Part shown: positions 1 to 64,000 of the stretch, in pieces | Layout: every line of letters begins with the position of its first letter | How positions within the stretch are numbered: the stretch's first letter is position 1 | Virus record (IMG/VR): IMGVR_UViG_3300045988_160113 | Location: 64,001-128,000 of that record | Source: a virus | Strand: one strand, 5' to 3' | DNA: 64,000 bases | Made by a program: the position numbers and the translations under genes | The notes under the pieces: generated by a model | What the model was told of the DNA's origin: nothing | What the model saw: the letters and a program-made list of their open reading frames with translations, nothing else | The model's database searches: none

Positions 1-31
1 TATTACTTATTCAGTTTATTGTTTTCTAAAA

Positions 32-292
32 TTACTTCTCTTCAGCGGCATCAGGATTGAAAGCCATACCATCCTCGGTAAGAGAAATGTACTTAACAAC
101 GACATCCTTGTCATCAGCACCCTTGATGTGCTCCTCAGTACGAACAGCATAGCCCTTCTTGCAGAGGCCAGTAACAGAACCAACAACAGTGGGGCCAGAA
201 ACACCAAGAGCATCAGCAATGTCCTTATTAGTTAGCTTGGAACCATAATTGTCCTTTAAGAAATCGAAAACACGGCGACTATTGATTGTCAT
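32..292 (-). CDS. small winged-helix/HTH DNA-binding protein
   Basis: 86 aa ORF; HTH-like segment TNKDIADALGVSGPTVVGSVTGLCKKGY; AAGGAG RBS upstream; preceded by three tandem promoter cassettes. Confidence 0.6.
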   Translation of the reverse strand: MTINSRRVFDFLKDNYGSKLTNKDIADALGVSGPTVVGSVTGLCKKGYAVRTEEHIKGADDKDVVVKYISLTEDGMAFNPDAAEEK

Positions 293-388
293 AACAAAAT
301 TCTCCTTTTAATAAATAAAATATATTTTTAATGGCACAAGCCACTAAATTCAATAAAATAATTTCTTTCCCTCTCACTTTCTGTAATT

Positions 389-417
389 AGTATACTAAAA
401 ATTTGAGAAAAAGTCAA
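389..417 (-). promoter_or_regulatory. sigma-70-like promoter cassette (proximal of three tandem copies)
   Basis: reverse strand: -35 TTGACT (412-417), 17-bp spacer, -10 TATACT (389-394), leader ACAGAAAGTGAGAGGGAAAG. Confidence 0.6.
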
Positions 418-478
418 ATTTCTTTCCAGTGAAATTTATAAGTTTTGCACTTATTTCTTTCTCATTCACTGTATAAAT

Positions 479-507
479 ATTATACCAAATATTTTCTGAA
501 AAGTCAA
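479..507 (-). promoter_or_regulatory. sigma-70-like promoter cassette (middle tandem copy)
   Basis: reverse strand: -35 TTGACT (502-507), 17-bp spacer, -10 TATAAT (479-484). Confidence 0.6.
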
Positions 508-590
508 ATTTTCACTTTACTCTTCAAGAAAAAATATAACATTTATAGAAAGCAATCAATTCATTTCTGTCTCTCTCACTTTCTATAAAT

Positions 591-619
591 ATTATACTCT
601 AAATTTTCTCAAAAGTCAA
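591..619 (-). promoter_or_regulatory. sigma-70-like promoter cassette (distal tandem copy)
   Basis: reverse strand: -35 TTGACT (614-619), 17-bp spacer, -10 TATAAT (591-596), leader ATTTATAGAAAGTGAGAGAG. Confidence 0.6.
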
Positions 620-635
620 AATTTCATTCTAACTT

Positions 636-3002
636 TTATAATGAGAAAATTGAAGTTGCTTTTTCTTTTGCTTTTAGTTTCAAAGCCTTTACACCCAAGC
701 TCCCCTTTGACGTCAAAGCTACTTCGCGCGTAGAAAATCTAATCGCCGCAGAACCAGTAGTTGTTACTACATCCATTACATCATTTGCTGGTAAAAAACC
801 AACAAGTTTTTCTCCGTCAGTAACTTTATGGAGTTTGGTTCCTTTTACATTACGATTAGTCTTGGGAAGTTCATCCAATGAAGTTCTACTAATCATGCCA
901 TCTGAAGTCAGTGATACGATTTCGTGCGCAGAACTATCAATAACCTGAGCGTCAATAACTTCATCACCATCATTGAGTTTTGCTCCTTGTACACCCATAG
1001 CAATTTTACCAACAGGGGTAATATCAGATGTACTAAATCGCATAAACTGACCACGCGTAGTAAGAAGTCCAATATCTTCATCATTTAGGAAAAGAATTTT
1101 ACAAAGATTATCACCCTCGCGCAGTTTGATAGCAGAAGAGCCACGGCCTGTTTTGGTTTTATATTCAGTAATTGCTGTCTTTTTTACAAGTCCATTCTTT
1201 GTAATGAAAACAATAAATTTACTTGCACTGGCTTTATCAAAGGAAGTGATATTTGTGATATACTCACCATCTGCTAACTTCAAAATTTCGCTCACATTGA
1301 TAAAAGCATTCAAAGGAAGGTCAGATAGAGGATAAGAATAACTCTTACCAAGATTAGAAAAAGCCATGAGAGTTCCAAGATTAGTATCTGCGACACTTTC
1401 AATGACACATTCACCATTTTGAAGTTTTATTTTACTTCCAGTTCCACCACGGCGCTGAGTAATTAGAGTGGACTGTTCGTTAGTATAAATGTTGCCATAA
1501 TTAGTCAGATTTACAATAAGAGACTTTTGTTCAATAACTTCACCCTCTTCATTAGACTGTAAATCCATAATTTGTGTTCTGCGCGCGTCTCCAAATTTGG
1601 TTACGACTTCACGAAGTCCATTTTCAATTTCTTTTTTGAGAAGAGTTTCATCATTTAGAATAGACTCAATGTGCGTGGCCTCTTTTTCAAGGTCGGCTTT
1701 TTCATTTTCAAGTTTGTTGATTTCAAGACGAGCAAGACGCGATAGCTTGATATCAAGAATTGCCTTGGCTTGTGCTTCATCAATAGAGAGTAAAGATTGA
1801 AGAGCCACATTCGCTGCGCGCGTATCAAAAGATTGTTTGATAGTGCGGACAACTTCATCAATCATATTGATTGCCTTGAGTAGACCATCAATAATATGAA
1901 GCCGCGCGCGAATTTTATTGAGATCAAATTCAAAACCACGGATATATACTGCGCGCTCATGGTCAAGATGAGATTGAAGAAGTTCCTTCCATGTAAAAAC
2001 TTTTGGATAGCGACCATTTTCAAGCATGGTCATATTGATAGTATAATGACTCTGTAGAGAAGTATTCTTATATAAATACTTCAATACTTTTTCTGGTGTT
2101 GCATGTTTAGTAAGATAAATTTTCAAATTACTTCTATAACCACTATTACCAGTCAAATCATTGAAACGCTCAATACCTGGATTTTCTTCACTCTCCAGAA
2201 TTTTTTCAAGTTGTTCACAAATTGTATTTGTATATACTCCAAAAGGAACTTCACTAACAATAAAACAACGCTCTTTTTGATTATATTCAAGAAGACTGCG
2301 AAGTTTACAAGCGAATCCTCTTCCATTGAGAAGTGATTCTTTTGTCTCTTTTGGATTGAGAATAATTGCTCCGGTAGCAAAATCAGGAAGAATAACAATA
2401 TCTTCTGCTGGAGTATCTGGTTCCCAAAGCAACTTGATAAGAACTTCATTGAGTTCTCTAATATTGAATTGAGGAACAGAACTTGCCATACCAACAGCAA
2501 TACCGCTACTACCATTTACAAGATTATAAAAACCCTTACTTGGTAAGACAGACGGATATTGAAGATTATCAGCGTAATTATCATGCCATTCCTCAATGGT
2601 ATTTTTCTGAATATCGGCAAATAAATAATTACAAGTTTCTGCTAATCTTGTAGATGTATAACGCTCTGCCGACCAACTACCAGAACTCATAAGTGTGCCT
2701 GAATTACCTTTTACTTCAGTAATAGGATATCTCATACTAAAGTTTTGTGCTGCGCGCATCATAATACCGACGCAAGAACTATCACCATGAATATAAAAAT
2801 CTTTCATAGCATCCCCCATAGGGGCATTAGTTTTTTCATAAGGTTTTTCATGGACATATTTATTACGCCACATGGAATAAAAGATTTGTCTAGCAGATGG
2901 TTTCAATAAATCACGAGAATCTACAAGTGCGCGAGACTGAAGAACTGCTCCACTATATTGAATAAAAGAATCTTTGATAATAGGAGTAAGATTTACTTCC
3001 AA
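636..3002 (-). CDS. type IIA DNA topoisomerase subunit A (GyrA/ParC-like)
   Basis: 788 aa; catalytic-Tyr motif AERYTSTRL; N-terminal LKPSARQIFYSM segment; repeated C-terminal beta-pinwheel-like segments. Confidence 0.9.
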   Translation of the reverse strand: MEVNLTPIIKDSFIQYSGAVLQSRALVDSRDLLKPSARQIFYSMWRNKYVHEKPYEKTNAPMGDAMKDFYIHGDSSCVGIMMRAAQNFSMRYPITEVKGNSGTLMSSGSWSAERYTSTRLAETCNYLFADIQKNTIEEWHDNYADNLQYPSVLPSKGFYNLVNGSSGIAVGMASSVPQFNIRELNEVLIKLLWEPDTPAEDIVILPDFATGAIILNPKETKESLLNGRGFACKLRSLLEYNQKERCFIVSEVPFGVYTNTICEQLEKILESEENPGIERFNDLTGNSGYRSNLKIYLTKHATPEKVLKYLYKNTSLQSHYTINMTMLENGRYPKVFTWKELLQSHLDHERAVYIRGFEFDLNKIRARLHIIDGLLKAINMIDEVVRTIKQSFDTRAANVALQSLLSIDEAQAKAILDIKLSRLARLEINKLENEKADLEKEATHIESILNDETLLKKEIENGLREVVTKFGDARRTQIMDLQSNEEGEVIEQKSLIVNLTNYGNIYTNEQSTLITQRRGGTGSKIKLQNGECVIESVADTNLGTLMAFSNLGKSYSYPLSDLPLNAFINVSEILKLADGEYITNITSFDKASASKFIVFITKNGLVKKTAITEYKTKTGRGSSAIKLREGDNLCKILFLNDEDIGLLTTRGQFMRFSTSDITPVGKIAMGVQGAKLNDGDEVIDAQVIDSSAHEIVSLTSDGMISRTSLDELPKTNRNVKGTKLHKVTDGEKLVGFLPANDVMDVVTTTGSAAIRFSTREVALTSKGSLGVKALKLKAKEKATSIFSL

Positions 3003-3033
3003 AGAAATTCCTCCTTTTACATTTTATATAATT

Positions 3034-3062
3034 ATTATAACAAAAATAGAGAGGAAAGTCAA
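3034..3062 (-). promoter_or_regulatory. promoter cassette upstream of the topoisomerase A gene
   Basis: reverse strand: TTGACT (3057-3062), 17 bp, TATAAT (3034-3039). Confidence 0.6.
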
Positions 3063-3078
3063 ATTTCCTCTCTACTCT

Positions 3079-3465
3079 TTATTCTCTAATTAGTGAGAAA
3101 TCAACATTTTTGAAAATAAAATCTGTTCGAGGTTCAACATCTTTGCCCATAAGACTATAAAGCAAATCAAAACTAAGCTGGTCTGGTTTGAACACATCAA
3201 GTCTTTGATATTCTGGAGTGAACATGGATTCATGGGCCTCTATTGCTTCGAGTGAACCAAGTCCCTTCGCGCGATGAACTTCACCTTTGATTTTACCCTG
3301 CTTACGCGCAGCATCAAATTCTTCATCATTGAAATAATAAGAACGATTTTTACCTTGCTCGACAATAAAAAGTGGAGAACGAAGCCAACAAAGGCGACCT
3401 TCCTCGATAAACTGAGGGGCAAGTTTTAGTAAACAAGCCATAACAAGAAGCCCGATATGATAACC
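3079..3465 (-). CDS. type IIA topoisomerase subunit B, exon 2 (C-terminal part of Toprim and tail)
   Basis: Begins GYHIGLLVMACLL, continuing the Toprim motif TDADSD|G from exon 1 (compare GyrB [20 protein letters not shown]); the ORF track start at 3477 is a TTG inside the intron. Confidence 0.8.
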   Translation of the reverse strand, partial: GYHIGLLVMACLLKLAPQFIEEGRLCWLRSPLFIVEQGKNRSYYFNDEEFDAARKQGKIKGEVHRAKGLGSLEAIEAHESMFTPEYQRLDVFKPDQLSFDLLYSLMGKDVEPRTDFIFKNVDFSLIRE

Positions 3466-4507
3466 CACTTTACCCAATATTTCTATTGGAGTAGACTATA
3501 TGTTACTCATTATAAAATGAGGATGCTCTTTCCCACCTACGTATCAATAGTAGGGGTACTCCCCTTCCGGGGGATAGTCGTTACAGGCTTCATTTACTAA
3601 CCCAAGCCTTTTGTTTTTTGCTATATACTGGAAGGTTTTTATAGGTGCGACCCCACAGTATTTGTTGTATTGTATTATAATTACATCTATCTTTATAATC
3701 ATTATAAATACTTTTCGCATCTTCTGAGACGTATCTTTGACGCATTTCTAGAACTTCTTTATCAGTAAATTTAGCATTGGTAGATTTTTCACCATCTGTG
3801 GCATGATATTTATAAAAGTTTTTATTTTCTTCTGTATAAACTTCCATTTTTATATCTTGCCAAGTGGAGCCATCCCAAATACTAGCAAATCCATCAAAGC
3901 TAATTTTATCTTTGAATAATTCATAAACTTCTCGTCTACGAAAATGCTCATCATAACAATTTCTTATATAAGCGACGTCTTCATTTGAAAGTTTTGTTCT
4001 GCCATTATTTTCACCACGGCCATTTTTCCCTCCGGGATGACAGTTGTAGCCAAAACCTTTATATGTGTCATAATAAGCAATCCAATAAATTTCTCTTTCA
4101 TCTAGATTTTCAAGAGAACACTCTTCGATTATTTCAAAATCGAAAGATTCAATTCCATATTTATGAATTGCTATATCTATCGCTAAATCTGTTTTTGTTT
4201 TATGTTCAGAAAATCTTCTATCTATATTATTTGATTGCCCAATATAAGATTTTCCATTTTGTTTCTTTGTAATTTTATATATGCCTATCATTGCGGCACC
4301 TCCCACAATTTTAGGCTTTGGGTTAGCAAATGATTCCCACGGGATCTGCGTGTCCTTTTTGAAAAAAGGATTTAGCTTCTCTTACCACCATAACCTTACG
4401 GTTTAGTTGCCCGTTAGCCTCTATTTATAAGTAGAATATGTAAACCCTAATTATAAAAATTTGAGACCCGATTGATAATCGAAAAGCATCTACAGACAGT
4501 TTTACTT
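3466..4507 (-). mobile_element. group I intron (about 1042 nt) with internal GIY-YIG homing endonuclease ORF
   Basis: Interrupts the Toprim motif between ...ICTDADSD and GYHIG...; the 5' exon ends in U (GAU) and the intron ends in G (..AAAGUG). Structured flanks include the GNRA hairpin CCCC-GGAA-GGGG and several other stems. Confidence 0.75.
3590..4291 (-). CDS. GIY-YIG homing endonuclease (intron-encoded)
   Basis: MIGIYKITKKQNGKSYIGQSNNIDRRFSEHK ... EIYWIAYYDTYKGFGYN; ATG at 4291 has a GGGAGG RBS (the track start at 4306 is GTG). Confidence 0.85.
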   Translation of the reverse strand: MIGIYKITKKQNGKSYIGQSNNIDRRFSEHKTKTDLAIDIAIHKYGIESFDFEIIEECSLENLDEREIYWIAYYDTYKGFGYNCHPGGKNGRGENNGRTKLSNEDVAYIRNCYDEHFRRREVYELFKDKISFDGFASIWDGSTWQDIKMEVYTEENKNFYKYHATDGEKSTNAKFTDKEVLEMRQRYVSEDAKSIYNDYKDRCNYNTIQQILWGRTYKNLPVYSKKQKAWVSK

Positions 4508-5980
4508 ATCTGAATCCGCATCTGTACAAATTCCAAGACGTCCATATCTAAGTTTCTTACTGTCGTATTTTCCAGGAACAATATTCATCGCGCTGAGAAG
4601 AAGTTTGATTTCTTCATTCTGAAAAATCTTTTCATCATCATTAGAAAGGCAGTTGATAATTTTACCTTTGACACACATTAGACCAGTTTTATCGGTATTA
4701 CGCGCCTGTGCCATACCATTGAGTGCACTGTCTCCCTCACAGACAAGAAGAATAGCATCTTGTCCAAGGAATTCTGCATCCTTGAGTTTATCTGATGCGA
4801 ATACTTTACGCTTCTGATTTTTTTCAATATCTTTCTGCGCATTCAAGACCTGAACTCGCGCGCGTTCTGCGGCGGCTTCTGCTTTAGCAATTTTAGTGAG
4901 AATTTCAATAACTTTATCAAAATCCCCTCTGCGGCGCGCGTAAAAATCTTTTAGGCAACTTGAAATCGCAGTAGCAGTTGCTGTTCCTGCTTCTTTATTA
5001 GCCAAAGCAGTTTTTGCTTGGTTAGAAAATTGGCCAACATGGACTTTGACGGAAACAAAACCCTCAAGACAATCTCGGATTTGTTCTCCAATGAATTTTG
5101 TTTTTGCGAGATTATTGAAAGTTCTTGTTAGAGAGGTTTTGAAAGAACTAATAAAAGCTCCACCATCAGGCATATAAAGACCATTTGCATAACCCTTGAT
5201 ACTACCTTTTTTAGTTACCCATTGTAGAGCAAGTTCTACTTTGCAATCTTCATCTTCATAAAAATAACTAAAAGGTTTGCCGATAGCATTTTCACTTTTT
5301 AGACCATCAATAAGTCCATTTTCAGAGAAGAAAATTTGTTCTTTTCCATCAATAATAAGAATAATTTTTAGCCCTTTAGTAAAATAAGACATTTCACGAA
5401 GCATATTTTTTAGAGATTCTTCATCAATAAAAATATCTCCGTAAACGGCTTCATCTGGAACATAAGTAATAATAGTTCCAGTTTTAGAATCCTTTGCTTT
5501 TGAAATTTTTACATCTGAAGTTGGAGTGGCACCTTCTTCATTGCTTTCAAATCGTTGAAAATAAATATTTCCATCTCTATGGACTTCTACTTCAAGCCAC
5601 TTTGCTGTATGACAAACTACTTTATTACCCTCACCATTGATACCAACCGAACTAACATAAGACCCTTCCTTATGTTTTGCTCCTGAGTGCGGAAGTAGAA
5701 AAGCTGCGGTAAGAGAGTTCACTCCATCATTACGAACCGCGCAAGGAATTCCACGCATATTATCAGATACACGAATTTTTCGTTCTTTTGTAAAAAGTTC
5801 AATTTTTAGAAAAGGATTTTCTGGTTTATATACTTCAAATTCATCCTGAACATTGACAATAAGTTCACGCAAACCAAGATTGATTGCTTCTTGACGGTCT
5901 GCGCTAAGATACATTCCAATTTTTTCTCTAAATGCTCGACCTGGAGATAAAGTTGTCAAGTCATTAGCGCCGTATGTCAT
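4508..5980 (-). CDS. type IIA topoisomerase subunit B, exon 1 (ATPase, transducer, N-terminal Toprim)
   Basis: GHKL-like N-terminus (GLRELIVNVQDE, GINGEGNK); Toprim LLVCEGDSA and ICTDADSD; the in-frame stop at 4502-4504 lies in intron sequence. Confidence 0.85.
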
Positions 5981-6710
5981 TTAGTATTTCCTCCAATCTT
6001 TCTTCAATATCTTCTTCATAAGTGATATAATATAATTTTATATTATTATTATCACAATATTCTTTTTTTATTATATCAGATTTTTGTCTTTCTTCAAATT
6101 TTTCTTTATTATTCCAACCTGAATTATGATATTTGAAATGAATATCTCCTTGATATTCTATTAGACAAAGTAATTCATTTTTATTATTGAAAATAGCAAA
6201 ATCATATCTATATTTCCCACCTTTTTCCGTAGAAAAATTTGGAAAAGAATATTCGGCTTTATAATTGATATTATGACTATTTAGATATCTGTTTATTGTC
6301 ATATTTCCAACAGAAGAAATACAACCACAAGAATTGGTGTCTCCGCATTTCAAATATTGATGTTGAACTTCACAAATATTACCACAATCACATTGGCATA
6401 ACCAGACTCTTCTTCTTTTTCCATTATCTTTAGTTATCCATCTTGAAAATGATAAAACAGTTAGACGACCAAATCTTTGTCCAGTCAAGTCTCCTCCACC
6501 ACGTTTCATGTTACTTTCTGCGGCTCGTTCTTTTTGATAACAGCCACAAGATTTAGTGTTACCACTTCGTAATTTTTTCCCACTTACTATTACTTCATTT
6601 CCACATTTACATCTACATTTCCATGTTGCTCGATTGTCTTTATCATTTGGAGCGCGTGCTATTACTGTGAGATAACCATAAGTATTACCTATTTCATTTT
6701 TTAGAGCCAT
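5964..6710 (-). CDS. homing-endonuclease-like protein: Zn-ribbon repeats plus PD-(D/E)XK/Vsr-like C-terminal core
   Basis: Repeated W.C.C.CGN..V....L.SG.T.SCGC modules; C-terminal YRYDFAIF...LIEYQGDIHF; overlaps the topoisomerase B start by 17 nt. Confidence 0.5.
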   Translation of the reverse strand: MALKNEIGNTYGYLTVIARAPNDKDNRATWKCRCKCGNEVIVSGKKLRSGNTKSCGCYQKERAAESNMKRGGGDLTGQRFGRLTVLSFSRWITKDNGKRRRVWLCQCDCGNICEVQHQYLKCGDTNSCGCISSVGNMTINRYLNSHNINYKAEYSFPNFSTEKGGKYRYDFAIFNNKNELLCLIEYQGDIHFKYHNSGWNNKEKFEERQKSDIIKKEYCDNNNIKLYYITYEEDIEERLEEILNDIRR

Positions 6711-6782
6711 TTATCTCACCTCCTTATTTATAAGTAAAACTGGACTAAACGGAATATAATAAATTCATACCATTATATTCCA

Positions 6783-6926
6783 TTAGTGAAAGCCCACCTC
6801 CACTTTTGTATTATCTTTTTTCTGTTCTAAAACTACAGAATCATTTCCATCATTCAATTTTATATAAAATTCTGAGGTAATTTCTTTGGCAAGTTGTTGA
6901 AGTTGCCCAACCTTTTCAAAATCCAT
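6783..6926 (-). CDS. hypothetical small protein (47 aa)
   Basis: ATG preceded by AAAAGGAGG and a promoter cassette; below the ORF-track size cutoff. Confidence 0.45.
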   Translation of the reverse strand: MDFEKVGQLQQLAKEITSEFYIKLNDGNDSVVLEQKKDNTKVEVGFH

Positions 6927-6955
6927 AATTGCCTCCTTTTCATTTTTATATTTAT

Positions 6956-6984
6956 ATTATACTATAAAATAAAAGAAAAGTCAA
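6956..6984 (-). promoter_or_regulatory. promoter cassette
   Basis: reverse strand: TTGACT (6979-6984), 17 bp, TATAAT (6956-6961). Confidence 0.6.
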
Positions 6985-7012
6985 ATTCTAAAAGAATCTG
7001 ACTTCTCAATTA

Positions 7013-7294
7013 TCATTCTGAAGATTTTTCTCCCCATGCTTCATATATCTCTTCTTTCGTAAAAGCCCATCCTTTACCATAAGTATCTGCTGTATATTTA
7101 TTATAGTCTGGGCCAGGCCAACCCCAAACATAGAAGAAACCAGTCTGGTCTTTGAACCAATCAAGACAATCTGTATTGATTGTAAAAATTTGCTTATCAA
7201 GAGAATCAGGAATCTTATTTGGGCTATACAAAAGGCTATAGATACAGTCATGCTTCATTACTTCGATATAGAAATTTTTTGTTTTGTCTAACAT
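7013..7294 (-). CDS. hypothetical protein
   Basis: 93 aa ORF packed directly downstream of the helicase gene, same strand. Confidence 0.55.
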   Translation of the reverse strand: MLDKTKNFYIEVMKHDCIYSLLYSPNKIPDSLDKQIFTINTDCLDWFKDQTGFFYVWGWPGPDYNKYTADTYGKGWAFTKEEIYEAWGEKSSE

Positions 7295-7298
7295 ATTC

Positions 7299-8345
7299 TC
7301 ACCACTTCATCATTGCTGGTTTCTTTTTTGGTTTATTTGTTACCCAAATCAACTTATCAATCGCACGAGTGGCTGCGACATAACTTACGCAACGTTCATC
7401 TGTATTATAGAATCGTGCGCCAATGACTACTACATTCTTACGTTCAAGACCTTTACTGGTATGAATAGTCAATACTTTGACTGTATCTCGTGCCATAGCC
7501 TCAGCAAATTCTTGAGCATCAAGTTCCGCGCGTTTGAAAGAATCACATGGAATACCTGCTTTTTCGAGAATGGATTTGATAGAAGAAAGTTCATTATTAG
7601 TGCGGCAAAGAACAAACCAGTCATTATAATGACCATCATTCTTGATTGCTTCGGCGATTTGAGAATTAGTGAATTCACCCTCAATTACTTGACCTTCAGT
7701 TCCGCGCATAGGGATAGAATAATCAACGTATTGTTTACCATTTTTCTTGATGATATCTTTAGCAAAAGAAAGAATTCTACTACCATTGCGATAGTTTTTA
7801 TTTAGGTCATATGTCATTACATCCCAATCTTGAGTTAGTTCAAGAAGTCTTGCGGGATTGGCCCCACGGAAACCGTATAATTCTTGGCGTGGGTCAAAGA
7901 ATATCATATAATTCTTAGGCTGGATCATATCTAACATAAAATATAATTCATTTTCTGTTGAATCCTGTCCTTCATCCAAAAGCAAATAGTCAACTTCTTT
8001 TATTGCCCATGGACGCTCTTTTATAATTTCAAAGAATTCATCAAAGTTTTCTTCTTGAATTAGTTTAGAAGTATCATAACCAGACATAAGTAATAGACGA
8101 TTACAATAAGCATGAACAGTTCCAATAAATAAGGATGGATAGTCTCCAATTCTTTTTCTCATTTCAATCGCGGCAGCATTAGTAAAAGTAATACATACTA
8201 CTTTTGATGGATCAGCACCATGTTCAAGGATATATTTTAGTCGTGCTGTAAGGCAGTGAGTTTTTCCTACAGCGACAGAGGACATTACTAATACTTTTGA
8301 TTCTTGTGTTTCTACTATTACTTTCTGCAAATCATTTAGTTCCAT
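7299..8345 (-). CDS. SF1 DNA helicase (UvrD/PcrA-like, compact)
   Basis: Walker A SSVAVGKTH; motif II LLLDEGQD; TIHTSKGLERKNVVV; YVAATRA. Confidence 0.85.
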   Translation of the reverse strand: MELNDLQKVIVETQESKVLVMSSVAVGKTHCLTARLKYILEHGADPSKVVCITFTNAAAIEMRKRIGDYPSLFIGTVHAYCNRLLLMSGYDTSKLIQEENFDEFFEIIKERPWAIKEVDYLLLDEGQDSTENELYFMLDMIQPKNYMIFFDPRQELYGFRGANPARLLELTQDWDVMTYDLNKNYRNGSRILSFAKDIIKKNGKQYVDYSIPMRGTEGQVIEGEFTNSQIAEAIKNDGHYNDWFVLCRTNNELSSIKSILEKAGIPCDSFKRAELDAQEFAEAMARDTVKVLTIHTSKGLERKNVVVIGARFYNTDERCVSYVAATRAIDKLIWVTNKPKKKPAMMKW

Positions 8346-8382
8346 AATTCAACTCCTATCTTCTCTTTCCACTATTTATTTT

Positions 8383-8411
8383 ATTATATTTCAATTTTCT
8401 CAAAAATTCAA
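8383..8411 (-). promoter_or_regulatory. promoter cassette
   Basis: reverse strand: TTGAAT (8406-8411), 17 bp, TATAAT (8383-8388). Confidence 0.55.
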
Positions 8412-8414
8412 ATT

Positions 8415-9509
8415 TTAGCCGCTTGCCTTCATGTTGAATCCATATTTATCCGCTCCATAGAATTCAATCCAGAATTTTTCGCGCGCGGATAGGTTTTCCT
8501 TTTCTACTCTTTCAATTACTTCAAAAGTAAAATTATCAATTCCTTGTTTCTCCATTGCGTCATGAATTGCTGCCCATGAAATAGTTCCAGTATGAAAAGC
8601 AGATTTACAATGCTGTTGCCAACGAGATTTGATATCGGTTGATTTGCCAATATAAATACGTTCGTCTGGCCCAGTAATTTTGTAAATACCACTAAAAGAT
8701 TCATTATTTAGCACACGCTTCTCCATTTCTTTCACTGGTCGCGCAATATAAAGGTCATAAATAAGTTTATATAATGAGGTAGTATCATTTAGACGAGGCA
8801 TGATAGACAATAATATTTGAATATCTTCTTTTGCGCCATCTGATAATTGGATTTTATAAAATTGACTTTGCTCTTCAACCGCACGCTTGCGAAGAATTGC
8901 TTCATTTATAAGTCTTTGTTTTTCTTTGAAGTCATTTACTTCGGATTGTAGACTTTCCTTCTGCGCGCATAATGAAAGAATATCATCATTTATAACTGCT
9001 TTTATTTCTTCTCCATACTCATTGATATTCTTTGCCATTTGGTCTTTAGAAGCCTGGACTTTCTCTTCCTCCGCGCGCAGAGTAGATTGAAGTTTTGTAA
9101 TTGCTTCAACTTTATGGTGCTGAAGTTGTTCATCTACTAAAGCAATACGATGATTTTTATAATCATTTAGTCTAATTTCATATGCGTTTTTCAAATTCTC
9201 AGTATGTTGGTATAGAATATCTTGTTGCTTCAAAGCATCAAGTCTTGCTTCATCTATTTGATTTCTAATTGTATTTAGAGAACGCTCTTGCGCGGCAATA
9301 GAACTATTATAATTTTGTTGTAATTGCTTTATTTCTATGTCATACTTTTCTTTTTCTAATCTATATTCTTCTTGTATTCTTCTTCTTTCTTCTACATATT
9401 CACTAAAGTCTCTTTCAGTTAACTTTAGATATTTATTCTTCAAATATTTTGATAATAAAATTATTGCTATTATTGCTACTAATATAATTATACCATATAT
9501 CATAACCAC
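8415..9509 (-). CDS. membrane-anchored coiled-coil protein with C-terminal GIY-YIG nuclease domain
   Basis: N-terminal TM segment IYGIIILVAIIAIILL; long heptad-rich middle; C-terminal SGIYKITGPDERIYIGKSTDIKSRWQQH...FWIEFYGADKYGFN. Confidence 0.7.
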   Translation of the reverse strand: MVMIYGIIILVAIIAIILLSKYLKNKYLKLTERDFSEYVEERRRIQEEYRLEKEKYDIEIKQLQQNYNSSIAAQERSLNTIRNQIDEARLDALKQQDILYQHTENLKNAYEIRLNDYKNHRIALVDEQLQHHKVEAITKLQSTLRAEEEKVQASKDQMAKNINEYGEEIKAVINDDILSLCAQKESLQSEVNDFKEKQRLINEAILRKRAVEEQSQFYKIQLSDGAKEDIQILLSIMPRLNDTTSLYKLIYDLYIARPVKEMEKRVLNNESFSGIYKITGPDERIYIGKSTDIKSRWQQHCKSAFHTGTISWAAIHDAMEKQGIDNFTFEVIERVEKENLSAREKFWIEFYGADKYGFNMKASG

Positions 9510-9540
9510 TCCTCCATAGTTATTTTATCCCTATAATTAT

Positions 9541-9569
9541 ATTATAGCATAAAAAGAAGAGAGTGTCAA
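9541..9569 (-). promoter_or_regulatory. promoter cassette overlapping an inverted repeat
   Basis: reverse strand: TTGACA (9564-9569), 17 bp, TATAAT (9541-9546); the -35 sits in the hairpin GAGAGTGTCA-aattc-TGACACTCTC, a possible terminator for the upstream gene. Confidence 0.55.
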
Positions 9570-9592
9570 ATTCTGACACTCTCAACTTTTGA

Positions 9593-10153
9593 TTAGAGCT
9601 TCCCATCCCTAGAAAGCGTATTATAATATCCAATGATAAAAGCATATTCAACATCCATTTGTCCATTTGTCAAGTTATTAGCCTTCAACAACTCATTATA
9701 TTTTTTGTGAATGTCAAATATATGATTGAAATCATCTAAAGTGGGGACTGTAACACCATGACGGCATTGTGTGGCGAAGTGGAGAATTTCATATCTAATG
9801 CGGTCAATTTCATTCTTGTCAACTTTTTCATTGAGAAGTTTTATCATATCATTTTGCGCGCGGTTTGTGTTTTCAATATCATCAAGTCGTTCATGGATAT
9901 CATCAATTTTACTAAAAATTTCCCCATAAATTTCTTCTTGATGAATTTTGAATTGTTCAATCAATGTGTCTGCGGTTTGTTTAGAAATTTCTTGAATTCT
10001 ATCTTTCCTTTTTTGTTCTCGCTTGGCGACACGTTTTTTGCCCGCGGTCGTAAATGTTTCCCAAAATTTGACTATTCCTAAAATTGCGCCGAGAAATCCC
10101 GCAATAGCAATGACTCCGCCAGAGAGATACTGTAAGTATTGTAAAATCATCAC
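9593..10153 (-). CDS. hypothetical membrane-anchored coiled-coil protein
   Basis: N-terminal hydrophobic segment GGVIAIAGFLGAILGIV followed by a charged helical region. Confidence 0.55.
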   Translation of the reverse strand: MMILQYLQYLSGGVIAIAGFLGAILGIVKFWETFTTAGKKRVAKREQKRKDRIQEISKQTADTLIEQFKIHQEEIYGEIFSKIDDIHERLDDIENTNRAQNDMIKLLNEKVDKNEIDRIRYEILHFATQCRHGVTVPTLDDFNHIFDIHKKYNELLKANNLTNGQMDVEYAFIIGYYNTLSRDGKL

Positions 10154-10214
10154 AACACCTCCCTTATCAAAGATAAGTAGTTTTAGTGACGGTAATTTAC
10201 AATGTTTTGAGCAC

Positions 10215-10595
10215 TCAAGGCGGAGTCAAATAATCATTATGAAATTTTGATTTTACGAGATATTGTGGTCGAAATAAATCGTTGAAATTATAAATTGTAG
10301 AAAGTTCCCAATAAGGAATACGGTAGAGTTTGAAATTGCGCGCGAGACAATAAGAATTTTTCTTACGGTCTCGTTCACGCGCGGCAAGATAACCTTTATG
10401 GTTTGTAAATTGAGAGATTTGTTGATAATGCTGAATACCATCATATTCAATATGAATTTGATAATCTGGCAAATAAAAATCAAATCTCAATGGGACATTT
10501 TTCTTTCCATGTAAATCTGGATAAGTTTTTTCTCTTTCAAACTTCACGTGCGCTGCGCGCAGAAGAGAAACAATGTAATCTTCTCCTTTACTCAT
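10215..10595 (-). CDS. PD-(D/E)XK (Vsr/DUF559-like) endonuclease-like protein
   Basis: LRFDFYLPDYQIHIEYDGIQHY core; start reassigned to ATG 10595 (MSKGEDY), which overlaps the ligase stop as ATGA. Confidence 0.5.
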   Translation of the reverse strand: MSKGEDYIVSLLRAAHVKFEREKTYPDLHGKKNVPLRFDFYLPDYQIHIEYDGIQHYQQISQFTNHKGYLAARERDRKKNSYCLARNFKLYRIPYWELSTIYNFNDLFRPQYLVKSKFHNDYLTPP

Positions 10596-11706
10596 TGGCA
10601 ATCTGAGAAAATTCGCACTCGCGTGCAGTCTTATCGGTTCGCCACTCAATAATCTTTGCATGACGGAACTTGAATGTATCCGGTTCAATTTCCATAGCAT
10701 TGATAGACACTACACGGTCAGTCCAGTTCTCTGGATTTTTGACAATACCTTCCTTGACTTCTTCAGTAATACCAGAAATCCAACCTACGGGATAAACTTC
10801 ATCGTTTCGATAGACACCAATTTCTACCGCGCTTGCCCAGTCATTATAATATCCCTTTGAAATTGGGTAATAAGGTTCACCAAGACTATACTGTTTATAG
10901 TAATCACCATAAACTTTTTCGCCTGTCTGCTCATTTAGCCAATATTTCCAATCTTCAATATGGTCACCATTATAAGCGCGTGTAGAAGGCTTATAACGAC
11001 CAGTCAGGAAACAATCAATGTAATTATCAAGTTCTTTCTTGATTTTGAGAGTTTTCTGTGCTGTGCGTTTACCTGGTTCAGCATGAGAATCAGCACGTGT
11101 AATAACAATACCTTCGCCACCAGAAGACATAACTCTCATAAGTTCATTCCAAAGAGCATCCCCTTCATAATACTTAGCAAAGCGAATATAAGAAGCATCC
11201 TGATACTTTTCGGCAATTTTAGCAAGAAGGTCAAAGCGTTCGCGCGCAGTGAGAGAAAGACAAGAATGACCATTATATGCCCATACGTCGAAGACATAAT
11301 ACCATAAGTATCCACTCTTTTCTTGACGAGCAATGGCTTTATCTTTCAGGCAACCCATAAAAGTCGTAACTTTTCGACTTGCACTATCTTTTTCAAGATG
11401 AATTTCACCAAGGAGGCAAGTACCATTAGGAAGAGCATTAAAGAAAGGTCTAAGTTGAGGAACCCATTCAAGTTTATCTGTCATCTCACCTTTGACATTT
11501 TCATTGCGCGCGCAAAGAAATAGATTACCATCTTCATCCTTTGTAAGCCTATAGTATACTCCATCGCGTTTCTCACTACCAAGATAATCTCCAGAATAGA
11601 TACGATTATGAATGTCAATTTTTACATTGGCTTTATTTTTTGCGAAAGACCAGTACTTCTCTGCTGGGAGATGATAAAAATCAATTCCATCAATATATCC
11701 ATTCAT
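10588..11706 (-). CDS. ATP-dependent DNA ligase
   Basis: Nucleotidyltransferase motif I SEKRDGVY (KxDG); LLGEIHL; EGIVITR; LKIKKE. Confidence 0.7.
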   Translation of the reverse strand: MNGYIDGIDFYHLPAEKYWSFAKNKANVKIDIHNRIYSGDYLGSEKRDGVYYRLTKDEDGNLFLCARNENVKGEMTDKLEWVPQLRPFFNALPNGTCLLGEIHLEKDSASRKVTTFMGCLKDKAIARQEKSGYLWYYVFDVWAYNGHSCLSLTARERFDLLAKIAEKYQDASYIRFAKYYEGDALWNELMRVMSSGGEGIVITRADSHAEPGKRTAQKTLKIKKELDNYIDCFLTGRYKPSTRAYNGDHIEDWKYWLNEQTGEKVYGDYYKQYSLGEPYYPISKGYYNDWASAVEIGVYRNDEVYPVGWISGITEEVKEGIVKNPENWTDRVVSINAMEIEPDTFKFRHAKIIEWRTDKTARECEFSQIANE

Positions 11707-12584
11707 AAATTACATTTCTCCTTTATATAATTATAGTTTATTTTATCAAAATCTGTATATGGGATTTCTATAAGTGGGATATTATTTTCTTTACAATATT
11801 CTTTTTTCATATTATCAGAATTTTCTTTATTCCACAAATTATTTTTATCATAATGTTGTTCACCTTGATATTCAATTAGACAATATAACTTATTATCAAT
11901 AAAAATAGCAAAATCAAAACGTAATGGATATATATTTTTTAGTTCTTGAAAAGAAAATTGTGTTTTGTAAGAAATATTATTTTTTTGTAAAATAGATAAT
12001 ATTTTTTGTTCTCCTTTAGAATTCATACAACCACAACTTTTTTTCGCTCCAGAGCATAATCTGCTAGTTGTAGATGAAGTAATATTACCACAATCACATT
12101 TACATTCCCAAATACTTTGTTTGTTTTTATCTTGTCCTATTTTTCTTATTACTACTAATTTTCCAAAACGCATATTAGTAATATCTTTTTCTACACATTT
12201 TTTGTAAAAATTTTCTTCTCTTAGACAACCGCAAGATTGTGTTTGCCCACTATGTAATCGTGAACTAACTACGGAACAAATATTGCCACAATCACATTGA
12301 CAAATCCATTTTATTTTTTTATCGTTAGATAGTTCTATATCTTTTTTTATAACAGTTAGTCTTCCGTATCTATTACCAACTTCAGAACAATTTTTACAAT
12401 CTTTACTGGTTCCTTTTGTTAAACATTGAGTATTTACTTCTTTTTCGTTGCCACATTCGCAACGACATAACCATTTTCTATTTCCTTTATATTCTATAAC
12501 TGTCCATTTGCTATTTTCTACTCCATGTTCTTTCATAACCCAACCAGTCATATCTATAAAATTATGAGGTCTTTTAGTTTTCAT
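11703..12584 (-). CDS. homing-endonuclease-like protein: Zn-ribbon repeats plus PD-(D/E)XK-like core
   Basis: Three W.C.C.CGN....SR/L.SG...SCGC modules; C-terminal LRFDFAIFIDNKLYCLIEYQGEQHY; paralog of 5964-6710. Confidence 0.5.
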   Translation of the reverse strand: MKTKRPHNFIDMTGWVMKEHGVENSKWTVIEYKGNRKWLCRCECGNEKEVNTQCLTKGTSKDCKNCSEVGNRYGRLTVIKKDIELSNDKKIKWICQCDCGNICSVVSSRLHSGQTQSCGCLREENFYKKCVEKDITNMRFGKLVVIRKIGQDKNKQSIWECKCDCGNITSSTTSRLCSGAKKSCGCMNSKGEQKILSILQKNNISYKTQFSFQELKNIYPLRFDFAIFIDNKLYCLIEYQGEQHYDKNNLWNKENSDNMKKEYCKENNIPLIEIPYTDFDKINYNYIKEKCNL

Positions 12585-12619
12585 GATTCACCTCTATATA
12601 ATTCTTTATTATACTTTTA

Positions 12620-12648
12620 TTATATTTCATTTTTCTTCAAAAGTCAAA
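12620..12648 (-). promoter_or_regulatory. promoter cassette
   Basis: reverse strand: TTGACT (12643-12648), 17 bp, TATAAT (12620-12625). Confidence 0.6.
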
Positions 12649-12726
12649 TTTCTTTTATATGAAAATGCTATACTTTTCTTTCAAAATATTTACTTCAAAA
12701 TAGAATAGAATTATAGGAGGCGCGCA

Positions 12727-12822
12727 ATGAATAAGAAATTACTTTATGCTGCGGCCGCGGCTTCAAGACGACGTATGTTGATTATGCGTCTTATTTGTGC
12801 TCTTGGTGGTGGATTGAAGTGA
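12727..12822 (+). CDS. hypothetical 31-aa peptide
   Basis: ATG with AGGAGG RBS; stop overlaps the GTG of the next ORF (GTGA). Confidence 0.35.
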   Translation: MNKKLLYAAAAASRRRMLIMRLICALGGGLK

Positions 12823-13136
12823 AAAAAGAAAAACAAAAAAAGAAAATCGAAGCATCAAAATTATTTACTGATTTATCTTTTGGCTTGGCTTTTGGTTTTG
12901 TAATTTTTTGTTGCTATGAAATGCATAGACTACAAGACCTTACTCCTATTACTTATCTTGGTGGAGGAATTTTGATTTTACTTGGTATTGTAGTAAATGC
13001 CTATATGAAACGTGCTGCGGCAAAAGATTTAGCACGACAGAAAATATATGAAACTCAAATGCTTTCAAAAATAAAACAAAAATATGGCGATGATTACCAA
13101 GAAGGAGAAGCACACGATACTGATGTAAAGATATAA
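12819..13136 (+). CDS. small membrane protein
   Basis: Two hydrophobic segments (LSFGLAFGFVIFCCY, GGGILILLGIVVNAY); start uncertain (GTG 12819, against TTG 12795 in the track). Confidence 0.45.
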   Translation: MKKEKQKKKIEASKLFTDLSFGLAFGFVIFCCYEMHRLQDLTPITYLGGGILILLGIVVNAYMKRAAAKDLARQKIYETQMLSKIKQKYGDDYQEGEAHDTDVKI

Positions 13137-13138
13137 TA

Positions 13139-13163
13139 AGAGGGTTGGAAATTCCAACCCTCT
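13139..13163. terminator. bidirectional intrinsic terminator between convergent genes
   Basis: AGAGGGTTGG-aaatt-CCAACCCTCT with flanking A/T tracts. Confidence 0.7.
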
Positions 13164-13166
13164 ATT

Positions 13167-13709
13167 TTATTCTGCACAACGAATAAGCCAATTTACAAAG
13201 GCATTCGCTTCATCTTGAAGATTATCAAGAGTAGAATTATTATTTACAAAATAATGATAAGGATAATTTTCAACACCATCATCTGAATCATTACCCATTA
13301 TTTTATTTGCCTCATCACGACGAACAAAAACTGCTGTTGCTCCATATTTATAAACATAATCATGGATTTCTTTTGGTTCGCGTACCATAATAAGAATATA
13401 TGTTGGATATGGAGTATCATTGAGACGGTCATATCTATTGGCTACATCTTCAACATTTTTCATAGTCAAATTTCCCCAAGGAGAATTTACTAATACTTTC
13501 TTCATATCGCTCAAAAACTTGCGCGCTTCTGGTGTTTTTTTACCATCCCATCCTGCGCGCGCAACAAGGTCTTTTACAAGACTTACTGAGGAATAAACAT
13601 ATGCTCTTCGACCACGAATACCGAGTTCTTTTGTTGTGTAATCAGCAAAACTCGATTTTCCTGACCTGGCATGACCATTAACAATTACATACTTAACCAT
13701 TTTCTGCAT
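13167..13709 (-). CDS. P-loop nucleotide kinase (dNMP-kinase-like)
   Basis: Walker A VNGHARSGKSSF near the N-terminus; about 180 aa. Confidence 0.5.
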   Translation of the reverse strand: MQKMVKYVIVNGHARSGKSSFADYTTKELGIRGRRAYVYSSVSLVKDLVARAGWDGKKTPEARKFLSDMKKVLVNSPWGNLTMKNVEDVANRYDRLNDTPYPTYILIMVREPKEIHDYVYKYGATAVFVRRDEANKIMGNDSDDGVENYPYHYFVNNNSTLDNLQDEANAFVNWLIRCAE

Positions 13710-14190
13710 TTCTCCTTCCTATTACTGCTAAGCTATCAGCATAATTATTCCATTGAGAAGTAAAATTATCCCCTTTTTGATGGCCTCTTACTTTTCGATA
13801 TTCAAATCGCGTATCATCAAAAGTTGGAATGAGTTCCTCCCATAGCTTTTTATTTGCTACTGGTGTCTTTTGAGATGTCATCCAACCATTAGTCATCCAT
13901 TTCAAATACCATCCTTGATTAGCACAATTTATAAGATAAGCACTATCTGTATAAATAATATATTCAAGTTCTCTAACAAAACCATTCTTACTCATCAAAT
14001 TTTTCTTGATATACTTTACTGCTTCTACTGCGGCAGTAAGTTCACCCCAGTTATTAGTGGTTCCTTTTTGACCACCATACTTAGAACAAACTATATTTTC
14101 TTTATCATCAAGAATAACATAACCCCAACCGCCTACTTGATTAGGTTGACCATTTCTTGTGCTAGCACCATCAGTAAAAATATAATACAT
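13693..14190 (-). CDS. ribonuclease HI
   Basis: FTDGAS, NNWGELTA, IYTDSAY, RGHQKGD...NNYADSLA (DEDD catalytic pattern). Confidence 0.85.
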   Translation of the reverse strand: MYYIFTDGASTRNGQPNQVGGWGYVILDDKENIVCSKYGGQKGTTNNWGELTAAVEAVKYIKKNLMSKNGFVRELEYIIYTDSAYLINCANQGWYLKWMTNGWMTSQKTPVANKKLWEELIPTFDDTRFEYRKVRGHQKGDNFTSQWNNYADSLAVIGRRNAENG

Positions 14191-14192
14191 AA

Positions 14193-14606
14193 TTATCCTT
14201 TCTTATAATAAGCGTCATAAATATAAGTAGCAATATCCAATGGTAATTTTTCATTATAAGATACTTCATGACAAAAATCAAGAGGAATAACTTTACCCTT
14301 ATTATTTTTCATGATAGGTTTCCATTTGAAATTATTTTTATATTTACGTTTGAATTTTATATAGGTAAGCAAATTAGTATTCAAATATAATGTTTTGTTT
14401 ATCATATTTGAATACATAGAAGCAATTTCAAATGTAGTAAGGTGATATTTAGATTTTGGATTGAAATGATATAATACTACATTATTATCTTTTACAATAG
14501 AATGTAAATATACAAATGAACTATTCAAAAATCTATCATAGTTATTATAATTTTTTTCCATTTCTTTTTTTGCCATAACATCATAATTTGAAGTATAATC
14601 TTCCAT
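14193..14606 (-). CDS. hypothetical protein
   Basis: 137 aa, first gene of the minus-strand arm, AGGAGGG RBS. Confidence 0.55.
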   Translation of the reverse strand: MEDYTSNYDVMAKKEMEKNYNNYDRFLNSSFVYLHSIVKDNNVVLYHFNPKSKYHLTTFEIASMYSNMINKTLYLNTNLLTYIKFKRKYKNNFKWKPIMKNNKGKVIPLDFCHEVSYNEKLPLDIATYIYDAYYKKG

Positions 14607-14638
14607 TTATTATAACCCTCCTATTTTATTATAATTAT

Positions 14639-14666
14639 ATTATACCAGATTTTTGAAGAAAATCAA
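14639..14666 (-). promoter_or_regulatory. promoter of the minus-strand arm
   Basis: reverse strand: TTGATT (14661-14666), 16 bp, TATAAT (14639-14644). Confidence 0.5.
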
Positions 14667-14806
14667 ATTTTGACTTTTGAAGAAAAATATATTATTTCGC
14701 GCGGGCGCGCATTTTATTATAATGTATAAATAATGGATGGCTGTACAAATTTGATTTTTCCTGAAAATTTTGGTATAGTATTTATAGAAAGTGAGGGTGA
14801 TAAGAA

Positions 14807-15103
14807 ATGGCTAAGTTGTCTGACGAAAAAATTGCTGAAATCCAAAAGCGATATGCTGAATGTGGTGTCTATGCTCAAGTTGCCAGAGAACTTGGTGTAT
14901 CTCCTGCTACCGTCAAGAAGTATGTTTCTTCCTCTGACTCTGCGCGCAGTTCAAAAGTTAGTGTTCCTATTACCAAATTTGAGAGTGAACCTCTTCCTAT
15001 TGAACAAATTGTGTCCCCTTTGACTCATCAAGGTTGGCTAGACTGGTGTTCATTTACTGACGATGATTTGAAAAGTGTTGAAAGTCTGAAAGGAGAATTA
15101 TAA
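14807..15103 (+). CDS. HTH DNA-binding protein
   Basis: YAQVARELGVSPATVKKYV helix-turn-helix; first plus-strand gene after the divergent region. Confidence 0.5.
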   Translation: MAKLSDEKIAEIQKRYAECGVYAQVARELGVSPATVKKYVSSSDSARSSKVSVPITKFESEPLPIEQIVSPLTHQGWLDWCSFTDDDLKSVESLKGEL

Positions 15104-15393
15104 TGAAGTGGTTTACACTTGAAGAAACTCCATATCATAATAACGAATGGACTATTCGACCTTCTAATAAATTTTATGAAACTTTTAGTGGTATTCATGG
15201 TTCTTATCTTGTTTATCCTGCGCGCTTGTGTGGATTTACATATGGAGACTGGTGTAGATACTGCCGAGATAATTATCAAGCAAAACTCTATGGTGGTTCT
15301 AAATATATTGTTGTAACTTTTCCTAACAAGGAAGATGCAAATACTTTAGCAAAATTTTTAGATGACAGAATGAATAAAATTGTAAAGGAGTAA
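15103..15393 (+). CDS. hypothetical protein
   Basis: 96 aa, ATGA overlap with the upstream gene. Confidence 0.55.
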   Translation: MKWFTLEETPYHNNEWTIRPSNKFYETFSGIHGSYLVYPARLCGFTYGDWCRYCRDNYQAKLYGGSKYIVVTFPNKEDANTLAKFLDDRMNKIVKE

Positions 15394-15398
15394 TTGAA

Positions 15399-15887
15399 AT
15401 GAAGGAAAAGAAGATTTATAAGATTGAGAATGAGGCTGCAAAGAAGAATCCTAAGCGCAATTACATTGAGTATTATGTGAACGAAGAGAAGAAGATTGTG
15501 ACCGCAGTTTTGACTGGCGTGCGTCAGGAAATGTCGAATATGTTTGAAAAGAAGTTTGCTAATGCTGGTTTTTCTGCGCGCCGCGATACTTGGTTTCTTG
15601 GTGGAATCGAAGCACTTTCTGATGTTATGAAGTTTATTCCTGATAAGATTGTAGCAAGTGCTACTTGCGCGCCAGAAGATGAATTTGATGTAGAGTTTGG
15701 TTGTAGTCTTGCTCGTATGCGTCTAATTGAAAAGCTTTATACGTATCGTGAGAGAGTTTCTTATGACCTGGCAGTAAAAGTTGGCATGATTCAGTGCGCT
15801 CTTATGGATTACAGTGAATTCTGCGGTATCAAGATTGAAAACCTTATGGAAGATATTGATGTTACTCTTTCCGAGCATAACTGGTAA
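15399..15887 (+). CDS. hypothetical protein
   Basis: 162 aa with AAGGAG RBS. Confidence 0.6.
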   Translation: MKEKKIYKIENEAAKKNPKRNYIEYYVNEEKKIVTAVLTGVRQEMSNMFEKKFANAGFSARRDTWFLGGIEALSDVMKFIPDKIVASATCAPEDEFDVEFGCSLARMRLIEKLYTYRERVSYDLAVKVGMIQCALMDYSEFCGIKIENLMEDIDVTLSEHNW

Positions 15888-15895
15888 TCAATAAT

Positions 15896-15923
15896 TTGAT
15901 TTTTACTAAAATTCAACTATAAT
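15896..15923 (+). promoter_or_regulatory. promoter
   Basis: TTGATT (15896-15901), 16 bp, TATAAT (15918-15923). Confidence 0.5.
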
Positions 15924-15954
15924 AAATATATAATCAATAAAGGAGATATGTAAA

Positions 15955-16275
15955 ATGGAAATGGAAAAGATGGCTATCAAGGCTCAGGCAGAAACCCGCG
16001 CAAATCTCTATCGTATTGTTACTGATGCTCTTGGTAGCGAAAATTTTGCTACTCAGCCAATCAAGGGTGGCCGTCTGATTGATCTCAACAATGGTTATTA
16101 TGCTAAGGTTTCTATTAGTATTATTGACCCCAATAATGTTGAACCTGCGATTCAGGCATATGCCGACCAGATGCGTGTGAATGCTGCTCGTGCTGCTGAG
16201 CGCGCAGAAAAGGAAGCAGAAAAGGCTCGTAAGGCCGCAGAGCGTGCGGCTAAGCGTGGAGAGAAGACCGAGTAA
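15955..16275 (+). CDS. hypothetical protein with Lys/Ala/Glu-rich basic tail
   Basis: 106 aa; AAGGAG RBS; C-terminal AARAAERAEKEAEKARKAAERAAKRGEK. Confidence 0.6.
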   Translation: MEMEKMAIKAQAETRANLYRIVTDALGSENFATQPIKGGRLIDLNNGYYAKVSISIIDPNNVEPAIQAYADQMRVNAARAAERAEKEAEKARKAAERAAKRGEKTE

Positions 16276-16291
16276 AAAAAAGAATAGATAA

Positions 16292-16317
16292 CGCCACAGG
16301 AAGCAATTCCTGTGGCG
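16292..16317 (+). terminator. stem-loop downstream of 15955-16275
   Basis: CGCCACAGG-aagcaatt-CCTGTGGCG; no clear U-tract. Confidence 0.4.
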
Positions 16318-16341
16318 CATAGTCATATTTGGAGGTAAATT

Positions 16342-16686
16342 ATGGAGAATATTATCGAGTTAGAAGTTGTAAATAAAAGTATTAGCACTAAATTTAGACA
16401 GAATAACTATGTTAGTGCTGGTGATGTGTATAAATTCAATTTTTCAAATGCTTGGGAGAAATTTTTAGGAGAGAATGCGCGCCTTCAAGCAACTTATTTG
16501 ATTGAGAATGGAAGACAAGATATTTATTACTTTGACCCACTAAAAGATTGTAAAAGTAACGCACCTGAGGAATTATTTAGAGAAGAAAATGAAGGAAAAA
16601 CTGTTTATCTTGGTGTTTGTGGTGTGCATGAAGACGGCACTATTTACCCCAGTGTTTATTATCGTTTAGGCGCTATCCGTCTATAA
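16342..16686 (+). CDS. hypothetical structural protein, paralog of the N-terminus of the next gene
   Basis: MENIIELEVVNKS...VYLGVCGVHEDGTIYPSVYYRLGAIRL aligns with MESTIELSVLKKE...VYFGIKGTY...YTTPYFRLGVLERG of 16771-19344. Confidence 0.55.
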   Translation: MENIIELEVVNKSISTKFRQNNYVSAGDVYKFNFSNAWEKFLGENARLQATYLIENGRQDIYYFDPLKDCKSNAPEELFREENEGKTVYLGVCGVHEDGTIYPSVYYRLGAIRL

Positions 16687-16770
16687 AATTCCTGATAGAT
16701 ATTCTTTTTTGCTATACGATGTAGTCCAAAAAATCACTTTATATTACAAGACGTATTGTGAGGTGATGAA

Positions 16771-19344
16771 ATGGAAAGCACGATTGAACTTTCAGTTCTA
16801 AAAAAAGAAATCCATTTTGTAAAGAAAGACAGTCTCACAACTGGACAACAAAGAAACTCCATGAAAATATCTTTCAATGGAAAAGAATGGAATGGACTAA
16901 CTAAGTATGGTGTGTTCAAAGTTGAAGATACTGTCAAAGATGTCTTGATTGCTAACTCTGATATAGAGATACCTGCCGAAGTTTGCACCCTTGACAATCT
17001 TGGTAAAGTGGTTTATTTTGGTATCAAAGGAACTTATACAGAGACTATTAGTGGAACGGAAACGGAAACTGTTTATACTACTCCTTATTTTAGACTTGGA
17101 GTACTTGAACGTGGTACAGAAACTTCTGGAAGTATACCAGAATATCCAACACAAAATGCCATTGATGCGGCAATTGAAAATGCGCGTAGATGGGCAGTTG
17201 GCCCAAGTTCTACAGATAAAGTTCCTACCGATACCAATAATGCGAAATATTGGAGTGACCAAGCAAAAGTAAATGTTGAAAATGTAAATGAGTATGCTAA
17301 TAAAGCAAAGGCAGAAGCAGACCGCGCAGAAACTGCGGCAAATACCGCTGTAGAAAGTGTAAAAGGTTCTGTTGAAGCCGCTGCGAAGAGCGCCCAAGAA
17401 GCGGGACAATATGCTGAGAATGCTAAGACCGCTGTAAGAGAGTATCCTCGTATTGATAGTCATGGTCACTGGGAAAGATACGACCCTGAGAGTGGTAAAT
17501 GGGTTGATACTGGCGCACTAGCAGAGTTCAAGATTAGGAAAACATATAGTACTATTGCTGAAATGAATGAACATTGGAGTGATAGTGATGTTTTTGTAAA
17601 TGATTTTGTAATGATTGCTGGTGAAGTTGAACCGGATAATGGCCAACTGTATGTCAAACTTGCTGATAGTAATGCTAAATATCAGTATATTGGTGACCTT
17701 AGTGGCGCTCAAGGTATCAAGGGTGAGAGTGCTTATGATATTGCAGTAGCGAAAAAGCAGTATGAAGGCACAGAAGATGATTTTGCGAAGTTCTTGGGAG
17801 AAGCAGTAAATAATGAACCTAAGAGACAAGAAGCAGAGACTGCTCGCAATAATGCCGAAAAAAATCGTAATGATGCTGAGTCTCTTCGCGCGCAGAATGA
17901 AACGCAACGAAAGACTGATGAATCTACTCGTCTATCAAATGAGACTGCGCGCATAGCAAATGAAAAAACTCGCGGTGAAAATGAAGATAGTAGAAAAGCA
18001 AATGAAGCAGACCGTGTAGAAAAAGAGACTGCTCGTGTCAATGCGGAAAAAAATCGTAATGATGCTGAGTCTCTTCGTGTGCAGAATGAAACACAACGAA
18101 AGACTGATGAAACTACTCGTTCTACAAATGAGACTGCCCGTGGTAATGCTGAGAAAGCTCGTAACGAAGCAGAAACTGCTCGTAATAATGCTGAATCTTC
18201 TCGCGCGACTGCCGAAACGAATCGTGATAAAGCAGAGATTACTCGCGCGCAAAACGAAGAAAAGCGAGTCAATGCTGAGTCTTCTCGTGTGACTGCTGAA
18301 GGAACTCGCGCGACCAATGAACAAACACGAATTGACACAGAAAAAGCTCGCAATGAAGCAGAGAGTAAGCGTGTGATTGCTGAAACTTCTCGTATTGAAT
18401 ATGAGAAAACGCGCGAATCAAATGAAAGTGCACGTGCAAAAGCAGAAATTTCACGTGCGAATGCTGAAACTAACCGTAATAATGCTGAGACTGCTCGTAA
18501 CAAAGCAGAAACCGCCCGTGATTCTGCCGAGTCTCTCCGCGCGCAGAATGAAATTCAACGTCAGTCAAATGAGACTGCGCGCGAAATATGGGAAGACTAT
18601 AACCAAGATAAAACTTATTACAAGGGAAATAAGGTAAGTCTCAATGGTAATAGTTATGTTTGTGTAGTCGAATCTACTACCAATCATCCTGGTCAATCTA
18701 ATGATTGGTTACTTATTGCTCAAAAGGGCGATGGACTAGTAATCAAAGATAAATATACTACAATTGAGGAACTTCGCGCGGCTAATCCTAATCATACTTA
18801 TACTTACCAAGTTGAGCAACCTAATGGTGAACTTTATATTTACTCTGATATTGCCGGTGATTGGGTATCTATTGGTGCTATCCAAGGACCGAAAGGTGAA
18901 ACTGGTGATAAGGGCGATAAAGGCGACCAAGGCATTCAAGGCAAGAAAGGTGATAAAGGTGATGCCTTTACTTATGCTGATTTTACTCCTGACCAACTCG
19001 CGGCGCTCAAGGGAGAAAAAGGTGATAAAGGTGACGCTTTTACTTATAATGACTTTACTCCTGAGCAACTTGCTTCTTTGAAAGGCGAAAAAGGCGACAA
19101 GGGTGACCCTGGTTCTTATACTGCTGGTACTGGTATTAAAATTGCCAATGGTGTTATTAGTGCGACCGCGGAAGTATATAAAGCGGGCGACGGCATTAGT
19201 ATCACTAATGGATTGATTAGTGCTTTACTTGGGGCTGGCCTCAAATTTGATACTGATAAAAAAATTACTCTTGATGAAACTACTTTTACGGAATATACAG
19301 ATGATGAAATTACCTCGATTTATAATTCTGTTGAAATTTCTTGA
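16771..19344 (+). CDS. tail fibre protein with long Asn/Glu/Arg/Ala-rich repeat rod and collagen-like repeats
   Basis: 857 aa; repeats ETARNNAEKNRNDAESLRAQNETQRKTDE...; Gly-X-Y run GPKGETGDKGDKGDQGIQGKKGDKGD plus two GEKGDKGD repeats. Confidence 0.8.
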   Translation: MESTIELSVLKKEIHFVKKDSLTTGQQRNSMKISFNGKEWNGLTKYGVFKVEDTVKDVLIANSDIEIPAEVCTLDNLGKVVYFGIKGTYTETISGTETETVYTTPYFRLGVLERGTETSGSIPEYPTQNAIDAAIENARRWAVGPSSTDKVPTDTNNAKYWSDQAKVNVENVNEYANKAKAEADRAETAANTAVESVKGSVEAAAKSAQEAGQYAENAKTAVREYPRIDSHGHWERYDPESGKWVDTGALAEFKIRKTYSTIAEMNEHWSDSDVFVNDFVMIAGEVEPDNGQLYVKLADSNAKYQYIGDLSGAQGIKGESAYDIAVAKKQYEGTEDDFAKFLGEAVNNEPKRQEAETARNNAEKNRNDAESLRAQNETQRKTDESTRLSNETARIANEKTRGENEDSRKANEADRVEKETARVNAEKNRNDAESLRVQNETQRKTDETTRSTNETARGNAEKARNEAETARNNAESSRATAETNRDKAEITRAQNEEKRVNAESSRVTAEGTRATNEQTRIDTEKARNEAESKRVIAETSRIEYEKTRESNESARAKAEISRANAETNRNNAETARNKAETARDSAESLRAQNEIQRQSNETAREIWEDYNQDKTYYKGNKVSLNGNSYVCVVESTTNHPGQSNDWLLIAQKGDGLVIKDKYTTIEELRAANPNHTYTYQVEQPNGELYIYSDIAGDWVSIGAIQGPKGETGDKGDKGDQGIQGKKGDKGDAFTYADFTPDQLAALKGEKGDKGDAFTYNDFTPEQLASLKGEKGDKGDPGSYTAGTGIKIANGVISATAEVYKAGDGISITNGLISALLGAGLKFDTDKKITLDETTFTEYTDDEITSIYNSVEIS

Positions 19345-19426
19345 CCATGAAGTTCTGAAAATTTTATATCTTACATTTTATTTTCCTACTTTAGAAATGG
19401 AATGAATTTGATAAGGAGGTAAGTGT

Positions 19427-19699
19427 ATGGCTCATATCCTGAGAAAAATTGGAAATGCTTCTAATGTATCTGTTTATAGATATGAAGCAGATACTGAAGC
19501 AGATATGCGCGCCATTGATGTCTCTATGGCTCCGATGGGCAGTCGCTGTTATATTATTGACACTGGTGATACTTATGCTCTAAACAGCAAAAAGGAATGG
19601 AAATCTGTTCCGAAAGGTTCTGGTGGCGATATTATCTATGATGGTGGCTCAGACAGTGGTTCTTCCGGTGACATTATTTACGATGGCGGTACTACGTGA
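19427..19699 (+). CDS. hypothetical protein
   Basis: 90 aa; AAGGAGG RBS; duplicated GDIIYDGG motif. Confidence 0.55.
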   Translation: MAHILRKIGNASNVSVYRYEADTEADMRAIDVSMAPMGSRCYIIDTGDTYALNSKKEWKSVPKGSGGDIIYDGGSDSGSSGDIIYDGGTT

Positions 19700-19709
19700 G
19701 GTGAAATAA

Positions 19710-20057
19710 ATGGCGCAAGTTATCAAGACTACGTTTAAGTTCCGTCGTAATACAGCAGAATATTGGAAGAATACAAATCCAGTTCTTGCTGACGGCGAAC
19801 CTTGTTTTGAACTTGATACTGGTAAACTAAAAATTGGTAATGGCACTACTGCGTATAATGATTTGAAGTATATCAATGGTGATTCAGTTCAAATTGAAGT
19901 TGCTACAAAGGATATTATTGGCGCAGTTTTGAGTTCTGATGAAAAGAATCAAGTTTCTGTTGATGAAAGCGGTCACATGGAAGTCAATGAAATTGGAGTT
20001 GAAAAACTAAGTGATACTGTTGGTGTTACTTTAGTTATTGATGGTGGTTCTTTTTGA
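19710..20057 (+). CDS. tail-fibre-associated protein with conserved N-terminal fibre module
   Basis: FKFRRNTAEYWKNTNPVLADGEPCFELDTGKLKIGNGTTAYNDLKYI. Confidence 0.6.
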   Translation: MAQVIKTTFKFRRNTAEYWKNTNPVLADGEPCFELDTGKLKIGNGTTAYNDLKYINGDSVQIEVATKDIIGAVLSSDEKNQVSVDESGHMEVNEIGVEKLSDTVGVTLVIDGGSF

Positions 20058-20081
20058 AATAACTAAATAGGAGGGAGACTA

Positions 20082-21194
20082 ATGGATAAGAAAGTTTTGA
20101 CCACTACGATTCAGTTGCGCCGTGCGACTGAGGTACAGTGGGAAGCTATCAAAGATAGTTTCATTCCTGCCGTGGGTGAACCTTGTGTTACTCTTGATGG
20201 TGATAATGCTGGCCAATTAAAAATTGGTGATGGTGTTACTCCTTGGGGTGAACTAAAATATTCTGGTGTTCATCTTGATGTACTCAAGATATATGGTGAT
20301 TCCGTAGAAGATACTTCTATGTTTATTGACGGTGTAAAGTATGATACTGCCGCAGAAGCAATCAATGCTGTTCCTGATGGTGGCACTGTCAAAATGACTG
20401 GCGGTCTCGGTGCAGATGAAATTATCAATGTAGAAAAAAAACTCACTCTCGATATGAATAGTGCGGTTATTGTTGATAATAATAAATGTCCTATGGAAAT
20501 TAGCACTAGTGGTGAACTTACTTTGTCTGGTAATGGTAGTGTTGAGTGTAATAAGAACGCTGAACCTGCTATTAATAACTGCGGCAAGATGATTATTGAA
20601 AATGGTAATTATACTCGTAAGGTTGATGAAAAGAATGATACTTTCTATACTATTCTAAATCATGGTGATACCGTTATTAACAATGGTATTTTTCAAGCAC
20701 CTGGTAATGTATCAAGTATGATTGAGAATGGTTATTGGGATTATAATTCTACCGACCCTAAGTATGGTCATGTTGTTGGAAAGAATGCTGAGACTTGTAT
20801 ATTGACTATCAATGATGGTACTTTTATCAATGCTTTTTATGTCATCAAGAATGATGATAATGGTATTGTAAACATCAATAGTGGTAAGTTCTATGGTACT
20901 ATTTTCCACAATGGTATTGAGATGACCATCAATAATGGATATTTTGAAGTTAGTGATGGAACTTACAATATTGGTCTAAGAAAGTTGAATGACAATATGA
21001 ATGCTGGTAAAACCACTATCAATGGTGGTACTTATATTTCTAATGGTACATCTAATTTCAAAATCAATGATGGCGAACCTGAAGTAATTATCAAAGGTGG
21101 TAAATTCAATAAAGAAGTTCCCGCCAGATTTATCGCTGAAGGATATAAGCAGAGTCTTGTCGATGGTTATTATGTTATAACCAAATCTGAGTAA
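20082..21194 (+). CDS. receptor-binding/depolymerase-like fibre protein (N-terminal fibre module plus beta-helix-like repeats)
   Basis: IQLRRATEVQWEAIKDSFIPAVGEPCVTLDGDNAGQLKIGDGVTPWGELKY; then repeated I(N/K)(N/D/G)G.(F/Y) turns (INNGIF, INDGTF, INSGKF, INNGYF, INGGTY, IKGGKF). Confidence 0.65.
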   Translation: MDKKVLTTTIQLRRATEVQWEAIKDSFIPAVGEPCVTLDGDNAGQLKIGDGVTPWGELKYSGVHLDVLKIYGDSVEDTSMFIDGVKYDTAAEAINAVPDGGTVKMTGGLGADEIINVEKKLTLDMNSAVIVDNNKCPMEISTSGELTLSGNGSVECNKNAEPAINNCGKMIIENGNYTRKVDEKNDTFYTILNHGDTVINNGIFQAPGNVSSMIENGYWDYNSTDPKYGHVVGKNAETCILTINDGTFINAFYVIKNDDNGIVNINSGKFYGTIFHNGIEMTINNGYFEVSDGTYNIGLRKLNDNMNAGKTTINGGTYISNGTSNFKINDGEPEVIIKGGKFNKEVPARFIAEGYKQSLVDGYYVITKSE

Positions 21195-21207
21195 GGAGGA
21201 ATGAGTT

Positions 21208-21579
21208 ATGTTCAATATTGCTTATGCTAATAAAGATAAAATTCAAAATAGTATTGCTCAAGGCGTCATTCCTGCTGAAAGTTTGATTATTACCAATAAT
21301 GAGGAAGGTAAGGCTGAACTCAGTTACTATGATGAAAATGGCAATTTAAAGAGTATTGTTAAGAAAACTCAGTTTGAAAGTGAAGCAGAAGCTCGTCTTT
21401 GGACTGCTAAATATAATTATACTGGTGAGAATATTAGTGTCTACGATGCTAAAAGCGGCCAATGGAATAGTTATATTGTTAGTGTTGGTGGCGATATCAA
21501 TAAGATTGCTAAAGCCGAAGATGTTGAGTCTTTCATGGAAGACTTGATTATTGATGGCGGCGGTGCTCCTCTAAAGTAA
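21208..21579 (+). CDS. hypothetical tail-associated protein
   Basis: 123 aa within the fibre block, AAGGAGG RBS. Confidence 0.55.
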   Translation: MFNIAYANKDKIQNSIAQGVIPAESLIITNNEEGKAELSYYDENGNLKSIVKKTQFESEAEARLWTAKYNYTGENISVYDAKSGQWNSYIVSVGGDINKIAKAEDVESFMEDLIIDGGGAPLK

Positions 21580-21586
21580 AGGAGGA

Positions 21587-22111
21587 GTGAATATTGTGGC
21601 AAAATTAATCAATACTACTATCAAACTGAGAAGGGATAATGATTATAACTACAGTAAAGTAGCAGATAGTTTTATCCCCATGAAAGGCGAGCCAGTACTT
21701 GTAGATACTGAACAATATGGACTTAGATTCAAAATTGGTGACGGTGTCACTTCTTATGGTGCGCTTGCTTATGCTGATGATAATAATAATGTAGTTTTAC
21801 TTGGTTATTATCTGAATAGTAAATTTTATATTGATAGCACTTATACAGTTGAATTAGAAAAAAATGAAAATAAACTGTATATTGATAAGAATACTTATAC
21901 AGTATATATTTGGGATAAAGAGAATTATATTCCACTTAGTCCCGAAGCTACTGAAACTGTTGCGGGCATGATGAAACTTTATCAAACTTCTGGTAATAAT
22001 ACTGATGGTACTATGAGCCAGAAAGCTATTACTGAAGGCGTAAATGCTATCAAATTTGAATTAGATGGGCAAGATAAAGAGTGTCTTGTTCTTGACCTCC
22101 CTTGGGACTAA
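21587..22111 (+). CDS. fibre protein with N-terminal fibre module
   Basis: IKLRRDNDYNYSKVADSFIPMKGEPVLVDTEQYGLRFKIGDGVTSYGALAY; GTG start (21587 or 21596). Confidence 0.6.
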   Translation: MNIVAKLINTTIKLRRDNDYNYSKVADSFIPMKGEPVLVDTEQYGLRFKIGDGVTSYGALAYADDNNNVVLLGYYLNSKFYIDSTYTVELEKNENKLYIDKNTYTVYIWDKENYIPLSPEATETVAGMMKLYQTSGNNTDGTMSQKAITEGVNAIKFELDGQDKECLVLDLPWD

Positions 22112-22174
22112 GGGAGTAAATTGATACAAATATGGAAAACCACATTGTAAATAAAATTGAAAGGAGATTTTATT

Positions 22175-23845
22175 ATGGCTGATATTTCTAAAATCAAGCT
22201 TGCTAACGGCACAACTGTTACTTTGAAAGATGTTCAAGGTCGCACTGATATGACTACTCTTCTTGGTAAACATGCTCTTGAATCTCTTGGTGCTGCCGCT
22301 TGGAAGGCAGTTGCCACTGAAATTTCTGGTGAAGGCCTTGTTGATGCTTCTGTTGTTAAGGCCTATGTTGATTCTCAAGTTGGGCAAATTCATAGTTTTG
22401 ATGTTGTAATTGATGCCGATGGTGGAGCTACTGGTCCTTCTGTGGCTGCTTCTAAAGACACTATGTATAAGATTTACATGGTTGCTGATGCTCAAGCTTC
22501 TGCTGGTACTTATATTGAGTGGATTACTATTCGTTCTGGGGTTAAAGACCCTTATACCTATGCTTGGGAAAAAATTGGTTCCACCAAGACTGACCTTAGT
22601 GGTTATATTTCTAATACTATTACCATTGCTGGTATTCGACTTAACAGAGATATTTCTGTCTCTGACCTTCAGAAAGCTCTTACTCTTGGTTCTATGGCCT
22701 ATGCTGATAAAGCTTCTGGTTCTGGCTCCGTTGAGACTGTTGATAGTATTACCATGAAAGAAGTCACTGTTGCTGGTAATGCTGCTGTTACTTTCAAGGC
22801 TGCTGATGCTACTCTCACTAAGGCTAATTATACCCCTGCTGGTAAGGTTACTGGTTCTGCCATTTCTGGAGGTTCTATTGCTGTTACTTTGAAGGATTCT
22901 GCTACTAAGACTGCGGCCACTCTTAGCACCTCTGAGTTCACTCCTGCTGGTACTATCGCCGCCAAGGAGGGTGGTTCCTTCTCTGCTTTGAAGTCTGCCG
23001 CTTTCGGCGCTTCTGAAGATGGTGTTCAGATTGAGGGTACTGTCAGTGCTCCTGCAATTTCTCTTACCGCTGCTGACAAGACTTTTGCTACTGGTTTGAC
23101 TGGTGGTAGTAAGGCTTCCTTTACTGAGGGCGCTTTTACTCCTGCCGCAATTCAGGATGGTTTTTATACTGCTGGTAAGGCCGCTACTTGGACTGGTGCT
23201 GATTATACCGCTCCCAGTATGGGTGAGGCTTCCAAAGCAAAGTTTGCTTCTGAGGGTATTGTCGCCAGTCTTGATGCTGAAGATGCTGAATGCCTAGTAT
23301 TTACCACTGCTGGTACTGCTGATGCTGTTACTGCTCAGGGCGCCTTCAATGCTGGTAATGTTAACTTTGGTACTTTCAATGGTGGTTCTGCTACCGTTAT
23401 CGATACTACTAAGTTCTCTGGTGGTTCTAAGGATGCTGATACTTTCGTTGCTAATGAACTTCAGACTGCTACTACTGGCAAGGTAAGTGAAGTTTCTGCC
23501 GCCGCTCTTGCTAATGCTCCTGTATTCACCGGTGAGAAGTATGCTATTGCTACTACTACTGATACCGCTCTCAAGGATGTCGCCTTTACTGCTACCAATA
23601 GTGCTACTATTGTTGATAAAGTTGAGTATGTCAAGCCTGAAATTGATGCTGCTACCTTTACTGGTACTGCTGCTACTCTTGGCTTTACTGGTACTGAGGT
23701 TGAGAATGCTCTTGTTACTAGCGTTAGTTATGATAAGGCCGATACCATTGCCGCATTTAGTGTTGCTGTTACTCCTGAGACCGATATTATCAAGAAGACT
23801 GCTAAAACTGTTGAGGTTGAAGTTTCTCCTGTCGCTAAGCAGTAA
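22175..23845 (+). CDS. Ala/Thr/Gly-rich tail fibre protein
   Basis: MADISKIKLANGTTVTLKD N-terminus, a motif shared with the next two small ORFs; 556 aa, low complexity; ATG 22175 has an AAAGGAG RBS. Confidence 0.65.
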   Translation: MADISKIKLANGTTVTLKDVQGRTDMTTLLGKHALESLGAAAWKAVATEISGEGLVDASVVKAYVDSQVGQIHSFDVVIDADGGATGPSVAASKDTMYKIYMVADAQASAGTYIEWITIRSGVKDPYTYAWEKIGSTKTDLSGYISNTITIAGIRLNRDISVSDLQKALTLGSMAYADKASGSGSVETVDSITMKEVTVAGNAAVTFKAADATLTKANYTPAGKVTGSAISGGSIAVTLKDSATKTAATLSTSEFTPAGTIAAKEGGSFSALKSAAFGASEDGVQIEGTVSAPAISLTAADKTFATGLTGGSKASFTEGAFTPAAIQDGFYTAGKAATWTGADYTAPSMGEASKAKFASEGIVASLDAEDAECLVFTTAGTADAVTAQGAFNAGNVNFGTFNGGSATVIDTTKFSGGSKDADTFVANELQTATTGKVSEVSAAALANAPVFTGEKYAIATTTDTALKDVAFTATNSATIVDKVEYVKPEIDAATFTGTAATLGFTGTEVENALVTSVSYDKADTIAAFSVAVTPETDIIKKTAKTVEVEVSPVAKQ

Positions 23846-23848
23846 TAA

Positions 23849-23953
23849 ATGGCTGAAATTTCTAAAATCAAATTGCCAGACAATACCGAGTACAACCTAA
23901 AGGACGAAGAACTTCGTACTATGTTGGAAATTTTGTTGGGTAATAAAAATTGA
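23849..23953 (+). CDS. small ORF repeating the fibre N-terminal motif (34 aa)
   Basis: MAEISKIKLPDNTEYNLKD...; possibly a truncated fibre paralog. Confidence 0.35.
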   Translation: MAEISKIKLPDNTEYNLKDEELRTMLEILLGNKN

Positions 23954-24032
23954 TAGAGATATGGAACGGGGAGACTCCGGTTTCTCCGTTCCTACTTTAG
24001 AATAGAAACAAAGTGCTTCAAGGAGGGGTAAA

Positions 24033-24221
24033 ATGGCAAAGATAAAGACAATCAAACTTCCCAATGATACCTCTGCGCGCGAAGTATATGATGTTGGCGC
24101 AGTCAGATTTGATGAAAAAGGTAATCTGACAGAAGCACAAAAAACTATCGCGCGTGCTAATGTTGGCGTAGAAGAGTATACTGCCGACGAGATTGAGAAT
24201 ATTTGGAATAGTACAACGTAA
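24033..24221 (+). CDS. small fibre-motif protein
   Basis: MAKIKTIKLPNDTSAREVYD; AAGGAGGGG RBS. Confidence 0.5.
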   Translation: MAKIKTIKLPNDTSAREVYDVGAVRFDEKGNLTEAQKTIARANVGVEEYTADEIENIWNSTT

Positions 24222-24229
24222 GTAAATAG

Positions 24230-24251
24230 GGTGGGAGTAAATACTCCCACC
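24230..24251 (+). terminator. intrinsic terminator
   Basis: GGTGGGAGT-aaat-ACTCCCACC followed by a T-containing tract. Confidence 0.65.
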
Positions 24252-24262
24252 TTAGTAAAAAT

Positions 24263-24291
24263 TTGACGTGGAAAGTAATTTGTGGTATAAT
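24263..24291 (+). promoter_or_regulatory. promoter of the DGR operon (extended -10)
   Basis: TTGACG (24263-24268), 17 bp, TGgTATAAT (-10 at 24286-24291); followed by an untranslated leader of about 260 nt. Confidence 0.6.
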
Positions 24292-24555
24292 TATTATAGT
24301 GGATAAGAAATCTGCCTGGCTTGGAATGATAGTCAGTATAGCCCTTGAAAGTGATAGGGAGAAGAAGTTGACGGACGCTGAGCCAGTGGGTGAAGTGTCT
24401 GTTTTTTTATGTATATATTATATTCTGCGCACTTGTGAATTTTTTATAAAAGAAGATAGTGATTTTTATAGATTTTATACAAGGCCACGCGTAAGGATAG
24501 AAAGAATATAAATTGGCCTGCGCGAAAAGTGTAAGAGATAATAAAGGAGGTACAA

Positions 24556-24768
24556 ATGAGTAAGAATGTGAATGCTTGTAAAAGCGACAATACTGAAAAC
24601 TGGAATAAGGCAGTAAATTTTGTGCCTTCAAAGGGAGAAGTAATTATTTACTCTGATGTTGAACAGATGAAAGTCGGTGATGGAGTAAATAGTGTTGTCA
24701 ATTTGCCATTTAAGGACAGAGAATATGAGGATAAGGAAATTGAAGAGATTTATAATTCTGTGAGGTGA
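24556..24768 (+). CDS. small protein with fibre N-terminal module
   Basis: TENWNKAVNFVPSKGEVIIYSDVEQMKVGDGVNSVVNLPF; AAGGAGG RBS. Confidence 0.6.
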   Translation: MSKNVNACKSDNTENWNKAVNFVPSKGEVIIYSDVEQMKVGDGVNSVVNLPFKDREYEDKEIEEIYNSVR

Positions 24769-24772
24769 AAGT

Positions 24773-25522
24773 ATGGGAATTATTATGTTGAATAACAAGG
24801 TTCTGGTGAATCAGAATAAGATTGCGATGTATATACCTCCTTTTGAACCACCTGCTAAAGGTTCGATTGTAAAGATGAATTTGGATGGGACTGAAAGACA
24901 GTATAGAGTATTGAGTGTAAATGGAAACGTTTGTAAAGTATTAGGAATGTGGGATGACTTTGCAAGCAAATATAATGAAACAAGTACAACTACTACTTTC
25001 GGAAGCACTACTGCTCAGAAATACGAAGGTTCTACTTTAGATACCTATTTAAATACTACTTGGTATAATACATTAACTAGTGCTGCTAAGGCGGCTATTG
25101 TACCTGAGAATGTAGTACAGTATTGTTATAAATATTATGATGAACCAAATACTCCAAATACACCTACATATACATATCAATATCAGCATAACTGGTCTAA
25201 TTCAGATTATGAAAATGCCGATAATGTAGGCAATGTAACTGTTGGAGAACGTAACGTGTTTGCTTTAGATTTGAAGGATATTTTTGATTATATGGGAAAA
25301 GTGTGTATTACATCTGATGAACTAATGATTATGTTTTGGAATAGTACAACTAAAGTATCTAAATATCTATGGTTGCGGTCCTCTCTTGCCGACTATTCTT
25401 ACGGTGCGTGGATTGTGTCCGGTGACACTGGTAATTTGAGCTACACTGGTGTTGCTAATAGTTGTGTCGTGCGGCCCGCGCTTAATCTAGATATGTCCAA
25501 AATCCAGTACACCCTCGTGTGA
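24773..25522 (+). CDS. DGR target protein (receptor-binding candidate with C-terminal variable lectin-fold-like tail)
   Basis: C-terminal WLRSSLADYSYGAWIVSGDTGNLSYTGVANSCVVRPAL is encoded by the VR matching the TR. Confidence 0.85.
   Translation: MGIIMLNNKVLVNQNKIAMYIPPFEPPAKGSIVKMNLDGTERQYRVLSVNGNVCKVLGMWDDFASKYNETSTTTTFGSTTAQKYEGSTLDTYLNTTWYNTLTSAAKAAIVPENVVQYCYKYYDEPNTPNTPTYTYQYQHNWSNSDYENADNVGNVTVGERNVFALDLKDIFDYMGKVCITSDELMIMFWNSTTKVSKYLWLRSSLADYSYGAWIVSGDTGNLSYTGVANSCVVRPALNLDMSKIQYTLV
25373..25484 (+). repeat. DGR variable repeat (VR)
   Basis: Aligns without gaps to TR 26006-26117; all 19 mismatches lie at TR adenines; identical GC-rich 3' end GTCGTGCGGCCCGCG. Confidence 0.9.
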
Positions 25523-25529
25523 GCGGGTA

Positions 25530-25555
25530 GCTGGAGGCGCCTCAGCGCCGACAGC
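25530..25555 (+). promoter_or_regulatory. GC-rich hairpin downstream of VR (candidate DGR homing-enhancing structure)
   Basis: GCTG-ga-GGCGC-ctca-GCGCC-ga-CAGC inside an isolated GC-rich tract (25521-25566) in AT-rich DNA. Confidence 0.5.
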
Positions 25556-25618
25556 GTCCGCGGAGGAAAATATTTTCTAAAAATTATCAAATAACATTTT
25601 ATAAGGAGATTTTATTCA

Positions 25619-25993
25619 ATGGCTGAATTCAATCTTATCAATCGTGCAGAAAATATGGTTGACTATTTATTAACAATTACAGATAAAGCACCTAAAAAAC
25701 TTCGCTCAGATATTATCCCAGAACTTCGTAGAGCAAGTTTCAAATGTATTCAAGCAATCATTAAAGCTAATAATTGTCCACTTGACAAAACTCAACCTTA
25801 TTATACTGAACTTAGAAAACAATACCAACTTGAAACTAAAAGTTTTCTTCAAACAATTAGTGCTTATTCTGAGATTTGTATGAAGCATAACTACATTACT
25901 AAGAAACAATTCGATGTACTAAACGACCATATTTTCAAATGTCAAGATACCCTTATAAAATGGATGACTTCAGATGAAAATCGTTTGAAGTAA
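25619..25993 (+). CDS. avd: DGR accessory variability determinant (Avd-like four-helix-bundle protein)
   Basis: 124 aa basic helical protein located between the target gene and the TR, the canonical DGR position. Confidence 0.7.
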   Translation: MAEFNLINRAENMVDYLLTITDKAPKKLRSDIIPELRRASFKCIQAIIKANNCPLDKTQPYYTELRKQYQLETKSFLQTISAYSEICMKHNYITKKQFDVLNDHIFKCQDTLIKWMTSDENRLK

Positions 25994-26005
25994 CAGGTAT
26001 ATAAC

Positions 26006-26117
26006 TTGCGGTCCTCTAATGCCGACAATTCTAACAATGCGTGGAATGTGAACGGTAACAATGGTAATTTGAACAACAATGATGTTACTAATAGTAATGT
26101 CGTGCGGCCCGCGATTA
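26006..26117 (+). repeat. DGR template repeat (TR)
   Basis: Asn-codon rich (AAT/AAC) copy of the VR, 13 nt after the avd stop and upstream of the RT. Confidence 0.9.
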
Positions 26118-26260
26118 GGAAATAAAACAAAGATTTGTTTATAGTAACATGGGTTCTATACAATATCTTTTTTCTAAGGAGTTATATCCCTTCTGTAAAA
26201 AGAAAAATATTACTTGTGTATGATTATATCGTAACTATGTAATCTGCACTTCTTAGGAGG

Positions 26261-27193
26261 TTGCACAAGTTGTATAAAGAAATTTTGTGTAATTTTGATA
26301 ATATTTATAAAGCTTATAAAATAGCTCATAGAGGAAAAACAGATGATAAAGAAGTAATTGAGTTTGATAAAGATAAGATATATAATTTGAAAAAATTACA
26401 AGAAAAACTATTGAATAAACAATGGGATGAAATATTTACCTATTATAGGTTTGTAATTACCGACCCGAAGAAAAGAACTGTTGATGCTTTACATTTTGAA
26501 GGTAGAATAGTTCAACACGTTCTTTGTGATTTGATATTGAGACCTTACTTTGAAAGAAGATTGATAAAGGAAAATGCGGCTTGTAGAATAAATAAAGGAA
26601 CTGAGTACGCAGTGAATTTATTGAAAAAAGGTATTATTGAATATTATAAGAAAAATGATGACGGTTATGTTCTTCAAGCCGATGTTCATAAATATTTTCC
26701 AAGTATTGATAGAAAGAAATTGAAGGAGATAATTGATTATCCAAATAAAGAGATTTTAGAATTGATTCATTGGATTATTGATTGCGCGCCTGGCAATGGT
26801 ATTCCTATTGGTAATCAGTCTTCACAATGGTTTGCTTTATATTATTTGGATAAAATTGATAGAATTATCAAAGAGAAGTATAGATGTAAGATTTATGTCA
26901 GATATATGGATGATTTGATAGTTATAGATAAAAGTAAAGATAAACTAAAAAGAATTTTAGGTGATATTATACGAATCGGCCGAGAATTCGGATTGGAATT
27001 CAATGGAAAGACGCAAATATTCCCGCTAAGAAAAGGAATTTGTTTTTTGAGTTGGAAGTTCATTAGAAAAGAAAATATAATAAAACTGTTGAATCCAAGA
27101 AAGAAGTCAGGGAAAATAAAGAAGATAAAAGAAATTTTCAATGAAGGACCTGATAAGTTTGGGAGCGTTTTCAGTCTATGCGCGCCTACTTAA
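26261..27193 (+). CDS. DGR reverse transcriptase
   Basis: GIPIGNQSSQWFALYYL (DGR-type IGxxxSQ motif); YVRYMDDLIV (YxDD); non-ATG start (TTG 26261 or 26270) after GGAGG. Confidence 0.9.
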   Translation: MHKLYKEILCNFDNIYKAYKIAHRGKTDDKEVIEFDKDKIYNLKKLQEKLLNKQWDEIFTYYRFVITDPKKRTVDALHFEGRIVQHVLCDLILRPYFERRLIKENAACRINKGTEYAVNLLKKGIIEYYKKNDDGYVLQADVHKYFPSIDRKKLKEIIDYPNKEILELIHWIIDCAPGNGIPIGNQSSQWFALYYLDKIDRIIKEKYRCKIYVRYMDDLIVIDKSKDKLKRILGDIIRIGREFGLEFNGKTQIFPLRKGICFLSWKFIRKENIIKLLNPRKKSGKIKKIKEIFNEGPDKFGSVFSLCAPT

Positions 27194-27263
27194 GATTAGG
27201 AAACACTTACTATTTTAGAAAGAAAAGACTGATATATAATTATATATAAAGGAGGTCACCTAT

Positions 27264-28082
27264 ATGAAATATGTTGGCGAAAATGCCCTCAAAAAATGGA
27301 CTTCATTAGTCAAGTCCGACATAAAGAAAAAACTCGACAAAAACCAAGGCACTGCTAATTCTGGCAAAATTCTTGGTGTCAATGCGACTGGTGAAGTTGC
27401 ACCTACTGATACTGAGGTTGCTACTCTGGTGGACGTCCCCAATGGGATTGTAAAGGGAGATGGGAGTACACTGAGTGCGGCAGTAGCAGGGACGGACTAT
27501 ATGGCTCCAGTTACCGGTGGTTCTTCCGGTCAAGTGCTGACGAAAACCGCCGATGGGCAGGAGTGGGCAGACGCGGCGGGGGGCGATGTGTTCTGGATTC
27601 ACGCGACGTTGAGCGGGGCTACCGTTACCGCAGACAAAACCCCCAGCGAAGTCAAAGAAGCAATGGTAGCTGGGAAATTATGCCTTTTGGATATTGGTTT
27701 TCCATATCCAACATTGGTTGGAGGCGATGTGCGGAATGTGTCGGGTATTCCTCAAAGCATAATATTTACAGCAGTTAAAGAGAAAAGTAAGGATTCAGAA
27801 GCAGGAACAGTCTACTCAGTGACATGCAGTTTTACAGTCGATGCATGGCAGGCTCTCACAAAAACCATTATCCCAAGAATACCTATACCGAATAGCTCCA
27901 ACGAGGGCAAATTTGTAAAATCGATCTATGATGATGGTGACGAGGCGTATTATGCACGCTGGCAACCCATCGCCCCCTCCGACATCGGCGCTATCGCAAG
28001 CGGCAACATCGTCAAGCAGACGCTTGTGAACGTTGAGACCACGCCGACCGAGAACTACGCCATCAACTGGCTGTTCGGCTAA
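27264..28082 (+). CDS. tail fibre protein, compositionally chimeric
   Basis: AT-rich N-terminus; GSTLSAAVAGTDYMAPV fibre motif; switches to GC-rich coding from about 27430. Confidence 0.65.
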   Translation: MKYVGENALKKWTSLVKSDIKKKLDKNQGTANSGKILGVNATGEVAPTDTEVATLVDVPNGIVKGDGSTLSAAVAGTDYMAPVTGGSSGQVLTKTADGQEWADAAGGDVFWIHATLSGATVTADKTPSEVKEAMVAGKLCLLDIGFPYPTLVGGDVRNVSGIPQSIIFTAVKEKSKDSEAGTVYSVTCSFTVDAWQALTKTIIPRIPIPNSSNEGKFVKSIYDDGDEAYYARWQPIAPSDIGAIASGNIVKQTLVNVETTPTENYAINWLFG

Positions 28083-28092
28083 GGAGGCGCGC

Positions 28093-29223
28093 ATGGCTAC
28101 ATTTACTGTAGAGATAACGCCAGATTCTAGCAACGGTACTATCGCCCACGCAGTCGGAAAGTTTTCCGGAGGGTCAAGCAGCTATAAAGGTCGGCGACGC
28201 ATGAACGTTACCGTCAGCGGCGTCGGGACATTTTCTGCGTTATCGCCGGAGACAAGCGGAGGCGAAAACACTTTTTCTCTCGACATCACGGGGCTGACGC
28301 CGGGGACAACGTACAACTGGAGCGCGTCACTCTACTACAAACATACGTCCGGGGGTTGGGTGACAGCAGGATCGCAGTACGATAAATCCGGAAGCTTTAC
28401 GACGAAAAGTAAAACCCCTACATTACCAAAAACGCTCGTCAACGGCACTGCTTACGACGTTAAGGGCGGGAAGTGCCTCGTCAACGGCACGGTGTACAAT
28501 ATCCTCAAGGGCAGGACGCTTATCGGCGGGACGGGGTATGATATTGCGCTGTCGAGCGCGGGGACAAAGATTGAGACGCTGAACGTGGGACAATCAGTAT
28601 ATGCAAATGTTGGTGGCGTGCGCAAGGAATTCATCGTTGTCCATCAGGGCAAGCCAAGTTCTTTGTACGATGATTCCTGCAATGGCACTTGGCTGTTGAT
28701 GAAGGATATCTACGAGAATAGGCAGTGGAACAGTTCCGATTCCAACGTATATGAAACCAGCACGGTCAACACTTACCTTAACGGGCCGTTTCTTGGGCTG
28801 TTTGACTCTAACATTCAAGGGATTATCAAACAGGTCAAGATACCGTACCGCAAAGGTGGCGGCAGCGGCACTGACCAGTCCGGCGCAAATGGCCTGTCCG
28901 CGAAGATATTTTTGTTGTCTGGTTACGAAGTAGGCTGGACGACCAGCAACCACGAGTTGTTCCCACAGGATGGCGCGAAGCTGTCCTACTTTGAGTCTGG
29001 GACCGGCACGTCCGCCAACAAGAAGCGCATTGCGTACCTGGACGGCTCGGTCGCCATCTGGTGGCTCCGCTCCCCGAACATCGGCTACACCGACGGGGTA
29101 TGGCGCATCAGCGCCGGTGGCAGCTACGACTACAACAACGCATCCCGCTCGTACGGCATCCGCCCCTGCATCATTCTCCCGTCCACTACCCTCGTGGATG
29201 ACGAATTCAATCTTACCACTTAA
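28093..29223 (+). CDS. GC-rich fibre/receptor-binding protein with VR-like C-terminal tail
   Basis: ATG 28093 after AAGGAGG; C-terminal IWWLRSPNIGYTDGVWRISAGGSYDYNNASRSYGIRPCIIL and internal TVNTYLNGPF parallel the DGR target protein. Confidence 0.65.
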   Translation: MATFTVEITPDSSNGTIAHAVGKFSGGSSSYKGRRRMNVTVSGVGTFSALSPETSGGENTFSLDITGLTPGTTYNWSASLYYKHTSGGWVTAGSQYDKSGSFTTKSKTPTLPKTLVNGTAYDVKGGKCLVNGTVYNILKGRTLIGGTGYDIALSSAGTKIETLNVGQSVYANVGGVRKEFIVVHQGKPSSLYDDSCNGTWLLMKDIYENRQWNSSDSNVYETSTVNTYLNGPFLGLFDSNIQGIIKQVKIPYRKGGGSGTDQSGANGLSAKIFLLSGYEVGWTTSNHELFPQDGAKLSYFESGTGTSANKKRIAYLDGSVAIWWLRSPNIGYTDGVWRISAGGSYDYNNASRSYGIRPCIILPSTTLVDDEFNLTT

Positions 29224-29235
29224 AGGAGTGAAACT

Positions 29236-30036
29236 ATGTCAACTTACATCAAAGTCAACAACACCGAATACCCCGCGACCATCACGGGCGAGCACAAAGA
29301 CCGCACGTGGGGTGAGCGCGAGGTCAAGAACATCCGCCTGACGATGACCGCCACCGAGGCGGCGGCGCTGCTACCCGACAACACGCCGTGGAGCATCGTA
29401 CAGCGCGACACCGTACCTAAGTACGATGAGGACGGCAAGCCCACGGGCGAGACCGAGGAGGTCGTCAACGAGTGGGACAACAGCGCGTACAGCCTGAGCG
29501 GGGCGATCACCGACCACCGCGACGGCACGGTCACGGTCAAGATGGGAAAGCCCACGGAGACCGAGAGCGCCAAAGCGACCGTCACCGCCCTTGCTGGCGA
29601 GCCGGTCACATACGCCCGCGCGGTGGAGCTACGCCCCATTATCGAGCAGACAGCGGTCAGCCTGAGCGACGGCGAGGCGGCAAGCGTGCCGGAACTCATC
29701 ACAGCATGGGCGTACCCCGTTGATTACGCTGAGGGCGACCGCAGGAGCTACGGCGGTAAGGTGCACAAGTGCCGTCAGGCACATACCTCGCAGGCCGACT
29801 GGACGCCGGACAAGACGCCCGCGTTGTGGGCGGTCATCGACGCCGAGCACGCGGGCACGCAGGCAGACCCCATCCCGGCAGCGCGCGGCATGGAGTACGA
29901 GTACGGCAAGTACTACCTCGACGGCGAGGACGGCAAGGTGTACCTCTGCGAGCGCACGGGCGAGCAGGCGGGCGGCAAGATCACGCTGCAATACCTGCCG
30001 CACGAGCTGGTGGGCAACTATTTCAAGGCGGCCTAA
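29236..30036 (+). CDS. GC-rich structural protein with CBM5/12-like carbohydrate-binding C-terminus
   Basis: YGGKVHKCRQAHTSQADWTPDKTPALWAVI resembles the aromatic CBM5/12 motif; AAGGAG RBS. Confidence 0.5.
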   Translation: MSTYIKVNNTEYPATITGEHKDRTWGEREVKNIRLTMTATEAAALLPDNTPWSIVQRDTVPKYDEDGKPTGETEEVVNEWDNSAYSLSGAITDHRDGTVTVKMGKPTETESAKATVTALAGEPVTYARAVELRPIIEQTAVSLSDGEAASVPELITAWAYPVDYAEGDRRSYGGKVHKCRQAHTSQADWTPDKTPALWAVIDAEHAGTQADPIPAARGMEYEYGKYYLDGEDGKVYLCERTGEQAGGKITLQYLPHELVGNYFKAA

Positions 30037-30167
30037 GGTCGCAGAAAGGGAGCGAACCAATGGGAGATTTGGCAAGGGTCGTATCGGTGTGCTCGGAGAT
30101 CACGGTTATCCTCAGTGCGTAAAGTAAGAGTCCAACAAAATTTCAACAAAAATTTTTCTCTCGAAAT

Positions 30168-30196
30168 TTGACTTTTCTTCAAACTTCAACTATAAT
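30168..30196 (+). promoter_or_regulatory. promoter cassette
   Basis: TTGACT (30168-30173), 17 bp, TATAAT (30191-30196). Confidence 0.65.
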
Positions 30197-30292
30197 ATAA
30201 TTAGAGAGTGGGAAGAGAACACTCTCCTACCTTATTTACTTATTTTTCTTTCTCTTCCCACTCTACTACATTATACTATGGAGGAATTTACC

Positions 30293-30646
30293 ATGTCTGA
30301 ATCCGCTCATCATGCTCCTGCGCCCGTTCCGCAACCGATTCCAGTTTATAAAACCGTCGATATTTCTACAGTCAAACGACAAGGTGATACTTGGTTACTA
30401 AACTCTCAACTCACCTATACCGATTCTCAAAACTTCTCATCTGTCCATTTTATCTCAAATGGTCAATCATTTACCGCTATTTCTCATTACCCAAAAGACA
30501 ATTCCGAATGTCTTTATTATGACCTCATCAAAGTCAATAACGGCTCTCCATTTTGGCTTGATGATAACTATCGAGTAATATCACTTACTCATAAACCAGA
30601 TAAGAAATTACTCGCCTGGCTTACTGCTAATGGCGTAAAGATATAG
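30293..30646 (+). CDS. hypothetical protein
   Basis: ATG 30293 (MSESAHH) lies 8 nt after GGAGG; the track start at 30278 contains that RBS. Confidence 0.55.
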   Translation: MSESAHHAPAPVPQPIPVYKTVDISTVKRQGDTWLLNSQLTYTDSQNFSSVHFISNGQSFTAISHYPKDNSECLYYDLIKVNNGSPFWLDDNYRVISLTHKPDKKLLAWLTANGVKI

Positions 30647-30653
30647 ATTTTTA

Positions 30654-30680
30654 GGAGAGCGGAAGCTCTTCTTTTTTTAT
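30654..30680 (+). terminator. intrinsic terminator
   Basis: AGAGC-ggaa-GCTCT followed by TTCTTTTTTT. Confidence 0.6.
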
Positions 30681-30692
30681 AGGAGGAATATA

Positions 30693-31484
30693 ATGACAGA
30701 ACAAAACCTGCGTAGGCTAGTAGTAGACACATTCTGTTCCTATAATGGTGCCAAACAGAATTCTACTAAACACAAAAACCTTATTGACACATACAACACA
30801 ATTATCCCTCTTCCTCGTGGAGTGAAGATGACTTACTCCATGTCTTGGTGTGCGGCAACAGTAAGCGCGATTTCACAGAAGCTTGGACTGACAGATATTC
30901 TTCTTCCTGAGTGTTCCTGCTCCAAAATGATTGAAGCGTATCAAAAAATTGGCCGCTGGGAAGAGCGTGATAACTATGTTCCTCAGATTGGCGACTTAGT
31001 TATGTATGACTGGCAAGATGGAAGTGATTATGTTAGTGTAGATAATACCGGTGCACCCGACCATGTTGGTATGGTGGTTGATGTGAATAAGGCTTCGAAA
31101 ATGATGAGAATTATCGAAGGGAATAAAGGAACTCCATCAACTTGTGGATATCGATCACTACAAATCAATGGACGATTTATTAGAGGATTCTGTTTACCAG
31201 ATTATGCAAAGGCTGCTAAGACATACAAGACAAGTTCCACTACAAAAATTGAATATTGTAGCGTAAACCTACCAGTTCTCACTCAAGGCGCGACTGGACA
31301 AACTGTAGAGACACTACAAGTTATACTGCGCGCGCTGGGATATAAGATTGATTTAGATGGTTCTTTCGGTCCTGCGACGGCGAATGCACTCAGTCAGTTC
31401 CAGAAAGGGAGTGGCCTAGCGGTTGATAAGTCCTGTGGACCTCTTACATGGACCGCTTTGATTACAGGAGGAGAATTGAAATGA
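30693..31484 (+). CDS. endolysin: CHAP/NlpC-P60-like hydrolase plus PG_binding_1 domain
   Basis: Candidate catalytic Cys in MSWCAATV and His in PDHVGMVV; C-terminal LRALGYKIDLDGSFGPATANALSQFQ. Confidence 0.8.
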   Translation: MTEQNLRRLVVDTFCSYNGAKQNSTKHKNLIDTYNTIIPLPRGVKMTYSMSWCAATVSAISQKLGLTDILLPECSCSKMIEAYQKIGRWEERDNYVPQIGDLVMYDWQDGSDYVSVDNTGAPDHVGMVVDVNKASKMMRIIEGNKGTPSTCGYRSLQINGRFIRGFCLPDYAKAAKTYKTSSTTKIEYCSVNLPVLTQGATGQTVETLQVILRALGYKIDLDGSFGPATANALSQFQKGSGLAVDKSCGPLTWTALITGGELK

Positions 31485-32467
31485 AATACTATGTATCTAA
31501 TGGTATCAAAATTATTGAATGCGCGCCCAGTGAATTCAAAGTGGTCATGGTGAATCAACACAAGAAAAATGTGCGCAAGTCCACTTTTGTAAATGCGAAT
31601 TTCTTTGCGGGTGGGCAGAAACTCAACAATGAAGTATTCACGTTACCAGTAAATCACCTTATTTGTGATTATGAAGCAAGTGGAAACTCGGAGCGGATTC
31701 GTAATGAGCAGCGTGGCACTTTCAAAGGTAATAAATATTACTATGATTCTTACTCTTACGGCGCACCCACTGACCAATTCTATCATAAAACCTTGACTGT
31801 CTTGGCTATCAAGAACAAAAAGCCAAGCATCTTTGATATGGCTGTATTGGATAAGTCATATGAATATCTTGTTGCTGGTATTCCAGTAATGAAGAATGGC
31901 AAGGATGTAAAGTGGAAGACTTATGTTTCTAAGCAAGGTTGGACTGGTGGTGAGCTATATGGAACCTATCACATTTTTGCTGGTTTGAAGAATGGAACTG
32001 ACACTATTTACCTAATGAGTTGGAAAACTACTTCTTCAAATTTGATTTATAGTGGTGAAGCATTTAGAAGGTTCTCAGCGATGGGTTTTAGGGATGTCAT
32101 CAAGCTTGATGGCGGTGGCAGTGAGATTATGAGGTATAACAATGTTACCAAGCACGCGACTGCTGAAAATCGGCAAATCAGCGCCATTATTGAGGTAGTT
32201 GGTAAAGAAGTTGCTACAACTCCAAATCGTCCACAGAGCAAGGCTAATCCATACGCAGTCCCCACCAAGGCTCTCAAACGTGGCTCGACTGGTAATGGAG
32301 TTCGCTGGATGCAGTTCCAACTAAATAAAGCTGGATTTACTTGTTCTATTGATGGCTCTTTCGGCCCAGCAACTGAGAAGGCACTCAAGTCCTATCAATC
32401 TGCGCGCAGTCTCGAAGTTGATGGAAGCTGTGGTCCTGCTACTCGCGCGGCATTGAAGAAGGAATAA
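31481..32467 (+). CDS. second cell-wall-binding lysin-like protein (phosphodiester-glycosidase-like plus PG_binding_1)
   Basis: VIKLDGGGSEIM motif; C-terminal LNKAGFTCSIDGSFGPATEKALKSYQ; ATG 31481 has a GGAGGAG RBS and overlaps the upstream stop. Confidence 0.6.
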   Translation: MKYYVSNGIKIIECAPSEFKVVMVNQHKKNVRKSTFVNANFFAGGQKLNNEVFTLPVNHLICDYEASGNSERIRNEQRGTFKGNKYYYDSYSYGAPTDQFYHKTLTVLAIKNKKPSIFDMAVLDKSYEYLVAGIPVMKNGKDVKWKTYVSKQGWTGGELYGTYHIFAGLKNGTDTIYLMSWKTTSSNLIYSGEAFRRFSAMGFRDVIKLDGGGSEIMRYNNVTKHATAENRQISAIIEVVGKEVATTPNRPQSKANPYAVPTKALKRGSTGNGVRWMQFQLNKAGFTCSIDGSFGPATEKALKSYQSARSLEVDGSCGPATRAALKKE

Positions 32468-32468
32468 T

Positions 32469-32497
32469 TTGACTTTTGAATTCTTTTATGATATAAT
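32469..32497 (+). promoter_or_regulatory. promoter cassette (extended -10)
   Basis: TTGACT (32469-32474), 17 bp, TGaTATAAT (32492-32497). Confidence 0.65.
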
Positions 32498-32542
32498 ATA
32501 TATAAAGGTGGATGACACCAATAAATATGAGAGGATTATAAA

Positions 32543-32761
32543 ATGGTAAAGCTAAGCGTAACAGAAAAGTATCGTGCAGAGACTCGTGAGGAAGCAGAAG
32601 ATTTCATTCGTGCACAGCGTGAGAATGGAGCTAAGGAAGGGTATGATATTACTAAAGCTGAGTATACCCATAAAGACAAGAAAAAGGGTGGGGAGATTAT
32701 TGATTCGTGTGAAGTAGTCACCATCACTAAGGTCTATTGTGGTATGTGGGACATGGAGTAA
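32543..32761 (+). CDS. hypothetical protein
   Basis: 72 aa, charged. Confidence 0.55.
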   Translation: MVKLSVTEKYRAETREEAEDFIRAQRENGAKEGYDITKAEYTHKDKKKGGEIIDSCEVVTITKVYCGMWDME

Positions 32762-32763
32762 CT

Positions 32764-32931
32764 ATGGAAAAAACCTATACTTGCTACACTTGCCTCAATT
32801 TTGATGAACTTTGCTCCAAACTCGAAAATGGTGAGCGGCCTCCAAAAATTTGTAAAAAGTGCGCATGGCATGAGCAGGGAGATGAACTCCCTCTCAAGAA
32901 GCGCCCTAATTATATTTCAATGAATCTATAA
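32764..32931 (+). CDS. small Cys-containing (zinc-ribbon-like) protein
   Basis: CYTC...CKKC pairs; ATG 32764. Confidence 0.5.
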   Translation: MEKTYTCYTCLNFDELCSKLENGERPPKICKKCAWHEQGDELPLKKRPNYISMNL

Positions 32932-32943
32932 GGAGAATCAACT

Positions 32944-33357
32944 ATGGAAATTTTTCAACAGTGTCTAACCGAACTACTCCGTGTAGTAGTCCTTGTTATC
33001 ATCGCCGGTTTTGGTGTTCTTGCCCGTATGTATCTTGTTCCTCTACTCAAGTCTTGGGTTGAAAAGGCTAAGTCTGCCGCAGATAAAGCTGGTATTGACC
33101 TAACTGCCGAACAGGTTGAACAGGCAAAGAAGATTATTGCTGCGATGGTTGCTTCGGCATATCGTTTAAAGCTCGGTGGTAAGATTGAAGATGCTAAGGC
33201 TTATGTCAATGAGCTGGCAAAGACTGAACTTGCTAAACTTGGCATTGAACTGAGTGATGAAATGATTGATGAGTTTCGTCGTGCGGCGCTTGGTGAGCTT
33301 GAGCGCACTATGGCCGAGTGGAAGACTCTTACTGAAATTGAGGGAGAGACAGAGTAA
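32944..33357 (+). CDS. holin-like membrane protein
   Basis: N-terminal TM segment VVVLVIIAGFGVLARMYLV then a long hydrophilic helical tail; adjacent to the lysins. Confidence 0.45.
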   Translation: MEIFQQCLTELLRVVVLVIIAGFGVLARMYLVPLLKSWVEKAKSAADKAGIDLTAEQVEQAKKIIAAMVASAYRLKLGGKIEDAKAYVNELAKTELAKLGIELSDEMIDEFRRAALGELERTMAEWKTLTEIEGETE

Positions 33358-33376
33358 TCTGTCTCTCTTTTTTTTG
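33345..33376 (+). terminator. intrinsic terminator
   Basis: AGAGACAG-agtaat-CTGTCTCT followed by a T9 tract. Confidence 0.75.
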
Positions 33377-33380
33377 AAAT

Positions 33381-33409
33381 TTGATTTTTGAAGAAAAATT
33401 TTGTATAAT
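33381..33409 (+). promoter_or_regulatory. promoter cassette
   Basis: TTGATT, 17 bp, TGTATAAT; leader ATTATAGAAAGTGAGGAAAG. Confidence 0.65.
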
Positions 33410-33433
33410 GATTATAGAAAGTGAGGAAAGATT

Positions 33434-33658
33434 ATGAAAGGTATTGAGGAAATTTTATACCATTTCAAGGCTTGGTTTAGAAGTCTTGGCTTATCAGTAT
33501 ATAATGTAAAGTTATGGCGGGAAGAAGAAACTAAAAATGTATATGTAGGAAGTCAGTTTTTCTTTAGATATAAAGCAGCAAAATTTTGGAAAGATAGCTG
33601 GGATGAAGATAAAGAAATTACTGCTACTATCACTAAAGAAACCGTATTCTTATTTTGA
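33434..33658 (+). CDS. hypothetical protein
   Basis: 74 aa behind a promoter cassette. Confidence 0.55.
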   Translation: MKGIEEILYHFKAWFRSLGLSVYNVKLWREEETKNVYVGSQFFFRYKAAKFWKDSWDEDKEITATITKETVFLF

Positions 33659-33660
33659 TT

Positions 33661-33828
33661 ATGAAAGTAGAAAAAGGAACTATTGCTAAACTTCGTCGTT
33701 GCGCGCGGATTGAACCATTGTTTCCAGAGTTGAAATGGTGGCAGAAAATTTATTTGAGAATCTATGAAAGGGTACGGGGTGTATTATGGAAGATAAGAAG
33801 GAAGATAGGAATTCGACCTCGAAGATGA
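33661..33828 (+). CDS. hypothetical small basic protein (55 aa)
   Basis: ATG ORF below the track cutoff, overlaps the next small ORF. Confidence 0.3.
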   Translation: MKVEKGTIAKLRRCARIEPLFPELKWWQKIYLRIYERVRGVLWKIRRKIGIRPRR

Positions 33829-33935
33829 CTCCTGAACAGTTAGAAAAATGGCTTGCTCTGCGTAAGAAGTGTCATGTGCATAAGAGCAAGAAAGACTATA
33901 CTCGAAAGGAGAAGCATAAGAAACAGTATGAATAA
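33786..33935 (+). CDS. hypothetical small basic protein (49 aa)
   Basis: ATG ORF, Lys-rich. Confidence 0.3.
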   Translation: MEDKKEDRNSTSKMTPEQLEKWLALRKKCHVHKSKKDYTRKEKHKKQYE

Positions 33936-34137
33936 AAATATTATATTTGGATTCAAACTTGCTTTGGCAGTATTTTGCTCGGTATTTAGCTTGATTTTAC
34001 CTTATGTATTTCTTTTTTATATTGTTACTCATCCTGTTTGGTGGATTTGGCTGTTAGGATTTCCTACTCTTGCCGCGCTAATTGCTCTTGAAGTATGTAT
34101 TTGTGAATATATATGGGAGGAATGGATTGATGATTGA
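33928..34137 (+). CDS. small membrane protein
   Basis: MNKNIIFGFKLALAVFCSVFSLILPYVFLFYIV...; two TM segments. Confidence 0.5.
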   Translation: MNKNIIFGFKLALAVFCSVFSLILPYVFLFYIVTHPVWWIWLLGFPTLAALIALEVCICEYIWEEWIDD

Positions 34138-34726
34138 TAATTTTGAGAATATAAAGAATATTCCAGTTACAAATATGACTATTGGAGATATTTTGAAATA
34201 TTTTGAAGTTGTTACTGAACGTGAACACAATAGTGAAGAAGAAGTAAAGAGAAGTATGTCTGAGGTTGCTAATCGTTTTATGGTAGAAGCGATGTATAAA
34301 TATTATAATCCTAATGAATATCAAAGCGAGACATCAAAGGTTTCTATGCGCAAGGATGGCGAAAACTGGGAAAAAGGGGGAATAATTAGTGGTTATTTTT
34401 ATCCACCCAATTCACGAGCGGCTATTGTCAGAGAATTGACAAATAAATTCAAAGATGATTTGATTCGAGGGAAAATTTTATTTTCAGAAGAGAATAAAAA
34501 TTTTTTCTTCAAAACCGCAGACCATCCTACCTGTAAACTTACTCTTAGCATCGAAGATGGTAATTTAGTTATTACTTATTATATTGGTGATACCGTTTAT
34601 ACCAAGAAAATTTTACCTGACTCTTCCGATTTTGTAAATAAAAGTGACGAATTTTGGAAAAAGTATGGGGAAATTATTATATCTTCGTCCAATGAGTTGG
34701 TTGCGCAAATCAATGAAGGTCATTGA
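34130..34726 (+). CDS. hypothetical protein (paralog pair A)
   Basis: IPVTNMTIGDILKYFEVVTEREHNSEEEVKRSMSEVANRFMVEAMYK aligns with the next gene. Confidence 0.55.
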   Translation: MIDNFENIKNIPVTNMTIGDILKYFEVVTEREHNSEEEVKRSMSEVANRFMVEAMYKYYNPNEYQSETSKVSMRKDGENWEKGGIISGYFYPPNSRAAIVRELTNKFKDDLIRGKILFSEENKNFFFKTADHPTCKLTLSIEDGNLVITYYIGDTVYTKKILPDSSDFVNKSDEFWKKYGEIIISSSNELVAQINEGH

Positions 34727-34747
34727 CTAGGAGAAATATCCTAAAAT

Positions 34748-34776
34748 TTGATTTAGTAAGAAATATTTGCTATAAT
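34748..34776 (+). promoter_or_regulatory. promoter cassette
   Basis: TTGATT, 17 bp, TGCTATAAT. Confidence 0.65.
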
Positions 34777-34830
34777 ATTTATAGAAAATTGAGACAAATT
34801 ATATTTGAAAGGAGAAGTGTAAGAAAGATT

Positions 34831-35511
34831 ATGCTGAATAATGAAGATTATTCAAAGGTGTTGAAAAAGCCTATCAAAGACATGACTATTGGTGATGTAG
34901 TTGAATACTTTGATATCATCTGCGCGCGGAAACATGGCGGTGATGAAGATGTAAAGCGCACTGCTTCTGAATTGAAGGCGCGTTTTATTATGGAAGCTCT
35001 CTATAAGAATGATGAGTTTTTTTCGAAAGAGCGGCAAGGAAATGTAATCAACGATTGGTATAATAAGACTTGTAAAGACGGTCATCTAATATTAGTACCT
35101 TCTTCTTATGAAATTGCCCAAGCAAGAAACTATCTTGATTCTGATTGTAGGCTGCTGTCTCCTCAACTGTTGCGAGACCGACAGAGTGCGAAGGAACTAA
35201 AGAATTTGGTTAGGGAATTTTGTGAAGATAGAGATGCTGGTAGACTTATTCACCCTAATAGTGTCTGTGCCAATCCCGTTTTTGATAGAGTAAATGGGAA
35301 AACTCGACTTATAATTTCCAAGATTGCTAATAATCAACTTTTCGTTCGAGTAATTATCAATGGTTCAGCAAGATATTTCTATGTCAATGTAAGGTTCAAT
35401 AGAACACCATTTGCTTATAATTGGTGGAAGATGTATAGTCGTCGCATTACAAAGAAACTTGGGAAAATTATCGACAAACTTGAGAAAGGAGATTATAATG
35501 AACAATTTTGA
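34831..35511 (+). CDS. hypothetical protein (paralog pair B)
   Basis: PIKDMTIGDVVEYFDIICARKHGGDEDVKRTASELKARFIMEALYK. Confidence 0.55.
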   Translation: MLNNEDYSKVLKKPIKDMTIGDVVEYFDIICARKHGGDEDVKRTASELKARFIMEALYKNDEFFSKERQGNVINDWYNKTCKDGHLILVPSSYEIAQARNYLDSDCRLLSPQLLRDRQSAKELKNLVREFCEDRDAGRLIHPNSVCANPVFDRVNGKTRLIISKIANNQLFVRVIINGSARYFYVNVRFNRTPFAYNWWKMYSRRITKKLGKIIDKLEKGDYNEQF

Positions 35512-36148
35512 TGTAACCATTCTTACCCCACAGGGAGATAACTATGTAAAATTATATCCTCTTATTAATGGAGCAATACTTAAAACCAGTCAGTCTAAAC
35601 CTGGCAGTTTCAAAAATATTGATATTGAACTAACCAATGAAGGCCTTGAGCAATTGCGCGTATGGCTTGATTGTTACTTCAAAGAACATGAAGAAGACGA
35701 AAAGAAACAAAAGCTAATTTCTAATCGTATGGCCACATATGAAGTATATATTGAAGGATTAGCAGATTTCAAAATTGTCAACTCCGAGATTCCTAAAAAT
35801 ACCATTGAGTATTTCAATCACCTAAAAAATTATCTTGATTTTTCAGTTCTCACACCACAATTATATGCTTCTCTTCGTCATACAGTTCTTATGGGATTTT
35901 ACAAAGTAAGTGAAAAAGCAACTCATAAGCTCACTTTAGAATTTTTGATGAGTGGCAATTCAGTAAATACAATTTTGTATAAAATTGAAAGTTGCGATGA
36001 CCATATTGGGAGATATGAATTTACAGACGAAGGACTCAAAATTATCCCATTGGGCACAGCTGGGCTAGCAGAAGACCTAAACTTCAAACTTTGCGCGAAA
36101 GCTATCAAAGATATTTATAATGAATTTATGGAGACTGATTATGAATAA
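35498..36148 (+). CDS. hypothetical protein
   Basis: ATG 35498 after AAGGAG. Confidence 0.55.
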   Translation: MNNFDVTILTPQGDNYVKLYPLINGAILKTSQSKPGSFKNIDIELTNEGLEQLRVWLDCYFKEHEEDEKKQKLISNRMATYEVYIEGLADFKIVNSEIPKNTIEYFNHLKNYLDFSVLTPQLYASLRHTVLMGFYKVSEKATHKLTLEFLMSGNSVNTILYKIESCDDHIGRYEFTDEGLKIIPLGTAGLAEDLNFKLCAKAIKDIYNEFMETDYE

Positions 36149-36155
36149 TCAAATT

Positions 36156-36184
36156 TTGACTTTTTAGAAAAAATTTGTTATAAT
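36156..36184 (+). promoter_or_regulatory. promoter cassette driving a tRNA
   Basis: TTGACT, 17 bp, TGTTATAAT; leader ATTTATAGAAAGTTGAGAGAG. Confidence 0.65.
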
Positions 36185-36279
36185 ATTTATAGAAAGTTGA
36201 GAGAGAAACAACTTTCTATGATGGCTGCACGGTGGTTTTGCGGTTCCATCGGTCAACATAAATAAACCGTAGTATATAT

Positions 36280-36356
36280 GGCACTGTAACCCAATTGGCA
36301 GAGGTAAATCACTCAAAATGATTGAAGTATGAATTCGAATTTCATCAGTGCCACCA
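36280..36356 (+). tRNA. tRNA with anticodon CAA (Leu by code) but short variable arm
   Basis: GGCACTG/CAGTGCC acceptor, A73, encoded CCA; AATCA-CTCAAAA-TGATT anticodon arm; ATGAA-TTCGAAT-TTCAT T arm; 3-bp D stem with 11-nt loop; 5-nt variable region. Confidence 0.65.
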
Positions 36357-36452
36357 TAAAGAATTTGGGATAGAGCAGAAAAGCGCACCTGCTTGATAAG
36401 AGTAACTCCCTCTTCCCTTATTCTTATCTTATGGAGTTAGTAAGGAGTAAAA

Positions 36453-37154
36453 ATGGAAGAATATGGCATATTTCAAATTCTTGAAAAGTTAGATGAAAGA
36501 GATAAATATCATCATCAATTATGTCGTATTAGATGCAAATATTGTGGAAGAGAATTTATTCGAGCATATAGTCAAGTAAAAGCTCCGTCTTCTTACACAA
36601 CGGTTTGTAACCATAAAAGGAAAAATGGTGAAGATGTTCAGTATGGGATACACTGGAAAAATTCTCGTATAAGAAGTATTTATGCTGGAATTATATCTCG
36701 TTGTTTCAATGAGGAGGATAGAGATTATCGTTTTTATGGAGCAAAAGGGGTTTCTATTTGTAAAGATTGGCAAGAGAATCCTTTACATTTTGAAGATTGG
36801 GCTTTAGCTAATGGTTATAAAGATAATCTAACTATTGATAGAGAAGATGAGACTAAAGATTATTCACCTGATAATTGTCGATGGATAACAGGAGAAGAAA
36901 ATGCTCGTTGGAAATCAACAACAAATCGAATTGATGTTGATGGAGAAATAAAAACTGGACAGCAATGGGCTAAATATTTGGGTTTTGGTCCAAATCTTAT
37001 AAATAGTTATATTAGAAAATATGGATGGGATAATACTGTAGAATTTATTCGTCGTTATAAAGCACATCCATATCAAGGATTGCTACCTCATAAAACAAGT
37101 TATTATTCTATGTATATGTCTGATAATTATAAAAAGGAGAACAATAATGAATAA
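36453..37154 (+). CDS. HNH-family homing-endonuclease-like protein
   Basis: YGAKGVSICKDW...LTIDREDETKDYSPDNCRWITGEENARWK; N-terminal CRIRCKYCG zinc-ribbon. Confidence 0.5.
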   Translation: MEEYGIFQILEKLDERDKYHHQLCRIRCKYCGREFIRAYSQVKAPSSYTTVCNHKRKNGEDVQYGIHWKNSRIRSIYAGIISRCFNEEDRDYRFYGAKGVSICKDWQENPLHFEDWALANGYKDNLTIDREDETKDYSPDNCRWITGEENARWKSTTNRIDVDGEIKTGQQWAKYLGFGPNLINSYIRKYGWDNTVEFIRRYKAHPYQGLLPHKTSYYSMYMSDNYKKENNNE

Positions 37155-37362
37155 TTATTCCTACTTTATTGGCGATCGTGTTTTTGTAAAGGATTATGGT
37201 GTTGGAACTATCACCAAGATTGACGAGAAGTCGCGTGACTTCACCTATTTCGTCCGTTTCAAGGGACACGCAAGAGGCTGGTTCCCTGAGTATCGTCTGA
37301 GCGAGTATGTGGAACCAGTTGTGAAGGTAGAATCTTCTGATGAGGAAGTATCTACCCTGTAA
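37147..37362 (+). CDS. hypothetical protein
   Basis: 71 aa, ATGA-type overlap. Confidence 0.5.
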   Translation: MNNYSYFIGDRVFVKDYGVGTITKIDEKSRDFTYFVRFKGHARGWFPEYRLSEYVEPVVKVESSDEEVSTL

Positions 37363-37382
37363 ATCCATTATCGACTAACTTT

Positions 37383-37448
37383 TCGCGGCCTTGTGTAAAT
37401 TGCTTCATTTATAGATAGATTTTTTGGTAAATTTATACAAGGCCGCGA
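37383..37448 (+). repeat. long inverted repeat / stem-loop
   Basis: TCGCGGCCTTGT...ACAAGGCCGCGA (12 bp, extendable) around a loop of about 40 nt. Confidence 0.6.
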
Positions 37449-37490
37449 TAAGAGTTTGCTCTGCGCGCAGAATGTGAGAAAGGAGTAATT

Positions 37491-37697
37491 ATGACTTGCC
37501 TTGAACATTTGATTGAGAACACTCTTGATAGTTTCAGTAAACGAAAACCCGTCCAAGAAATCTGTGATAGAATTAGAGAAGATGTAAATTTATCTGGCTC
37601 TGGTCTTACTGTTGAGCAGTGTTATGAAATTTGTCAGTTCATTTTTTACGATGTTCTTCCCTATTCTAATTATTATTTAGAAGATAACAGATACTAA
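37491..37697 (+). CDS. hypothetical protein
   Basis: 68 aa, AAGGAG RBS. Confidence 0.55.
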   Translation: MTCLEHLIENTLDSFSKRKPVQEICDRIREDVNLSGSGLTVEQCYEICQFIFYDVLPYSNYYLEDNRY

Positions 37698-37700
37698 AAT

Positions 37701-37729
37701 TTGATTTTTCTCAAAATTTCTGCTATAAT
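37701..37729 (+). promoter_or_regulatory. promoter cassette
   Basis: TTGATT, 17 bp, TGCTATAAT. Confidence 0.65.
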
Positions 37730-37760
37730 ATTTATAGAAAGTTGAGAGGAGATACATAAA

Positions 37761-37979
37761 ATGAATACCTTGAATTTTGGTGAATTTTACAATGAACTCG
37801 ATGAGAGTGGTAATTCCACTGGTCGTGTCTATAAATGCATTGGTATCGCCGCAGATTATTACCAGACTGGTGAGGAAGTAGTTCTTATGGCTCGTATTGG
37901 TGATGGTGGCTATTCTAATGGTTTGCTTTATATTCCTGTTGGAGATTTCATGGTAGATTTCGAGGAGATTCGAAAATGA
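37761..37979 (+). CDS. hypothetical protein
   Basis: 72 aa behind a cassette. Confidence 0.55.
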   Translation: MNTLNFGEFYNELDESGNSTGRVYKCIGIAADYYQTGEEVVLMARIGDGGYSNGLLYIPVGDFMVDFEEIRK

Positions 37980-38176
37980 ATGAAGATTATGTAAAGGGAG
38001 AAATGTTAGAAAATTTCTCCAATTCTAACAAAAATCCAGACTATCCTATTATTTGGAGCGATACTGTATGGGAAGATATGAATGTTCCTATGTCTTGTCG
38101 AATGTGCAGTAATCATCCTATCAATGGTGGAAGTGGAATTTGCTGGTGCGTTCTCGGAGTTCCAGAAATTAGGTAA
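37976..38176 (+). CDS. hypothetical Cys-rich small protein
   Basis: 66 aa; CRMCSNHP...CWC. Confidence 0.5.
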   Translation: MNEDYVKGEMLENFSNSNKNPDYPIIWSDTVWEDMNVPMSCRMCSNHPINGGSGICWCVLGVPEIR

Positions 38177-38182
38177 ATAAAT

Positions 38183-38257
38183 ATGGGCGTGGTGTAATTG
38201 GTAGCATAATAGTCTCCAAAACTATTGGTTTTCGTTCAAGTCGAAACGCTCATGCCA
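38183..38257 (+). tRNA. trnW: tRNA-Trp (CCA)
   Basis: ATGGGCG/CGCTCAT acceptor; ATAGT-CTCCAAA-ACTAT; TTTCG-TTCAAGT-CGAAA; encoded CCA. Confidence 0.8.
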
Positions 38258-38263
38258 TGCCAC

Positions 38264-38294
38264 GGCGTCGTAGTGTAATTGGCAACACGGTGCG
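38264..38294 (+). pseudogene. tRNA 5' half only (acceptor strand, D arm, 5' anticodon-stem strand)
   Basis: GGCGTCG-TA-GTGT-AATTGGCA-ACAC-G-GTGCG, then AT-rich sequence leading into the GIY-YIG ORF; no matching 3' half (CGCAC...CGACGCC) seen downstream. Confidence 0.4.
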
Positions 38295-38357
38295 TAATAA
38301 ATAAAAGGAAAGGGTAATAAAAGGAAGAGAGGTATTTTATTTTATGGAGTGGTAGTA

Positions 38358-39137
38358 ATGAAAAAGATTGGTATTTATAAAATTATAAATACGGTGAATG
38401 GGAAAATTTATGTTGGTCAGTCTATAAATATTTATGACAGATGGACACAGCATAAGTATAAAAGTATCTATTCTGAAGAATTGGGGTATAACTCCGCAAT
38501 TCATGCTGCAATGAGGAAATATGGTTTTGAAAATTTTGTATTTGAAATTATTGAAGAATGTGAACCGGAATTATTAGACGAAAGAGAAAGATATTGGATT
38601 GAAAAATTGAATTCTTTGACTCCAAATGGTTACAATATCATGCCTGGAGGACAGAAAAATAAAAGAATAATTCATAGATGCTGTGATTGTGGAGCGATAA
38701 TTAGCAAAGGTGCGAAAAGATGTGAAAAATGTGCTCATAAAAATCAAGAAAGAGCAAAAAATCCTTTTGAACCTTTGGAATTAGCAGAAGAAATTAAAGA
38801 AAAGGGCTTTGAAGCTTTGGGCAAAGAGTATGGGTATACAAATGGGCGCCCTATAAAAAAATGGTGTAAGCAACTTGGTTTACCAGTGTATAAAGAAGAA
38901 ATTATTAAATGGTATGATGAACAAATGGGGATAAAACCTCCTGAAAAAGTTCAAAAAAAGAATAAGGAAAGGCCAGTTTATAAAATAGATTTACAAACAG
39001 GAGAGATTTTAGAAGTTTTTTCAAGCATAGCAGAAGCAGCAAGAAGCATTGGAAAAAAGAAAGGTAACCATATTACAGAGGTTTGTAAAGGAAAATTTCT
39101 TTCTGCTTATGGCTATGGGTGGAAATATGTAGAATAA
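38358..39137 (+). CDS. GIY-YIG homing endonuclease
   Basis: IGIYKIINTVNGKIYVGQSINIYDRWTQHK...RYWIEKLNSLTPNGYN; zinc-ribbon CCDCG...CEKC; the stop abuts tRNA-Gly. Confidence 0.85.
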   Translation: MKKIGIYKIINTVNGKIYVGQSINIYDRWTQHKYKSIYSEELGYNSAIHAAMRKYGFENFVFEIIEECEPELLDERERYWIEKLNSLTPNGYNIMPGGQKNKRIIHRCCDCGAIISKGAKRCEKCAHKNQERAKNPFEPLELAEEIKEKGFEALGKEYGYTNGRPIKKWCKQLGLPVYKEEIIKWYDEQMGIKPPEKVQKKNKERPVYKIDLQTGEILEVFSSIAEAARSIGKKKGNHITEVCKGKFLSAYGYGWKYVE

Positions 39138-39139
39138 AT

Positions 39140-39213
39140 GTCGTATTGGTGTAATGCTAGCATAAGACACTTCCAATGTCTTGGTGGCAGTTGGAATCTG
39201 CTATACGACCCCA
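39140..39213 (+). tRNA. trnG: tRNA-Gly (UCC)
   Basis: GTCGTAT/ATACGAC; AGACA-CTTCCAA-TGTCT; encoded CCA; T-loop TTGGAAT. Confidence 0.75.
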
Positions 39214-39315
39214 TCGTCACACACTCCGTGACGAAAATTCTCTTTCCCCCCTTTCCTTTGCCCTGGCAGGCGGCATTATAGTCTGCTTTCCCCCTCAATA
39301 GTAATATATATATAT

Positions 39316-39392
39316 GGAGCAGTAACTCAGTTTGGTAGAGTAGCGGTCTTTTAAGCCGTCTGTCGGGTGTTCGAATCACCTCTGCTTCACCA
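39316..39392 (+). tRNA. trnK: tRNA-Lys (UUU)
   Basis: GGAGCAG/CTGCTTC; GCGGT-CTTTTAA-GCCGT; GGGTG-TTCGAAT-CACCT; CCA. Confidence 0.8.
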
Positions 39393-39395
39393 TAC

Positions 39396-39471
39396 GGGAG
39401 ATTAGCTCAGTTGGTAGAGCGCGTGACTGTTAATCACGATGGCGTAAGTTCGAACCTTACATTTCCCGCCA
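39396..39471 (+). tRNA. trnN: tRNA-Asn (GUU)
   Basis: GGGAGAT/ATTTCCC; CGTGA-CTGTTAA-TCACG; GTAAG-TTCGAAC-CTTAC; CCA. Confidence 0.85.
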
Positions 39472-39618
39472 AGGTTACCACTGAGCCGTAAAGTGGCGGG
39501 TGAAATTCTCGATAGCTGGGGTCTGAGTTTTACGCTATCTCTTTTGACATGGGGTTAAAGCGGTTAATCAGAATTAAATGAGGAAACAGTGTCATTAATC
39601 TCTACCAGCAAATTTTAT

Positions 39619-39695
39619 GGGACAATAGCTTATGAGGTCTGAGCACTGGTCTGAAAAACCAGAGGGTGATGGATCGTTACCATCTTGTCCCACCA
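39619..39695 (+). tRNA. trnF: tRNA-Phe (GAA)
   Basis: GGGACAA/TTGTCCC; CTGGT-CTGAAAA-ACCAG; GATGG-ATCGTTA-CCATC; CCA. Confidence 0.75.
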
Positions 39696-39724
39696 TTTGA
39701 AATTCATTATAAAGATGACGCTAT

Positions 39725-39799
39725 GGTGCGGTAGTTTAGTTGGTAAAACGGAGGACTTATAATCCTTTGTCTCTTGTTCAAACCAAGGGCGCACCACCA
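39725..39799 (+). tRNA. trnI: tRNA-Ile (UAU, AUA-reading)
   Basis: GGTGCGG/GCGCACC (one mismatch); GAGGA-CTTATAA-TCCTT; TCTTG-TTCAAAC-CAAGG; CCA. Confidence 0.75.
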
Positions 39800-39808
39800 C
39801 TTCAAAAT

Positions 39809-39837
39809 TTGACAAATCCACAAATTTTTGCTATACT
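39809..39837 (+). promoter_or_regulatory. promoter
   Basis: TTGACA, 17 bp, TGCTATACT. Confidence 0.6.
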
Positions 39838-39888
39838 ATATGTACAAACTAAGAAATGAATCTAAATAATTTTGAAAAGGAGAACGAA

Positions 39889-41784
39889 ATGAATAACACT
39901 ATTGACCTTACTAAGGCACTTCTCCATTTTTCCCATGTGGTTCTTGATACTACTTCTACTGGTCGTGGTAATTATTTTACTAACGATGATTTTATGGAGT
40001 GTGGTATTTTATTCCTCAAGTCTGATGGCACTGAATTCAAGGGTGTAATTCCCGAAGACATTGCTAAACTCGTTTTCGACGAATTTGACATCACTCATTC
40101 TGCTATCAATACTTTTCATAAGTCTTGGGAGAAGGTAGCAAATGCTGATTATAATCAGCTACTCATTGAGCAGGTACTTCATTATATGTCTACTTATGGC
40201 ATGGAATTTTTTGGTGCTCGCGCAGTGCCTATGATTCCCGTTGAGGAACTAATCGCTGACCCGAATGCTCGTCCTAGTTATAATGCCATTCGTATTATTA
40301 CTGTTGTAAGCGAGGACGAAGCACAGAAGCTTATCAATGAGTTTCTTATGTCTGTCAAGGCTCCTAACCAGATGTTTATGCCCGAGTATGAGGCTTATGT
40401 TCGCTCGGCTACTATTACCGCAGAGGACATTGCTTCTTTTGAGTTGAAGTGCGTCTGGTATGAGTATCATAATAGCGTGCCTGAGCGTGGTCAGGAGTTT
40501 TTGCGCTATGCGATGTATAAGATGATTGGGTCTACTTTGATTATCAAGAACAATCGTACTATCAAGTCTCTTCAGAGTGCTTGTGAGCGCGAACCTGCCA
40601 AGGCATATAACCTGTTTAAGAATGCGAATACGGTGGAATTAGCTAAGTGCTTCTTCCGTTTCAAGCCTTTGTTCCTTGCATTCAAGAAGTCTAAGCCTTG
40701 TGCGCCGATTATCAATGAGATTCGTCGTCTTGCTGATGTATTCCATAAGCCTATGGGTGAACTGACCATTCAGAATGTGTCTAAGCTGATGAAGCAGGGT
40801 CGCTATGAAGAGGCTGGTAAGGTTCTCAAGACCGCAGATAATCGTCAGTTAATCAAGTTGATGAATTATTTTGCTACGGATGATAGAGTAAAAGCGCCTG
40901 CTGTTTTCAACATTCGCAATGGCAAGATTCATGTTCGTGAGGATTTCAAGCGTTTGAATGCCGGTGCAGCAATGGTTTTTGCGGAACTCGTAGAGAAGAA
41001 TCAGTATTCTCTTGCTGGTAAAACTTTCTATATTCCCTCTTATATCCATTATGCTGCGCCTGTGAGTGAAAAGCAGATGATTGGTGATATTCCTTATGGC
41101 ACTCTGCTTGAAGCACCTCAATCTGGTAAGTTCTCTGCGGCGATTTGCTGGGATAACTACAAGGGAATGAGAACTGATATTGACCTGCATATGAATAGCA
41201 AGAATGCTTCGTTTGGTTGGAATAGTGCTTATCGTGGCCGTGATGGAGAGATTCTGTACTCTGGTGATATGACCGATGCAACTCATGGTGCGGCTGAAGC
41301 ATTTTATTTTGAACCACAGGAAGATGTGTTTATTCTGAGCGCAAATAACTATACTGGTGTGCCGAACGTGCCTTTCAAGTTTTTCATTAGTGATGCTCAA
41401 CCTAAAGCGCGTTCTTATCGTGATGCGACTCCTCCTATTGATGTGGAGAGTGCCCTGTTCCCTGCCGTTCCTCTTCGCTTTGCGGCAGGTAATGGAACCG
41501 GTATTGGTATTTTCAATGGCTGCGACTTCTACTTTTATGGTGGAATGCTCGATAGGGGTATTGTTCCTGACCGGAATAAGTATCCTATGTTCATTGATGG
41601 TATTGTTGACCGACTGGATAGAATGATGGACCTCGAAGTTTTCATTCGTATCTGCGGCGGCACTGTTATCAATGAGATGCCTGAGGATGGAGAGATTGAT
41701 AAGGATATTATCGACCTTTCTCCTAACACTCTTACTGCGCGCACCCTATTTGACATTGTTGATGGGGTGCTCGCTAAGAAGTAA
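39889..41784 (+). CDS. large hypothetical protein with possible TerD-like beta-sandwich segment
   Basis: ATG 39889 after AAAGGAG; helical N-terminal two-thirds; TDIDLHMNSKN...ILYSGDMTDATHGAAEAFYF resembles the TerD DxDxS...SGDNxTG pattern (weak). Confidence 0.6.
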   Translation: MNNTIDLTKALLHFSHVVLDTTSTGRGNYFTNDDFMECGILFLKSDGTEFKGVIPEDIAKLVFDEFDITHSAINTFHKSWEKVANADYNQLLIEQVLHYMSTYGMEFFGARAVPMIPVEELIADPNARPSYNAIRIITVVSEDEAQKLINEFLMSVKAPNQMFMPEYEAYVRSATITAEDIASFELKCVWYEYHNSVPERGQEFLRYAMYKMIGSTLIIKNNRTIKSLQSACEREPAKAYNLFKNANTVELAKCFFRFKPLFLAFKKSKPCAPIINEIRRLADVFHKPMGELTIQNVSKLMKQGRYEEAGKVLKTADNRQLIKLMNYFATDDRVKAPAVFNIRNGKIHVREDFKRLNAGAAMVFAELVEKNQYSLAGKTFYIPSYIHYAAPVSEKQMIGDIPYGTLLEAPQSGKFSAAICWDNYKGMRTDIDLHMNSKNASFGWNSAYRGRDGEILYSGDMTDATHGAAEAFYFEPQEDVFILSANNYTGVPNVPFKFFISDAQPKARSYRDATPPIDVESALFPAVPLRFAAGNGTGIGIFNGCDFYFYGGMLDRGIVPDRNKYPMFIDGIVDRLDRMMDLEVFIRICGGTVINEMPEDGEIDKDIIDLSPNTLTARTLFDIVDGVLAKK

Positions 41785-41792
41785 ATAAATTT

Positions 41793-42234
41793 TTGGCATA
41801 GAGAGTTCCTTTTTTCTATAATCTTGCCGAGAGATAGACTAATACCTATTATTAGGACTATCTTTTGGCGCATACTTGAAGAAAACTCTCCGCCAACGAT
41901 TAGCATAGATAGTTCCTTTATGGAGAAAATACTATCCGCTAATCCTATATAAGCGCACAAGTAGTTCCTTTATTCAAATATTAAGAAACAATAATTTACA
42001 CTACTCGCGCTAATCACCTCCTTACGCCGCATAGAAAGTTCCTCTAAAAAGGTATTCTTCAGAAAATATTGATTTACTTTCCGCGGCAATTTACTTTGAA
42101 TGTATAGCATCGAGAGTTCCTTTTGCCGAAAGGCGCTAGACTGCTAATCTAATTTTCACTCTCCGCTATATTGGTCGCATAAGAACTTCCTTTTTCTAAT
42201 AGATATTTAGGTTATTTATGTTAGTTCTCGCGAC
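41793..42234 (+). repeat. array of six tandem covarying stem-loops with conserved GCATAGAnAGTTCCTTT motif
   Basis: Units 41793-41896, 41898-41944, 41952-42011, 42026-42087, 42103-42170, 42174-42234. Each has an outer clamp, a 5' ATA bulge, a GAnAGT/ACTnTC helix, a single 3' C and a loop starting TCC; arms change in a compensatory way. Confidence 0.8.
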
Positions 42235-42240
42235 TAAAAT

Positions 42241-42269
42241 TTGAAATTTTTATAAAAGTATTATATAAT
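42241..42269 (+). promoter_or_regulatory. promoter cassette
   Basis: TTGAAA, 17 bp, TATAAT; leader ATATATAGAAAGTGAGGGAAAG. Confidence 0.65.
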
Positions 42270-42294
42270 ATATATAGAAAGTGAGGGAAAGAAT

Positions 42295-42747
42295 ATGAGA
42301 TTTTATTCTGATATGCTTGAGAAGTTTTTTGATAGTGAAGAAGAGTGTCTTTGGGCTGAGAAGGAAACTCTTGATAAGAGTCGTAAAGCAATTCAGCGTG
42401 CGAATGATGAACTAGAACTCAAAGACCTTCATAAGAAAATTAGCAATTTGCGTGCAGAGCTTGAGAATAGTTTTGAAGAGTATTATCGGCTTCAGTATGT
42501 GTATTTTGATAATTATGGTGTTCTTTGTGACATGACTGAAGAAGAAGGCCATCCTGACCCTGTGGGTGAAAAGGGTGAAAAGGGTGACTGTGACTGTGAT
42601 TGTGTCTGTAAGTGTAGCGATGATGATAATTGTGATTGTGCCACTAAGGATGAAGATGATTTCAATCCTATCACCATTCATATGACCACTTATCGTCCTT
42701 TCAAGGATACTTATCCTCATCTGTGGAAATTTTTTGGAGGTAAGTGA
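42295..42747 (+). CDS. hypothetical protein with Cys/Asp-rich C-terminal half
   Basis: 150 aa; GEKGEKGDCDCDCVCKCSDDDNCDC. Confidence 0.55.
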   Translation: MRFYSDMLEKFFDSEEECLWAEKETLDKSRKAIQRANDELELKDLHKKISNLRAELENSFEEYYRLQYVYFDNYGVLCDMTEEEGHPDPVGEKGEKGDCDCDCVCKCSDDDNCDCATKDEDDFNPITIHMTTYRPFKDTYPHLWKFFGGK

Positions 42748-42748
42748 T

Positions 42749-43027
42749 ATGTTTATTCCTGCTAATCCATCTGTTTTTCCTTGTGAAAATTGTACACATC
42801 GTGGTATTTGTAAATATGAAGATGATGTAATGAGTTTTGTTCGCTGTGCTAAATTGCCTGAACAAGAATGCTTGTCTATCAAGTATGAATGTAAGTATAA
42901 GACTTATACAAATTTGTTTGGTGGATATAGGGATTTTGAAGTGACTAAGATTAGTAATACTAATGGTTGTACTACTTCTCGTCCTTATACTATTGATACA
43001 TCTTCAGAATGTATTGATAAAATTTGA
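42749..43027 (+). CDS. hypothetical Cys-rich protein
   Basis: ATG 42749 after GGAGG. Confidence 0.5.
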   Translation: MFIPANPSVFPCENCTHRGICKYEDDVMSFVRCAKLPEQECLSIKYECKYKTYTNLFGGYRDFEVTKISNTNGCTTSRPYTIDTSSECIDKI

Positions 43028-43052
43028 CAAAATCTAAAATTTCTGATATAAT
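43024..43052 (+). promoter_or_regulatory. promoter cassette driving a noncoding transcript
   Basis: TTGACA, 17 bp, TGATATAAT; leader ATATTCAGAAAGTGAGAGGAG; no credible ORF follows. Confidence 0.65.
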
Positions 43053-43092
43053 ATATTCAGAAAGTGAGAGGAGAACTAAATCTCCTCAATAT

Positions 43093-43168
43093 AGCAGTAG
43101 GGAGAAACGGTTTCCTCGCTTGGCTCATAACCAAGAGACATCTGGGTCAGCACCAGTTACCGCAACCA
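43093..43168 (+). ncRNA. tRNA-like module (anticodon-like CAU) with non-canonical T-loop
   Basis: 76-nt cloverleaf: CTTGG-CTCATAA-CCAAG arm, T-arm TCTGG-GTCAGCA-CCAGT, 3' TACCGCA-A-CCA; 5/7 acceptor pairs. Confidence 0.45.
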
Positions 43169-44361
43169 CAATTAAAAACAATGAGGCTAACGGCAGTTGC
43201 ATCAACGAAAGTTGATTAGACGGGTCGGGGTTAGCAAAGAAAGGTTAACAGGTAGTGCAGCGGTAGGTAACAAATCCGTAAGTCGAAATGAGTTGGGAAA
43301 ACCAAATGATACGGCTTAGTCCTTCGTAAGAAGTTGAAGAGAGATTTTAGGTAAAAGGTAACAACTTTTAACTGCTCTTCGTAATTGACCATGAAACAGG
43401 GTCATAGCTACCACTCATTGTTTTTAGATGTTTTATCAAAGAAGACGAATGGTTGGTGAGTCTCAAAACAACCCAACTACCACATTACTAATCATCGCTA
43501 CTCGTGGTTAGTAAGTTGTTTTAGAAGTAGCAAACCTACGAGTATGGTAGGCGGCGCGGTAATAGTCGTAAAGGGTGAGGTAAAGCTGAATTATCATTTG
43601 AGGTAGTTTCTTTCTCCTAGCCAAAAACAGAAACCGGTGCGCAGTCGTGAAATGCGGGAATGGTAGATAAGCCTTAGTGTACTACTCATACGGTTGTGAG
43701 TTCTCCTATGTATCTTGAGAACTCTCGGCGGCGAATGCCTAAATCTCCCCGCCCGCGCGGTTATAGCGGCGTTTACCAAACTGTTATTCGATAAAATGGT
43801 TTGGAAGTGCGAGTAGTAACTTGGAATTACTCCCGAAAGCAACGGTTAGATTGCTCAACTTGCTAGACTCAAGTTGACAAATGGGAGGTGGCCCCTCCTA
43901 TGTCTCCCACGCAACACTAAGCGCGGGCGTATATGGGAAATAGTCAACCATATACTTATTGGGTTGAGAGTGTAATATTATACATAAAATCCCTCTGCGC
44001 GCAGAGTAAATCTGCGGTATCGTAGTAAAAACTCTACAAAAAAACTATATCAAAGGGACGACTCTAAACGAGGTAAGGGAAACAAAGTAAAGAGTACATT
44101 CTCTTAGGCTACTTTGGTATTATATGTGGTGTGGTTGAGGAGTATGGGCGACGATACACCGGAATGCGGAGTTAGCGACATACTGTGTAGATGGCGAGTC
44201 AACAGAGCGATATAGTTTATTTTGGCTTCCTTTCCGCTCTTGCGGGATGACTCTAGGATAGCGATACTACAAAGTAAAGGAGGACTGTGATTTATTCATA
44301 GCCCTCTTTTGCTTTACCAAAATTGTGTATTTTTAGGTAGAAAATTTTACTTAGTAATAAG

Positions 44362-44386
44362 AGGTTATAAAATTATAACCTTTTAT
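44362..44386 (+). terminator. intrinsic terminator closing the noncoding unit
   Basis: AGGTTATAA-TTATAACCT palindrome followed by TTTTAT. Confidence 0.55.
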
Positions 44387-44417
44387 AATATATTTTATAA
44401 AACAAGGAGGGAATAAT

Positions 44418-45029
44418 ATGGATAATATAGTTGTTTCCATTCCCGAACGTGCGAACACAACCATCCCTGACCCAAGTCTATTATGGTATTATGAAGACTT
44501 AGAAGATAGAGTTTATCAATTGGTTGGAGAGGTTGATGAAGGTTTGCTAGATTTCTCACGCCACGTTATTAGATGGAATAGAGAAGATAAAGGAAAACCA
44601 GTTGAAGAGCGTAAGCCTATAAAATTATTTTTCTTTAGTCCTGGTGGAAGTCTTGATATAAATTATTCTGTCATTGATATTATTCGCTTGAGCAAAACTC
44701 CTATTATTGGCATCAATATGGGTGTTTGTTGTTCTGCGGCGGCGTATATTTATCTTGCTTGCCATAAGCGTTATATGCTCCCTCATTCTTATTTTGTATT
44801 TCATCAAGGCAGTTCTCAAATGTCAGGAACTTATGGTGAAGTTGTTGCTATTATGACTGATTATCAGAATCAAGTTGCTGAATTAAGTTCCTTTATGGAA
44901 GAGAGAACTACTTATACTAGTGAGGAAATTACTGACAATATCGTTACTGAATGGTATGTAAGGGAAGAGGAAGCTCTTGAAAAGGGAGTATGCCACGAAG
45001 TAATAGAAGATATAGAGGTGCTATTATAA
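44418..45029 (+). CDS. ClpP-family serine protease
   Basis: FFFSPGGSLD...GINMGVCCSAAAYIYLACHKRYMLPHSYFVFHQ matches the ClpP S14 pattern (xSPGGxV, GxAAS, R..lp....iHQ). Confidence 0.8.
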   Translation: MDNIVVSIPERANTTIPDPSLLWYYEDLEDRVYQLVGEVDEGLLDFSRHVIRWNREDKGKPVEERKPIKLFFFSPGGSLDINYSVIDIIRLSKTPIIGINMGVCCSAAAYIYLACHKRYMLPHSYFVFHQGSSQMSGTYGEVVAIMTDYQNQVAELSSFMEERTTYTSEEITDNIVTEWYVREEEALEKGVCHEVIEDIEVLL

Positions 45030-45857
45030 GTGGGATATATTTATAAGATTAGCAATACTGTAAATAATAAAGTTTATATAGGGCAAACCTCTCGAACGGT
45101 AGAAAAAAGATGGAATTTACATAAGCGAACAGCAAAAAATCCTTCTTATCTATCTTATTCATATCCTTTATATCAAGCTATGAGAAAATATGGTATAGAT
45201 AATTTTCAAATTGAAGTTATTGAAGAAACTGATAATAAAAATTTGAATGAGCGAGAAGTTTATTGGATATCTTATTATGATTCATATAATAAAGGTTATA
45301 ATATGACTTTAGGTGGAGATGGCCATTATAAATATGAAGATGAAGATTTTTTAGAATTATGGAATCAAGGGTATAATGCTGCTCAAATTACAGAAATGCT
45401 ACATTGTGATAGACATACAGTCGCCGATAGGCTATCTCAATTAGTTCCAAATTATTCTAATTTACAAAAAGAGAGACAAACTCCTTCAAGATATTCTTTT
45501 GAAAAAGAGCAAAAAATTAGAGAATGCTGGGATAAAGGAATGAGTTCTAAACAGATTCAAGAAGAATTAGGAATAAATAGAAAAGGTATAAAGGGATATC
45601 TGGTAAAATATAAAAATTTTTCCGAAGAAGACTGGGAAAAAAGAAATTATGTTCAAAGAAAAAATAGCAACCCTCAAAAAATTGCTATAAAACAATTGAC
45701 TTTAGATGGTCAAGAAGTAGCAGTACATCAATCTATTGCTGATGCTGGAAGAGCAGTTGGAGATGTTAGACGAAGTGCCAATATTCGCGCTTGTCTTATT
45801 GGAAAACAAATAACGGCATATGGATACAAATGGCAATATGCTGATAAGGAGAACTAA
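45030..45857 (+). CDS. GIY-YIG homing endonuclease (free-standing)
   Basis: GYIYKISNTVNNKVYIGQTSRTVEKRWNLHK...VYWISYYDSYNKGYNMTLGG; GTG start directly after the ClpP stop. Confidence 0.85.
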   Translation: MGYIYKISNTVNNKVYIGQTSRTVEKRWNLHKRTAKNPSYLSYSYPLYQAMRKYGIDNFQIEVIEETDNKNLNEREVYWISYYDSYNKGYNMTLGGDGHYKYEDEDFLELWNQGYNAAQITEMLHCDRHTVADRLSQLVPNYSNLQKERQTPSRYSFEKEQKIRECWDKGMSSKQIQEELGINRKGIKGYLVKYKNFSEEDWEKRNYVQRKNSNPQKIAIKQLTLDGQEVAVHQSIADAGRAVGDVRRSANIRACLIGKQITAYGYKWQYADKEN

Positions 45858-45862
45858 ACTAT

Positions 45863-46690
45863 ATGGATTATACTGGATACAAAAGTATTATTCTTGATGA
45901 TAAGGACTTAGCACAGTTATATCAAGATGGAACTGTTGATGGCCTTGAACTATATGAAAATGAATACCTCGCGGTTATGAATGAGAATGAGGAAATAGTT
46001 GATAAGTTCAAAATGAAGAAGGGCGGTTTAGAAAAAGTCCCATTTTATAGTTTCGAATCTCGTCAAATGGGAACTGTCAAACCAAAGACTTTTGAACAGC
46101 ATTTTGCTATGGATTTATTGCGAGATAGACAAATTACAGTAAAAATGATACGTGGTGTGTATGGAAGTGGAAAAGACTACCTTATGTCTGCATACGCTAT
46201 CGAAGCCCTTGAAAAGGGTTATTATAATAAAATTGTTTATATTCGCCCTAATGTGTCTCTAAAGGATGTTCCCGAGACTGGTTATCTCAAAGGTTCAATT
46301 ATGGATAAATTGGGTTGGACTTTAGGCCCTCTTTATGATAAATGGGGTGGAGAAGATGGTGTCCAAATGATGATTGATAATGGTCAATTAGAACTTGCTC
46401 CTTTACAATTTATTCGCGGTCGTAGTTTTGAGAATTGTTTGATTTATGTTTCTGAAGGACAGAACATTACGACTGAAGTTGCTAAATTGCTCCTTGGCCG
46501 AGTTGGAGAAAATTCTGCTCTCATTATCAATGGTGATACGCATCAGACAGATAATAGAGTATATGAACGTGATAATGGTGTTCTAAAGATGATTGACCGT
46601 CTCAAAGGTCATCCTCTCTTCGGCTACATTTATCTTTCTCAAACCCTACGTAGTGAAACTGCTAATTTAGCAAATCTTCTCGATGACTAA
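45863..46690 (+). CDS. phoH: PhoH-like ATPase
   Basis: Walker A GVYGSGKDYL; FIRGRSFENCLIYVSEGQNIT (PhoH RGR..DEAQN-type motif). Confidence 0.85.
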   Translation: MDYTGYKSIILDDKDLAQLYQDGTVDGLELYENEYLAVMNENEEIVDKFKMKKGGLEKVPFYSFESRQMGTVKPKTFEQHFAMDLLRDRQITVKMIRGVYGSGKDYLMSAYAIEALEKGYYNKIVYIRPNVSLKDVPETGYLKGSIMDKLGWTLGPLYDKWGGEDGVQMMIDNGQLELAPLQFIRGRSFENCLIYVSEGQNITTEVAKLLLGRVGENSALIINGDTHQTDNRVYERDNGVLKMIDRLKGHPLFGYIYLSQTLRSETANLANLLDD

Positions 46691-46697
46691 TTATTTC

Positions 46698-46727
46698 GGG
46701 CGGCGTCTCTGCGCGCCGCCCATTTTT
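46698..46727 (+). terminator. intrinsic terminator
   Basis: GGGCGGCG-tctctgcg-CGCCGCCC then ATTTTTAT. Confidence 0.75.
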
Positions 46728-46741
46728 ATGGAAGTGATGAA

Positions 46742-48391
46742 ATGGCGAACCTATTGGGTGAAAGTAAGCAACTTGCCAGCAAATTTGTATTCTACGACCA
46801 ACTAAAAGAGTATGACCCTGGTACTATTCAACGCTCTCTATACGATAGCGCTGTTTCTGCTGGTGAAGCAGTTCTTGCTCTCAATAAACCAGAGTCGCGA
46901 GCAGCATTCATCGCTTCTAATCTGCGCGCGCAAGCAAGAAATGAAGCACAGAAAGATATAATGTTGCTCAATACTTACTTTGGTGGGAATTATAATATTG
47001 ACGATGTTTATAATAAAGATATTGGTAAAAAAATCACCATTGCTCTCAATGAAGCACTCAATTTGAAAGATATTTTTCAACGCAATTATGACCGTATTGT
47101 AAATGAGAAAGGTGATGGGCGCGCAGCAAAGGTTACTATTTCTTCTGTTATGGAGAGTTATGTAATAACAGAAATTAGAAACAGTTGGCCTACTATTTGT
47201 AATCATGTATTGAAACGCTTAGCAGATAGTAATGGTGAATACTCTATCGCGCAAGCAATAGAGGAAGAATTCAATTCTGAATATATAAAGAAAGTTATTG
47301 GACGCGCGCTGGACAAAGCATTAGCATCACCTACTTGGACTGGTGGAAATGATAATCCTTTCAAAGAATTAGTGGACTATTTGAATACCCATAAAGACCG
47401 TCGCAATGAAATTCTTGACAAAATGTGGCAGTATTTAGGAATTGATAGATTGAAACAAAATATGGTAGAAAATATTACTAATTCTGAACAATTGAAGAAT
47501 TTCAAAAATAGCCGAAAGAGCGGAAAAATAAATTTGACTACTTCAATCAAAAGCGGAGTCCAGCGAGGGCTTATGGGAGAAGCACTTTCTCAAGTTGTTA
47601 GTGAGGCCGCGGTAAAATTGAATACAGAGAATACTAAGTTTACTTCTGAGCAAGTTGGCTCTATCGGCGCGAAGCCAGATGTAATATTAGGTTTTCAAAT
47701 CAAAGTGGATACTATTAGTGGTATTATGACTAATGATAGATTCAAAGGGTCTGATAGGGAAACTAATCGAAGTAGATTTATTGAAATCAATGAGCATTTG
47801 AAGAGATTGAATAAAGGAATTGTTGTCTACTCTAATGTAAAAGATTACGCACTTGGTCAAGATTTCAAGAGACGTGGTGGTTTTTCTACTGGTGGAGACA
47901 TGACATTAGATACCTATGCTAATATAATGAAAAAGACAAAAACAGGCGAGTTCATTGGCGCTGTTGCTAATGCTATGGATAAAGCAGTATTTGGCGATGA
48001 TAAGCATAGGCAAGCAATTTTAGAAATGATAACTCAAGATATGGCAAACTTTTTGTTCGATGATGTATTTACCGTTGGTAAAGAAATGACTGGCGGCGCA
48101 ACTGCGATACATCTGATGAATTTAGATGGAGTATATATTCCAGTTTCATATTTACTATTGCTTTTAGCAGAAGCATTTGAAAAGGAAGATAAGAATAATT
48201 ATCGAGATATTTTCTATCCAACTATTAGGTATACGGAAATTTTATATCCTGATGGCGGTGAAGGCCATGAGGGAGATAATATATGGTCTTTTGAAGACTG
48301 GAAGAGACAGAGAGACGACGCACTAAACAAGATTACTATTGGCGCTCATTTTGCGCGCAGTTTTGTTGATATTGTAAAGGAATTGAAATAA
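46742..48391 (+). CDS. hypothetical protein (549 aa)
   Basis: Long ORF, no motif recognised. Confidence 0.65.
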   Translation: MANLLGESKQLASKFVFYDQLKEYDPGTIQRSLYDSAVSAGEAVLALNKPESRAAFIASNLRAQARNEAQKDIMLLNTYFGGNYNIDDVYNKDIGKKITIALNEALNLKDIFQRNYDRIVNEKGDGRAAKVTISSVMESYVITEIRNSWPTICNHVLKRLADSNGEYSIAQAIEEEFNSEYIKKVIGRALDKALASPTWTGGNDNPFKELVDYLNTHKDRRNEILDKMWQYLGIDRLKQNMVENITNSEQLKNFKNSRKSGKINLTTSIKSGVQRGLMGEALSQVVSEAAVKLNTENTKFTSEQVGSIGAKPDVILGFQIKVDTISGIMTNDRFKGSDRETNRSRFIEINEHLKRLNKGIVVYSNVKDYALGQDFKRRGGFSTGGDMTLDTYANIMKKTKTGEFIGAVANAMDKAVFGDDKHRQAILEMITQDMANFLFDDVFTVGKEMTGGATAIHLMNLDGVYIPVSYLLLLLAEAFEKEDKNNYRDIFYPTIRYTEILYPDGGEGHEGDNIWSFEDWKRQRDDALNKITIGAHFARSFVDIVKELK

Positions 48392-48621
48392 TGAAAGTAA
48401 GAACTATAAAGAAAGATAAACTATTGGAGTTAGTGAGCAATTATAATTGGGACCCGATTCCTAAAGAAGTAGTCGACCATTGGCTTTGTATTTGGGGTTT
48501 GACTATTGAGATTGAACCCGAGACGCGCGCTGAAGAAAATGAAGCAAAGAAAACAGACTGCGCGCAGAACGAAATAAAAGAACAAAAAAATAATGATAAT
48601 AAAGTAGAGGAAGAGCATTAG
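48391..48621 (+). CDS. hypothetical protein
   Basis: 76 aa, TAATG overlap. Confidence 0.55.
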   Translation: MKVRTIKKDKLLELVSNYNWDPIPKEVVDHWLCIWGLTIEIEPETRAEENEAKKTDCAQNEIKEQKNNDNKVEEEH

Positions 48622-48631
48622 TCTCTTCCTC
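48607..48631 (+). terminator. intrinsic terminator
   Basis: GAGGAAGAG-cattagt-CTCTTCCTC then TTTCT. Confidence 0.7.
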
Positions 48632-48639
48632 TTTCTAAT

Positions 48640-48668
48640 TTGAAAATTTTAGAAATATATGATATAAT
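48640..48668 (+). promoter_or_regulatory. promoter cassette
   Basis: TTGAAA, 17 bp, TGATATAAT; leader ATATATAGAAAGTGGAAAGAG. Confidence 0.65.
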
Positions 48669-48700
48669 ATATATAGAAAGTGGAAAGAGAGGAACTAAAA

Positions 48701-49003
48701 ATGTATAAATCCAATAAGTATTCTGCTCAGAGAGATGCTATCATTGAGGGTTGCGCAATGGTGAAACTTGCTGAAGCAAGTGATGCCCTTACTCTTGATG
48801 AAATTATTTGCGGCGAGCCACTTCTTGCTGGAGTAAGCACTCAGAAGCTCGCGCGAGTAATGATGAAGTTTGTTGATATGGGTTTCGTGGTAAAGTCTAA
48901 GCGCCGCGATGGTAAGATGATTTATAAAACTGTTGCTAAGATGGAAGAAGAGGGATATGAGAGAGACCCTGTTACTCATTTGTTTGGAGGAGAAATGGCA
49001 TGA
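48701..49003 (+). CDS. winged-helix-like small protein
   Basis: ATG 48701; LDEIICGEPLLAGVSTQKLARVMMKFVDMGFVVKSKRRDGKMIYK. Confidence 0.5.
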   Translation: MYKSNKYSAQRDAIIEGCAMVKLAEASDALTLDEIICGEPLLAGVSTQKLARVMMKFVDMGFVVKSKRRDGKMIYKTVAKMEEEGYERDPVTHLFGGEMA

Positions 49004-49230
49004 CTGATTTGAAGTATTATATTGGTAATACAGTTGAAGATACTGTTATGGTAACTCCCGATGATAAAGCAATTTATTTTGATACAGAAGAAGAAGCACA
49101 GTTTTTCTTTGATAACTATCTTACACCCGAAGACAGAGAAATTGCTATTATCATTCATTGTATTTTGTTTTATGATGGTGGCTATGTAAATTGGAAAGAA
49201 TATAAAAAAGAGTTAGAACAGGAGGAATAA
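49000..49230 (+). CDS. hypothetical protein
   Basis: 76 aa, ATGA overlap. Confidence 0.55.
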   Translation: MTDLKYYIGNTVEDTVMVTPDDKAIYFDTEEEAQFFFDNYLTPEDREIAIIIHCILFYDGGYVNWKEYKKELEQEE

Positions 49231-49231
49231 T

Positions 49232-50425
49232 ATGACTGTTCATGATACTTATGATAATCTAATGGAAGTCCAAAAGTTTATTCTTGACCACGAAAATTGG
49301 AAAGAACTCTTGGAAAATCCTCCTTACTGCCTGAAGATTACCGTAGAGGGTACTCTTATTATGTTCAATTATAGTCAGTTGGATTCTGATTTCTATAATC
49401 CTATCGTCAAGGAATGCCGTGGTTTGATTCTTGATAAAAATACTTACCGAGTTGTGTGTCGCGCGATGGATAAGTTTATGAATGCTGAGGAAGGTGCAAG
49501 TGACCTCAATAAAATCAACTGGTTTGATTTTCAGATTCAGACTAAAATTGATGGGTCTTTGATTCGTCTTTATCATTATAACGGCGAATGGCACGTGTCC
49601 ACCAGTGGTACGATTGATGCCTTCAATGCACCTCTCAATGTTGGCGGTTACAAGACTTTCGGTGATTTATTTGCGGCAGCACTATGGAAGTATATCAATC
49701 CTGAGTGTTTTTATGGAATGCTTGACCCTACTCATACTTATTGGTTTGAGTTGACTTCTCCGTATAACCGCGTTGTTATTCCTTATGATGAAATTGAATT
49801 GACTTTTCTTGGTTGGCGCGCAAATTATGCTCCCTATAAGGAAAAGTGGCCCTCTCAGTCAGTTGTCGCAGAGTATATTCCTATTGCTAGTAGGCTTCCT
49901 CGTCAATCTTATCAGTCTCTCCGCGCGCTGGCTGATTCATTGCCTTGGAATGAAGAGGGCTTTGTAATTTGTGATAATAATTTCCATCGTGTCAAGGTGA
50001 AGTCTCCTGCTTGGATTTCTGCGCACTATCTGCGGAATAATGGCATTCAGCCTGACCGTAGACTTATTGATGTTATCCTACATGGTGAGCAGGAAGAATT
50101 GCTTACTTATGCTCCTGAATATACCGACCGTCTACACGAACTTCAAGCAATGATGGAAGAGTATCACCTGCGCGCTGATGAACTTTTTAGTGTTTATTTG
50201 GAAATGTATATTGGTTTGGATTGTCCTGGCCGCGCATGGTTCGCAAAAACTGTAAAGAAGAATAAAGAAGATTGTGAACCGTATTTGTTTTGGGCTTTCA
50301 GTAAGATTTATGGCACTCCGCGCGGTGAAATGGATGATAATAAAGATTATTCTTTCAAGAGATATGAGAAGGAAAATCTTGATGCGCGCAAGTGGGTAAG
50401 ATTGTTGAAGTTGAAGGAGGAATAA
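49232..50425 (+). CDS. ATP-dependent RNA ligase (Rnl1-like)
   Basis: Motif I QTKIDGSLI (KxDGS); ECRGLILD upstream; EEGFVICD (motif IV-like); VKVKSP (motif V-like). Confidence 0.6.
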   Translation: MTVHDTYDNLMEVQKFILDHENWKELLENPPYCLKITVEGTLIMFNYSQLDSDFYNPIVKECRGLILDKNTYRVVCRAMDKFMNAEEGASDLNKINWFDFQIQTKIDGSLIRLYHYNGEWHVSTSGTIDAFNAPLNVGGYKTFGDLFAAALWKYINPECFYGMLDPTHTYWFELTSPYNRVVIPYDEIELTFLGWRANYAPYKEKWPSQSVVAEYIPIASRLPRQSYQSLRALADSLPWNEEGFVICDNNFHRVKVKSPAWISAHYLRNNGIQPDRRLIDVILHGEQEELLTYAPEYTDRLHELQAMMEEYHLRADELFSVYLEMYIGLDCPGRAWFAKTVKKNKEDCEPYLFWAFSKIYGTPRGEMDDNKDYSFKRYEKENLDARKWVRLLKLKEE

Positions 50426-50426
50426 T

Positions 50427-51257
50427 ATGACTCGTGAAGAGAGAATTATGAATGGCGTGAAAGACCATTGGGACGATGCACAGAGAAATGGTCAGATGCC
50501 ACAGTTTTCATTAGGAATTTTTCTTCAAGGAAGTCAGAACTATGGCCTTGATTATGAGGGTAGTGATATTGATACCAAGTTGATTACTCTTCCAACTTTC
50601 AAGAGCATTATTCATAATGATGCGCCTGTTAGCACAACTTTTGTAAGAGAGAATAATGAGCATACTGATTACAAAGATGTGAGATTGTATATTAAGAATT
50701 TCAAGAAACAGAATATCAATTTTTTGGAGATTTTATTTACAAATTTTGGGATTGTAAACAAGAGATTTGAGGAAGATTGGCTTAGTCTCCAGTTGAATAG
50801 AGAAAGGATTGCTCATTACAATCGTTTTCGCGCGCTGAAAGTGATGAAGGGAATGACGCTTGAGAAGTATGCGGCACTTGAACATCCGTATCCATCTAAG
50901 AAAGAGGTATTGGAGAAGTACTCATTCGACCCAAAACAACTTCACCATATCCTTCGTCTCAATGACTTCATTAGCCGTTATACCCAAGAAGAGTCTTTTG
51001 CAGATTGTCTTATTCCTACTAATCCAGAATTCCTTATCGAAGTAAAGAAAGGCAATGTATACGATTTGGACCGCGCGCGAGAAGTAGCCAAGAAAGTCGT
51101 TGCTAATACTGTTGAAATCGCTGATAAATTCTGCGAACTTATTCCTGACCGCGGCGACCCTATTGTTGATGAAATTCTTGACGAGTTTCTTTGCAATGTA
51201 ATGAAAGAGTCTCTTAGTTTGGAGTTCAGTAATTTTTACTGTTCAGAAATATATTGA
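50427..51257 (+). CDS. Pol-beta-superfamily nucleotidyltransferase
   Basis: FLQGSQNYGLDYEGSDIDTKL (GS-x9-13-DxD signature). Confidence 0.6.
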   Translation: MTREERIMNGVKDHWDDAQRNGQMPQFSLGIFLQGSQNYGLDYEGSDIDTKLITLPTFKSIIHNDAPVSTTFVRENNEHTDYKDVRLYIKNFKKQNINFLEILFTNFGIVNKRFEEDWLSLQLNRERIAHYNRFRALKVMKGMTLEKYAALEHPYPSKKEVLEKYSFDPKQLHHILRLNDFISRYTQEESFADCLIPTNPEFLIEVKKGNVYDLDRAREVAKKVVANTVEIADKFCELIPDRGDPIVDEILDEFLCNVMKESLSLEFSNFYCSEIY

Positions 51258-51278
51258 CCAAGGAATTATCTACGATTT

Positions 51279-51307
51279 TTGACTTTTTCTCAAATTTTTG
51301 ATATAAT
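51279..51307 (+). promoter_or_regulatory. promoter cassette
   Basis: TTGACT, 17 bp, TGATATAAT; leader ATATATAGAAAGTGAGGAAAG. Confidence 0.65.
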
Positions 51308-51332
51308 ATATATAGAAAGTGAGGAAAGAGTT

Positions 51333-52064
51333 ATGGATATTGTTTCGCTTCGTGAACAGTGGAAGCCTTTCTTTGATAAAATTAGACAGACCAAGGAGTT
51401 TGAAGAGTTTACTAAAGACCCTTGGTCTCGGTCTTTTTCTCATCTTTGCGAGGCCATCAAGGAAAATTTTCCTGACTTTGCTTTTACTTCTGATAGTGGT
51501 GAAACAAAGTTTGTGATTATTCCAGAAGATTATGACATAGTTCTCAAGTTTCCTAATGCTCCGACAAGACATGACTTTTCTATTGATTATTGTCTTGTTG
51601 AAGCAAGAAATTATCGCGCGGCAGTAGAGAAGCATTTAGATAAATATTTTGCTTGGTGCGATAAACTTTTTGACGTATATACGCCTAATGGGTATTATCC
51701 TATTTATGTTATGGAAAAGGTAAACTGTGATGAACAGTCTATCAATGAAGAGTTGATGGATTGGTTCAATAACAACTATGATGAACCCGATTCTAAAGAT
51801 GAAAAAGAAATGATTGAGTATGAAGATACTCTTCAGGAATTTTCCGATGGCTCTAGTGTTGCTGTTGACCTTTGGTTTGAGTCTATTTTCTCTGATGACT
51901 ATATGCGTCTTATTCAGTTTTTCGCTACTAATCTTATTGATGATATCCATAGTGGTAATCTTGGATATCGCAATGGAGAAATTGTTATCATTGATTATTG
52001 CGGTTACAGCACACTTTTCAATTCCAAACTTCCTAAAGATTGGTATTCAAAGTATGGTTTTTGA
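51333..52064 (+). CDS. hypothetical protein
   Basis: ATG 51333 right after the cassette leader. Confidence 0.6.
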   Translation: MDIVSLREQWKPFFDKIRQTKEFEEFTKDPWSRSFSHLCEAIKENFPDFAFTSDSGETKFVIIPEDYDIVLKFPNAPTRHDFSIDYCLVEARNYRAAVEKHLDKYFAWCDKLFDVYTPNGYYPIYVMEKVNCDEQSINEELMDWFNNNYDEPDSKDEKEMIEYEDTLQEFSDGSSVAVDLWFESIFSDDYMRLIQFFATNLIDDIHSGNLGYRNGEIVIIDYCGYSTLFNSKLPKDWYSKYGF

Positions 52065-52151
52065 TGGATTCTTCTGCTCAAAATTCCTCTTATAATAGGG
52101 AGAACTCTCCCTTTATAATATATTTATGCGGCTTGCCGCAGAGGAGGAAAT

Positions 52152-52949
52152 ATGGCTAACAAACATATGAAATCCTCAAACATTATTCTTATGGTTGTTA
52201 TTGTATTTATGGTGATGATGGGAACTGGATTTTACTCATTATGCCATGCAAACGACACAGAGGTTCTGCGCGCGGAGAAAACGCAAGAATATGAAAGTGT
52301 TGAAGTAGCAACCAAAGACCCAAATGAGTTGAAACAACTCATGGCAGAGTGTGAGAGTACAATGAAGACCGCCAATATTATGGCAGAGTCAGCAAGAACC
52401 CTTGGATATGATGAGGGACATATAATTATTGCTCTTGCGAAAGAAGATTATGGACGCGCGCAGAAAGAATATGAAGTATACTGTGCAGTCTATGATGACA
52501 TAATGAAAGTATGGGAGGAATGTGCGGCTGAATATCCTGCGGCCACTCAAGCATGGTTATATTTATATAACCTTGGATATTCTGATTCAGTAATTGCTGG
52601 TATTATCGGTAATATGATGGTTGAATGTGGTGGGCATACTCTTGCTCTAAATCCAACTATCTATTCTAAGGATGGATACTATGGTCTTTGTCAATGGAAT
52701 AAGAATTATGGTATTCATGGAACTTCTATTGAAGTTCAATTAGATTATTTAGCTAATAGTATTGAAGAAACATTTGATAATTTTGGTTATCTTTACCAAC
52801 GAGGCTTTGATTATTCCAGTTTTATGAGTCTCACGAGTGAAAAAGAAGCGGCTTTAGCATTTGCTAGAGTGTATGAACGTTGTACTATATTTTCCTACGG
52901 CGCGCGTAGAGCATGTGCAACTACGGCCTATAATTACTTTGTGAAGTAA
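52152..52949 (+). CDS. membrane-anchored phage lysozyme-like peptidoglycan hydrolase
   Basis: N-terminal TM segment IILMVVIVFMVMMGTGF; AGIIGNMMVECGGHTLALNP...YGLCQWN resembles the phage tail-lysozyme motif. Confidence 0.5.
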   Translation: MANKHMKSSNIILMVVIVFMVMMGTGFYSLCHANDTEVLRAEKTQEYESVEVATKDPNELKQLMAECESTMKTANIMAESARTLGYDEGHIIIALAKEDYGRAQKEYEVYCAVYDDIMKVWEECAAEYPAATQAWLYLYNLGYSDSVIAGIIGNMMVECGGHTLALNPTIYSKDGYYGLCQWNKNYGIHGTSIEVQLDYLANSIEETFDNFGYLYQRGFDYSSFMSLTSEKEAALAFARVYERCTIFSYGARRACATTAYNYFVK

Positions 52950-52974
52950 GTAAGATAAAGAATAATGTTTGAGG

Positions 52975-53006
52975 AGAGGACGTTTATAATGAGCGTCCTC
53001 TTTTTC
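52975..53006 (+). terminator. intrinsic terminator
   Basis: AGAGGACG-11 nt-CGTCCTCT then TTTTCT. Confidence 0.7.
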
Positions 53007-53010
53007 TAAT

Positions 53011-53039
53011 TTGATTTTTTCTGAAAATTTTAGTATAAT
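53011..53039 (+). promoter_or_regulatory. promoter cassette
   Basis: TTGATT, 17 bp, TAGTATAAT. Confidence 0.6.
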
Positions 53040-53059
53040 ATTTATATAAAATAAGGAGA

Positions 53060-53464
53060 GTGGTATTATTGTTTAGAATTATTGGAAGTTTTTATTTGTT
53101 TGTTTGTTTTTTCAATATTCTTTACTTTATTGTAGTTATTACTGATACACTCAGAGAAGTGAATAATGGTTTACATGAACTACAGCAGAATATTGATACC
53201 GTAACAAATGGAAAGATGGATATTGAGATTCCTTTAGTTGGAATTAGTGTGATAAAATCATGGCCTTATTTACTTCATTCTATTATTCCTATTTGGCATT
53301 TGGCTCTCTTTTATACTTTTATTACAAAGAGAGATAAAGTTTATAATACTTTTTATACAGTGTTTCAAGGTAAGGCTGTCAAAAATGTTAGCGAAGTTAT
53401 GGAAAGTATTGGTGTAAAAGACTTCGGCAAAGAAATGGAGGAAAATCATGACGACGTTTTATGA
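53060..53464 (+). CDS. membrane protein
   Basis: Hydrophobic N-terminus; start uncertain (GTG 53060 or TTG 53069 after AAGGAG). Confidence 0.5.
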   Translation: MVLLFRIIGSFYLFVCFFNILYFIVVITDTLREVNNGLHELQQNIDTVTNGKMDIEIPLVGISVIKSWPYLLHSIIPIWHLALFYTFITKRDKVYNTFYTVFQGKAVKNVSEVMESIGVKDFGKEMEENHDDVL

Positions 53465-53705
53465 AATTAGAGCAGAATACTTTGATACGGATAATAAGGA
53501 TAGTAATGTTGGTACATTTAGGGGTTATGTTTGTGCACAGAACTATGCTAATGCCGCGGCAATTGTTGAAAAAGAGTTTGAAGGAATTTTGATTAGTATG
53601 AGTTTACTTGAAACTAACTGCGGCCCTATTCTAGATGTAGACGATACTGGTCCTGATAAAATTGATTGGAAGATTAGGGAGAATGGTGGTAAGAATGAAG
53701 AATAA
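53448..53705 (+). CDS. hypothetical protein
   Basis: 85 aa. Confidence 0.55.
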   Translation: MTTFYEIRAEYFDTDNKDSNVGTFRGYVCAQNYANAAAIVEKEFEGILISMSLLETNCGPILDVDDTGPDKIDWKIRENGGKNEE

Positions 53706-53865
53706 ATCTTTCAATCAGGAGACTTGGGAGAAAGCTATTGAAAAACTTCATGAATTAGGAATTAGTACAGTTCATGAAGATGGAACTCTTTTGACTGGTT
53801 ATGAACTTTTAGAAGCAATGGCTGAAAAATGGTCTGAATTGGAGGGAATTTTCAATGAAGAATAA
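53695..53865 (+). CDS. hypothetical protein
   Basis: ATG 53695 (MKNKSFNQETWEK). Confidence 0.5.
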   Translation: MKNKSFNQETWEKAIEKLHELGISTVHEDGTLLTGYELLEAMAEKWSELEGIFNEE

Positions 53866-54214
53866 AGAAGTTCTCAAGTTACGTCGTAAAATTTGTAAAG
53901 GTTTTCGCGTGCTGAATAATAATCTTCGTGATGATTATCTTTGGCGTGGTAGATTTGAAGTACGTATGAAAGATTTCCAATATAGGAAATATTTCGATAA
54001 TAGTGGTTATCAAGTTTGGGTCTGCGCGCAGTTTATTGACCATAAGACTGGTCAAACTAAAGACCTGTGGGGAAATTATTTTGATTGGACTAGTGGTTGG
54101 AAAGTATTCGTAGCAATGAATGTTTTTATTGTTGAAGATTGCCATGTTTGGGAATATGATAAAGAAGACCCAAACTATCCAACTAATGATAAAACTGTGT
54201 ATAGGAGTAAATGA
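53855..54214 (+). CDS. hypothetical protein
   Basis: 119 aa. Confidence 0.55.
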   Translation: MKNKEVLKLRRKICKGFRVLNNNLRDDYLWRGRFEVRMKDFQYRKYFDNSGYQVWVCAQFIDHKTGQTKDLWGNYFDWTSGWKVFVAMNVFIVEDCHVWEYDKEDPNYPTNDKTVYRSK

Positions 54215-54215
54215 T

Positions 54216-54527
54216 ATGACTTACGAAGAGTTTCTGGATTTTGTCAAGGGCTATGATGAGTTCAATAATTATGTGAATAGTCTATATGAATTGGGTATGG
54301 TAACTGATGATTGTCCTATTATGGAAATGTACGGTTATTATGCCAAGGCGATTTGTAAGAATTTTGGTGCGGACTATGCTTGGTTTTTGAATTGGGCAGA
54401 TGATAAGTGCCTTCATGTCAAAGACTATAGTGATAATCATCCTGGTATTGATTTTTGGGTGCGCGATGGCTTGGAAATGTATAAGTTCCTACAATCTGAG
54501 ACTGCGCGCGAAGAGTGCTGGATTTGA
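54216..54527 (+). CDS. hypothetical protein
   Basis: ATG 54216 after AGGAG. Confidence 0.55.
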   Translation: MTYEEFLDFVKGYDEFNNYVNSLYELGMVTDDCPIMEMYGYYAKAICKNFGADYAWFLNWADDKCLHVKDYSDNHPGIDFWVRDGLEMYKFLQSETAREECWI

Positions 54528-54536
54528 TAAGCAAAT

Positions 54537-54565
54537 TTGAAATTTTCTCAAACTTATTATATAAT
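54537..54565 (+). promoter_or_regulatory. promoter cassette
   Basis: TTGAAA, 17 bp, TATAAT; leader ATATGTAGAAAGTGAGAGAG. Confidence 0.65.
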
Positions 54566-54571
54566 ATATGT

Positions 54572-54780
54572 AGAAAGTGAGAGAGAAAAAGATAATAAAA
54601 TTCAGAAGGGCGTTCACTTCTCTATAAGGATAAAGAATAGTCCATACCTCTCAAAGTGCTATTCAATAAGGTTAGATTATAAGTAGGTATGATAGTTCTG
54701 CTAATAAACTTGAATAGAGTCAATGACGTTGTGGCTTTGATTGTATGATACCTCCAAAAGAATTTTATTAGAAAGAAAGT
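54572..54780 (+). ncRNA. structured leader or small RNA of about 200 nt between a cassette leader and a second leader copy
   Basis: CTATTCAA...TTGAATAG (8 bp) and CATACCT...AGGTATG helices; a second GAAAGAAAGTGAGGGAAAAG RBS-leader at 54770-54790 precedes the next ATG. Confidence 0.4.
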
Positions 54781-54793
54781 GAGGGAAAAGAAT

Positions 54794-55165
54794 ATGTATG
54801 CTTATTTTTGTTTGACTGCTGAATACACTGTCAAGGATGGTGAAAAAATCGACGAAGCCAAAGAAAGCGATTGTCTTTATGATGTTTCCATTGACGCTAA
54901 AATCGATTTTGACTATTCTGCTGCGCGAAAAGTGAAAGTTGGTAGGCTTGGCGATATTCTTGATGATACTTTTGAGTGGAATACTTACTACGAAGATATT
55001 CTAAGACTTAGCCGTGAACACCCAAATGTTCTCTTTGACCTTTACTATGAAGATACAGAAGAGTTCGCAAGCGCGCATATCTACTTTATTGCTGGACTTT
55101 ATCAGTATAGTCCTGCGATTGTAAAGTATGAAGAGTTTGACTCGAATAAATTATGTTCATATTGA
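54794..55165 (+). CDS. hypothetical protein
   Basis: ATG 54794. Confidence 0.55.
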   Translation: MYAYFCLTAEYTVKDGEKIDEAKESDCLYDVSIDAKIDFDYSAARKVKVGRLGDILDDTFEWNTYYEDILRLSREHPNVLFDLYYEDTEEFASAHIYFIAGLYQYSPAIVKYEEFDSNKLCSY

Positions 55166-55178
55166 GAGGAGATTGATT

Positions 55179-55367
55179 ATGAGAGACCCTAATCGTATTT
55201 ATGTTATTTGTTCTCAGATTGCTAAAGCTTGGTATGATAATGTCCCTGATTGGCGTTTTACTCAGATGTTATGTAATTTTCTCTCTTATATGGGTTCCGA
55301 TTGTTTCTATATGGAAGATGAAGTATTTATGGAAAAATTCAACGAGTATATGAGGACACTTGTATGA
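55179..55367 (+). CDS. hypothetical protein
   Basis: ATG 55179 after GAGAGGAG. Confidence 0.55.
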   Translation: MRDPNRIYVICSQIAKAWYDNVPDWRFTQMLCNFLSYMGSDCFYMEDEVFMEKFNEYMRTLV

Positions 55368-55534
55368 ATGTATTTTTACTTCGAGTTATATTGACAATTC
55401 TTATCGGTTCTTTTTGGTATGAAGCCAAAAGAATTTTTGAATTAGAGAAGAGAGAAAATGGCGCGCGAATATTTATGTATTGTTATACGGTGCTGTTGAT
55501 TTTGGTACTGTGTTTTATTTGGTTTTTGATGTGA
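55364..55534 (+). CDS. small two-TM membrane protein (56 aa)
   Basis: MNVFLLRVILTILIGSFWY...VLLILVLCFIWFLM; ATGA overlap. Confidence 0.45.
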   Translation: MNVFLLRVILTILIGSFWYEAKRIFELEKRENGARIFMYCYTVLLILVLCFIWFLM

Positions 55535-55550
55535 AAGGAGAGTGATGTGT

Positions 55551-56112
55551 ATGGCAATCTGGATTACTTCAGATTGGCATTAGGCATTTTTGCCATGATA
55601 GAGAATTTCTTTATAAGCCACGCGGTTTTGATAATATTCAAGATATGAATCGTGCAATTATTCAGAGGCATAATAAACTGGTAAACTGGGATGATGATGT
55701 CTATACTCTTGGTGATTGTATGCTCAATAATAACGATGAGGGAAGAAGTTGCATTGCTCAGTTGAATGGACAAATTCATATTATTAGAGGAAACCACGAC
55801 AGTAATGGCCGTATGGAAATCTATCGTGGCCTTCATAATGTAGTTGAAGTGTGCGAAGGTAAATTCCTGCGCAATGGAAAATACCATTTCTATCTTTCTC
55901 ATTATCCTTGTCTTACGAGTAATTGGGATGAAGATAAACCTCTCAAGGCGCGCATGACGAATTTGTGTGGTCATAGTCATACTAAAGACCATTTTGCAGA
56001 CTGGGGCAAAGGTCTAATTTTTCATTGTGAAATGGATACAAATAATTGTGAACCCATTCTTCTTGATGATATTATCAAGAAAATTGAAATCAAGTTAGGA
56101 GAAAATAAATGA
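55551..56112 (+). pseudogene. calcineurin-like metallophosphoesterase with an internal frame change
   Basis: MAIWITSDWH (motif I, frame of 55551) hits TAG at 55581. The remainder, RHFCHDREFLYKPRGF...GDCM...RGNHDSN...CGHSH, continues in the +1 frame (track ORF 55645-56112). Confidence 0.6.
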
Positions 56113-56477
56113 ATACTGGAAAAATTATTGCTCTCGGTGCAGTGAGTGCTATTGCTATCAATGCGCTTGGTTATTTTGCGATGAATACCGGCATTGGCTA
56201 TAATATTATCGTATTTGGCTGTATTGCCATTGTGGAAGTTCTTGCTATTATTGCTTTTGTGAAGTGGATTTTTGCTCCGCGCGCGGAAGAAAAGATTACT
56301 TCTCGTGGTAAGCGCGCACCATCCAATGCTTTCAAAGATGGCGATGTGGCACTTTATAATTCCGATACTGGTGATTATGATGTGCTTAGTGATTACGAAG
56401 CGCCTGATATTGACCTAAAGGAAGCATATGATAACCTCGATAAGACACTTGAGAATTGTGATGTAAAGGAGAACTAA
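56109..56477 (+). CDS. membrane protein
   Basis: Two TM segments in the N-terminal half. Confidence 0.55.
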   Translation: MNTGKIIALGAVSAIAINALGYFAMNTGIGYNIIVFGCIAIVEVLAIIAFVKWIFAPRAEEKITSRGKRAPSNAFKDGDVALYNSDTGDYDVLSDYEAPDIDLKEAYDNLDKTLENCDVKEN

Positions 56478-56478
56478 A

Positions 56479-56982
56479 ATGCTTGTTGTTCTTGTTGGCC
56501 CTTCGTATAGTGGTAAGTCAACTGTATGTGAATTTTTCAAGAGATATTATAAGATGCAGGAACTTCCTATGTATGTTGTTTGTCCTGATGATATTCGTGA
56601 AGAACTTCTTGGTGATGCTAGCGACCAGTCAAATGGCAAGATGATTTTTGAGACTGCTTATGAAAGAGTAGACAAGGCACTAAATTCTTCTTTGAATACT
56701 GTTTTCTTTGATGCTACTTCGCTTACTCCTGCGCGCAGAAAGCCTCTTATTGAAATTGCGAAGAAACATAAAACGTGTTGCTTTGCCGTGGTTATGCCTA
56801 ACTTTACTGAAGAAGAACTCACTGCGCGCGCAGCAACTCGTGAACGTAAGGTTCCTTTAGATGTGGTCTACGCGCAGAAACAGAGAATGATTTATCCTAA
56901 TGTTGAAGAAGGCTTTGATTATACTATGGAGATTCCGAAGTCTTCATTGGATATTATGAAGGAGCGACTAAATGATTGTTAG
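56479..56982 (+). CDS. P-loop kinase (polynucleotide-kinase-like)
   Basis: MLVVLVGPSYSGKST Walker A at the N-terminus; about 167 aa. Confidence 0.55.
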   Translation: MLVVLVGPSYSGKSTVCEFFKRYYKMQELPMYVVCPDDIREELLGDASDQSNGKMIFETAYERVDKALNSSLNTVFFDATSLTPARRKPLIEIAKKHKTCCFAVVMPNFTEEELTARAATRERKVPLDVVYAQKQRMIYPNVEEGFDYTMEIPKSSLDIMKERLNDC

Positions 56983-57568
56983 TATTCTTGCTATTCTTGC
57001 TATTGTAATATTCACTGGTTCGTTTATTACCAATTTTATTTTTCGTTATCAAGCATATAAGAAAAATGACCATTATTTTTATCATGACACTTGGTATGGA
57101 GATAAACCTAAAATTTGGGCTTATTTTGGAGAATGGCTTTTGCTAATTCTTGTCATTGGTTTTTTATATGTTTTTATCAGTTTTGGTATTTATATATTTA
57201 CTGAGGGTTCAGATAATTTTACCCATTATGAAAAAGATAATGAATGGACTATTTATGCTTTAGATGATTCCATTGGTGCAAGTGGAAGATTTTTCCTTGG
57301 TAGCGGCAGAATTGATTCAGATATCTATTATTATTATGTTTATAATACTGTTCATGGGCAGAAAATTGGAAAGCTTCGCGCTTCTAATGTATATCTAAAA
57401 TATGATGATGATAACCATTATATTGAAAAGTATAGTAGGCATTATAATGATGATTTGAAGACTAAACTATTGGTAACTCAGTTATTCACTAAATGCGAAG
57501 ATAGTTATTATGTTATTTATATTCCAGAAGGTAGTATTACAAATGATTTTACTGTTGATTTACAGTAA
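56972..57568 (+). CDS. membrane protein
   Basis: Two TM segments (ILAILAIVIFTGSFITNFIF; LLLILVIGFLYVFISFGIYIF). Confidence 0.55.
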   Translation: MIVSILAILAIVIFTGSFITNFIFRYQAYKKNDHYFYHDTWYGDKPKIWAYFGEWLLLILVIGFLYVFISFGIYIFTEGSDNFTHYEKDNEWTIYALDDSIGASGRFFLGSGRIDSDIYYYYVYNTVHGQKIGKLRASNVYLKYDDDNHYIEKYSRHYNDDLKTKLLVTQLFTKCEDSYYVIYIPEGSITNDFTVDLQ

Positions 57569-57583
57569 TTTAGTAACTAAAAT

Positions 57584-57612
57584 TTGAAATTTTCTGAAGT
57601 ATATGATATAAT
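57584..57612 (+). promoter_or_regulatory. promoter cassette
   Basis: TTGAAA, 17 bp, TGATATAAT; leader ATATATAGAAAGTGAGAGAAAG. Confidence 0.65.
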
Positions 57613-57639
57613 ATATATAGAAAGTGAGAGAAAGAGAAA

Positions 57640-57843
57640 ATGAGAATTCTTTTTATTATACTGTTTATCATTGGTGTTGCAGTTTTTCTTTTTTGTTTTA
57701 TTCAATGGTGTTTTGCTTTGGCTAATATTAGTAGTAAAAATGATTCAAAAGAAATTGAAAGAATACTTTATTGGAATCTGTGGATTGCATTTTCTGCTCT
57801 TTATATAAACATTATCAATATTTTATTCAAACTTTGTGTATGA
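57640..57843 (+). CDS. small membrane protein
   Basis: 67 aa, two TM segments. Confidence 0.55.
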   Translation: MRILFIILFIIGVAVFLFCFIQWCFALANISSKNDSKEIERILYWNLWIAFSALYINIINILFKLCV

Positions 57844-58016
57844 AGAAAAAAATTATGAAGAAGAAGATTGTTGAAAAGTTATCTGAACTTGAGAGACGAG
57901 ATAAATTCTTCACTGAGTTAGAAGAAACTTGTCCCATTCATTATGAAGGAACAGATATTGTAGCAGATGTTTCTCTTGATGTGGAATTTATCTTTCAAAA
58001 TTTGAAAAATTCATAA
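57840..58016 (+). CDS. hypothetical small protein
   Basis: ATG 57840 (MKKKIMKKKIVEK), ATGA overlap. Confidence 0.45.
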   Translation: MKKKIMKKKIVEKLSELERRDKFFTELEETCPIHYEGTDIVADVSLDVEFIFQNLKNS

Positions 58017-58030
58017 ATCTTTGCTATAAT
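58002..58030 (+). promoter_or_regulatory. promoter cassette
   Basis: TTGAAA, 17 bp, TGCTATAAT; leader ATTTATAGAAAGTGAGAGAG. Confidence 0.65.
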
Positions 58031-58059
58031 ATTTATAGAAAGTGAGAGAGGTAAACAAA

Positions 58060-58272
58060 ATGAATAGAAGTGAGTTCTTTGAATTAGTTCATGATGTTGT
58101 TGATACATATGGTGTTTATTCTTGCCTTGATAATGAGGATGACATTGAAGAGAATAATCTCTGGTTCAACTGTCCAAATTGTGGAGACCCAATTTTGTAT
58201 GACGATTTCAAGAACGACAAAGACCTTCATGCCGGCTTCTGTCCGATTTGTGAATCTCAACTTTTTGATTGA
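58060..58272 (+). CDS. small zinc-ribbon protein
   Basis: CPNCG...CPIC; ATG 58060. Confidence 0.55.
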   Translation: MNRSEFFELVHDVVDTYGVYSCLDNEDDIEENNLWFNCPNCGDPILYDDFKNDKDLHAGFCPICESQLFD

Positions 58273-59419
58273 TAAATCCTTTCAATACTCGAATGGTCGG
58301 TGAGAGTATAAATAACCTGACTACCATGGTGAAACGGTAGTAGCCAACCAGTATAGAGGAGTTCGATTCTCTGAACCGCGGCGTTCGACTCGTCCGGTGC
58401 GAGGGCAAAACTGGTATAGCGCGAAGAAATTGGAGAGCCAGATGACGCGCTACTCTCTGATGCTGGTCAGTCTCACGTCTTGCAGAAAGCATCTAAAACA
58501 CGGGGTACGCTGAGCATTAGTCGATGCGGCGGCTTCCTAGGAGAGTTCTAACCTAGGCCAAGGTTTATGAACACCGCAAGTAAGGTTCTTCTTTTCGAGG
58601 GTGATGTATTGTGAGGAAGGGCTGAAAGACTTAGATGGGAAGTAATGATGATTACTCGATCTAAGTGTGTAGAAAATTAGAATCGAAGACCTCGTAGCGG
58701 CCGTAGCGAGGCTACCGTGTGGACGGTAATCGTGTCCTCCAAAGTGCTAGGCAAAGCGGGCATACAGAGTGGTGATTGAACAGTTATTGGCTAGTCCACT
58801 CATTGAAGCTACTAATCCTGACGTCGGAGGTAGTAGTTGACGGCAATCAAAAAGATTGTAAGTCCATGGAACTAATGCGCTGTGCTCATTGTCTATGGCA
58901 TGACTGTGAAGACTCAATAGGATGTCTTCCAAAACGATGTGAGAAGTCGTGCAGAGTGGTGATAACACTAGCCCACTCAATAAATCCAGATGATACTGGT
59001 TGAGTTGTGTGTAAGGAAGAGGTAAGGTTGGTGTGCGGTATATAAAGAAGGCCGTGATTAGCATACAACAAAAAATACAGACGAGGGGTTAGGTAATGTG
59101 ATGGATTCGGCGGGTGAAAGTCCCGTGGAGGTAGTCTGTATTCTAATTCTAATTCTAAAAACCTACATAGAAGTAATTCCACCTTGAGAAGGGTCGTCAT
59201 TCGACGAAGTATAAGTTGAGTACTACTTATACTAATAAAACAGACTGGTGGTTGAGTAGGTCATCTGGATTCTTCTAATAGGTAGCAGTCACCTACGTCA
59301 AGCGGGCCTTGTATCACGGTTTCCCGCGGAAGGCTGTAGACTGTGAGAGTGTGATAGTAAATGGGAACAGGGGAGGCCCTCAAGCACACGGGCGAGCGCA
59401 CGCCTTTCTCCCTATATAT

Positions 59420-59488
59420 GCTTAGTTGGTGTAAGGGGTAGCATAAGCCGCGGAAGCGGAGACTCTGGTTCGAACCCAGAACTAAGCA
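59420..59488 (+). ncRNA. tRNA-like module with anticodon arm replaced by a GNRA-capped hairpin
   Basis: GCTTAGT/ACTAAGC acceptor; GTGT-AAGGGGTA-GCAT D arm; CCGC-GGAA-GCGG; TCTGG-TTCGAAC-CCAGA T arm; no CCA. Confidence 0.45.
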
Positions 59489-59567
59489 CAGTAATGTGGT
59501 AACTACCATGCTCAACGCGCGAGAGTACCCGGAAGGTAGTTGACAGCCAGGAAAGACTGGCAGGCCT

Positions 59568-59636
59568 GGTCGATTAGTGTAACGGTAGCACGCCATCCTT
59601 TTATGGAGGAAGAGAGGTTCGACTCCTATGCGATCT
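59568..59636 (+). ncRNA. degenerate tRNA-like module (UUU-type loop)
   Basis: GTGT-AACGGTA-GCAC D arm; CCATC-CTTTTAT-GGAGG (one mismatch); AGAGG-TTCGACT-CCTAT; poor acceptor pairing; no CCA. Confidence 0.35.
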
Positions 59637-59745
59637 CAATTATTTATTAGGTAGTCATTACTCCATCGCGAGGAGCCTAAACAAGAGTAAAAGAATGACT
59701 GGCACTCTGGAAAGACGGAGAGACGTCTATAAAGAGGTAGTTGAT

Positions 59746-59952
59746 ATGGATTGGAAAGAAGTTGTTATTTGTGCGCCAGAGGACGCCGTAAAGAAAGCAA
59801 TAAAGTTTTGTGAAAGTCATGAGTGCGTGGAATGTCCAATTCATATCAATGATATTGAGCATAGAACAAAGTATGATAAATGTTGTGAATTTGTTCCTTG
59901 TGTGGCTAATTTGATTTATGAGTTGGTTGTGCACCCACATTATGAACTTTAG
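59746..59952 (+). CDS. small Cys-rich protein
   Basis: ATG 59746 after AAGAGG; CAPED...CESHECVECP...CCEFVPC. Confidence 0.5.
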   Translation: MDWKEVVICAPEDAVKKAIKFCESHECVECPIHINDIEHRTKYDKCCEFVPCVANLIYELVVHPHYEL

Positions 59953-59955
59953 TTT

Positions 59956-59994
59956 GGTCGGTTAGTCAAGTGGGCTAAGACACAAGGTTTTGGA
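59956..59994 (+). tRNA. tRNA-Gln (UUG), 5' half of a split gene
   Basis: GGTCGGT-TA-GTC-AAGTGGGCTAA-GAC-A-CAAGG-TTTTGGA. Confidence 0.6.
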
Positions 59995-60123
59995 GATGGT
60001 AATATAGCAATTATTGATTCTTACAGTAAAGAAGAATTAGAAAGTATTATCAAAAGTTCTTATTCTTATAAAGAAGTTCTTGAAAAATTAGGTTATTATA
60101 GTCATAGCGGAAGTTCTTATAAA

Positions 60124-60732
60124 ATGCTACAAGATAGAATTCAAAAATATAATATAGATATATCTCATTTTACTAAGAAAAAGAATATTGTTCGGAATGA
60201 AGAGAATATATTTATAAAAGATTCTACTGTTTCTCAGCATTGTTTACGAGATTGGTATTTGAAAGGTAAATATACTGAGTATAAATGCTCTATCTGTGGA
60301 CAGGAACCTTTTTGGCAAGGTAAGCCTCTTACGCTTATTTTGGATCACATAAATGGGAAAAACCATGATGATAGATTGGAAAATCTTCGATGGGTTTGTC
60401 CTAATTGTAATCAACAATTAGATACTACTGGCTATAGAAAATTCAGAACGGAACAAAAAAGCAAGAAAGAATATTTTTGTTCAAATTGTGGTAAAAAAAT
60501 ATCTAAAGGTTCTACTTTATGTGTAGAATGTTTAGGGAAAACTAACCGGATTTGTGAACGACCGAATAGACAAGAATTGAAAAATATGATAAGAACAATG
60601 AACTTTGTTGATATTGGTAAAAAATATAATGTATCTGATAACGCTATTAGAAAATGGTGCGATACTTATAATTTGCCTCGGCTTGCTACACTTATAAAAC
60701 AAATTCCCGATAACGAATGGGAAAAAATCTAA
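60124..60732 (+). CDS. HNH homing endonuclease inside the split tRNA-Gln gene
   Basis: LILDHINGKNHDDRLENLRWVCPNCN (HNH) plus Cys4 ribbons. The frame is open from 59953 through the tRNA 5' half, and upstream residues NIAIIDSYSKEELESIIKSSYSYKEVLEKLGY look like part of the protein, so the true start is probably upstream or non-ATG. Confidence 0.8.
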   Translation: MLQDRIQKYNIDISHFTKKKNIVRNEENIFIKDSTVSQHCLRDWYLKGKYTEYKCSICGQEPFWQGKPLTLILDHINGKNHDDRLENLRWVCPNCNQQLDTTGYRKFRTEQKSKKEYFCSNCGKKISKGSTLCVECLGKTNRICERPNRQELKNMIRTMNFVDIGKKYNVSDNAIRKWCDTYNLPRLATLIKQIPDNEWEKI

Positions 60733-60769
60733 CCTTGGAACAGGAGTTCGATTCTCCTACCGACTCCCA
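60733..60769 (+). tRNA. tRNA-Gln (UUG), 3' half of a split gene
   Basis: CCTTG-GAAC-AGGAG-TTCGATT-CTCCT-ACCGACT-C-CCA; joined to 59956-59994 it gives a canonical 76-nt cloverleaf. Confidence 0.6.
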
Positions 60770-61012
60770 CGAGTGAGCATTGGGCCAACTAACACTCTCA
60801 AAAATGATTGTCCCTTCTTCACCCTCCGCGTGGGCTACTCATAGCACAGAGACCACAAATGCGCGGCCATTATCAAAAGTCAAAAATCCTTGGCTTTGTA
60901 TAAGTATAGTTCTACTGGTTGAGCAACAGTATGATAATACTTTAGTTTGATGGTTGATGTGTAGAGACTTTACTTGGTTCGGCTCGGAAGTGGGTAAAGT
61001 CTTGATTTATTT

Positions 61013-61087
61013 AGAGGATTAGTGGACCAGTGGACACGCTCGGCTTTGACCCGAGAGAAAGACGGCCAGCACGTCTATCCTCTGCCA
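61013..61087 (+). tRNA. tRNA-like gene with UUG (Gln) anticodon and non-canonical T-loop
   Basis: AGAGGAT/ATCCTCT acceptor, G73, CCA; CTCGG-CTTTGAC-CCGAG; T arm AGACG-GCCAGCA-CGTCT lacks TTC. Confidence 0.5.
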
Positions 61088-61111
61088 TAATAATTTTATA
61101 AGAAGGGAGAT

Positions 61112-61753
61112 ATGAACGGTTATATTTATAAAATTACTAACGATATAAATGATAAAGTATATATCGGAAAAACATTATTGAATATTGAAAAAAGATTTCT
61201 TCAACATAAAAACGATAGTCGGAGAATTAGATTAGAAGTTCGTCCATTATACCGAGCAATAAAAAAATATGGATGTGAACATTTTTATGTTGAATTAGTA
61301 GAAGAATGCCCAATAAAAGAATTATCTAATAGAGAAATTTATTGGATTGATTTTTATGATTCATATAAAAATGGATATAATGCTACTATGGGTGGAGAAG
61401 GTAAACAATTTTATGATTATGACATTATCGTAAGTGAATTTTTATCTGGTAAAACAACAAAAGAAATAATGAATGATTTGGGTTGTTGTATTGAAACTGT
61501 ACGTAATGCTTTACATTTAGCAAATATAGATATAAATACAAATAATTATAAAAAGTATCAAAAGAATTTTGTAGCAAAGGATAAAGACAAAAAAATTGTT
61601 CAAAATTTTTTGACTAAAAGAGAAGCCGCAGAATGGCTAATCAAAAATGGTTATTCCAAAACCGATAACATTAAAAGTATTACAAGTGTAATTGGCCGAG
61701 TATTGAATGGTCAGCGAGAAAAAGCTTATCATTTTTATTGGGAGTATACTTAG
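61112..61753 (+). CDS. GIY-YIG homing endonuclease
   Basis: NGYIYKITNDINDKVYIGKTLLNIEKRFLQHK...IYWIDFYDSYKNGYNATMGG. Confidence 0.85.
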   Translation: MNGYIYKITNDINDKVYIGKTLLNIEKRFLQHKNDSRRIRLEVRPLYRAIKKYGCEHFYVELVEECPIKELSNREIYWIDFYDSYKNGYNATMGGEGKQFYDYDIIVSEFLSGKTTKEIMNDLGCCIETVRNALHLANIDINTNNYKKYQKNFVAKDKDKKIVQNFLTKREAAEWLIKNGYSKTDNIKSITSVIGRVLNGQREKAYHFYWEYT

Positions 61754-61804
61754 TTTATCAAATCTACCTGCGCCGCCATAAGAATTTATAAAGGAGAATT
61801 ATCT

Positions 61805-61927
61805 ATGAATTTTCGTACTTACGACCATTATCTCAATCGTATTTCTAAGCTAATGTCTAAGGGTGATACTAATAAGCGTCTGGTCAATAAGACCAAGCGT
61901 CGTCTGAACCAGATGAAGGAGAAGTAA
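61805..61927 (+). CDS. hypothetical small basic protein (40 aa)
   Basis: ATG after AAGGAG; TAATG overlap with the next gene. Confidence 0.4.
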   Translation: MNFRTYDHYLNRISKLMSKGDTNKRLVNKTKRRLNQMKEK

Positions 61928-62199
61928 TGAAGAAGGTATTTATGTTTTGTCTTGCGCTGGTTATGTGCTTGGTGATTACTGCTTGTAATGGTCATAACAG
62001 TATTGGTGCTGATGCCGACGCGGCCATTCCAGTCTTTACCGACACCGGTATTCGAGTGAAGAATCATCAGGACCGTGTGTATAGTATTGTCAAAGATACG
62101 AATGGTTTTCTTTATTATTGCTCCGATGTAGAAGGTACTCTTGCTCCTGTTTATAGTGAGTATGGGCTTCCTACTAAAGATATGGATATGTTTGATTGA
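61927..62199 (+). CDS. lipoprotein
   Basis: Signal peptide with lipobox MKKVFMFCLALVMCLVITAC. Confidence 0.65.
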   Translation: MKKVFMFCLALVMCLVITACNGHNSIGADADAAIPVFTDTGIRVKNHQDRVYSIVKDTNGFLYYCSDVEGTLAPVYSEYGLPTKDMDMFD

Positions 62200-62203
62200 T
62201 AGC

Positions 62204-62237
62204 CGCGCCGTGAGAGACGATGTTCTTTCACGGCGCG
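62204..62237 (+). terminator. GC-rich stem-loop (possible terminator)
   Basis: CGCGCCGTGA-14 nt-TCACGGCGCG; weak U-tract. Confidence 0.45.
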
Positions 62238-62295
62238 TGGTCTATAAATTGGTAGGAAAATAGGCTGCGCGAAGAGTGAGAAGATATAATGAAAT

Positions 62296-62324
62296 TTGAA
62301 AATTTGTTATAGTTATGATATAAT
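62296..62324 (+). promoter_or_regulatory. promoter cassette
   Basis: TTGAAA, 17 bp, TGATATAAT; leader TATTATAGAAAGTGAGGGAG. Confidence 0.65.
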
Positions 62325-62348
62325 TATTATAGAAAGTGAGGGAGAGTA

Positions 62349-62564
62349 ATGAATAAACAGTATATTGACCATATAGTTTTTTGGGGTAAGCAATGCGCTA
62401 CAATGAACAAAATTCAGGAAGCAAGAATTGCCTTACTTGATGAAATTATTTTCTATAATGATATGGTAGTTATTCTTTACGACTATGACCCTCGTGCAGC
62501 ACAGGAGTTATATTGGAAAACGCATAATATTTTTATTACCAATTTTCCAAAGGAGGAAGAATAA
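62349..62564 (+). CDS. hypothetical protein (paralog of the next gene)
   Basis: ...EIIFYNDMVVILYDYDPRAAQELYWKTHNIFITNFP aligns with 62566-62811. Confidence 0.55.
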   Translation: MNKQYIDHIVFWGKQCATMNKIQEARIALLDEIIFYNDMVVILYDYDPRAAQELYWKTHNIFITNFPKEEE

Positions 62565-62565
62565 T

Positions 62566-62811
62566 ATGAAACGTGACCTTTATCTTGATTATCTTATTCG
62601 TTGGAACAAGGCAGATAAAATTGCTCTTAGAGTGAATGAAGCAGAACAAAAGTTTCTTGAAGAAGTTCTTTTTTGGAATAGACTGGGTATGATTTTATGT
62701 TCTTGTGATTTGAAAACTTCAAGAGAACTTAATGATTGGGTTGGTAACGTTCTCTTTACCAACTATCCTGAGTATTGCGATAAACTTTCGGAGTATCATA
62801 ATGCTGACTAA
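62566..62811 (+). CDS. hypothetical protein (paralog of the previous gene)
   Basis: ATG 62566 after AGGAGG; ...EVLFWNRLGMILCSCDLKTSRELNDWVGNVLFTNYP. Confidence 0.55.
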   Translation: MKRDLYLDYLIRWNKADKIALRVNEAEQKFLEEVLFWNRLGMILCSCDLKTSRELNDWVGNVLFTNYPEYCDKLSEYHNAD

Positions 62812-63214
62812 ATCGCAACGTGCTTATTTTCGTGCTGCGCGCGCAGTGAGTGAATTGTCAGATTATCCGCGACATCATCTTGGTTGTGTGATTGTTGATA
62901 AACATAGAATTGTATCGAGTGGATATAACAGTAATACAAAATGTGATTCTATTCAGGCAAAAATGGATATTGAAAGACACGGAGTATTCTGTCCTGGTAA
63001 AGTTCACGCTGAATGCGCGGCGTTGATGCCGATTTTGAAGAATAAGATAAGTTTGAGTAATGCTGAACTTTATGTGTATAGAGAACATAAAAATGGAAGT
63101 TTGGCTATGAGTAGACCTTGTCCTAGTTGTATGAAGTTGATTAGAAAATGCGGAATTAGATATATCAATTATACAACTGAAGATGGATATGCGTTTGAGA
63201 CATTGGAGGTTTGA
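62801..63214 (+). CDS. dCMP (deoxycytidylate) deaminase
   Basis: HAECAAL and PCPSCMKLI zinc-binding motifs; ATG 62801. Confidence 0.85.
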   Translation: MLTKSQRAYFRAARAVSELSDYPRHHLGCVIVDKHRIVSSGYNSNTKCDSIQAKMDIERHGVFCPGKVHAECAALMPILKNKISLSNAELYVYREHKNGSLAMSRPCPSCMKLIRKCGIRYINYTTEDGYAFETLEV

Positions 63215-63426
63215 GTATGGATTGTGGGTATGGACATGGAGAATGTAAAGCTCCAGATACACAATGCCCTCATTGGCAAGGAACTTTTTGTGAGTTAGAC
63301 CAAGGACCGATTATGCGCGACTGTCACAAGTGTGTTTATGAAGGTGCTTATGGTGGTTGTCATGAAAGTCCACTTGGTTGTAAGAAATATAAACGTGATG
63401 CTCCTGATGGAGGGTATTATGGATAA
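63211..63426 (+). CDS. small Cys/His-rich protein
   Basis: 71 aa; multiple C/H clusters. Confidence 0.5.
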   Translation: MSMDCGYGHGECKAPDTQCPHWQGTFCELDQGPIMRDCHKCVYEGAYGGCHESPLGCKKYKRDAPDGGYYG

Positions 63427-63432
63427 TTTAGA

Positions 63433-63486
63433 GTTGCTAAAGTTTTGTTCTGCGCGCGGAGTGAAAGTTTAGCAACTTTCTTTTTA
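63433..63486 (+). terminator. intrinsic terminator with GCGCGC in the loop
   Basis: GTTGCTAAA...TTTAGCAAC followed by TTTCTTTTT. Confidence 0.65.
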
Positions 63487-63490
63487 TAAT

Positions 63491-63519
63491 TTGAAATTTT
63501 CAGAAATATATGGTATAAT
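63491..63519 (+). promoter_or_regulatory. promoter cassette
   Basis: TTGAAA, 17 bp, TGGTATAAT; leader ATATATAGAAAATGAGAGAGG. Confidence 0.65.
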
Positions 63520-63550
63520 ATATATAGAAAATGAGAGAGGGGAATTGATT

Positions 63551-63850
63551 ATGAAATATATTATTCGTGATACCTCTACTTATCCTTGGTTTTCGTTTTG
63601 TGTTTGTTCTACTGAATCTGATGCTGAGGAAATGGTACTTGCGCTGAGTGAAGAAGAACTTTACCAGGCTTGGTTTTCTTATACTCAGATAAAGGAAGAT
63701 GATGAACCTGATTTTTGGGAAAATATTAGGATTTATAAAGAGCGCTGTTTCGCGGCTGGTAATACAGTTATTTATAAGACCTTGTTTTGTTTAGCAATTT
63801 ATTGTGATACTCCCAATGGTTGGGACTACATGGAAATTGAGGAGGTTTGA
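63551..63850 (+). CDS. hypothetical protein
   Basis: ATG 63551 directly after the cassette leader. Confidence 0.55.
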   Translation: MKYIIRDTSTYPWFSFCVCSTESDAEEMVLALSEEELYQAWFSYTQIKEDDEPDFWENIRIYKERCFAAGNTVIYKTLFCLAIYCDTPNGWDYMEIEEV

Positions 63851-63852
63851 GT

Positions 63853-64000
63853 ATGAAATATGCAATTTACGCTGGTTTGGGTGGTAGTTTTGGTGGAGCT
63901 ACTTTTCAGTATGTAGATGATTTTAACACTGAAGAAGATGCTCTGGATACTGCATATTTGCTTGCAGTCCAGGAATACGAAAGTTATGAAGGTCTTCATG
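63853..64000 (+). CDS. hypothetical protein (5' fragment, runs off the window)
   Basis: ATG after GGAGG; open to the window end. Confidence 0.45.
   Translation, partial: MKYAIYAGLGGSFGGATFQYVDDFNTEEDALDTAYLLAVQEYESYEGLH

Follow-up and report, generated by a model that had tools for sequence, protein, structure and literature searches.

A hyper-abundant alternating G/C palindrome in an SPβ-like phage, very probably a signal maintained at the DNA level

The nearest known counterpart of the motif described here is the highly iterated palindrome of cyanobacteria (HIP1, GCGATCGC), which occurs at a density of 0.3-2.7 per kb, shows palindromic extensions and methylase-linked lineage variants, and is conserved (PMC4390886, PMC5861425). 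The phage motif behaves alike in its density, palindromic extensions, lineage variants and conservation, whereas the methylase tie belongs to HIP1. Because the function of HIP1 itself is unsettled, the analogy gives no mechanism. In prokaryotes, suppression of alternating G/C hexamers is the norm (PMC4060949).

There are 89 separate alternating G/C runs of 6-8 bases in the window, the whole stretch of 64,000 nucleotides that was analysed, which derives from an SPβ-like phage of about 136 kb with a Gram-positive gut host. This corresponds to 1.4 runs per kb by exact regex count. The runs comprise 35 copies of exact GCGCGC, 18 of exact CGCGCG, 25 runs of 7 bases and 11 of 8 bases, with none longer, and into them merge 77 GCGCGC and 59 CGCGCG hexamers. 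An earlier note on this DNA had counted about 39 runs in the first 19 kb, where there are exactly 39 starts, and its estimate of 90-100 for the whole window lies just above the exact total. The pattern recurs in independent assemblies and strains, and therefore the motif is real and not an assembly artefact.

The runs, given without strand, start in the first 10 kb at 725, 1581, 1816, 1903, 1951, 2752, 3268, 4857, 4934, 7527, 8480, 8963, 9072 and 9856; between 10 and 20 kb at 10338, 10378, 10555, 11241, 11506, 12720, 13521, 13555, 14698, 14705, 14942, 15220, 15576, 15667, 16200, 16477, 17887, 17947, 18202, 18244, 18307, 18410, 18538, 18577, 18775 and 19507; between 20 and 40 kb at 24075, 24149, 26784, 27180, 28087, 29617, 29881, 31328, 31521, 32402, 32444, 33701, 34922 and 37463; between 40 and 50 kb at 41737, 43754, 43997, 46711, 46924, 47119, 47303, 48353, 48524, 48560, 48850, 49460, 49816 and 49922; and between 50 and 64 kb at 50170, 50319, 50384, 50829, 51072, 51615, 52268, 52455, 52900, 54024, 54504, 55071, 55461, 55948, 56278, 56312, 56731, 56824, 59516, 62837 and 63452. 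Their placement is Poisson-like and lacks positional logic, and along genes there is no preference apart from a mild mid-gene excess. Such a spread at 1.4 per kb does not fit a single packaging signal, one of the roles first proposed. The sparseness reported for the 19-27 kb fibre block is only relative, since 5 runs in 8.6 kb are still about 12-fold over local expectation. A foreign-looking segment of 58% GC at 28-30 kb serves as an internal control, wherein 2 GCGCGC and 2 CGCGCG stand against about 2.4 motif hexamers expected (a rough estimate from its base composition), which is near chance.

The base composition of the window is G 0.205 and C 0.164 (37% G+C in total), and not 0.17-0.18 for each as previously stated. 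The accompanying claim of far fewer expected hexamers is borne out, in that independent bases predict 2.5 of each. A first-order Markov model predicts 3.2 GCGCGC (z = 41) and 2.4 CGCGCG (z = 36), making these words the top two among all 4096 hexamers, and the overall excess of GCGCGC is about 25-fold over expectation. Among all-G/C hexamers, the motif words are enriched 24-fold and any other at most 7.5-fold. In the Markov comparison suggested in the earlier note, the counts still exceed a third-order model (48.8 and 40.4 expected; z = 4.0 and 2.9), and a fourth-order model absorbs them (77.4 and 64.2 expected). Models of high order soak up the signal only because they are conditioned on GCGC, CGCG and GCGCG, which, being contained in the motif, are over-represented 3-9 fold as well.

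Genes carry 78 of the runs. Synonymous shuffling of genes yields 15.8±3.4 (z = 18.5, maximum 25 in 500), codon permutation yields 9.0±3.0, and synonymous shuffling that bars any new avoided tetramer yields 18.0±4.2, with 26 being the highest count in any shuffle under these three nulls. Thus, the codon-preserving shuffle also suggested in the earlier note fails to give similar counts (9-18 runs). The motif does occupy all three reading frames, as had been noted (GCGCGC 25/25/19, CGCGCG 25/17/13), and it is enriched 13-fold in noncoding DNA versus 26-fold in coding DNA. Arginine is indeed mostly encoded elsewhere by AGA (257) and CGT (213) versus 164 CGC codons. The motif takes in 65 of these CGC codons and 63 of the 213 GCG codons. 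Codon usage is therefore a consequence and not a cause.

Nearly every other 4- and 6-base palindrome is depleted in the window. GATC occurs 16 times versus 246 expected (0.06 of expectation), TTAA 54 times versus 632 (0.09), and 11 six-base palindromes are absent altogether. The GCGCGC excess runs counter to this strong purge. Together with the failure of three codon-aware nulls and the use of all frames and noncoding DNA, this upholds the original proposal that selection acts on the DNA word rather than on codon pairs. We consider it very likely that the motif is a signal maintained at the DNA level.

The flanks of the motif are symmetric, with T at -1 (67%), C at -2 (47%), A at +1 (54%) and G at +2 (36%), giving CTGCGCGCAG as the preferred extended form. 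The top octamer, CTGCGCGC, occurs 30 times on the plus strand and 48 times on both strands versus 2.35 expected. Eight copies of the 10-bp palindrome CTGCGCGCAG lie exactly where they were originally placed, at 10553-10562, 14940-14949, 32400-32409, 37461-37470 (intergenic), 48558-48567, 54022-54031 (intergenic), 56729-56738, and at 43995 within the 14-bp palindrome CTCTGCGCGCAGAG. The latter, whose position was likewise exact, spans 43993-44006 in a large noncoding region (43216-44417).

A survey of about 100 related loci reveals that most lineages over-use GCGCGC/CGCGCG by 5-50 fold. However, GCGGCCGC/CGGCCG is enriched 20-39 fold in L023-L026, L048, L055 and L082, and L056, L057 and L085 over-use CCGCGG by 11-17 fold. 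L054 and L094 have almost no GCGC, CGCG or GGCC, and in L044 GCGC is absent and GGCC is scarce. The trait is family-wide and the identity of the motif switches between lineages, which the earlier note overlooked. Every enriched word is a classic type II recognition sequence, and two such words occur together in several loci, which fits exchangeable specificity modules.

Our explanation as a whole is that a lineage-specific, hyper-abundant palindrome is kept by a DNA-level force and read by a two-fold-symmetric enzyme, and we advance this tentatively, as a little less than an even prospect. Either phase of the alternating G/C hexamer can form the core, and the force acts on DNA and not on proteins, backbone-wide at about 1.4 sites per kb. 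The motif words, which resemble BssHII, NotI and SacII sites, may be recognition sites of a sequence-specific DNA enzyme of two-fold symmetry and restriction-modification-like specificity. Most plausibly this would be a cytosine methylation or repair-type system of either the phage or its host. Dense sites might be kept since the DNA would need such a mark no further than about 1 kb from every point, wherein AT-biased mutation would steadily erode sites and selection or repair bias would restore them. The enzyme or methylation step is itself doubtful. Nevertheless, among the roles first proposed, a target of phage-encoded modification or nicking remains the most attractive idea, though unproven.

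No cytosine-5 methylase is found in the window or its equivalent from -10 to +74 kb (84 of 136 kb covered), or in the 10 kb on either side of the polymerase gene in 67 relatives, a stretch that takes in the position of mtbP in SPβ. The sole methylase found is of the adenine type and lies outside the window. It does not fit, because the all-G/C core offers no adenine target and because the gene is also present in L031, which lacks a strong motif. The mtbP methylase of SPβ presumably targets GGCC, which occurs 40 times in that phage versus 56 expected, and therefore a methylase alone does not enrich its own sites. Other observations that weigh against our explanation are that each phase has an excess of exact runs of its own, which a single six-base reader would not predict, and that L054 and L094 live without GCGC or CGCG.

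In a 14-strain clade, the motif differs at 19% of third codon positions, as against 41% for other CpG sites and 26.5% for other G/C positions (p = 3.6e-5), such that synonymous change in the motif is half that at other CpG sites. Motif hexamers are identical in 64% of these strains versus 44% for other GC-rich hexamers (p = 7e-4). An unlikely alternative to a maintained signal is a functionless drive, in which biased repair remakes near-matches as the palindrome and the sites have no role. Examples would be T:G correction of the very-short-patch kind, coupled to a cytosine methylase of host or phage that acts in GCGC/CGCG contexts, and biased gene conversion during co-infection. Repair would lower synonymous change in the 14-strain clade as well, and the Poisson-like spread agrees with it. 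So do the strain differences, which are mostly CpG transitions, the strain comparisons in the window's own clade, which reveal no significant drop in substitution inside the motif (a result that also counts against our explanation), and the turnover of positions at depth, where at 64% nucleotide identity only 1 of the 6 sites in the topoisomerase gene is shared. However, the T-for-C neighbour words GTGCGC/GCGCAC, GCGTGC/GCACGC and CGTGCG/CGCACG are 2-2.8 fold over expectation and not depleted, contrary to very-short-patch repair, whether as a drive or as the proposed enzyme. Moreover, the sequence searched yielded no gene for a Vsr-like protein or a cytosine-5 methylase, the E. coli Dcm/Vsr effect is small and falls far short of 24-fold, and some sites arose by amino-acid replacement, such as Lys-Ser to Arg-Ala in the topoisomerase gene.

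It is rather improbable that stable G/C palindromes are favoured physically, through Z-DNA or cruciform propensity or as duplex-stability 'clamps' in AT-rich DNA, or as sites for the phage type II topoisomerase. In favour, the alternating hexamer is enriched in either phase, and all-G/C hexamers seem by eye to become more enriched with more CG and GC steps and less so with more GG/CC steps. A two-subunit topoisomerase II is encoded throughout the family, and both gene and motif are absent from SPβ (49 kb examined) and PMBT24 (by annotation), but L010 has the enzyme without the enrichment. Base-specific reading is suggested instead by the leap from 7.5-fold to 24-fold at the exact word and by the CT...AG flank, which is clade-specific. 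Alternating runs of 8 bases or fewer are too short for Z-DNA, neighbours that preserve purine-pyrimidine alternation are no more enriched than others, and relatives use the non-alternating GCGGCCGC and CCGCGG. The Z-DNA-prone element of the earlier note is thus disfavoured, and slippage and repeat elements are likewise disfavoured or rejected as origins.

The known Chi sites of low-G+C Gram-positives are short and rich in G/C, for example GCGCGTG in Lactococcus and AGCGG in B. subtilis. The motif, or its half GCGCG, could similarly modulate host AddAB/RecBCD or phage recombination, with a palindrome acting from either DNA end, which we regard as very improbable. The density near 1 per kb resembles that of Chi, and a recent preprint ties HIP1 to homology-dependent transformation (10.1101/2024.09.10.611283). 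However, mosaic breakpoints show no tendency to lie nearer to motifs than random positions do, whether in the window clade (P = 0.14-0.59) or the 14-strain clade (P = 0.23-0.48), a low-power test that lends no support to the recombination signal first suggested. In addition, Chi is asymmetric and strand-oriented, unlike this motif, which is symmetric along with its flanks. Exact five-base runs show only about a 2-fold excess (a rough estimate), and a separate word, GCGGC, has the strand orientation expected of Chi.

There is very little likelihood that CUGCGCGCAG, which is the same in mRNA from either strand, is recognised by an RNA-binding protein or by an RNase. By construction it occurs on the sense strand in both gene orientations, one copy caps a terminator-like hairpin, and at least one (28087, context aaggagGCGCGCatg, in a plus-strand gene block) has a ribosome-binding-like sequence on one side and a start codon on the other. 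However, the 13-fold noncoding enrichment includes a divergent promoter region, positional preference along genes is confined to the mild middle excess, and Xu et al. did not find an RNA role for HIP1 (PMC5861425). Least credible is a by-product of amino-acid composition, codon usage, Ala-Arg pairs or purge compensation, which the prediction of most or all copies by third- and fourth-order Markov models and the fairly common GCG and CGC codons might suggest, but which the codon-aware shuffles refute, as do the codons captured by the motif, its use of all frames and its noncoding enrichment.

Several noncoding copies deserve mention. The strong plus-strand hairpin at 63430-63488 (-22.4 kcal/mol, z = -3.7) has the motif at its apex (63452-63458) and is followed by a T-run, as expected from the terminator loop placed at 63451 in the earlier note. 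A simple terminator scan did not pick it out, and an intrinsic terminator is plausible. The GCGCGC at 12720-12725 lies in the context ggagGCGCGCaatg, whose plus strand resembles a ribosome-binding site followed by ATG, much as at 28087, but no such role is established because the surrounding genes are on the minus strand. Finally, the two adjacent copies previously reported from the divergent region are placed at 14698-14710, where CGCGCG and GCGCGC, separated by a single G, occupy the intergenic region between the minus- and plus-strand gene blocks.

There are 77 copies of GCGCGC and 59 of CGCGCG in the window by exact count, and they merge into 89 alternating G/C runs of six to eight bases, a density of 1.4 runs per kb. 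The window is 37% G+C (G 0.205, C 0.164), and either independent bases or a first-order Markov model predicts only about 2.5-3.2 copies of each hexamer. Thus, the two hexamers are over-represented about 24-fold (z = 41 and 36), and they rank first and second among all hexamers. Among the 36 classes of all-G/C hexamers, the next highest reaches at most 7.5-fold and is a one-base neighbour of the motif. The earlier note had estimated by eye that about 39 runs lie in the first 19 kb, and exactly 39 start there. Third- and fourth-order Markov models do predict 49-77 copies of the motif hexamers, but this fit does not refute the excess because the sub-words on which such models are conditioned (GCGC, CGCG and GCGCG) are 3-9 fold enriched as parts of the motif. 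An assembly artefact can be dismissed because the same pattern is present in ENA, Logan and IMG/VR assemblies. The excess is both genuine and unusual.

There are 92 genes called in the window (minus strand up to 14.6 kb, plus strand beyond; 82% coding), and 78 of the runs lie inside them. Shuffling synonymous codons within each gene yields 15.8±3.4 runs, with a maximum of 25 in 500 shuffles, and permuting the order of codons yields 9.0±3.0. When the synonymous shuffle is additionally barred from making the avoided palindromic tetramers, 18.0±4.2 runs are expected (maximum 26), so palindrome avoidance does not generate the excess as a by-product. A codon or amino-acid artefact is rejected by all three shuffles. 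It had been proposed from the sequence alone that selection on the DNA word, not codon-pair bias, lies behind the pattern, and this holds up, since no codon-preserving shuffle reaches 78 runs. The motif falls in all reading frames (25/25/19 for GCGCGC and 25/17/13 for CGCGCG), and it is 13-fold enriched in the noncoding DNA of the window. Inside the motif are 65 of the 164 CGC codons and 63 of the 213 GCG codons, and the motif therefore explains the odd codon usage rather than the reverse.

The runs in the window number 127 of four bases, 52 of five, 53 of six, 25 of seven and 11 of eight, with none longer; the preference is for the hexamer, and tract length has an upper limit. Each phase is represented by exact runs of its own, 35 of GCGCGC and 18 of CGCGCG. 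The flanks are symmetric, with T at -1 (67%), C at -2 (47%), A at +1 (54%) and G at +2 (36%), and are the same in both gene-orientation blocks. Extensions past the core thus keep the palindrome (C-T at -2/-1, A-G at +1/+2), and the flank table for the window runs reveals no base preference past ±2. There are 8 copies of the palindromic 10-mer CTGCGCGCAG in the window, where 0.0-0.7 are expected; the eight positions listed for it in the earlier note, and the 14-bp CTCTGCGCGCAGAG at 43993, are all exact. The top octamer, CTGCGCGC, has 30 copies in the window versus 1.2 expected and its reverse complement has 18, a strand split judged not significant. Two noncoding placements noticed at the outset are also real: a pair of adjacent copies lies at 14698-14710 within a divergent intergenic region, and the copy at 63452 lies at the apex of a strong hairpin, just downstream of which is a T-run.

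Several simple origins for such a word are rejected or disfavoured. A Chi-like oriented signal does not describe the motif, which is symmetric together with its flanks, whereas GCGGC is oriented. A Z-DNA tract is disfavoured since the runs do not exceed eight bases, neighbours that would keep the alternation are not favoured, and relatives use the non-alternating words GCGGCCGC and CCGCGG. Dinucleotide slippage, as in a microsatellite, is rejected because no run exceeds eight bases and differences among strains are substitutions rather than two-base length changes. A dispersed REP- or MITE-like element is rejected because similarity stops at ±2 from the runs.

The word GCGGC is a separate observation. 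It is enriched only on the plus strand of the window, regardless of gene direction, with its complement at expectation. There are 12 plus-strand copies in the minus-gene block versus 3.8±1.6 expected, and 51 in the plus-gene block versus 28.9±4.1. Longer forms include CTGCGGC and TGCGGCA. A pattern of this kind would be expected of a word that is oriented like Chi or polarised by replication.

Spacing of the runs is Poisson-like (CV 1.28; variance/mean per 2 kb of 1.6), and there is no regular spacing within the 64 kb, a length too short for periods of 10-90 kb. The motif is densest at 46.7-56.8 kb, with about 3 per kb. The fibre and retroelement block (19.4-28.0 kb), which had been described as sparse, does hold only 5 runs in 8.6 kb, but this is still about 12-fold over local expectation. 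There are no runs in the eight homing-endonuclease-like ORFs (5.9 kb in total), a shortfall with P = 4e-5 at the backbone rate that is not significant (P = 0.19) after correction for their G+C of 29%. The motif is near chance in the high-GC segment at 28-30 kb, where only 4 motif hexamers are found and a rough composition-based estimate is about 2.4. This segment is an island of 58.6% G+C (28000-30100) in a 37% genome and carries ORFs with DUF6273 and CBM_5_12 domains. Inside the island, near 28967, there is a break in each of three independent assemblies, so this spot may be hypervariable or repeated and is perhaps a second target of the retroelement.

That element is a complete diversity-generating retroelement at 24773-27193. 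Its reverse transcriptase ORF occupies 26261-27193, the template repeat lies at 26006-26117, and the variable repeat (25373-25484) lies at the 3' end of a DUF6273 ORF at 24773-25522. All mismatches between the two repeats fall at template adenines.

We surveyed 67 related loci found via the polymerase, plus loci found via PhoH. Strains and relatives at 90-98% nucleotide identity have the same GCGCGC excess, and a sister clade (about 60% topoisomerase identity) has GCGCGC 8-30 fold over expectation. Most lineages favour GCGCGC/CGCGCG, by 5-50 fold. Seven loci (L023-L026, L048, L055 and L082) instead favour GCGGCCGC and its core CGGCCG by 20-39 fold, and three (L056, L057 and L085) favour CCGCGG by 11-17 fold. 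Some loci, such as L048, have two favoured palindromes. In two others (L054 and L094) GCGC, CGCG and GGCC are all near zero, and in L044 GCGC is absent, GGCC is scarce and CGCG is at 0.53 of expectation. The excess is thus a family-wide but variable trait. The CT...AG flank is restricted to the window's clade among the loci surveyed, and the motif is not shared by two cultured distant relatives, Enterocloster phage PMBT24 and SPβ. Every favoured word is a classic recognition sequence of type II enzymes (BssHII, NotI/EagI and SacII).

Phages are a textbook case of palindrome avoidance, and nearly all other short palindromes are depleted in the window. There are 16 copies of GATC versus 246 expected (0.06 of expectation), 54 of TTAA versus 632 (0.09), 41 of CTAG versus 186 (0.22), 82 of TGCA versus 282 (0.29) and 83 of AGCT versus 259 (0.32), and 11 six-base palindromes are wholly absent. 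This purge indicates that the phage is under heavy restriction pressure. GCGC and CGCG are 3.3-3.6 fold enriched despite the purge, while AGCGCT and GGCGCC, which are flanked forms of GCGC, are depleted relative to the frequency of GCGC. The purged sets differ among relatives, and L023-L026 avoid neither GATC nor TTAA. Taken together, the purged sites can be read as a fingerprint of which restriction systems the host has, and the window's list (GATC, TTAA, TGCA, AGCT, CTAG) could help to name the host.

Individual sites turn over. In the topoisomerase gene, 1 of 6 motif sites is shared at 64% nucleotide identity, and new sites arose with conservative amino-acid changes. Within the window's clade, the rate of change at motif bases is about that at other G/C bases, the differences being mainly CpG transitions, and the motif is not significantly more conserved than control words. 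The sister clade, with 14 strains at 89-95% identity, offers more power. There, third codon positions within the motif differ from the reference in 19% of strain comparisons, whereas the figure for other CpG is 41%, for other G/C 26.5% and for A/T 12% (p = 3.6e-5), and motif hexamers are intact in 64% of strains versus 44% for other GC-rich hexamers (p = 7e-4). We read this as a motif held against decay under an AT-biased mutation pattern in that clade, although biased repair would look similar. Comparable conservation evidence has been used to argue that the cyanobacterial palindrome HIP1 is under selection (PMC5861425).

A hypermutable CpG within the motif is not seen, as its transition rate is 4.1% versus 5.5% at other CpG. 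Neighbour words of the motif with T in place of C are not depleted in the window, which is to say that the signature of very-short-patch repair is absent there. In a low-power test, mosaic breakpoints were no closer to motifs than expected by chance, and the suggested recombination role is to this extent unsupported in its hotspot form. An apparent burst of substitutions creating the site at 11506 was considered and set aside, because it lies in a locally divergent, recombinant segment.

The search for a cognate enzyme covered window-equivalent positions -10 to +74 kb, or 84 of the ~136 kb, and among the Pfam matches there is no phage-encoded cytosine-5 methylase that could protect the spared word. 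A motif regex scan of about 100 loci likewise found none, and tblastn with SPβ mtbP found no homologue in the window or any of the loci (E > 1). In SPβ, mtbP sits 2.9 kb beyond the polymerase gene, and the corresponding region, covered in 67 relatives, has no cytosine methylase. We take SPβ-group mtbP to be multispecific, with GGCC and GCNGC targets. If GGCC is indeed a target, it is not enriched in SPβ despite the mtbP gene (40 versus 56 expected, or 0.7), and therefore a methylase alone is insufficient for the excess.

The sole methylase found for the window's genome is of the adenine type and lies about 10 kb to the right of the window. It is a 268-residue gamma-class amino-methyltransferase (18772-19578 in the related locus L019) with motif I IIEPSxGxGxF and motif IV LVIGNPPFG, and it has no Pfam assignment and weak matches to Eco57I-type and Alw26I-type methylases. 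Being of the adenine type, it has no target in the G/C core, and the same enzyme is present in L031, a locus without a strong motif. There are hundreds of homologues in the phage family, and their genomic place varies among relatives, so the gene appears to be mobile. Near the polymerase gene, other relatives have methylases of different kinds (NPPF, DPPY and SPPY types).

The closest match to the motif is the group of highly iterated palindromes of cyanobacteria, including HIP1 (GCGATCGC) (Elhai 2015, PMC4390886; Xu, Lawrence & Durand 2018, PMC5861425). Both are short, G/C-flanked palindromes; HIP enrichment is 15-300 fold at 0.3-2.7 copies per kb, and the phage motif is 24-fold enriched at 1.4 runs per kb. 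Both occur in all reading frames and in intergenic DNA, extend palindromically beyond the core, and have common one-off variants. In both, the palindrome varies by lineage (GGCGCC, GCsGC and rCCGGy in cyanobacteria; GCGCGC, GCGGCCGC and CCGCGG in the phages). HIP sites are more conserved than control words; for the phages this holds in the 14-strain sister clade and is not significant in the window's clade. Unlike HIP1, the motif resides in a phage family of Gram-positive gut bacteria rather than a cellular chromosome, its core lacks GATC and any A/T, and both phases of the alternating hexamer are enriched. No cognate methylase was found for it in 84 of ~136 kb, the genome around it is otherwise purged of palindromes to an extreme degree, and it lacks periodic spacing within 64 kb, which is too short for the 10-90 kb periods of HIP1. 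In prokaryotic genomes, hexamers of alternating G and C are as a rule suppressed (PMC4060949). We found no report in the literature of an excess of G/C palindromes in phages.

Other systems resemble the motif less closely. Self-methylating SPβ-group Bacillus phages share the replication module in the same order and also spare G/C-only sites from avoidance, but no mtbP homologue was found in any locus searched. In E. coli, Dcm/Vsr very-short-patch repair produces a small bias around a cytosine-5 methylase target, affecting CCWGG-related words. Such sequence-specific repair can raise methylase-target counts in all frames; however, the phage excess is 24-fold, T-containing neighbours are depleted with Dcm/Vsr and not in the phage, and neither a Vsr nor a cytosine-5 methylase gene is seen in the phage DNA examined. 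Chi sites and the DNA uptake sequences (USS/DUS) of naturally competent bacteria are asymmetric words in cellular genomes that are read by RecBCD/AddAB or uptake receptors, Chi being strand-oriented, and they are expected to be rarer in recently acquired DNA. The phage word resembles them in being short, near 1 per kb, in all frames and maintained at the DNA level, but it is a perfect palindrome with symmetric flanks.

It is secure that the motif is a DNA-level, family-wide and lineage-specific signal and, for the 14-strain clade only, that it is maintained against decay. It is a variant, in phages, of the known but unexplained HIP-type palindrome excess. By analogy with HIP, and given the restriction-site-like nature of the words, the motif might mark the phage DNA for an enzyme that recognises its sequence with two-fold symmetry, probably in connection with methylation or repair, a step that we regard as possible rather than probable. 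More doubtful still is an extension in which the gut-phage family carries a switchable 'self-mark', its backbone being saturated with one or two rare-cutter-like G/C palindromes (GCGCGC, GCGGCCGC or CCGCGG, depending on lineage) that a matching enzyme of exchangeable specificity would read or modify. Perhaps such a mark would discriminate phage from host DNA, direct repair or replication restart, or block a defence nuclease. If true, this unlikely scheme would be a tractable phage counterpart of the HIP1 system.

The phage family avoids nearly all short palindromes yet accumulates one G/C-only palindrome to the density of HIP1, whose purpose has been a puzzle for 30 years. The family is marked by more than 5,000 polymerase homologues. 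Thousands of related gut-metagenome genomes, together with natural switches of motif (GCGCGC, GCGGCCGC, CCGCGG or none), provide a comparative handle, and thus the responsible gene can be sought by co-variation. The modification state of the motif is readable from long-read data, and the motif set is a sharp lineage marker for the family.

The window belongs to a ~136-kb genome that has been assembled independently in several gut metagenomes (complete as the 135,895-bp scaffold_80 of HEQI17-1_SAMEA4431944, ENA ERZ28575524), and there is no close relative in the collection of deposited phages searched. Directly to its left is an SPβ-like replication module in the SPβ gene order: YorF, a Sak4-like ATPase (YorG), YorH, a DnaB-like helicase, a primase-like gene, a RecJ-like exonuclease and PolIII alpha. 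The genome also encodes a two-subunit topoisomerase II, a ligase, an RNA ligase, eight tRNAs and many homing endonucleases. Its lysin combines CHAP and PG_binding_1 domains, which implies a Gram-positive host. A search for the host by lysin in genome contigs gave one match, a mis-binned 2.7-kb contig, and the plasmid collection gave only a cellular gyrA at 33% identity.

There are at least eight endonuclease-like ORFs in the window, and essential genes are split by homing-endonuclease ORFs (window 3079-5980; 17501-20261 in the related locus L015). The GyrB-like topoisomerase subunit is broken around a GIY-YIG ORF at 3590-4306. A GIY-YIG ORF also splits PolIII alpha in the L015 strain, and the gene is intact (1345-1346 residues) in L016 and L028. 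The eight tRNA genes (36280-39799 and 59567-59637) are Leu-CAA, Trp, Gly-UCC, two Lys-UUU, Asn, Phe and Ile-UAU, and most are clustered and interleaved with small ORFs and a GIY-YIG gene. A RAGATH-33 RNA (Rfam RF03102; 129.9 bits versus a gathering score of 120.4) lies at 43186-43313. It belongs to the large noncoding region, with the 14-bp palindrome about 700 bases downstream. Judged from their sequences, 49232-51257 and 55645-56982 likely hold an RNA-repair set, which includes a T4 Rnl1-type RNA ligase and a KTI12/AAA_33 kinase. The ORF adjoining the ligase has a GS...DxD signature, read by eye as nucleotidyltransferase-like, and no Pfam match, and another ORF was read by eye as metallophosphatase-like. 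In L029, a relative with 76% polymerase identity, the block at 15338-24008 downstream of the polymerase gene encodes an anaerobic ribonucleotide reductase, a dUTPase, a nucleoside deoxyribosyltransferase-like protein, a Bmp nucleoside-binding lipoprotein and a xanthine/uracil permease. Such a nucleotide-salvage set is unusual among phages and suggests that the host is anaerobic.

What the first reader, a model, noticed from the sequence alone, without database searches (positions are those of the whole stretch)
24263..27193. Complete diversity-generating retroelement in the tail-fibre block
**Organisation.** The order is canonical: target gene 24773-25522, Avd-like gene 25619-25993, TR 26006-26117, RT 26261-27193.

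**VR and TR.**
- VR (25373-25484) and TR align without gaps over about 112 nt.
- All 19 differences fall at TR adenines, for example TR AAT/AAC codons against VR CTT, TAT, TAC, GGT, ATT, TCC, GAC, ACT, AGC and TGT.
- No non-A position differs.
- The shared 3' end, GTCGTGCGGCCCGCG, is a plausible IMH.

**Other elements.**
- The RT has the DGR-type IGNQSSQ and YMDD motifs.
- A GC-rich bulged hairpin (25530-25555) sits in an isolated GC tract about 45 nt downstream of the VR.

**Implication.** The variable residues lie in a WLRS...VRPAL lectin-fold-like tail, which implies programmed receptor-binding diversification.
Basis: partly seen in the sequence, partly recalled or inferred. Interest (0 to 1): 0.75.

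Follow-up and report, generated by a model that had tools for sequence, protein, structure and literature searches.

The report
Phage DGR with a frameshifted RT
This is a genuine diversity-generating retroelement that rewrites the tip of a gut-phage tail protein, of an already known type, but in this genome its reverse transcriptase has a one-base deletion and the variable region seems to have stopped changing.

Summary
VR 25373-25484 and TR 26006-26117 align without gaps over 112 nt, and all 19 differences fall at TR adenines (P about 1e-12). The gene order is target (DUF6273), hairpin, Avd, TR, spacer, RT.

The word "complete" does not hold. The RT gene has a 1-nt deletion: TTT at 27158-27160, where five related contigs have TTTT. 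This replaces the last 29 conserved residues, the end of the thumb, with 10 unrelated ones. The lost C-terminus is still readable in the -1 frame up to 27249.

The deletion is probably not an assembly error. The same 307-aa RT sits on 7 contigs, and the four retrieved come from four sample accessions. All four carry exactly the window's VR, although two differ from the window in flanking genes.

The two closest contigs with an intact RT are identical to each other over 2,596 nt of cassette but differ at 22 of 112 VR positions. Across 57 target homologues, variation peaks at the TR-adenine codons.

So the family's DGR is active, and this lineage's copy is most likely a recently disabled, frozen one. 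Other relatives lack Avd-TR-RT altogether. DUF6273 targets of gut-phage DGRs are already published. This is a new member of a known kind.

The parts
24263..24291 (+). Promoter-like site TTGACG-17 nt-TATAAT with an extended -10 TG. It is followed by a leader of about 265 nt.
   Evidence: It matches 11 of 12 consensus positions and is the best site in 24000-27500. This is a consensus match only. Rfam finds nothing in the leader.
24556..24768 (+). Small 70-aa Mtd_N-like protein, 4 nt upstream of the target gene.
   Evidence: Pfam Mtd_N E 2e-4, which is below the curated cut-off. A 70-72-aa gene sits directly upstream of the target in L001, L002, L004-L009, L090, L092-L097, L099, L100 and L109-L112. 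The stored gene calls tag it Mtd_N in L001, L002, L090 and L092-L097.
24773..25522 (+). DGR target gene, 249 aa. A DUF6273 domain covers residues 73-240, with the VR at its C-terminal end.
   Evidence: Pfam DUF6273 E 1.9e-13. AF2 model pLDDT 93.4, pTM 0.89. Foldseek hits are the IgAse structure 9qa6 (E 1e-5) and DUF6273 phage proteins (E down to 5e-21).
25373..25484 (+). Variable repeat (VR). The mutagenised positions are 25385-25464.
   Evidence: 112 nt ungapped against the TR, with 19 mismatches, all at TR adenines. Family-wide entropy averages 2.5 bits at the 20 codons with a TR adenine, against 0.27 at the other VR codons.
25466..25499 (+). 3' target-recognition region. A GC-rich element shared with the TR spans 25466-25480. 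The VR-specific flank CTTAATCTAGAT... that follows is the IMH candidate.
   Evidence: 15 nt are identical in VR and TR, and homology ends at 25481-25486. The flank is conserved in all family VRs. A C-to-A change at repeat position 100 (25472) is present in both TR and VR of the L001 lineage. This places the cDNA transfer boundary 3' of 25472.
25523..25561 (+). GC-rich interrupted hairpin or cruciform. Stems are 4+4+5 bp and the loop is CTCA. It starts 38 nt after the end of VR/TR homology.
   Evidence: DNA fold -14.7 kcal/mol, z -3.07, 0 of 200 shuffles as good. It is conserved in all cassette-bearing relatives, with one compensatory C-G to T-A pair change in L090. It is absent from four cassette-less lineages. 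The loop is not the published GRNA consensus.
25619..25993 (+). Avd-like accessory gene, 124 aa.
   Evidence: phrog_3206 'Avd protein of DGR' E 1.1e-9. Pfam bAvd scores 22.3 bits, below the 40-bit cut-off. It lies between target and TR. There is no sequence hit in the PDB.
26006..26117 (+). Template repeat (TR), non-coding. It has 14 AAY codons in the VR frame. None of the 37 full codons has an adenine at the wobble position, and no stop codon can arise.
   Evidence: It is identical in L004-L009, L099 and L100, and differs at 2 positions in L001-L003.
26118..26269 (+). Spacer between TR and RT. By analogy with the Bordetella element it is presumed to be the 3' part of the DGR RNA, used for priming and RT binding.
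   Evidence: It shows 1 difference in 152 nt against L001, where the RT differs by 2.0% and avd by 3.5%. RNA fold z -2.5. The function is inferred only.
26270..27193 (+). Reverse transcriptase ORF as it stands: 307 aa, of which 297 are native and 10 are out of frame.
   Evidence: RVT_1 E 5.8e-12 and phrog_1423 E 1.8e-80. Best PDB hit is bRT 8ub7, E 4.9e-34. IGNQSSQ and YMDD are present. The exact 307-aa product is on 7 contigs.
27158..27160 (+). Frameshift site. The window has TTT where the intact alleles have TTTT.
   Evidence: GATAAGTTTGGGAG in the window and in L004-L007, L099 and L100. GATAAGTTTTGGGAG in L001-L003, L008 and L009.
27160..27249 (+). Stranded, out-of-frame remnant of the RT C-terminus (residues 298-326 plus the stop codon).
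   Evidence: tblastn gives a second HSP, residues 298-326, at 100% identity in another frame. The motif S..a.L..GNTy.F is conserved across RT homologues.

Best explanation
This is a canonical phage diversity-generating retroelement. By inference from the Bordetella BPP-1 system, it works as follows:
- An RNA spanning the avd 3' end, the TR and the spacer is reverse-transcribed by the RT-Avd complex, with random misincorporation opposite TR adenines.
- The cDNA replaces the VR at the 3' end of a DUF6273 (C-type-lectin-like) tail protein gene.
- The GC-rich 3' element, the IMH and the downstream hairpin guide this replacement.
- The design can reach up to about 3e19 protein variants at 19 codons.

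In the lineage this window comes from, a 1-nt deletion in a T4 run shifts the RT reading frame after residue 297. This removes the last 29 residues, the end of the thumb subdomain. The element is therefore most likely a recently disabled DGR whose VR is frozen in its last diversified state. Sister phages with the intact allele are still diversifying, and other relatives have lost Avd-TR-RT altogether.

**Shown:** the anatomy, the adenine bias, the frameshift and its recurrence, VR stasis versus VR turnover across contigs, and the family-wide hypervariability pattern.

**Inferred:** the biochemical mechanism, that the truncation abolishes activity, and that the target binds a receptor.
For: - **Adenine bias.** All 19 VR/TR mismatches fall at TR adenines, P 1.3e-12.
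- **TR design.** There are 14 AAY codons, none of the 37 full codons has a wobble adenine, and no stop is possible.
- **RT identity.** RT homologues at 32-56% identity sit beside adenine-biased TR/VR pairs in 65 of 80 IMG/VR loci. The best solved-structure match is Bordetella bRT.
- **Frameshift.** The window has T3 where relatives have T4. The intact relatives' RT is 326 aa and 98% identical, and the lost C-terminus is readable at 100% identity in the -1 frame.
- **Recurrence of the frameshift allele.** The exact 307-aa product is on 7 contigs. The four retrieved come from four sample accessions and have different contig-naming styles (NODE_, k119_, Logan). All four have a VR identical to the window's. 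L005 differs by 5.7% in the fibre gene and L006 by 2.4% in orf272.
- **Matched control.** L008 and L009 have an intact RT and the same TR. They show 0 differences in 2,596 nt outside the VR but 22 inside it. The window differs from them at 5 positions outside the VR and 22-26 inside.
- **Family-wide pattern.** Mean entropy is 2.5 bits at the 20 TR-adenine codons, 0.27 at other VR codons and 0.35 elsewhere.
- **TR-to-VR transfer.** A C-to-A change at repeat position 100 is present in both TR and VR of the L001 lineage.
- **Why the truncation should matter.** The bRT thumb contacts the template:primer duplex, and the 'Thumb Ring' RNA wraps around it (bioRxiv 10.1101/2023.10.23.563531).
- **Recurrent targets lack the cassette.** All four other target proteins checked that recur identically on 6-16 contigs have no adjacent Avd-TR-RT.
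Against: - No biochemical or read-level data exist here, so a truncated RT with residual activity is not excluded.
- Assemblies give consensus sequences, so low-frequency VR variants would be invisible.
- Some frameshift contigs are 100% identical to the window (L004/L007 and L099) and may not be independent. That leaves about three distinct strains.
- The intact-RT contigs L001-L003 also share a single VR, so VR identity across a few samples is not proof of inactivity by itself.
- Only 64 kb of a genome of about 135 kb was seen, so a second RT acting in trans cannot be ruled out. None is present in the window.
Confidence: 0.72

Rival explanations
1. The DGR is fully active. The C-terminal truncation is tolerated, or the full-length RT is restored by ribosomal or transcriptional slippage at the T run. 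Diversification is ongoing but not visible in consensus assemblies.
For: - All catalytic motifs and 297 of 326 residues are intact.
- The rest of the cassette (TR, spacer, Avd, hairpin) is undamaged and nearly identical to active relatives.
- The intact lineage L001-L003 also shows one VR in three contigs.
Against: - The lost segment carries the most conserved C-terminal motif of the family and maps to the thumb of bRT.
- AAG TTT GGG is not an X XXY YYZ slippery heptamer, and T3 is too short for polymerase slippage. This is inference from established frameshifting rules.
- There are zero VR changes among strains whose flanks have diverged by 2-6%. Two intact-RT contigs with identical cassettes differ at 22 VR sites.
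Confidence: 0.15
2. The frameshift is a sequencing or assembly artefact, and the real genome has an intact RT.
For: It is a single-base length difference in a homopolymer, which is the classic site of such errors.
Against: - The same T3 allele, as the exact 307-aa product, is on 7 contigs. The four retrieved come from four sample accessions and have different contig-naming styles.
- Five related contigs from the same sources (ENA and Logan assemblies) read T4.
- A 3-4-nt run is not error-prone on short-read platforms (general knowledge).
Confidence: 0.05
3. The cis RT is dead, but the VR is still diversified in trans by another DGR RT. That RT would be encoded elsewhere in the genome of about 135 kb, or by the host or a co-infecting phage.
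For: - Only 64 kb of the genome was examined.
- Relatives keep a VR-like target and hairpin without any adjacent cassette (L090, L092).
Against: - There is no second RT in the window.
- The VR is identical in all retrieved frameshift contigs.
- Cassette-less targets recur identically on up to 16 contigs, which suggests no trans diversification.
- DGR RTs depend on their cognate TR-spacer RNA.
Confidence: 0.05
4. It is not a retroelement at all. The 112-nt repeat would be an ordinary diverged duplication lying next to an unrelated RT.
For: None beyond the bare existence of a repeat.
Against: - All 19 mismatches fall at adenines of one copy (P 1.3e-12).
- The adenines are confined to codon positions 1 and 2.
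- Family-wide variation tracks those codons.
- The same change appears in both TR and VR at position 100.
Confidence: 0.01

Closest known systems
Bordetella phage BPP-1 DGR (mtd-avd-TR-brt)
   Same: - The gene order is the same: target, avd, TR, RT.
- TR-to-VR differences are adenine-specific.
- The VR sits at the C-terminal end of a lectin-like receptor-binding domain.
- A GC-rich element lies at the 3' end of the VR, followed by a VR-specific flank.
- A GC-rich hairpin lies downstream of the VR.
- The RT aligns to bRT (8ub7) at E 4.9e-34.
- The spacer of about 150 nt after the TR is comparable to the 140-nt Sp.
   Different: - The target is a 249-aa DUF6273 protein, not the three-domain Mtd. 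The Mtd_N-like module is a separate 70-aa gene.
- The hairpin is interrupted (4+4+5 bp) with loop CTCA rather than GRNA. It starts 38 nt from the VR end, against the published range of 4-34.
- The RT here is frameshifted.
DUF6273-target DGRs of human-gut phages: Faecalibacterium phages Lelie, CP11, Roos and Pioen (PMC11792537) and the metagenomic phages nd4 and nd12 with 'tentaclins' (PMC10743442)
   Same: - The target family is the same, DUF6273, with the VR at the C-terminus of the domain.
- The setting is gut phages.
- RTs of this group are among the best INPHARED hits, at 36-38% identity.
   Different: - RT identity is only 36-38%.
- The genome is much larger, about 124-135 kb, with tRNAs and topoisomerase II.
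- A single VR is served by this TR. The second DUF6273 gene downstream is not a target of it.
- The RT is frameshifted and the VR is static.
Degenerate DGRs: cassettes with defective or missing RT, and 'orphan' VRs
   Same: The TR/VR pair is recognisable while the RT is compromised. Relatives lack the cassette altogether.
   Different: Here the decay is very recent. It is a single-base deletion, and the downstream codons are still 100% intact. It can also be compared with near-isogenic active copies.

Membership tests
Diversity-generating retroelement (DGR) | A TR/VR repeat pair whose differences are (almost) all at TR adenines | tested here: met
   19 of 19 mismatches fall at TR adenines over 112 nt, P 1.3e-12.
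Diversity-generating retroelement (DGR) | A DGR-clade reverse transcriptase with the [I/L]GxxxSQ motif and a YxDD catalytic site, encoded next to the TR | tested here: met
   IGNQSSQ and YMDD are present. The best PDB hit is bRT at E 4.9e-34. 65 of 80 loci with homologous RTs carry adenine-biased repeats.
Diversity-generating retroelement (DGR) | An intact RT reading frame (needed for an autonomous, active element) | tested here: not met
   A 1-nt deletion at 27158-27160 replaces residues 298-326. It recurs on 7 contigs.
Diversity-generating retroelement (DGR) | An accessory variability determinant (Avd or HRDC) | tested here: met
   A 124-aa ORF lies between target and TR. It matches phrog_3206 'Avd protein of DGR' at 1.1e-9. 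The Pfam bAvd hit is below threshold at 22 bits.
Diversity-generating retroelement (DGR) | VR at the 3' end of a target gene that encodes a variability-tolerant ligand-binding fold (usually C-type lectin) | tested here: met
   The VR covers codons 201-237 of 249. DUF6273 E 1.9e-13. The AF2 model has pLDDT 93. The only significant PDB match is IgAse 9qa6, whose NTD is described as a CTLD. The aligned range within 9qa6 was not shown, and there was no direct Foldseek hit to Mtd or TvpA, so the fold assignment is indirect. The literature assigns a C-type lectin fold to DUF6273.
Diversity-generating retroelement (DGR) | cis target-recognition elements: a GC-rich 3' end of the VR with IMH, and a downstream GC-rich hairpin with a 4-nt GRNA loop | tested here: inconclusive
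   The GC-rich shared element and the VR-specific flank are present. The hairpin is present and conserved, with one compensatory change, and is absent from four cassette-less lineages. However, the stem is interrupted, the loop is CTCA, and the distance is 38 nt. The function was not tested.
Diversity-generating retroelement (DGR) | Evidence of ongoing mutagenic homing (VR heterogeneity) | tested here: not met
   For the window lineage, the VR is identical in all four retrieved T3 contigs. For sister contigs with an intact RT the feature is met, with 22 VR differences against 0 background, and it is met family-wide. Read-level heterogeneity cannot be tested with these tools.
Pfam DUF6273 (PF19789) | Score above the curated gathering threshold | tested here: met
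   51.1 bits against a 23.5-bit cut-off, covering profile positions 22-171 of 172.

The most novel reading that the evidence does not exclude
This phage family holds a natural decay series of one DGR:
- an intact cassette with rapid VR turnover;
- a single-base RT thumb truncation with a frozen VR (this window);
- a clean 1.66-kb loss of Avd-TR-RT with the hairpin kept;
- loss of the hairpin as well.

All four states sit on otherwise closely related tail modules. If this holds up, it gives an in-situ loss-of-function test that the RT C-terminal thumb helix is required for mutagenic homing. It would also allow measurement of natural DGR turnover rates, and of the fitness cost or benefit of switching diversification off, from existing metagenomes. 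A more speculative variant is that the T3/T4 tract acts as a reversible on/off switch.
Probability: 0.3. Interest if true: 0.5.

Novelty: new member of a known kind. Interest (0 to 1): 0.3.

Why it matters
As a DGR, it adds nothing categorical. Gut-phage DGRs with DUF6273 lectin-like targets are already documented.

Its value lies in two points.

**A caution.** A cassette that looks complete by eye, and would probably pass motif-based detection, has an RT that is most likely non-functional. Inferring "programmed diversification" needs a check of the RT's full length against relatives.

**A resource.** Near-isogenic intact, frameshifted and cassette-less versions coexist in public metagenomes. 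DGR activity, turnover rate and loss can therefore be studied in nature, and the role of the RT thumb C-terminus becomes directly testable.

Tried and rejected
- **IMG/VR exact-pattern scan.** A scan with the TR/VR 5' half, with adenines wildcarded, found nothing. IMG/VR holds only RT relatives at 56% identity or less.
- **INPHARED megablast of 20000-32000.** It found only one 549-bp match, in the GC-rich island and not in the DGR.
- **Rfam.** Nothing in 24000-27400, even at E up to 1.
- **Second VR.** An adenine-tolerant ungapped scan of both strands found none. The second DUF6273 gene at 28033-29223 is not a target of this TR.
- **First AlphaFold run.** It used a shallow alignment of homologues at 78% identity or more and failed with pLDDT 41. 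A diverse alignment fixed this.
- **Foldseek against the PDB.** It gave no direct hit to Mtd, TvpA or classical C-type lectins. The only hit was the IgAse NTD.
- **Avd against PDB sequences.** No meaningful hit.
- **Hairpin in distant DGR loci.** A crude scan for perfect-stem hairpins downstream of the VR in 49 DGR loci, 48 of them distant, showed no shared GC-rich hairpin. Conservation of the hairpin is therefore shown only within the close family.
- **Programmed frameshifting at the T run.** Considered and rejected, because there is no slippery heptamer and the run is too short.
- **TR-VR agreement at repeat position 40.** Considered as evidence of transfer, then downgraded, because the window's TR has an adenine there, so a G in a VR could come from mutagenesis. 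Position 100 is the informative one.


Full report

Yes. Window 25373-25484 (VR) and 26006-26117 (TR) align without gaps over 112 nt. They have 19 mismatches, and every one lies at a TR adenine. With 34 adenines in 112 positions, the probability of that placement by chance is 1.3e-12. An adenine-tolerant scan of both strands of the whole window finds no other copy.

In the reading frame of the target gene, the TR holds 14 AAY codons plus GAC, GAT, ACT, AGT and ATT. None of the 37 full codons has an adenine at a wobble position, and no adenine substitution can create a stop. The theoretical repertoire is about 3e19 proteins.

So are the shared GTCGTGCGGCCCGCG and the RT motifs IGNQSSQ and YMDD.

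The finding's start coordinate, 24263, coincides with the best sigma-70-like site of the region: TTGACG-17-TGgTATAAT, 11 of 12 positions.

**2. What are the parts?**

- **Target.** It is a DUF6273 protein (Pfam 1.9e-13, residues 73-240).
- **Avd.** It matches phrog_3206 'Avd protein of DGR' at 1.1e-9. The Pfam bAvd match is below threshold.
- **RT.** It matches RVT_1 and phrog_1423 at 1.8e-80. Its best solved-structure relative is the Bordetella DGR RT (8ub7, E 4.9e-34).
- **RT family.** Of 80 IMG/VR loci that encode RTs 32-56% identical to this one, 65 contain an adenine-biased repeat pair by a simple detector. The RT therefore belongs to the DGR clade.
- **Neighbours.** An 857-aa protein upstream has tail-fibre hits. 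Several Mtd_N-like proteins are present, including a 70-aa one 4 nt upstream of the target. Two endolysins lie downstream. "Tail-fibre block" is a fair description.
- **Genome.** Related contigs reach 124-135 kb. The window also encodes topoisomerase II subunits, a DNA ligase, an RNA ligase and seven tRNAs.

**3. The RT is frameshifted.**

In INPHARED, RT matches stopped at residue 265-276 of the 310-aa ORF. Translating all three frames showed a DGR-RT-like C-terminus...ERFQSMRAYLRLGNTYYFRKKRLIYNYI*, in the -1 frame downstream of the ORF's last 10 codons.

Restoring one T gives a protein that is 98% identical over its whole length to P0001. P0001 is a 326-aa RT from related contigs. At the DNA level:

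- The window reads GATAAGTTTGGGAG at 27152.
- L001, L002, L003, L008 and L009 read GATAAGTTTTGGGAG.

tblastn of the restored RT against the window gives two HSPs in two frames. The second covers residues 298-326 at 100% identity.

The likely start is TTG 26270, 9 nt after AGGAGG. That makes the product as it stands 307 aa, with 297 native residues.

The lost segment contains nearly invariant positions, S..a.L..GNTy.F. By alignment to bRT it is the end of the thumb subdomain. In the bRT-Avd-RNA cryo-EM structures the thumb contacts the template:primer duplex and is encircled by the 'Thumb Ring' RNA.

AAG TTT GGG is not a slippery heptamer, and a T3 run is too short for transcriptional slippage. 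I therefore do not think the frame is restored. This last point is inference.

**4. Is the frameshift an artefact?**

This is unlikely. The exact 307-aa product is recorded on 7 contigs. The four retrieved come from ERZ1755967 (NODE_123), ERZ19693459 (k119_151078, 135 kb), SRR11649986 (124 kb) and SRR27975523, and their contig names follow different styles. ENA and Logan assemblies also give T4 in five other contigs.

L004/L007 and L099 are 100% identical to the window, which probably derives from one of them.

**5. Is the DGR active?**

At the family level, clearly yes. 1,365 target homologues were found. The top 120 are 78% identical or more, and nearly all are singleton 90% clusters.

In an alignment of 57 of them, Shannon entropy averages:

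- 2.5 bits (mostly 2.5-3.4) at the 20 codons with a TR adenine in position 1 or 2;
- 0.27 bits at the other VR codons;
- 0.35 bits elsewhere in the protein.

The L001 lineage carries a C-to-A change at repeat position 100 in both its TR and its VR. That implies TR-to-VR transfer after the lineages split, and it places the 3' transfer boundary beyond 25472.

For the window lineage, the evidence points the other way. I compared the 2.7-kb cassette (24556-27263) pairwise:

| Comparison | RT allele | Differences outside VR | Differences in VR (112 nt) |
|---|---|---|---|
| L008 vs L009 | both intact, TR identical to window | 0 of 2,596 | 22 |
| Window vs L005 or L006; L005 vs L006 | all T3 | 1-2 | 0 |
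| Window vs L008 or L009 | T3 vs intact | 5 | 22-26 |

L005 and L006 are nonetheless distinct strains. L005 differs from the window by 5.7% in the upstream fibre gene and 1.8% in the downstream gene, and L006 differs by 2.4% in the downstream gene.

This suggested a prediction: targets that recur identically on many contigs should lack a working RT. I checked four such targets, on 16, 8, 7 and 6 contigs (P0196, P0164, P0208 and P0191). All four lack Avd-TR-RT next to the target. Targets next to an intact RT were on 1-2 contigs.

There are caveats. The numbers are small and assemblies are consensus sequences. Some contigs may come from related samples, and L001-L003, which have an intact RT, also share one VR. 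I could not look at reads.

**6. The hairpin.**

Positions 25523-25561 fold as GCGG/GCTG/GGCGC-CTCA-GCGCC/CAGC/CCGC: 13 bp in three segments, at -14.7 kcal/mol. No shuffle out of 200 folds as well.

- It is conserved in all cassette-bearing relatives.
- L090's target C-terminus has diverged, yet the hairpin is kept with one compensatory pair change, C-G to T-A.
- It persists in two lineages that have cleanly lost the 1.66-kb Avd-TR-RT block (L090, L092).
- It is absent from four other cassette-less lineages, where the next gene's ribosome-binding site follows the stop codon directly.

This distribution fits a DGR-associated cis element better than a generic terminator. There is also no U-tract directly after the stem.

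It differs from the published phage consensus of an uninterrupted 7-10-bp stem, a GRNA loop and a distance of 4-34 bp from the VR (PMC3240598). A crude scan of more distant DGR loci did not find a shared hairpin. Its role in target recognition remains an inference.

**7. The target fold.**

AlphaFold with a shallow alignment failed (pLDDT 41). With 61 diverse sequences it gave pLDDT 93.4 and pTM 0.89.

Foldseek against the PDB gives one significant hit, the Thomasclavelia ramosa IgA peptidase 9qa6 (E 1e-5, TM 0.52). The 291-residue N-terminal domain of that enzyme is described by its authors as a C-type lectin-like domain related to Legionella Lcl (PMC12237041). Lcl (8q4e) appears weakly in my list. 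The aligned range in 9qa6 was not reported, so the link to that domain is indirect.

Against BFVD the best hits are DUF6273 phage proteins, down to E 5e-21.

Published work already assigns DUF6273 DGR targets a C-type lectin-like fold, with the VR forming a surface beta-hairpin (PMC10743442). It also maps the VRs of Faecalibacterium phage DGR targets to the C-terminus of DUF6273 (PMC11792537).

**8. Comparison with known systems, and verdict.**

In architecture and inferred mechanism this is a BPP-1-type DGR. By its target it belongs with the DUF6273 DGRs of gut phages. It is a new member of a known kind. Its RT is only 36-38% identical to the best INPHARED phage matches, and the phage is a large, tRNA-bearing, low-GC one, probably infecting Bacillota.

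The element in this particular genome fails one requirement for an autonomous active DGR, an intact RT. It also shows no sign of VR turnover since the deletion arose. I rate it a recently disabled copy with about 0.7 confidence.

Interest is modest. The main added value is the natural intact / frameshifted / deleted series, which makes activity and loss testable from public data.

Noticed in passing
window 27350-30050: A GC-rich island lies directly downstream of the RT. It is 47-69% GC, against about 35% for the rest of the window. It covers most of orf272 (27264-28082), a second DUF6273 protein (28033-29223, Pfam 3.8e-36, phrog 'Hoc-like') and a CBM_5_12 protein (29236-30036). It has no match to the TR. 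Positions 27993-28541 are 90% identical to the unrelated human-faecal phage MT835513. Relatives carry one- or two-domain DUF6273 versions there, or unrelated genes. It looks like a horizontally acquired, mosaic receptor-binding module.
   Followed up: partly
L090 3001-3900; L092-L097; L101-L112: Avd-TR-RT is a presence/absence polymorphism in this phage family. Some relatives have the target plus hairpin, then directly the MKYIGENA... gene, which is a clean absence of about 1.66 kb. Others lack the hairpin too. Their exact target proteins recur on 6-16 contigs, several from pig-gut metagenomes (PRJEB11755).
   Followed up: partly
window 24773-25522 (model mc9172bda009d): The only significant solved-structure match of the DGR target is the Thomasclavelia ramosa IgA1/IgA2 peptidase (9qa6). 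This suggests that the lectin-like N-terminal domain of that gut-bacterial enzyme is related to the DUF6273 scaffold that phage DGRs diversify.
   Followed up: partly
window 43186-43313 (+): A RAGATH-33 RNA scores 129.9 bits, above the gathering score of 120.4, at E 5e-27.
   Followed up: no
window 36280-39796 (+): There are seven tRNA genes: 36280-36353, 38183-38254, and five between 39140 and 39796. Divergent gene blocks switch strand near 15 kb, as the GC-skew turn shows.
   Followed up: no
window 24292-24555: An untranslated leader of about 265 nt lies between the strong promoter-like site and the Mtd_N-like gene. It has no Rfam match. It shows 8 differences in 334 nt against L005, while the cassette itself is nearly identical. 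The 82-aa TTG ORF at 24263-24511 looks spurious.
   Followed up: no
window 26100-26272: In the predicted RNA fold, the TR 3' end (GUGCGGCC) pairs with the last bases of the spacer, just before the RT start (GGUUGCAC). [quoted passage not shown] It rests on an MFE prediction only, z -2.5.
   Followed up: no
L009 4601-4712: One non-adenine VR/TR mismatch occurs in a relative with an intact RT: repeat position 96, VR T against TR C. The same T is present in the VRs of L090, L092 and L098. This is probably an old polymorphism near the 3' transfer boundary, not an RT error.
   Followed up: no

Follow-up and report, generated by a model that had tools for sequence, protein, structure and literature searches.

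The 64,000-nt window (the whole stretch of DNA that was analysed) belongs to a gut phage of ~135 kb and ~35-36% GC that encodes topoisomerase II, a ligase and eight tRNA genes. No deposited sequence exceeds 34% identity to its topoisomerase II, and megablast of 21000-36000 against GenBank phages returned one matching record, confined to the island described here; judged by these searches, the phage backbone appears to have no close deposited relative. AT-rich relatives were not found in IMG/VR through the reverse transcriptase (RT); four, L014, L015 and L017 among them, were obtained through fibre homologues. The features of the locus are as follows.

24773-25522, +, resident DGR target gene (DUF6273, Pfam E = 1.9e-13), outside the island
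25373-25484, +, VR1, active variable region of the DGR target
25619-27193, +, DGR core, outside the island
25619-25993, +, Avd-like gene (bAvd E = 1.9e-4)
26006-26117, +, TR of the resident DGR
26261-27193, +, reverse transcriptase (RVT_1 E = 5.8e-12)
27264-27572, +, resident N-terminal domain of the fibre gene, codons 1-104, with the first GC-rich patch (27430-27572)
27573-27992, +, divergent middle domain of the fibre gene, codons 105-243 (GC 0.48, GC3 0.45)
27993-28082, +, cassette-encoded fibre C-terminus, last 29 codons and stop (GC3 0.90)
28093-29223, +, adhesin gene (Pfam DUF6273 E = 3.6e-36; phrog_10993 E = 1.3e-55)
29056-29180, +, fossil (frozen) DGR variable region inside the DUF6273 domain
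29236-30036, +, CBM5/12 gene (Pfam CBM_5_12 E = 2.2e-12)
30037-30135, +, right junction: donor-type ribosome-binding site (30040-30054), then a lineage-specific remnant
30061-30123, +, 20-codon ORF in the lineage-specific remnant
30168-30196, +, promoter-like site TTGACT-17-TATAAT (11/12 matches), where the backbone resumes

The resident DGR has the marks of activity: VR1 is 83% identical to the TR, all 19 of its 19 mismatches fall at TR adenines, and VR1 varies between relatives at TR-adenine sites. The DGR core is missing beside the target gene in L014 and L017. Upstream of the island runs a 14-kb series of fibre-like genes with Mtd_N-type domains, which the cassette ends.

Base composition changes abruptly inside the fibre gene (27264-28082), as a preliminary description of this DNA had remarked. 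In 500-nt windows the backbone (outside 27400-30150) had a mean GC of 0.361 (sd 0.048, max 0.498), against 0.50-0.676 at window starts 27251-29751 (z = 2.9 to 6.6). The three sub-zones that had been distinguished by GC hold, at 0.597 for 27430-27650, 0.41 for 27651-27940 and 0.585 for 27993-30054. Along the fibre gene GC3 was 0.345 for codons 1-55, 0.53 for codons 56-104, 0.45 for codons 105-243 and 0.90 for codons 244-272; it was 0.668 in the DUF6273 gene (28093-29223), 0.869 in the CBM gene (29236-30036) and 0.21-0.40 in ten backbone genes. Amino-acid composition was ruled out as the source of the shift, since GC3 moves most, from 0.21-0.40 in the backbone to 0.67-0.90 in the island. Many long spurious ORFs on both strands within the island, and an AT-rich promoter cassette from 30168 onward, were likewise noted earlier and are present. 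The island was also considered as a moron (a self-contained transcription unit with its own flanking promoter and terminator) and rejected: no strong + strand promoter-like or terminator-like site was found within 27264-30150, and the island genes abut, with ribosome-binding sites only between them.

The fibre gene is composite. Its N-terminal domain, which presumably anchors the fibre to the virion, is 87-88% identical in nucleotides and 88-94% in amino acids in the AT-rich L014, L015 and L017, and recurs at 75-96% amino-acid identity in many proteins of 163-476 aa whose middles differ. The first GC-rich patch (27430-27572) is therefore not a recent import, as had been supposed; it is part of the domain conserved in these three relatives. 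The middle domain (27573-27992) had no nucleotide match in any of the loci compared, and its closest protein relatives (P0131, P0134, P0137, P0176) were 54-57% identical. Homology to all GC-rich loci begins at 27992/27993, the left edge of the exchanged block, and the fibre C-terminus from there to 28082 is 89-91% identical to them in nucleotides, which agrees with the earlier proposal of an in-frame joining to a resident fibre gene. The fibre gene gave no match by PDB sequence search, PHROGs or NCBIfam.

The block from 27993 to 30054 (2,060 bp) is a cassette of fibre end, DUF6273 gene and CBM5/12 gene. The adhesin encoded by the DUF6273 gene is predicted to open with a beta-sandwich (~aa 1-105), followed by a conserved beta-hairpin linker (~aa 106-152) and a C-terminal DUF6273 lectin-like domain (aa 197-364), which matches the full PF19789 profile (1-172) with 125.1 bits against a cut-off of 23.5. 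An AF2 model (pLDDT 76.5) had 9qa6 as its best PDB fold match, whose protein has a DUF6273 N-terminal domain; in this fold search with the whole model Ig-like matches to the N-terminal sandwich prevailed, and only 9qa6 was informative. Both this gene and the resident DGR target match DUF6273, so the shared fold signature noticed at the outset stands. The CBM5/12-like region that had been read in 29236-30036 was also recovered, as a predicted module at aa 157-198 (47.2 bits, cut-off 26.2) with PDB sequence matches to chitin-binding domains (4ny2, E = 5.7e-10; 1ed7, E = 1.4e-7).

The relatives of the cassette proteins identify the donor lineage, a step that the preliminary description had recommended: they are gut phages of ~43 kb and 52-63% GC, in whose counterparts the cassette is 81-92% identical, so that the foreign composition of the island is native to its relatives. 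Overall identity to L006-L013 is 81-87%; the adhesin gene is 85-91% identical in nucleotides to their 377-aa gene (with a 124-nt exact run), and the CBM gene is 92% identical to L034-L037 (exact runs of 227 and 105 nt). GC3 in the cassette equals that of the donor phages. In an IMG/VR survey the 29-aa fibre-end motif was 86-100% identical at 79 loci, all of 0.52-0.63 GC, accompanied by the linker in 78 of 79, by the N-terminal part of the CBM protein in 74 and by DUF6273 in 67; an RT lay within 8 kb in none of the 79. Relatives of the CBM protein number more than 5,000, mostly on 40-48-kb contigs. The cassette occurs in at least three backbones. Siphovirus-like phages have it behind the genes for tape measure and distal tail and immediately ahead of the lysis genes (it is followed by holin-like genes and an Amidase_2 gene, and L034 has an integrase); phages with a P22-type portal, which also carry an LPD3 giant protein, have it directly after the major capsid gene; the AT-rich lineage is the third. 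Donor-type matches in a genome scan, at 45-70% identity, were to Oscillibacter, Oscillospiraceae, Clostridiales and a Collinsella MAG (probably mis-binned), and the only database match of the donor backbone was a faecal, unannotated "Bacteriophage sp." record. From these matches the nearest named-genome relatives of the donors appear to be Oscillospiraceae prophages.

On the right, homology to the GC-rich phages stops at 30039-30054, the start codon of their next gene, and the sequence past the junction is common only to the AT-rich L015, L017 and, partly, L014. The promoter-like site at 30168 precedes a 117-aa gene and the lysis genes, and the DNA downstream of it is 93-97% identical in L014, L015 and L017. 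Between flanks that are 87-97% identical, slot content differs among the AT-rich relatives: L017 holds a diverged whole cassette, GC-rich cassette DNA is present as differing alleles in three of the four, and some piece of the CBM gene is retained in all four. Since L015 and L017 share the right junction (at 79-84% identity), the slot and this junction are ancestral to the lineage, and only the resident alleles are recent. The preliminary description had proposed a recently acquired module, and had considered that AT-rich relatives carrying the same island would speak for ancient content; allele replacement does look recent, but the shared junction and the CBM pieces make the slot itself old, so that each view holds in part. 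The nearest copies of the CBM gene (those of the window, L017, L007 and L029) all show 84-90% identity to one another, and its neighbour-joining tree did not resolve; one ancestral acquisition followed by conversion is thus not cleanly separable from several acquisitions.

Deviant composition, close homologues that are natively GC-rich and independently checked junctions together define a mosaic island, and this one is very probably the exchangeable distal end of a virion-fibre locus, swapped in from GC-rich gut phages. The conserved N-terminal domain (27264-27572) would be kept, and everything from there up to the 30168 promoter would form the swap slot, filled here by the divergent middle (27573-27992) and the cassette (27993-30054). 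Exchange may proceed by homologous recombination within conserved short segments (the last 29 fibre codons, the linker and patches of the CBM gene) during co-infection or infection of lysogens, with alleles replaced piecemeal. Each replacement would re-target the recognition of surface glycans by the particle, and the lectin head would bring in a DGR variable region already frozen before the copies diverged.

A different account of the same exchange, to which we give appreciable but lesser weight, is that the AT-rich phage shares the high-GC Oscillospiraceae hosts of the temperate GC-rich phages and picks up adhesin alleles from resident prophages again and again. The compositional outlier would then be the phage backbone and not the island. 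The earlier suggestion of a donor from a much higher-GC host found no support; the 124-227 nt that match exactly in GC-rich phages with an integrase speak for encounters of the two types of phage within the same cells, and the matches of 227 nt and 124 nt, L034 included, would require recent presence in one cell. The different cassette alleles in three of the four AT-rich relatives, a cassette without amelioration, and the tRNA set (several of the eight read A/U-ending codons: Leu-CAA, Gly-TCC, Lys-TTT twice, Ile-TAT) are in keeping with a shared host. Such a tRNA set occurs in phages whose AT content exceeds that of their host. However, neither CRISPR spacers nor prophage relatives were found for the AT-rich phage, the donor hosts are themselves deduced from Oscillibacter and Clostridiales prophage proteins of 63-70% identity, and the nearest cultured relatives of the endolysin are Enterocloster, Roseburia and Dorea phages (45-49% identity), Lachnospiraceae phages that do not support a common Oscillospiraceae host. 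An extension of this account, that a phage of ~36% GC shares cells with temperate Oscillospiraceae-type phages of 52-63% GC and harvests their adhesins via a universal "plug", is put forward tentatively. The proposed "plug" is the 29-residue fibre end together with the hairpin linker, and would work across siphovirus-like, P22-portal and large-phage backbones.

Returning to the swapped fibre end as the preferred reading, its products could sit elsewhere on the particle, as capsid head fibres or mucus/glycan adhesins and not as tail receptor-binding proteins, in which case exchange would leave host range unchanged. The position directly after the major capsid gene in the P22-portal phages makes a head-fibre role possible, the PHROGs annotation of the DUF6273 family is "Hoc-like head decoration", a label shared by the records of FP_Brigit and FP_Toutatis, and the literature allows binding to gut or immune cells (PMC10743442). 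We consider this unlikely: the siphovirus-like backbones place the cassette past the tape-measure and distal-tail genes, in the window it closes the run of Mtd_N-type, fibre-like genes, and the Hoc-like label comes from an Ig-domain architecture that is absent in this protein.

The VR-like peptide quoted in the preliminary description is present, within 3 nt of where it had been placed. The stretch (29056-29180) lies at the C-terminal end of the lectin-like domain, as does the VR of an active target, and aligns with the verified VRs of phage Lelie, L018 and L021, in each of which a real TR/RT/target set is present; directly upstream of the VR, the adhesin gene is 80-93% identical to the L018 target. 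Compared with the TR of L021 (an Oscillibacter-type prophage DGR) it differs at 19 of 38 A sites and 5 of 79 non-A sites (Fisher p = 1.5e-7), and compared with that of L018 at 18 of 37 and 6 of 80, respectively; the genuine L021 TR/VR pair differs at 17/38 and 1/79. Mismatches to a verified related TR thus concentrate at adenines, the signature of a fossil or orphan VR, and the most recent writing of the stretch was probably from a TR of a kind that remains active in Oscillibacter-type prophages. Across 20 aligned homologues the peptide hardly varies (two differ from the window at two positions, and two from the shared 377-aa sequence at one), and since the stretch in the window and its GC-rich counterparts have scarcely diverged, it was frozen before their split. 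That this gene is a former DGR target lacking its TR is consistent with the adenine-specific mismatches and with the lack of a cognate TR in the window; the further idea that the TR was lost on arrival fails, the freezing being older than the split and no TR or RT being found within 8-10 kb of the GC-rich cassette copies.

Could the second DUF6273 gene still be an active target, diversified by the local RT with a TR from beyond the window, or by another DGR of the same genome? We regard this as very improbable. The stretch bears the VR signature, the other ~71 kb of the genome are beyond the window, and the SPAdes assembly of sample ERZ1755967 is broken at 28967-29021, just upstream of it. Two DUF6273 targets per DGR have precedents in gut phages, in one case with a target 17 kb from the TR (PMC10743442; bioRxiv 10.1101/2024.10.15.618418). 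Against this, the search for a second TR that had been advised, with ungapped 60-nt windows on both strands and 35% mismatches allowed (>= 65% identity), found no cognate for 29040-29200 in the 64-kb window of the ~135-kb genome. The local TR (26006-26117) and its 3' end did not align to 29040-29200 either, as had been stated, and the phage's own DGR would seem unable to address the fossil VR. Hypervariability was absent, both among the 20 homologues and between two assemblies from different samples, identical across the stretch. The assembly break itself falls in the stretch best conserved with other phages (93% to L018), which fits a graph branch from co-resident phages sharing the sequence.

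An assembly chimera of the AT-rich phage with a co-occurring GC-rich one, although compatible with the abrupt composition switches, the abundance of the cassette in gut samples and the ending of one SPAdes contig within the island, has a negligible probability and is already refuted in practice, since a MEGAHIT contig of 135,452 bp (two samples) is 100% identical to the window across both junctions, SPAdes contigs of 93,106 and 42,744 bp from another sample (55-nt overlap, similar coverage) have junctions 100% identical as well, and the right junction in the diverged L015 and L017, the latter with a diverged cassette, could not be produced by artefact. On the question of chimerism at the boundaries, raised in the preliminary description, the comparison of assemblies therefore came out in favour of a genuine island.

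The locus is a clean example of how adhesin modules pass between gut phages whose GC contents lie more than 20 points apart and whose genomes differ threefold in size; the donors are identified, the junctions mapped to the base and assembly artefact excluded. The cassette may serve as a host-linkage clue for an uncultured large phage, and contigs of this kind would be mis-handled by host prediction and chimera filters that rely on composition. Because a binding site shaped by a DGR can be passed around as a frozen allele, a VR-like sequence beside a DGR need not be its target. If the plug and shared-host account were true, the island would directly mark the host of an uncultured phage that lies ~20 GC points away from that host, and DGR-written specificities would be passed as fixed alleles to phages without the cognate retroelement. 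The finding, a clear instance of tail-fibre mosaicism in phages but an ordinary one, leaves current concepts of phage mosaicism and of DGR biology unchanged.

Module exchange between unrelated phages is classic for the tail-fibre genes of P2, Mu, lambda and the T-even phages. As there, a conserved N-terminal anchor carries an exchangeable distal part, junctions are in frame at short conserved segments, and one distal module is found across morphotypes and genome sizes; unlike there, the GC gap is large (GC3 ~0.25 in the backbone versus 0.67-0.87), the unit is a three-gene cassette that begins inside the fibre gene, and alleles are exchanged piece by piece, in patches of 100-230 nt that match exactly. 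Mtd of Bordetella phage BPP-1 is a receptor-binding tip of C-type-lectin fold with a C-terminal VR served by its own DGR. The island shares with it the lectin-fold C-terminal VR, and upstream genes of the window locus have Mtd_N-type domains, but here the VR is inactive, and no sequence similarity between the island gene and Mtd came to light.

In Faecalibacterium and gut phages, DUF6273 serves DGRs as a C-lectin-like target domain (PMC10743442, PMC11792537). As in the 'tgt2'/Mtd-like DUF6273 targets described there, the VR lies at the C-terminal end of the domain and the 3' end of the gene, and the stretch aligns with VRs and TRs of phage Lelie, L018 and L021; the island gene differs in that the window contains no TR cognate to it, the local TR does not match, hypervariability is absent, and the N-terminus consists of beta-sandwich and hairpin linker. 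Tentaclins, with an N-terminal C-lectin domain followed by Ig-like domains (PMC10743442), share the lectin-like domain family and the gut-phage setting, but the island protein is not one of them: its order is reversed, with the modelled beta-sandwich at aa 1-105 and nothing after the C-terminal lectin, neither an Ig-like chain nor a C-terminal anchor Ig motif. In the Toutatisvirus hotspot the DGR is absent and both DUF6273 target genes remain (bioRxiv 10.1101/2024.10.15.618418), so that there, as here, target-type genes outlast the retroelement; the orphan described here differs in that it adjoins a different, active DGR with its own DUF6273 target, and in that its ancestry is traceable to the TR type of another phage lineage.

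The feature at 27993-30054 is real and well supported; the description that fits it best is a fibre-tip adhesin cassette that can be exchanged and that comes from GC-rich gut phages. In 500-nt windows outside 27400-30150 mean GC was 0.361 (sd 0.048, maximum 0.498), and windows with starts at 27251-29751 had GC of 0.50-0.676 (z = 2.9 to 6.6). The three sub-zones recorded in the preliminary description were accurate (27430-27650, 0.597; 27651-27940, 0.41; 27993-30054, 0.585), and its gene content for the island was borne out by Pfam. GC at third codon positions (GC3) and the Pfam domains were as follows.

Ten backbone genes: GC3 0.21-0.40
Last 29 codons of the fibre gene 27264-28082: GC3 0.90
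28093-29223: adhesin gene, DUF6273 (E = 3.6e-36), GC3 0.668
29236-30036: CBM gene, CBM_5_12 (E = 2.2e-12), GC3 0.869

The GC shift was greatest at third positions, and amino-acid composition was therefore ruled out as its source. A promoter-like TTGACT-17-TATAAT lies beyond the island at 30168-30196.

Chimeric assembly was excluded. Five contigs encode the chimeric fibre protein. Over the 20.7 kb compared, identity to the window was 100% for the 135,452-bp MEGAHIT contig from ERZ19693459, which was seen in two samples, and a 93,106-bp SPAdes contig from ERZ1755967 likewise showed 100% identity over the 11.8 kb compared. The SPAdes contig ends at 29021, and a second ERZ1755967 contig of 42,744 bp and similar coverage begins at 28967 and is identical across the right junction; these contigs have an overlap of 55 nt and sum to a genome of ~135.7 kb. 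The right junction is also present in diverged relatives, so an artefact cannot account for it. The SPAdes break (28967-29021) falls in the stretch most conserved with the DUF6273 genes of other phages (93% to L018, a locus with its own DGR), and is likely to represent a graph branch from a co-resident cassette-bearing phage; read-level microdiversity is a less probable source.

In all GC-rich loci fetched, homology to the window began at 27992/27993 and stopped at 30039-30054, and the shared block ran from the final 29 codons of the fibre gene through the DUF6273 and CBM genes to the ribosome-binding site that serves the following gene in the donors. Identity to these loci (0.53-0.60 GC) was 81-87% over the whole block, 89-91% for the fibre-end segment, 91% for the N-terminal third of the adhesin and 85% for the DUF6273 domain. 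The window CBM gene was 86-87% identical to that of L007 and 92% identical to those of L034-L037 (GC 0.53-0.55; an integrase is present in L034), including uninterrupted matches of 227 nt (29245-29471) and 105 nt; for the adhesin gene, L006-L013 gave an exact match of 124 nt. Cassette GC3 in the window was equal to or above that of the donors, and there has therefore been no amelioration.

The cassette trio was found in three backbones. In siphovirus-like phages (~42-44 kb where complete) it follows the tape-measure and distal-tail genes and precedes holin-like genes and an Amidase_2 gene. The second backbone is that of ~43-kb phages encoding a P22-type portal and an LPD3/PBECR5 protein of 2,400-2,560 aa, and the third is the AT-rich lineage. 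The 29-residue fibre end occurred in 79 IMG/VR loci, every one at 0.52-0.63 GC, accompanied by the hairpin-linker motif in 78, the N-terminal part of the CBM protein in 74 and the DUF6273 domain in 67; a reverse transcriptase within 8 kb was found in none of the 79. The middle gene is modular: its N-terminus may carry an FN3-like or a second DUF6273 head, its linker is conserved and its C-terminal head varies. The closest relatives in named genomes were prophage regions, of Oscillibacter sp. UBA8280 at 70% and Clostridiales bacterium CCNA10 at 63% (residues 156-376); DNA matches to Faecalibacterium phages were weaker. A 377-aa DUF6273 gene (at 10001-11134 in these loci) showed ~100% nucleotide identity between L006 (P22-type portal, LPD3) and the siphovirus-like L007, L011 and L012, and the CBM genes beside it were just 73-81% identical. 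Individual cassette genes move separately, and have done so very recently.

AT-rich relatives were found through fibre homologues (L014, L015 and L017), and their flanks were 87-97% identical to the window. The slot between the fibre N-terminus and the downstream 117-aa gene was filled differently in each.

L015 (125-kb contig): 288-aa fibre, three small genes, 165-aa C-terminal CBM-gene remnant (GC3 0.69)
L017 (69.6-kb contig): 348-aa fibre with the 29-residue motif at its end, 486-aa double-DUF6273 adhesin, 266-aa CBM gene (GC3 0.77), one further DUF6273 gene
L014 (121.7-kb contig): AT-rich DUF6273 genes, a glycosyltransferase, 44-residue N-terminal CBM-gene remnant

The L014 glycosyltransferase (family 2, 12247-13434) lies between DUF6273 genes; cargo of this kind is unusual at a fibre locus. 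Nucleotide identity of the N-terminal fibre domain (27264-27572) was 87-88% in all three relatives; the GC-rich patch at 27430-27572, at first counted with the import, lies inside this conserved domain and is therefore lineage-resident. The fibre middle (27573-27992) had no DNA-level match in any fetched locus, and its best protein relatives were 54-57% identical. Downstream of the CBM stop, the window, L015 and L017, and partly L014, have in common the donor ribosome-binding site and, after it, a stretch specific to the lineage; the right junction was therefore formed once, in a common ancestor. The slot is old. The exact patches of 124-227 nt show that the present slot alleles are recent, so the proposed recent acquisition holds for the alleles and fails for the slot itself. 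At the right junction a 20-codon ORF, MGDLARVVSVCSEITVILSA (30061-30123), stands directly 3' of the donor-type ribosome-binding site, with diverged forms retained in L015 and L017, and could represent a remnant or else a small gene.

Two other loci in the window were noted. Inside an 857-aa fibre-like gene (16771-19344) lie several direct repeats, 77-124 nt long and 73-89% identical (e.g., 17829-17951 vs 18018-18140); the length of this gene differs among relatives, with at least 910 aa for L014, 1,073 aa for L015 and 940 aa for L017. An ORF at 8415-9509 (minus strand) with matches to GIY-YIG homing endonucleases (phrog_314, phrog_5123) lies among replication genes (topoisomerase II subunits, helicase, ligase).

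The diversity-generating retroelement (DGR) described beside the island is real, and consists of the following.

24773-25522: DGR target, DUF6273 (E = 1.9e-13)
25373-25484: variable region (VR)
25619-25993: Avd-like gene
26006-26117: template repeat (TR)
26261-27193: reverse transcriptase (RT)

VR and TR were 83% identical, with all 19 mismatches at TR adenines. The Avd-TR-RT block (within 25523-27263) was missing from L014 and L017, where the fibre gene begins 15 nt past the homologue of the DGR target (9246-9986 and 9237-9986, respectively). Despite this absence, their VR-equivalent stretches differed from the TR of the window and L015 mostly at TR-adenine positions; the retroelement was either recently lost or lies elsewhere in their genomes.

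We compared the VR-like stretch of the adhesin gene, 29056-29180, with verified DGRs whose targets are close relatives of the window DUF6273 domain. These occur in phage Lelie (17 TR/VR differences, all at TR adenines) and, in the order TR - RT - DUF6273 target, in L018 and the Oscillibacter-type prophage L021 (12/14 and 17/19 mismatches at TR adenines, respectively). Against the L021 TR the window stretch differed at 19 of 38 adenine sites and 5 of 79 others (94% identity; Fisher p = 1.5e-7), the genuine L021 pair differing at 17/38 and 1/79; against the L018 TR the counts were 18/37 and 6/80. The 200 nt upstream of the VR were 80-93% identical to the L018 target. No cognate TR was found in the 64-kb window, and neither the local TR nor its 3' end aligned with the stretch. 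These data uphold the suggestion of a former DGR target lacking its own TR, and the stretch is probably a fossil VR, at present not diversified. Its peptide was nearly invariant among 20 aligned homologues, and few differences in it separated the window from the 377-aa copies in GC-rich phages, though the genes are ~9-15% diverged; no TR was found within 8-10 kb of any cassette copy. Freezing therefore predates the split of the window copy from the GC-rich copies, and did not take place when the cassette reached this phage. In the wider family VR positions were the most variable, as expected for descent from differently written VRs.

DUF6273 has been described as a C-type-lectin-like domain bearing the hypermutated hairpin of gut-phage DGR targets, and is thought to bind receptors of bacteria or host cells (PMC10743442, PMC11792537, bioRxiv 10.1101/2024.10.15.618418). 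In an AF2 model of the adhesin (pLDDT 76.5) a beta-sandwich at the N-terminus is followed by a hairpin linker and then by a C-terminal alpha/beta domain; the top PDB match of the model was the T. ramosa IgA peptidase, the N-terminal domain of which is annotated DUF6273. A bona fide CBM5/12 module is present in the third cassette protein. In the window the cassette closes a 14-kb run of fibre genes, and both there and in the siphovirus-like phages it directly precedes lysis genes; this position argues for a putative fibre-tip adhesin complex, with virion location and ligand inferred; a capsid-fibre role is conceivable.

The exact runs shared with GC-rich phages that bear an integrase imply that both were recently present in one cell, and a live alternative to a donor from "a much higher-GC host" is that the AT-rich phage and the GC-rich cassette phages share one host. 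Eight tRNA genes (36280-39799 and 59567-59637) were noted: Leu-CAA, Trp-CCA, Gly-TCC, Lys-TTT (two), Asn-GTT, Phe-GAA and Ile-TAT. Several of the phage's tRNAs read A/U-ending codons, which fits a host of higher GC than the phage. Against a single host, the nearest cultured relatives of the endolysin were Lachnospiraceae phages (45-49% identity). The higher-GC donor host is therefore unproven; the cassette is a possible host-linkage clue.

The best description places the cassette in a swap slot ancestral to an AT-rich DGR phage, with a frozen DGR variable region inside it. It serves well for teaching, owing to its large GC gap, its junctions placed at base level and a fossil VR that can be traced. 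Both kinds to which it belongs, tail-fibre mosaicism and the orphaned DGR target, were already known, and the mechanism is not new.
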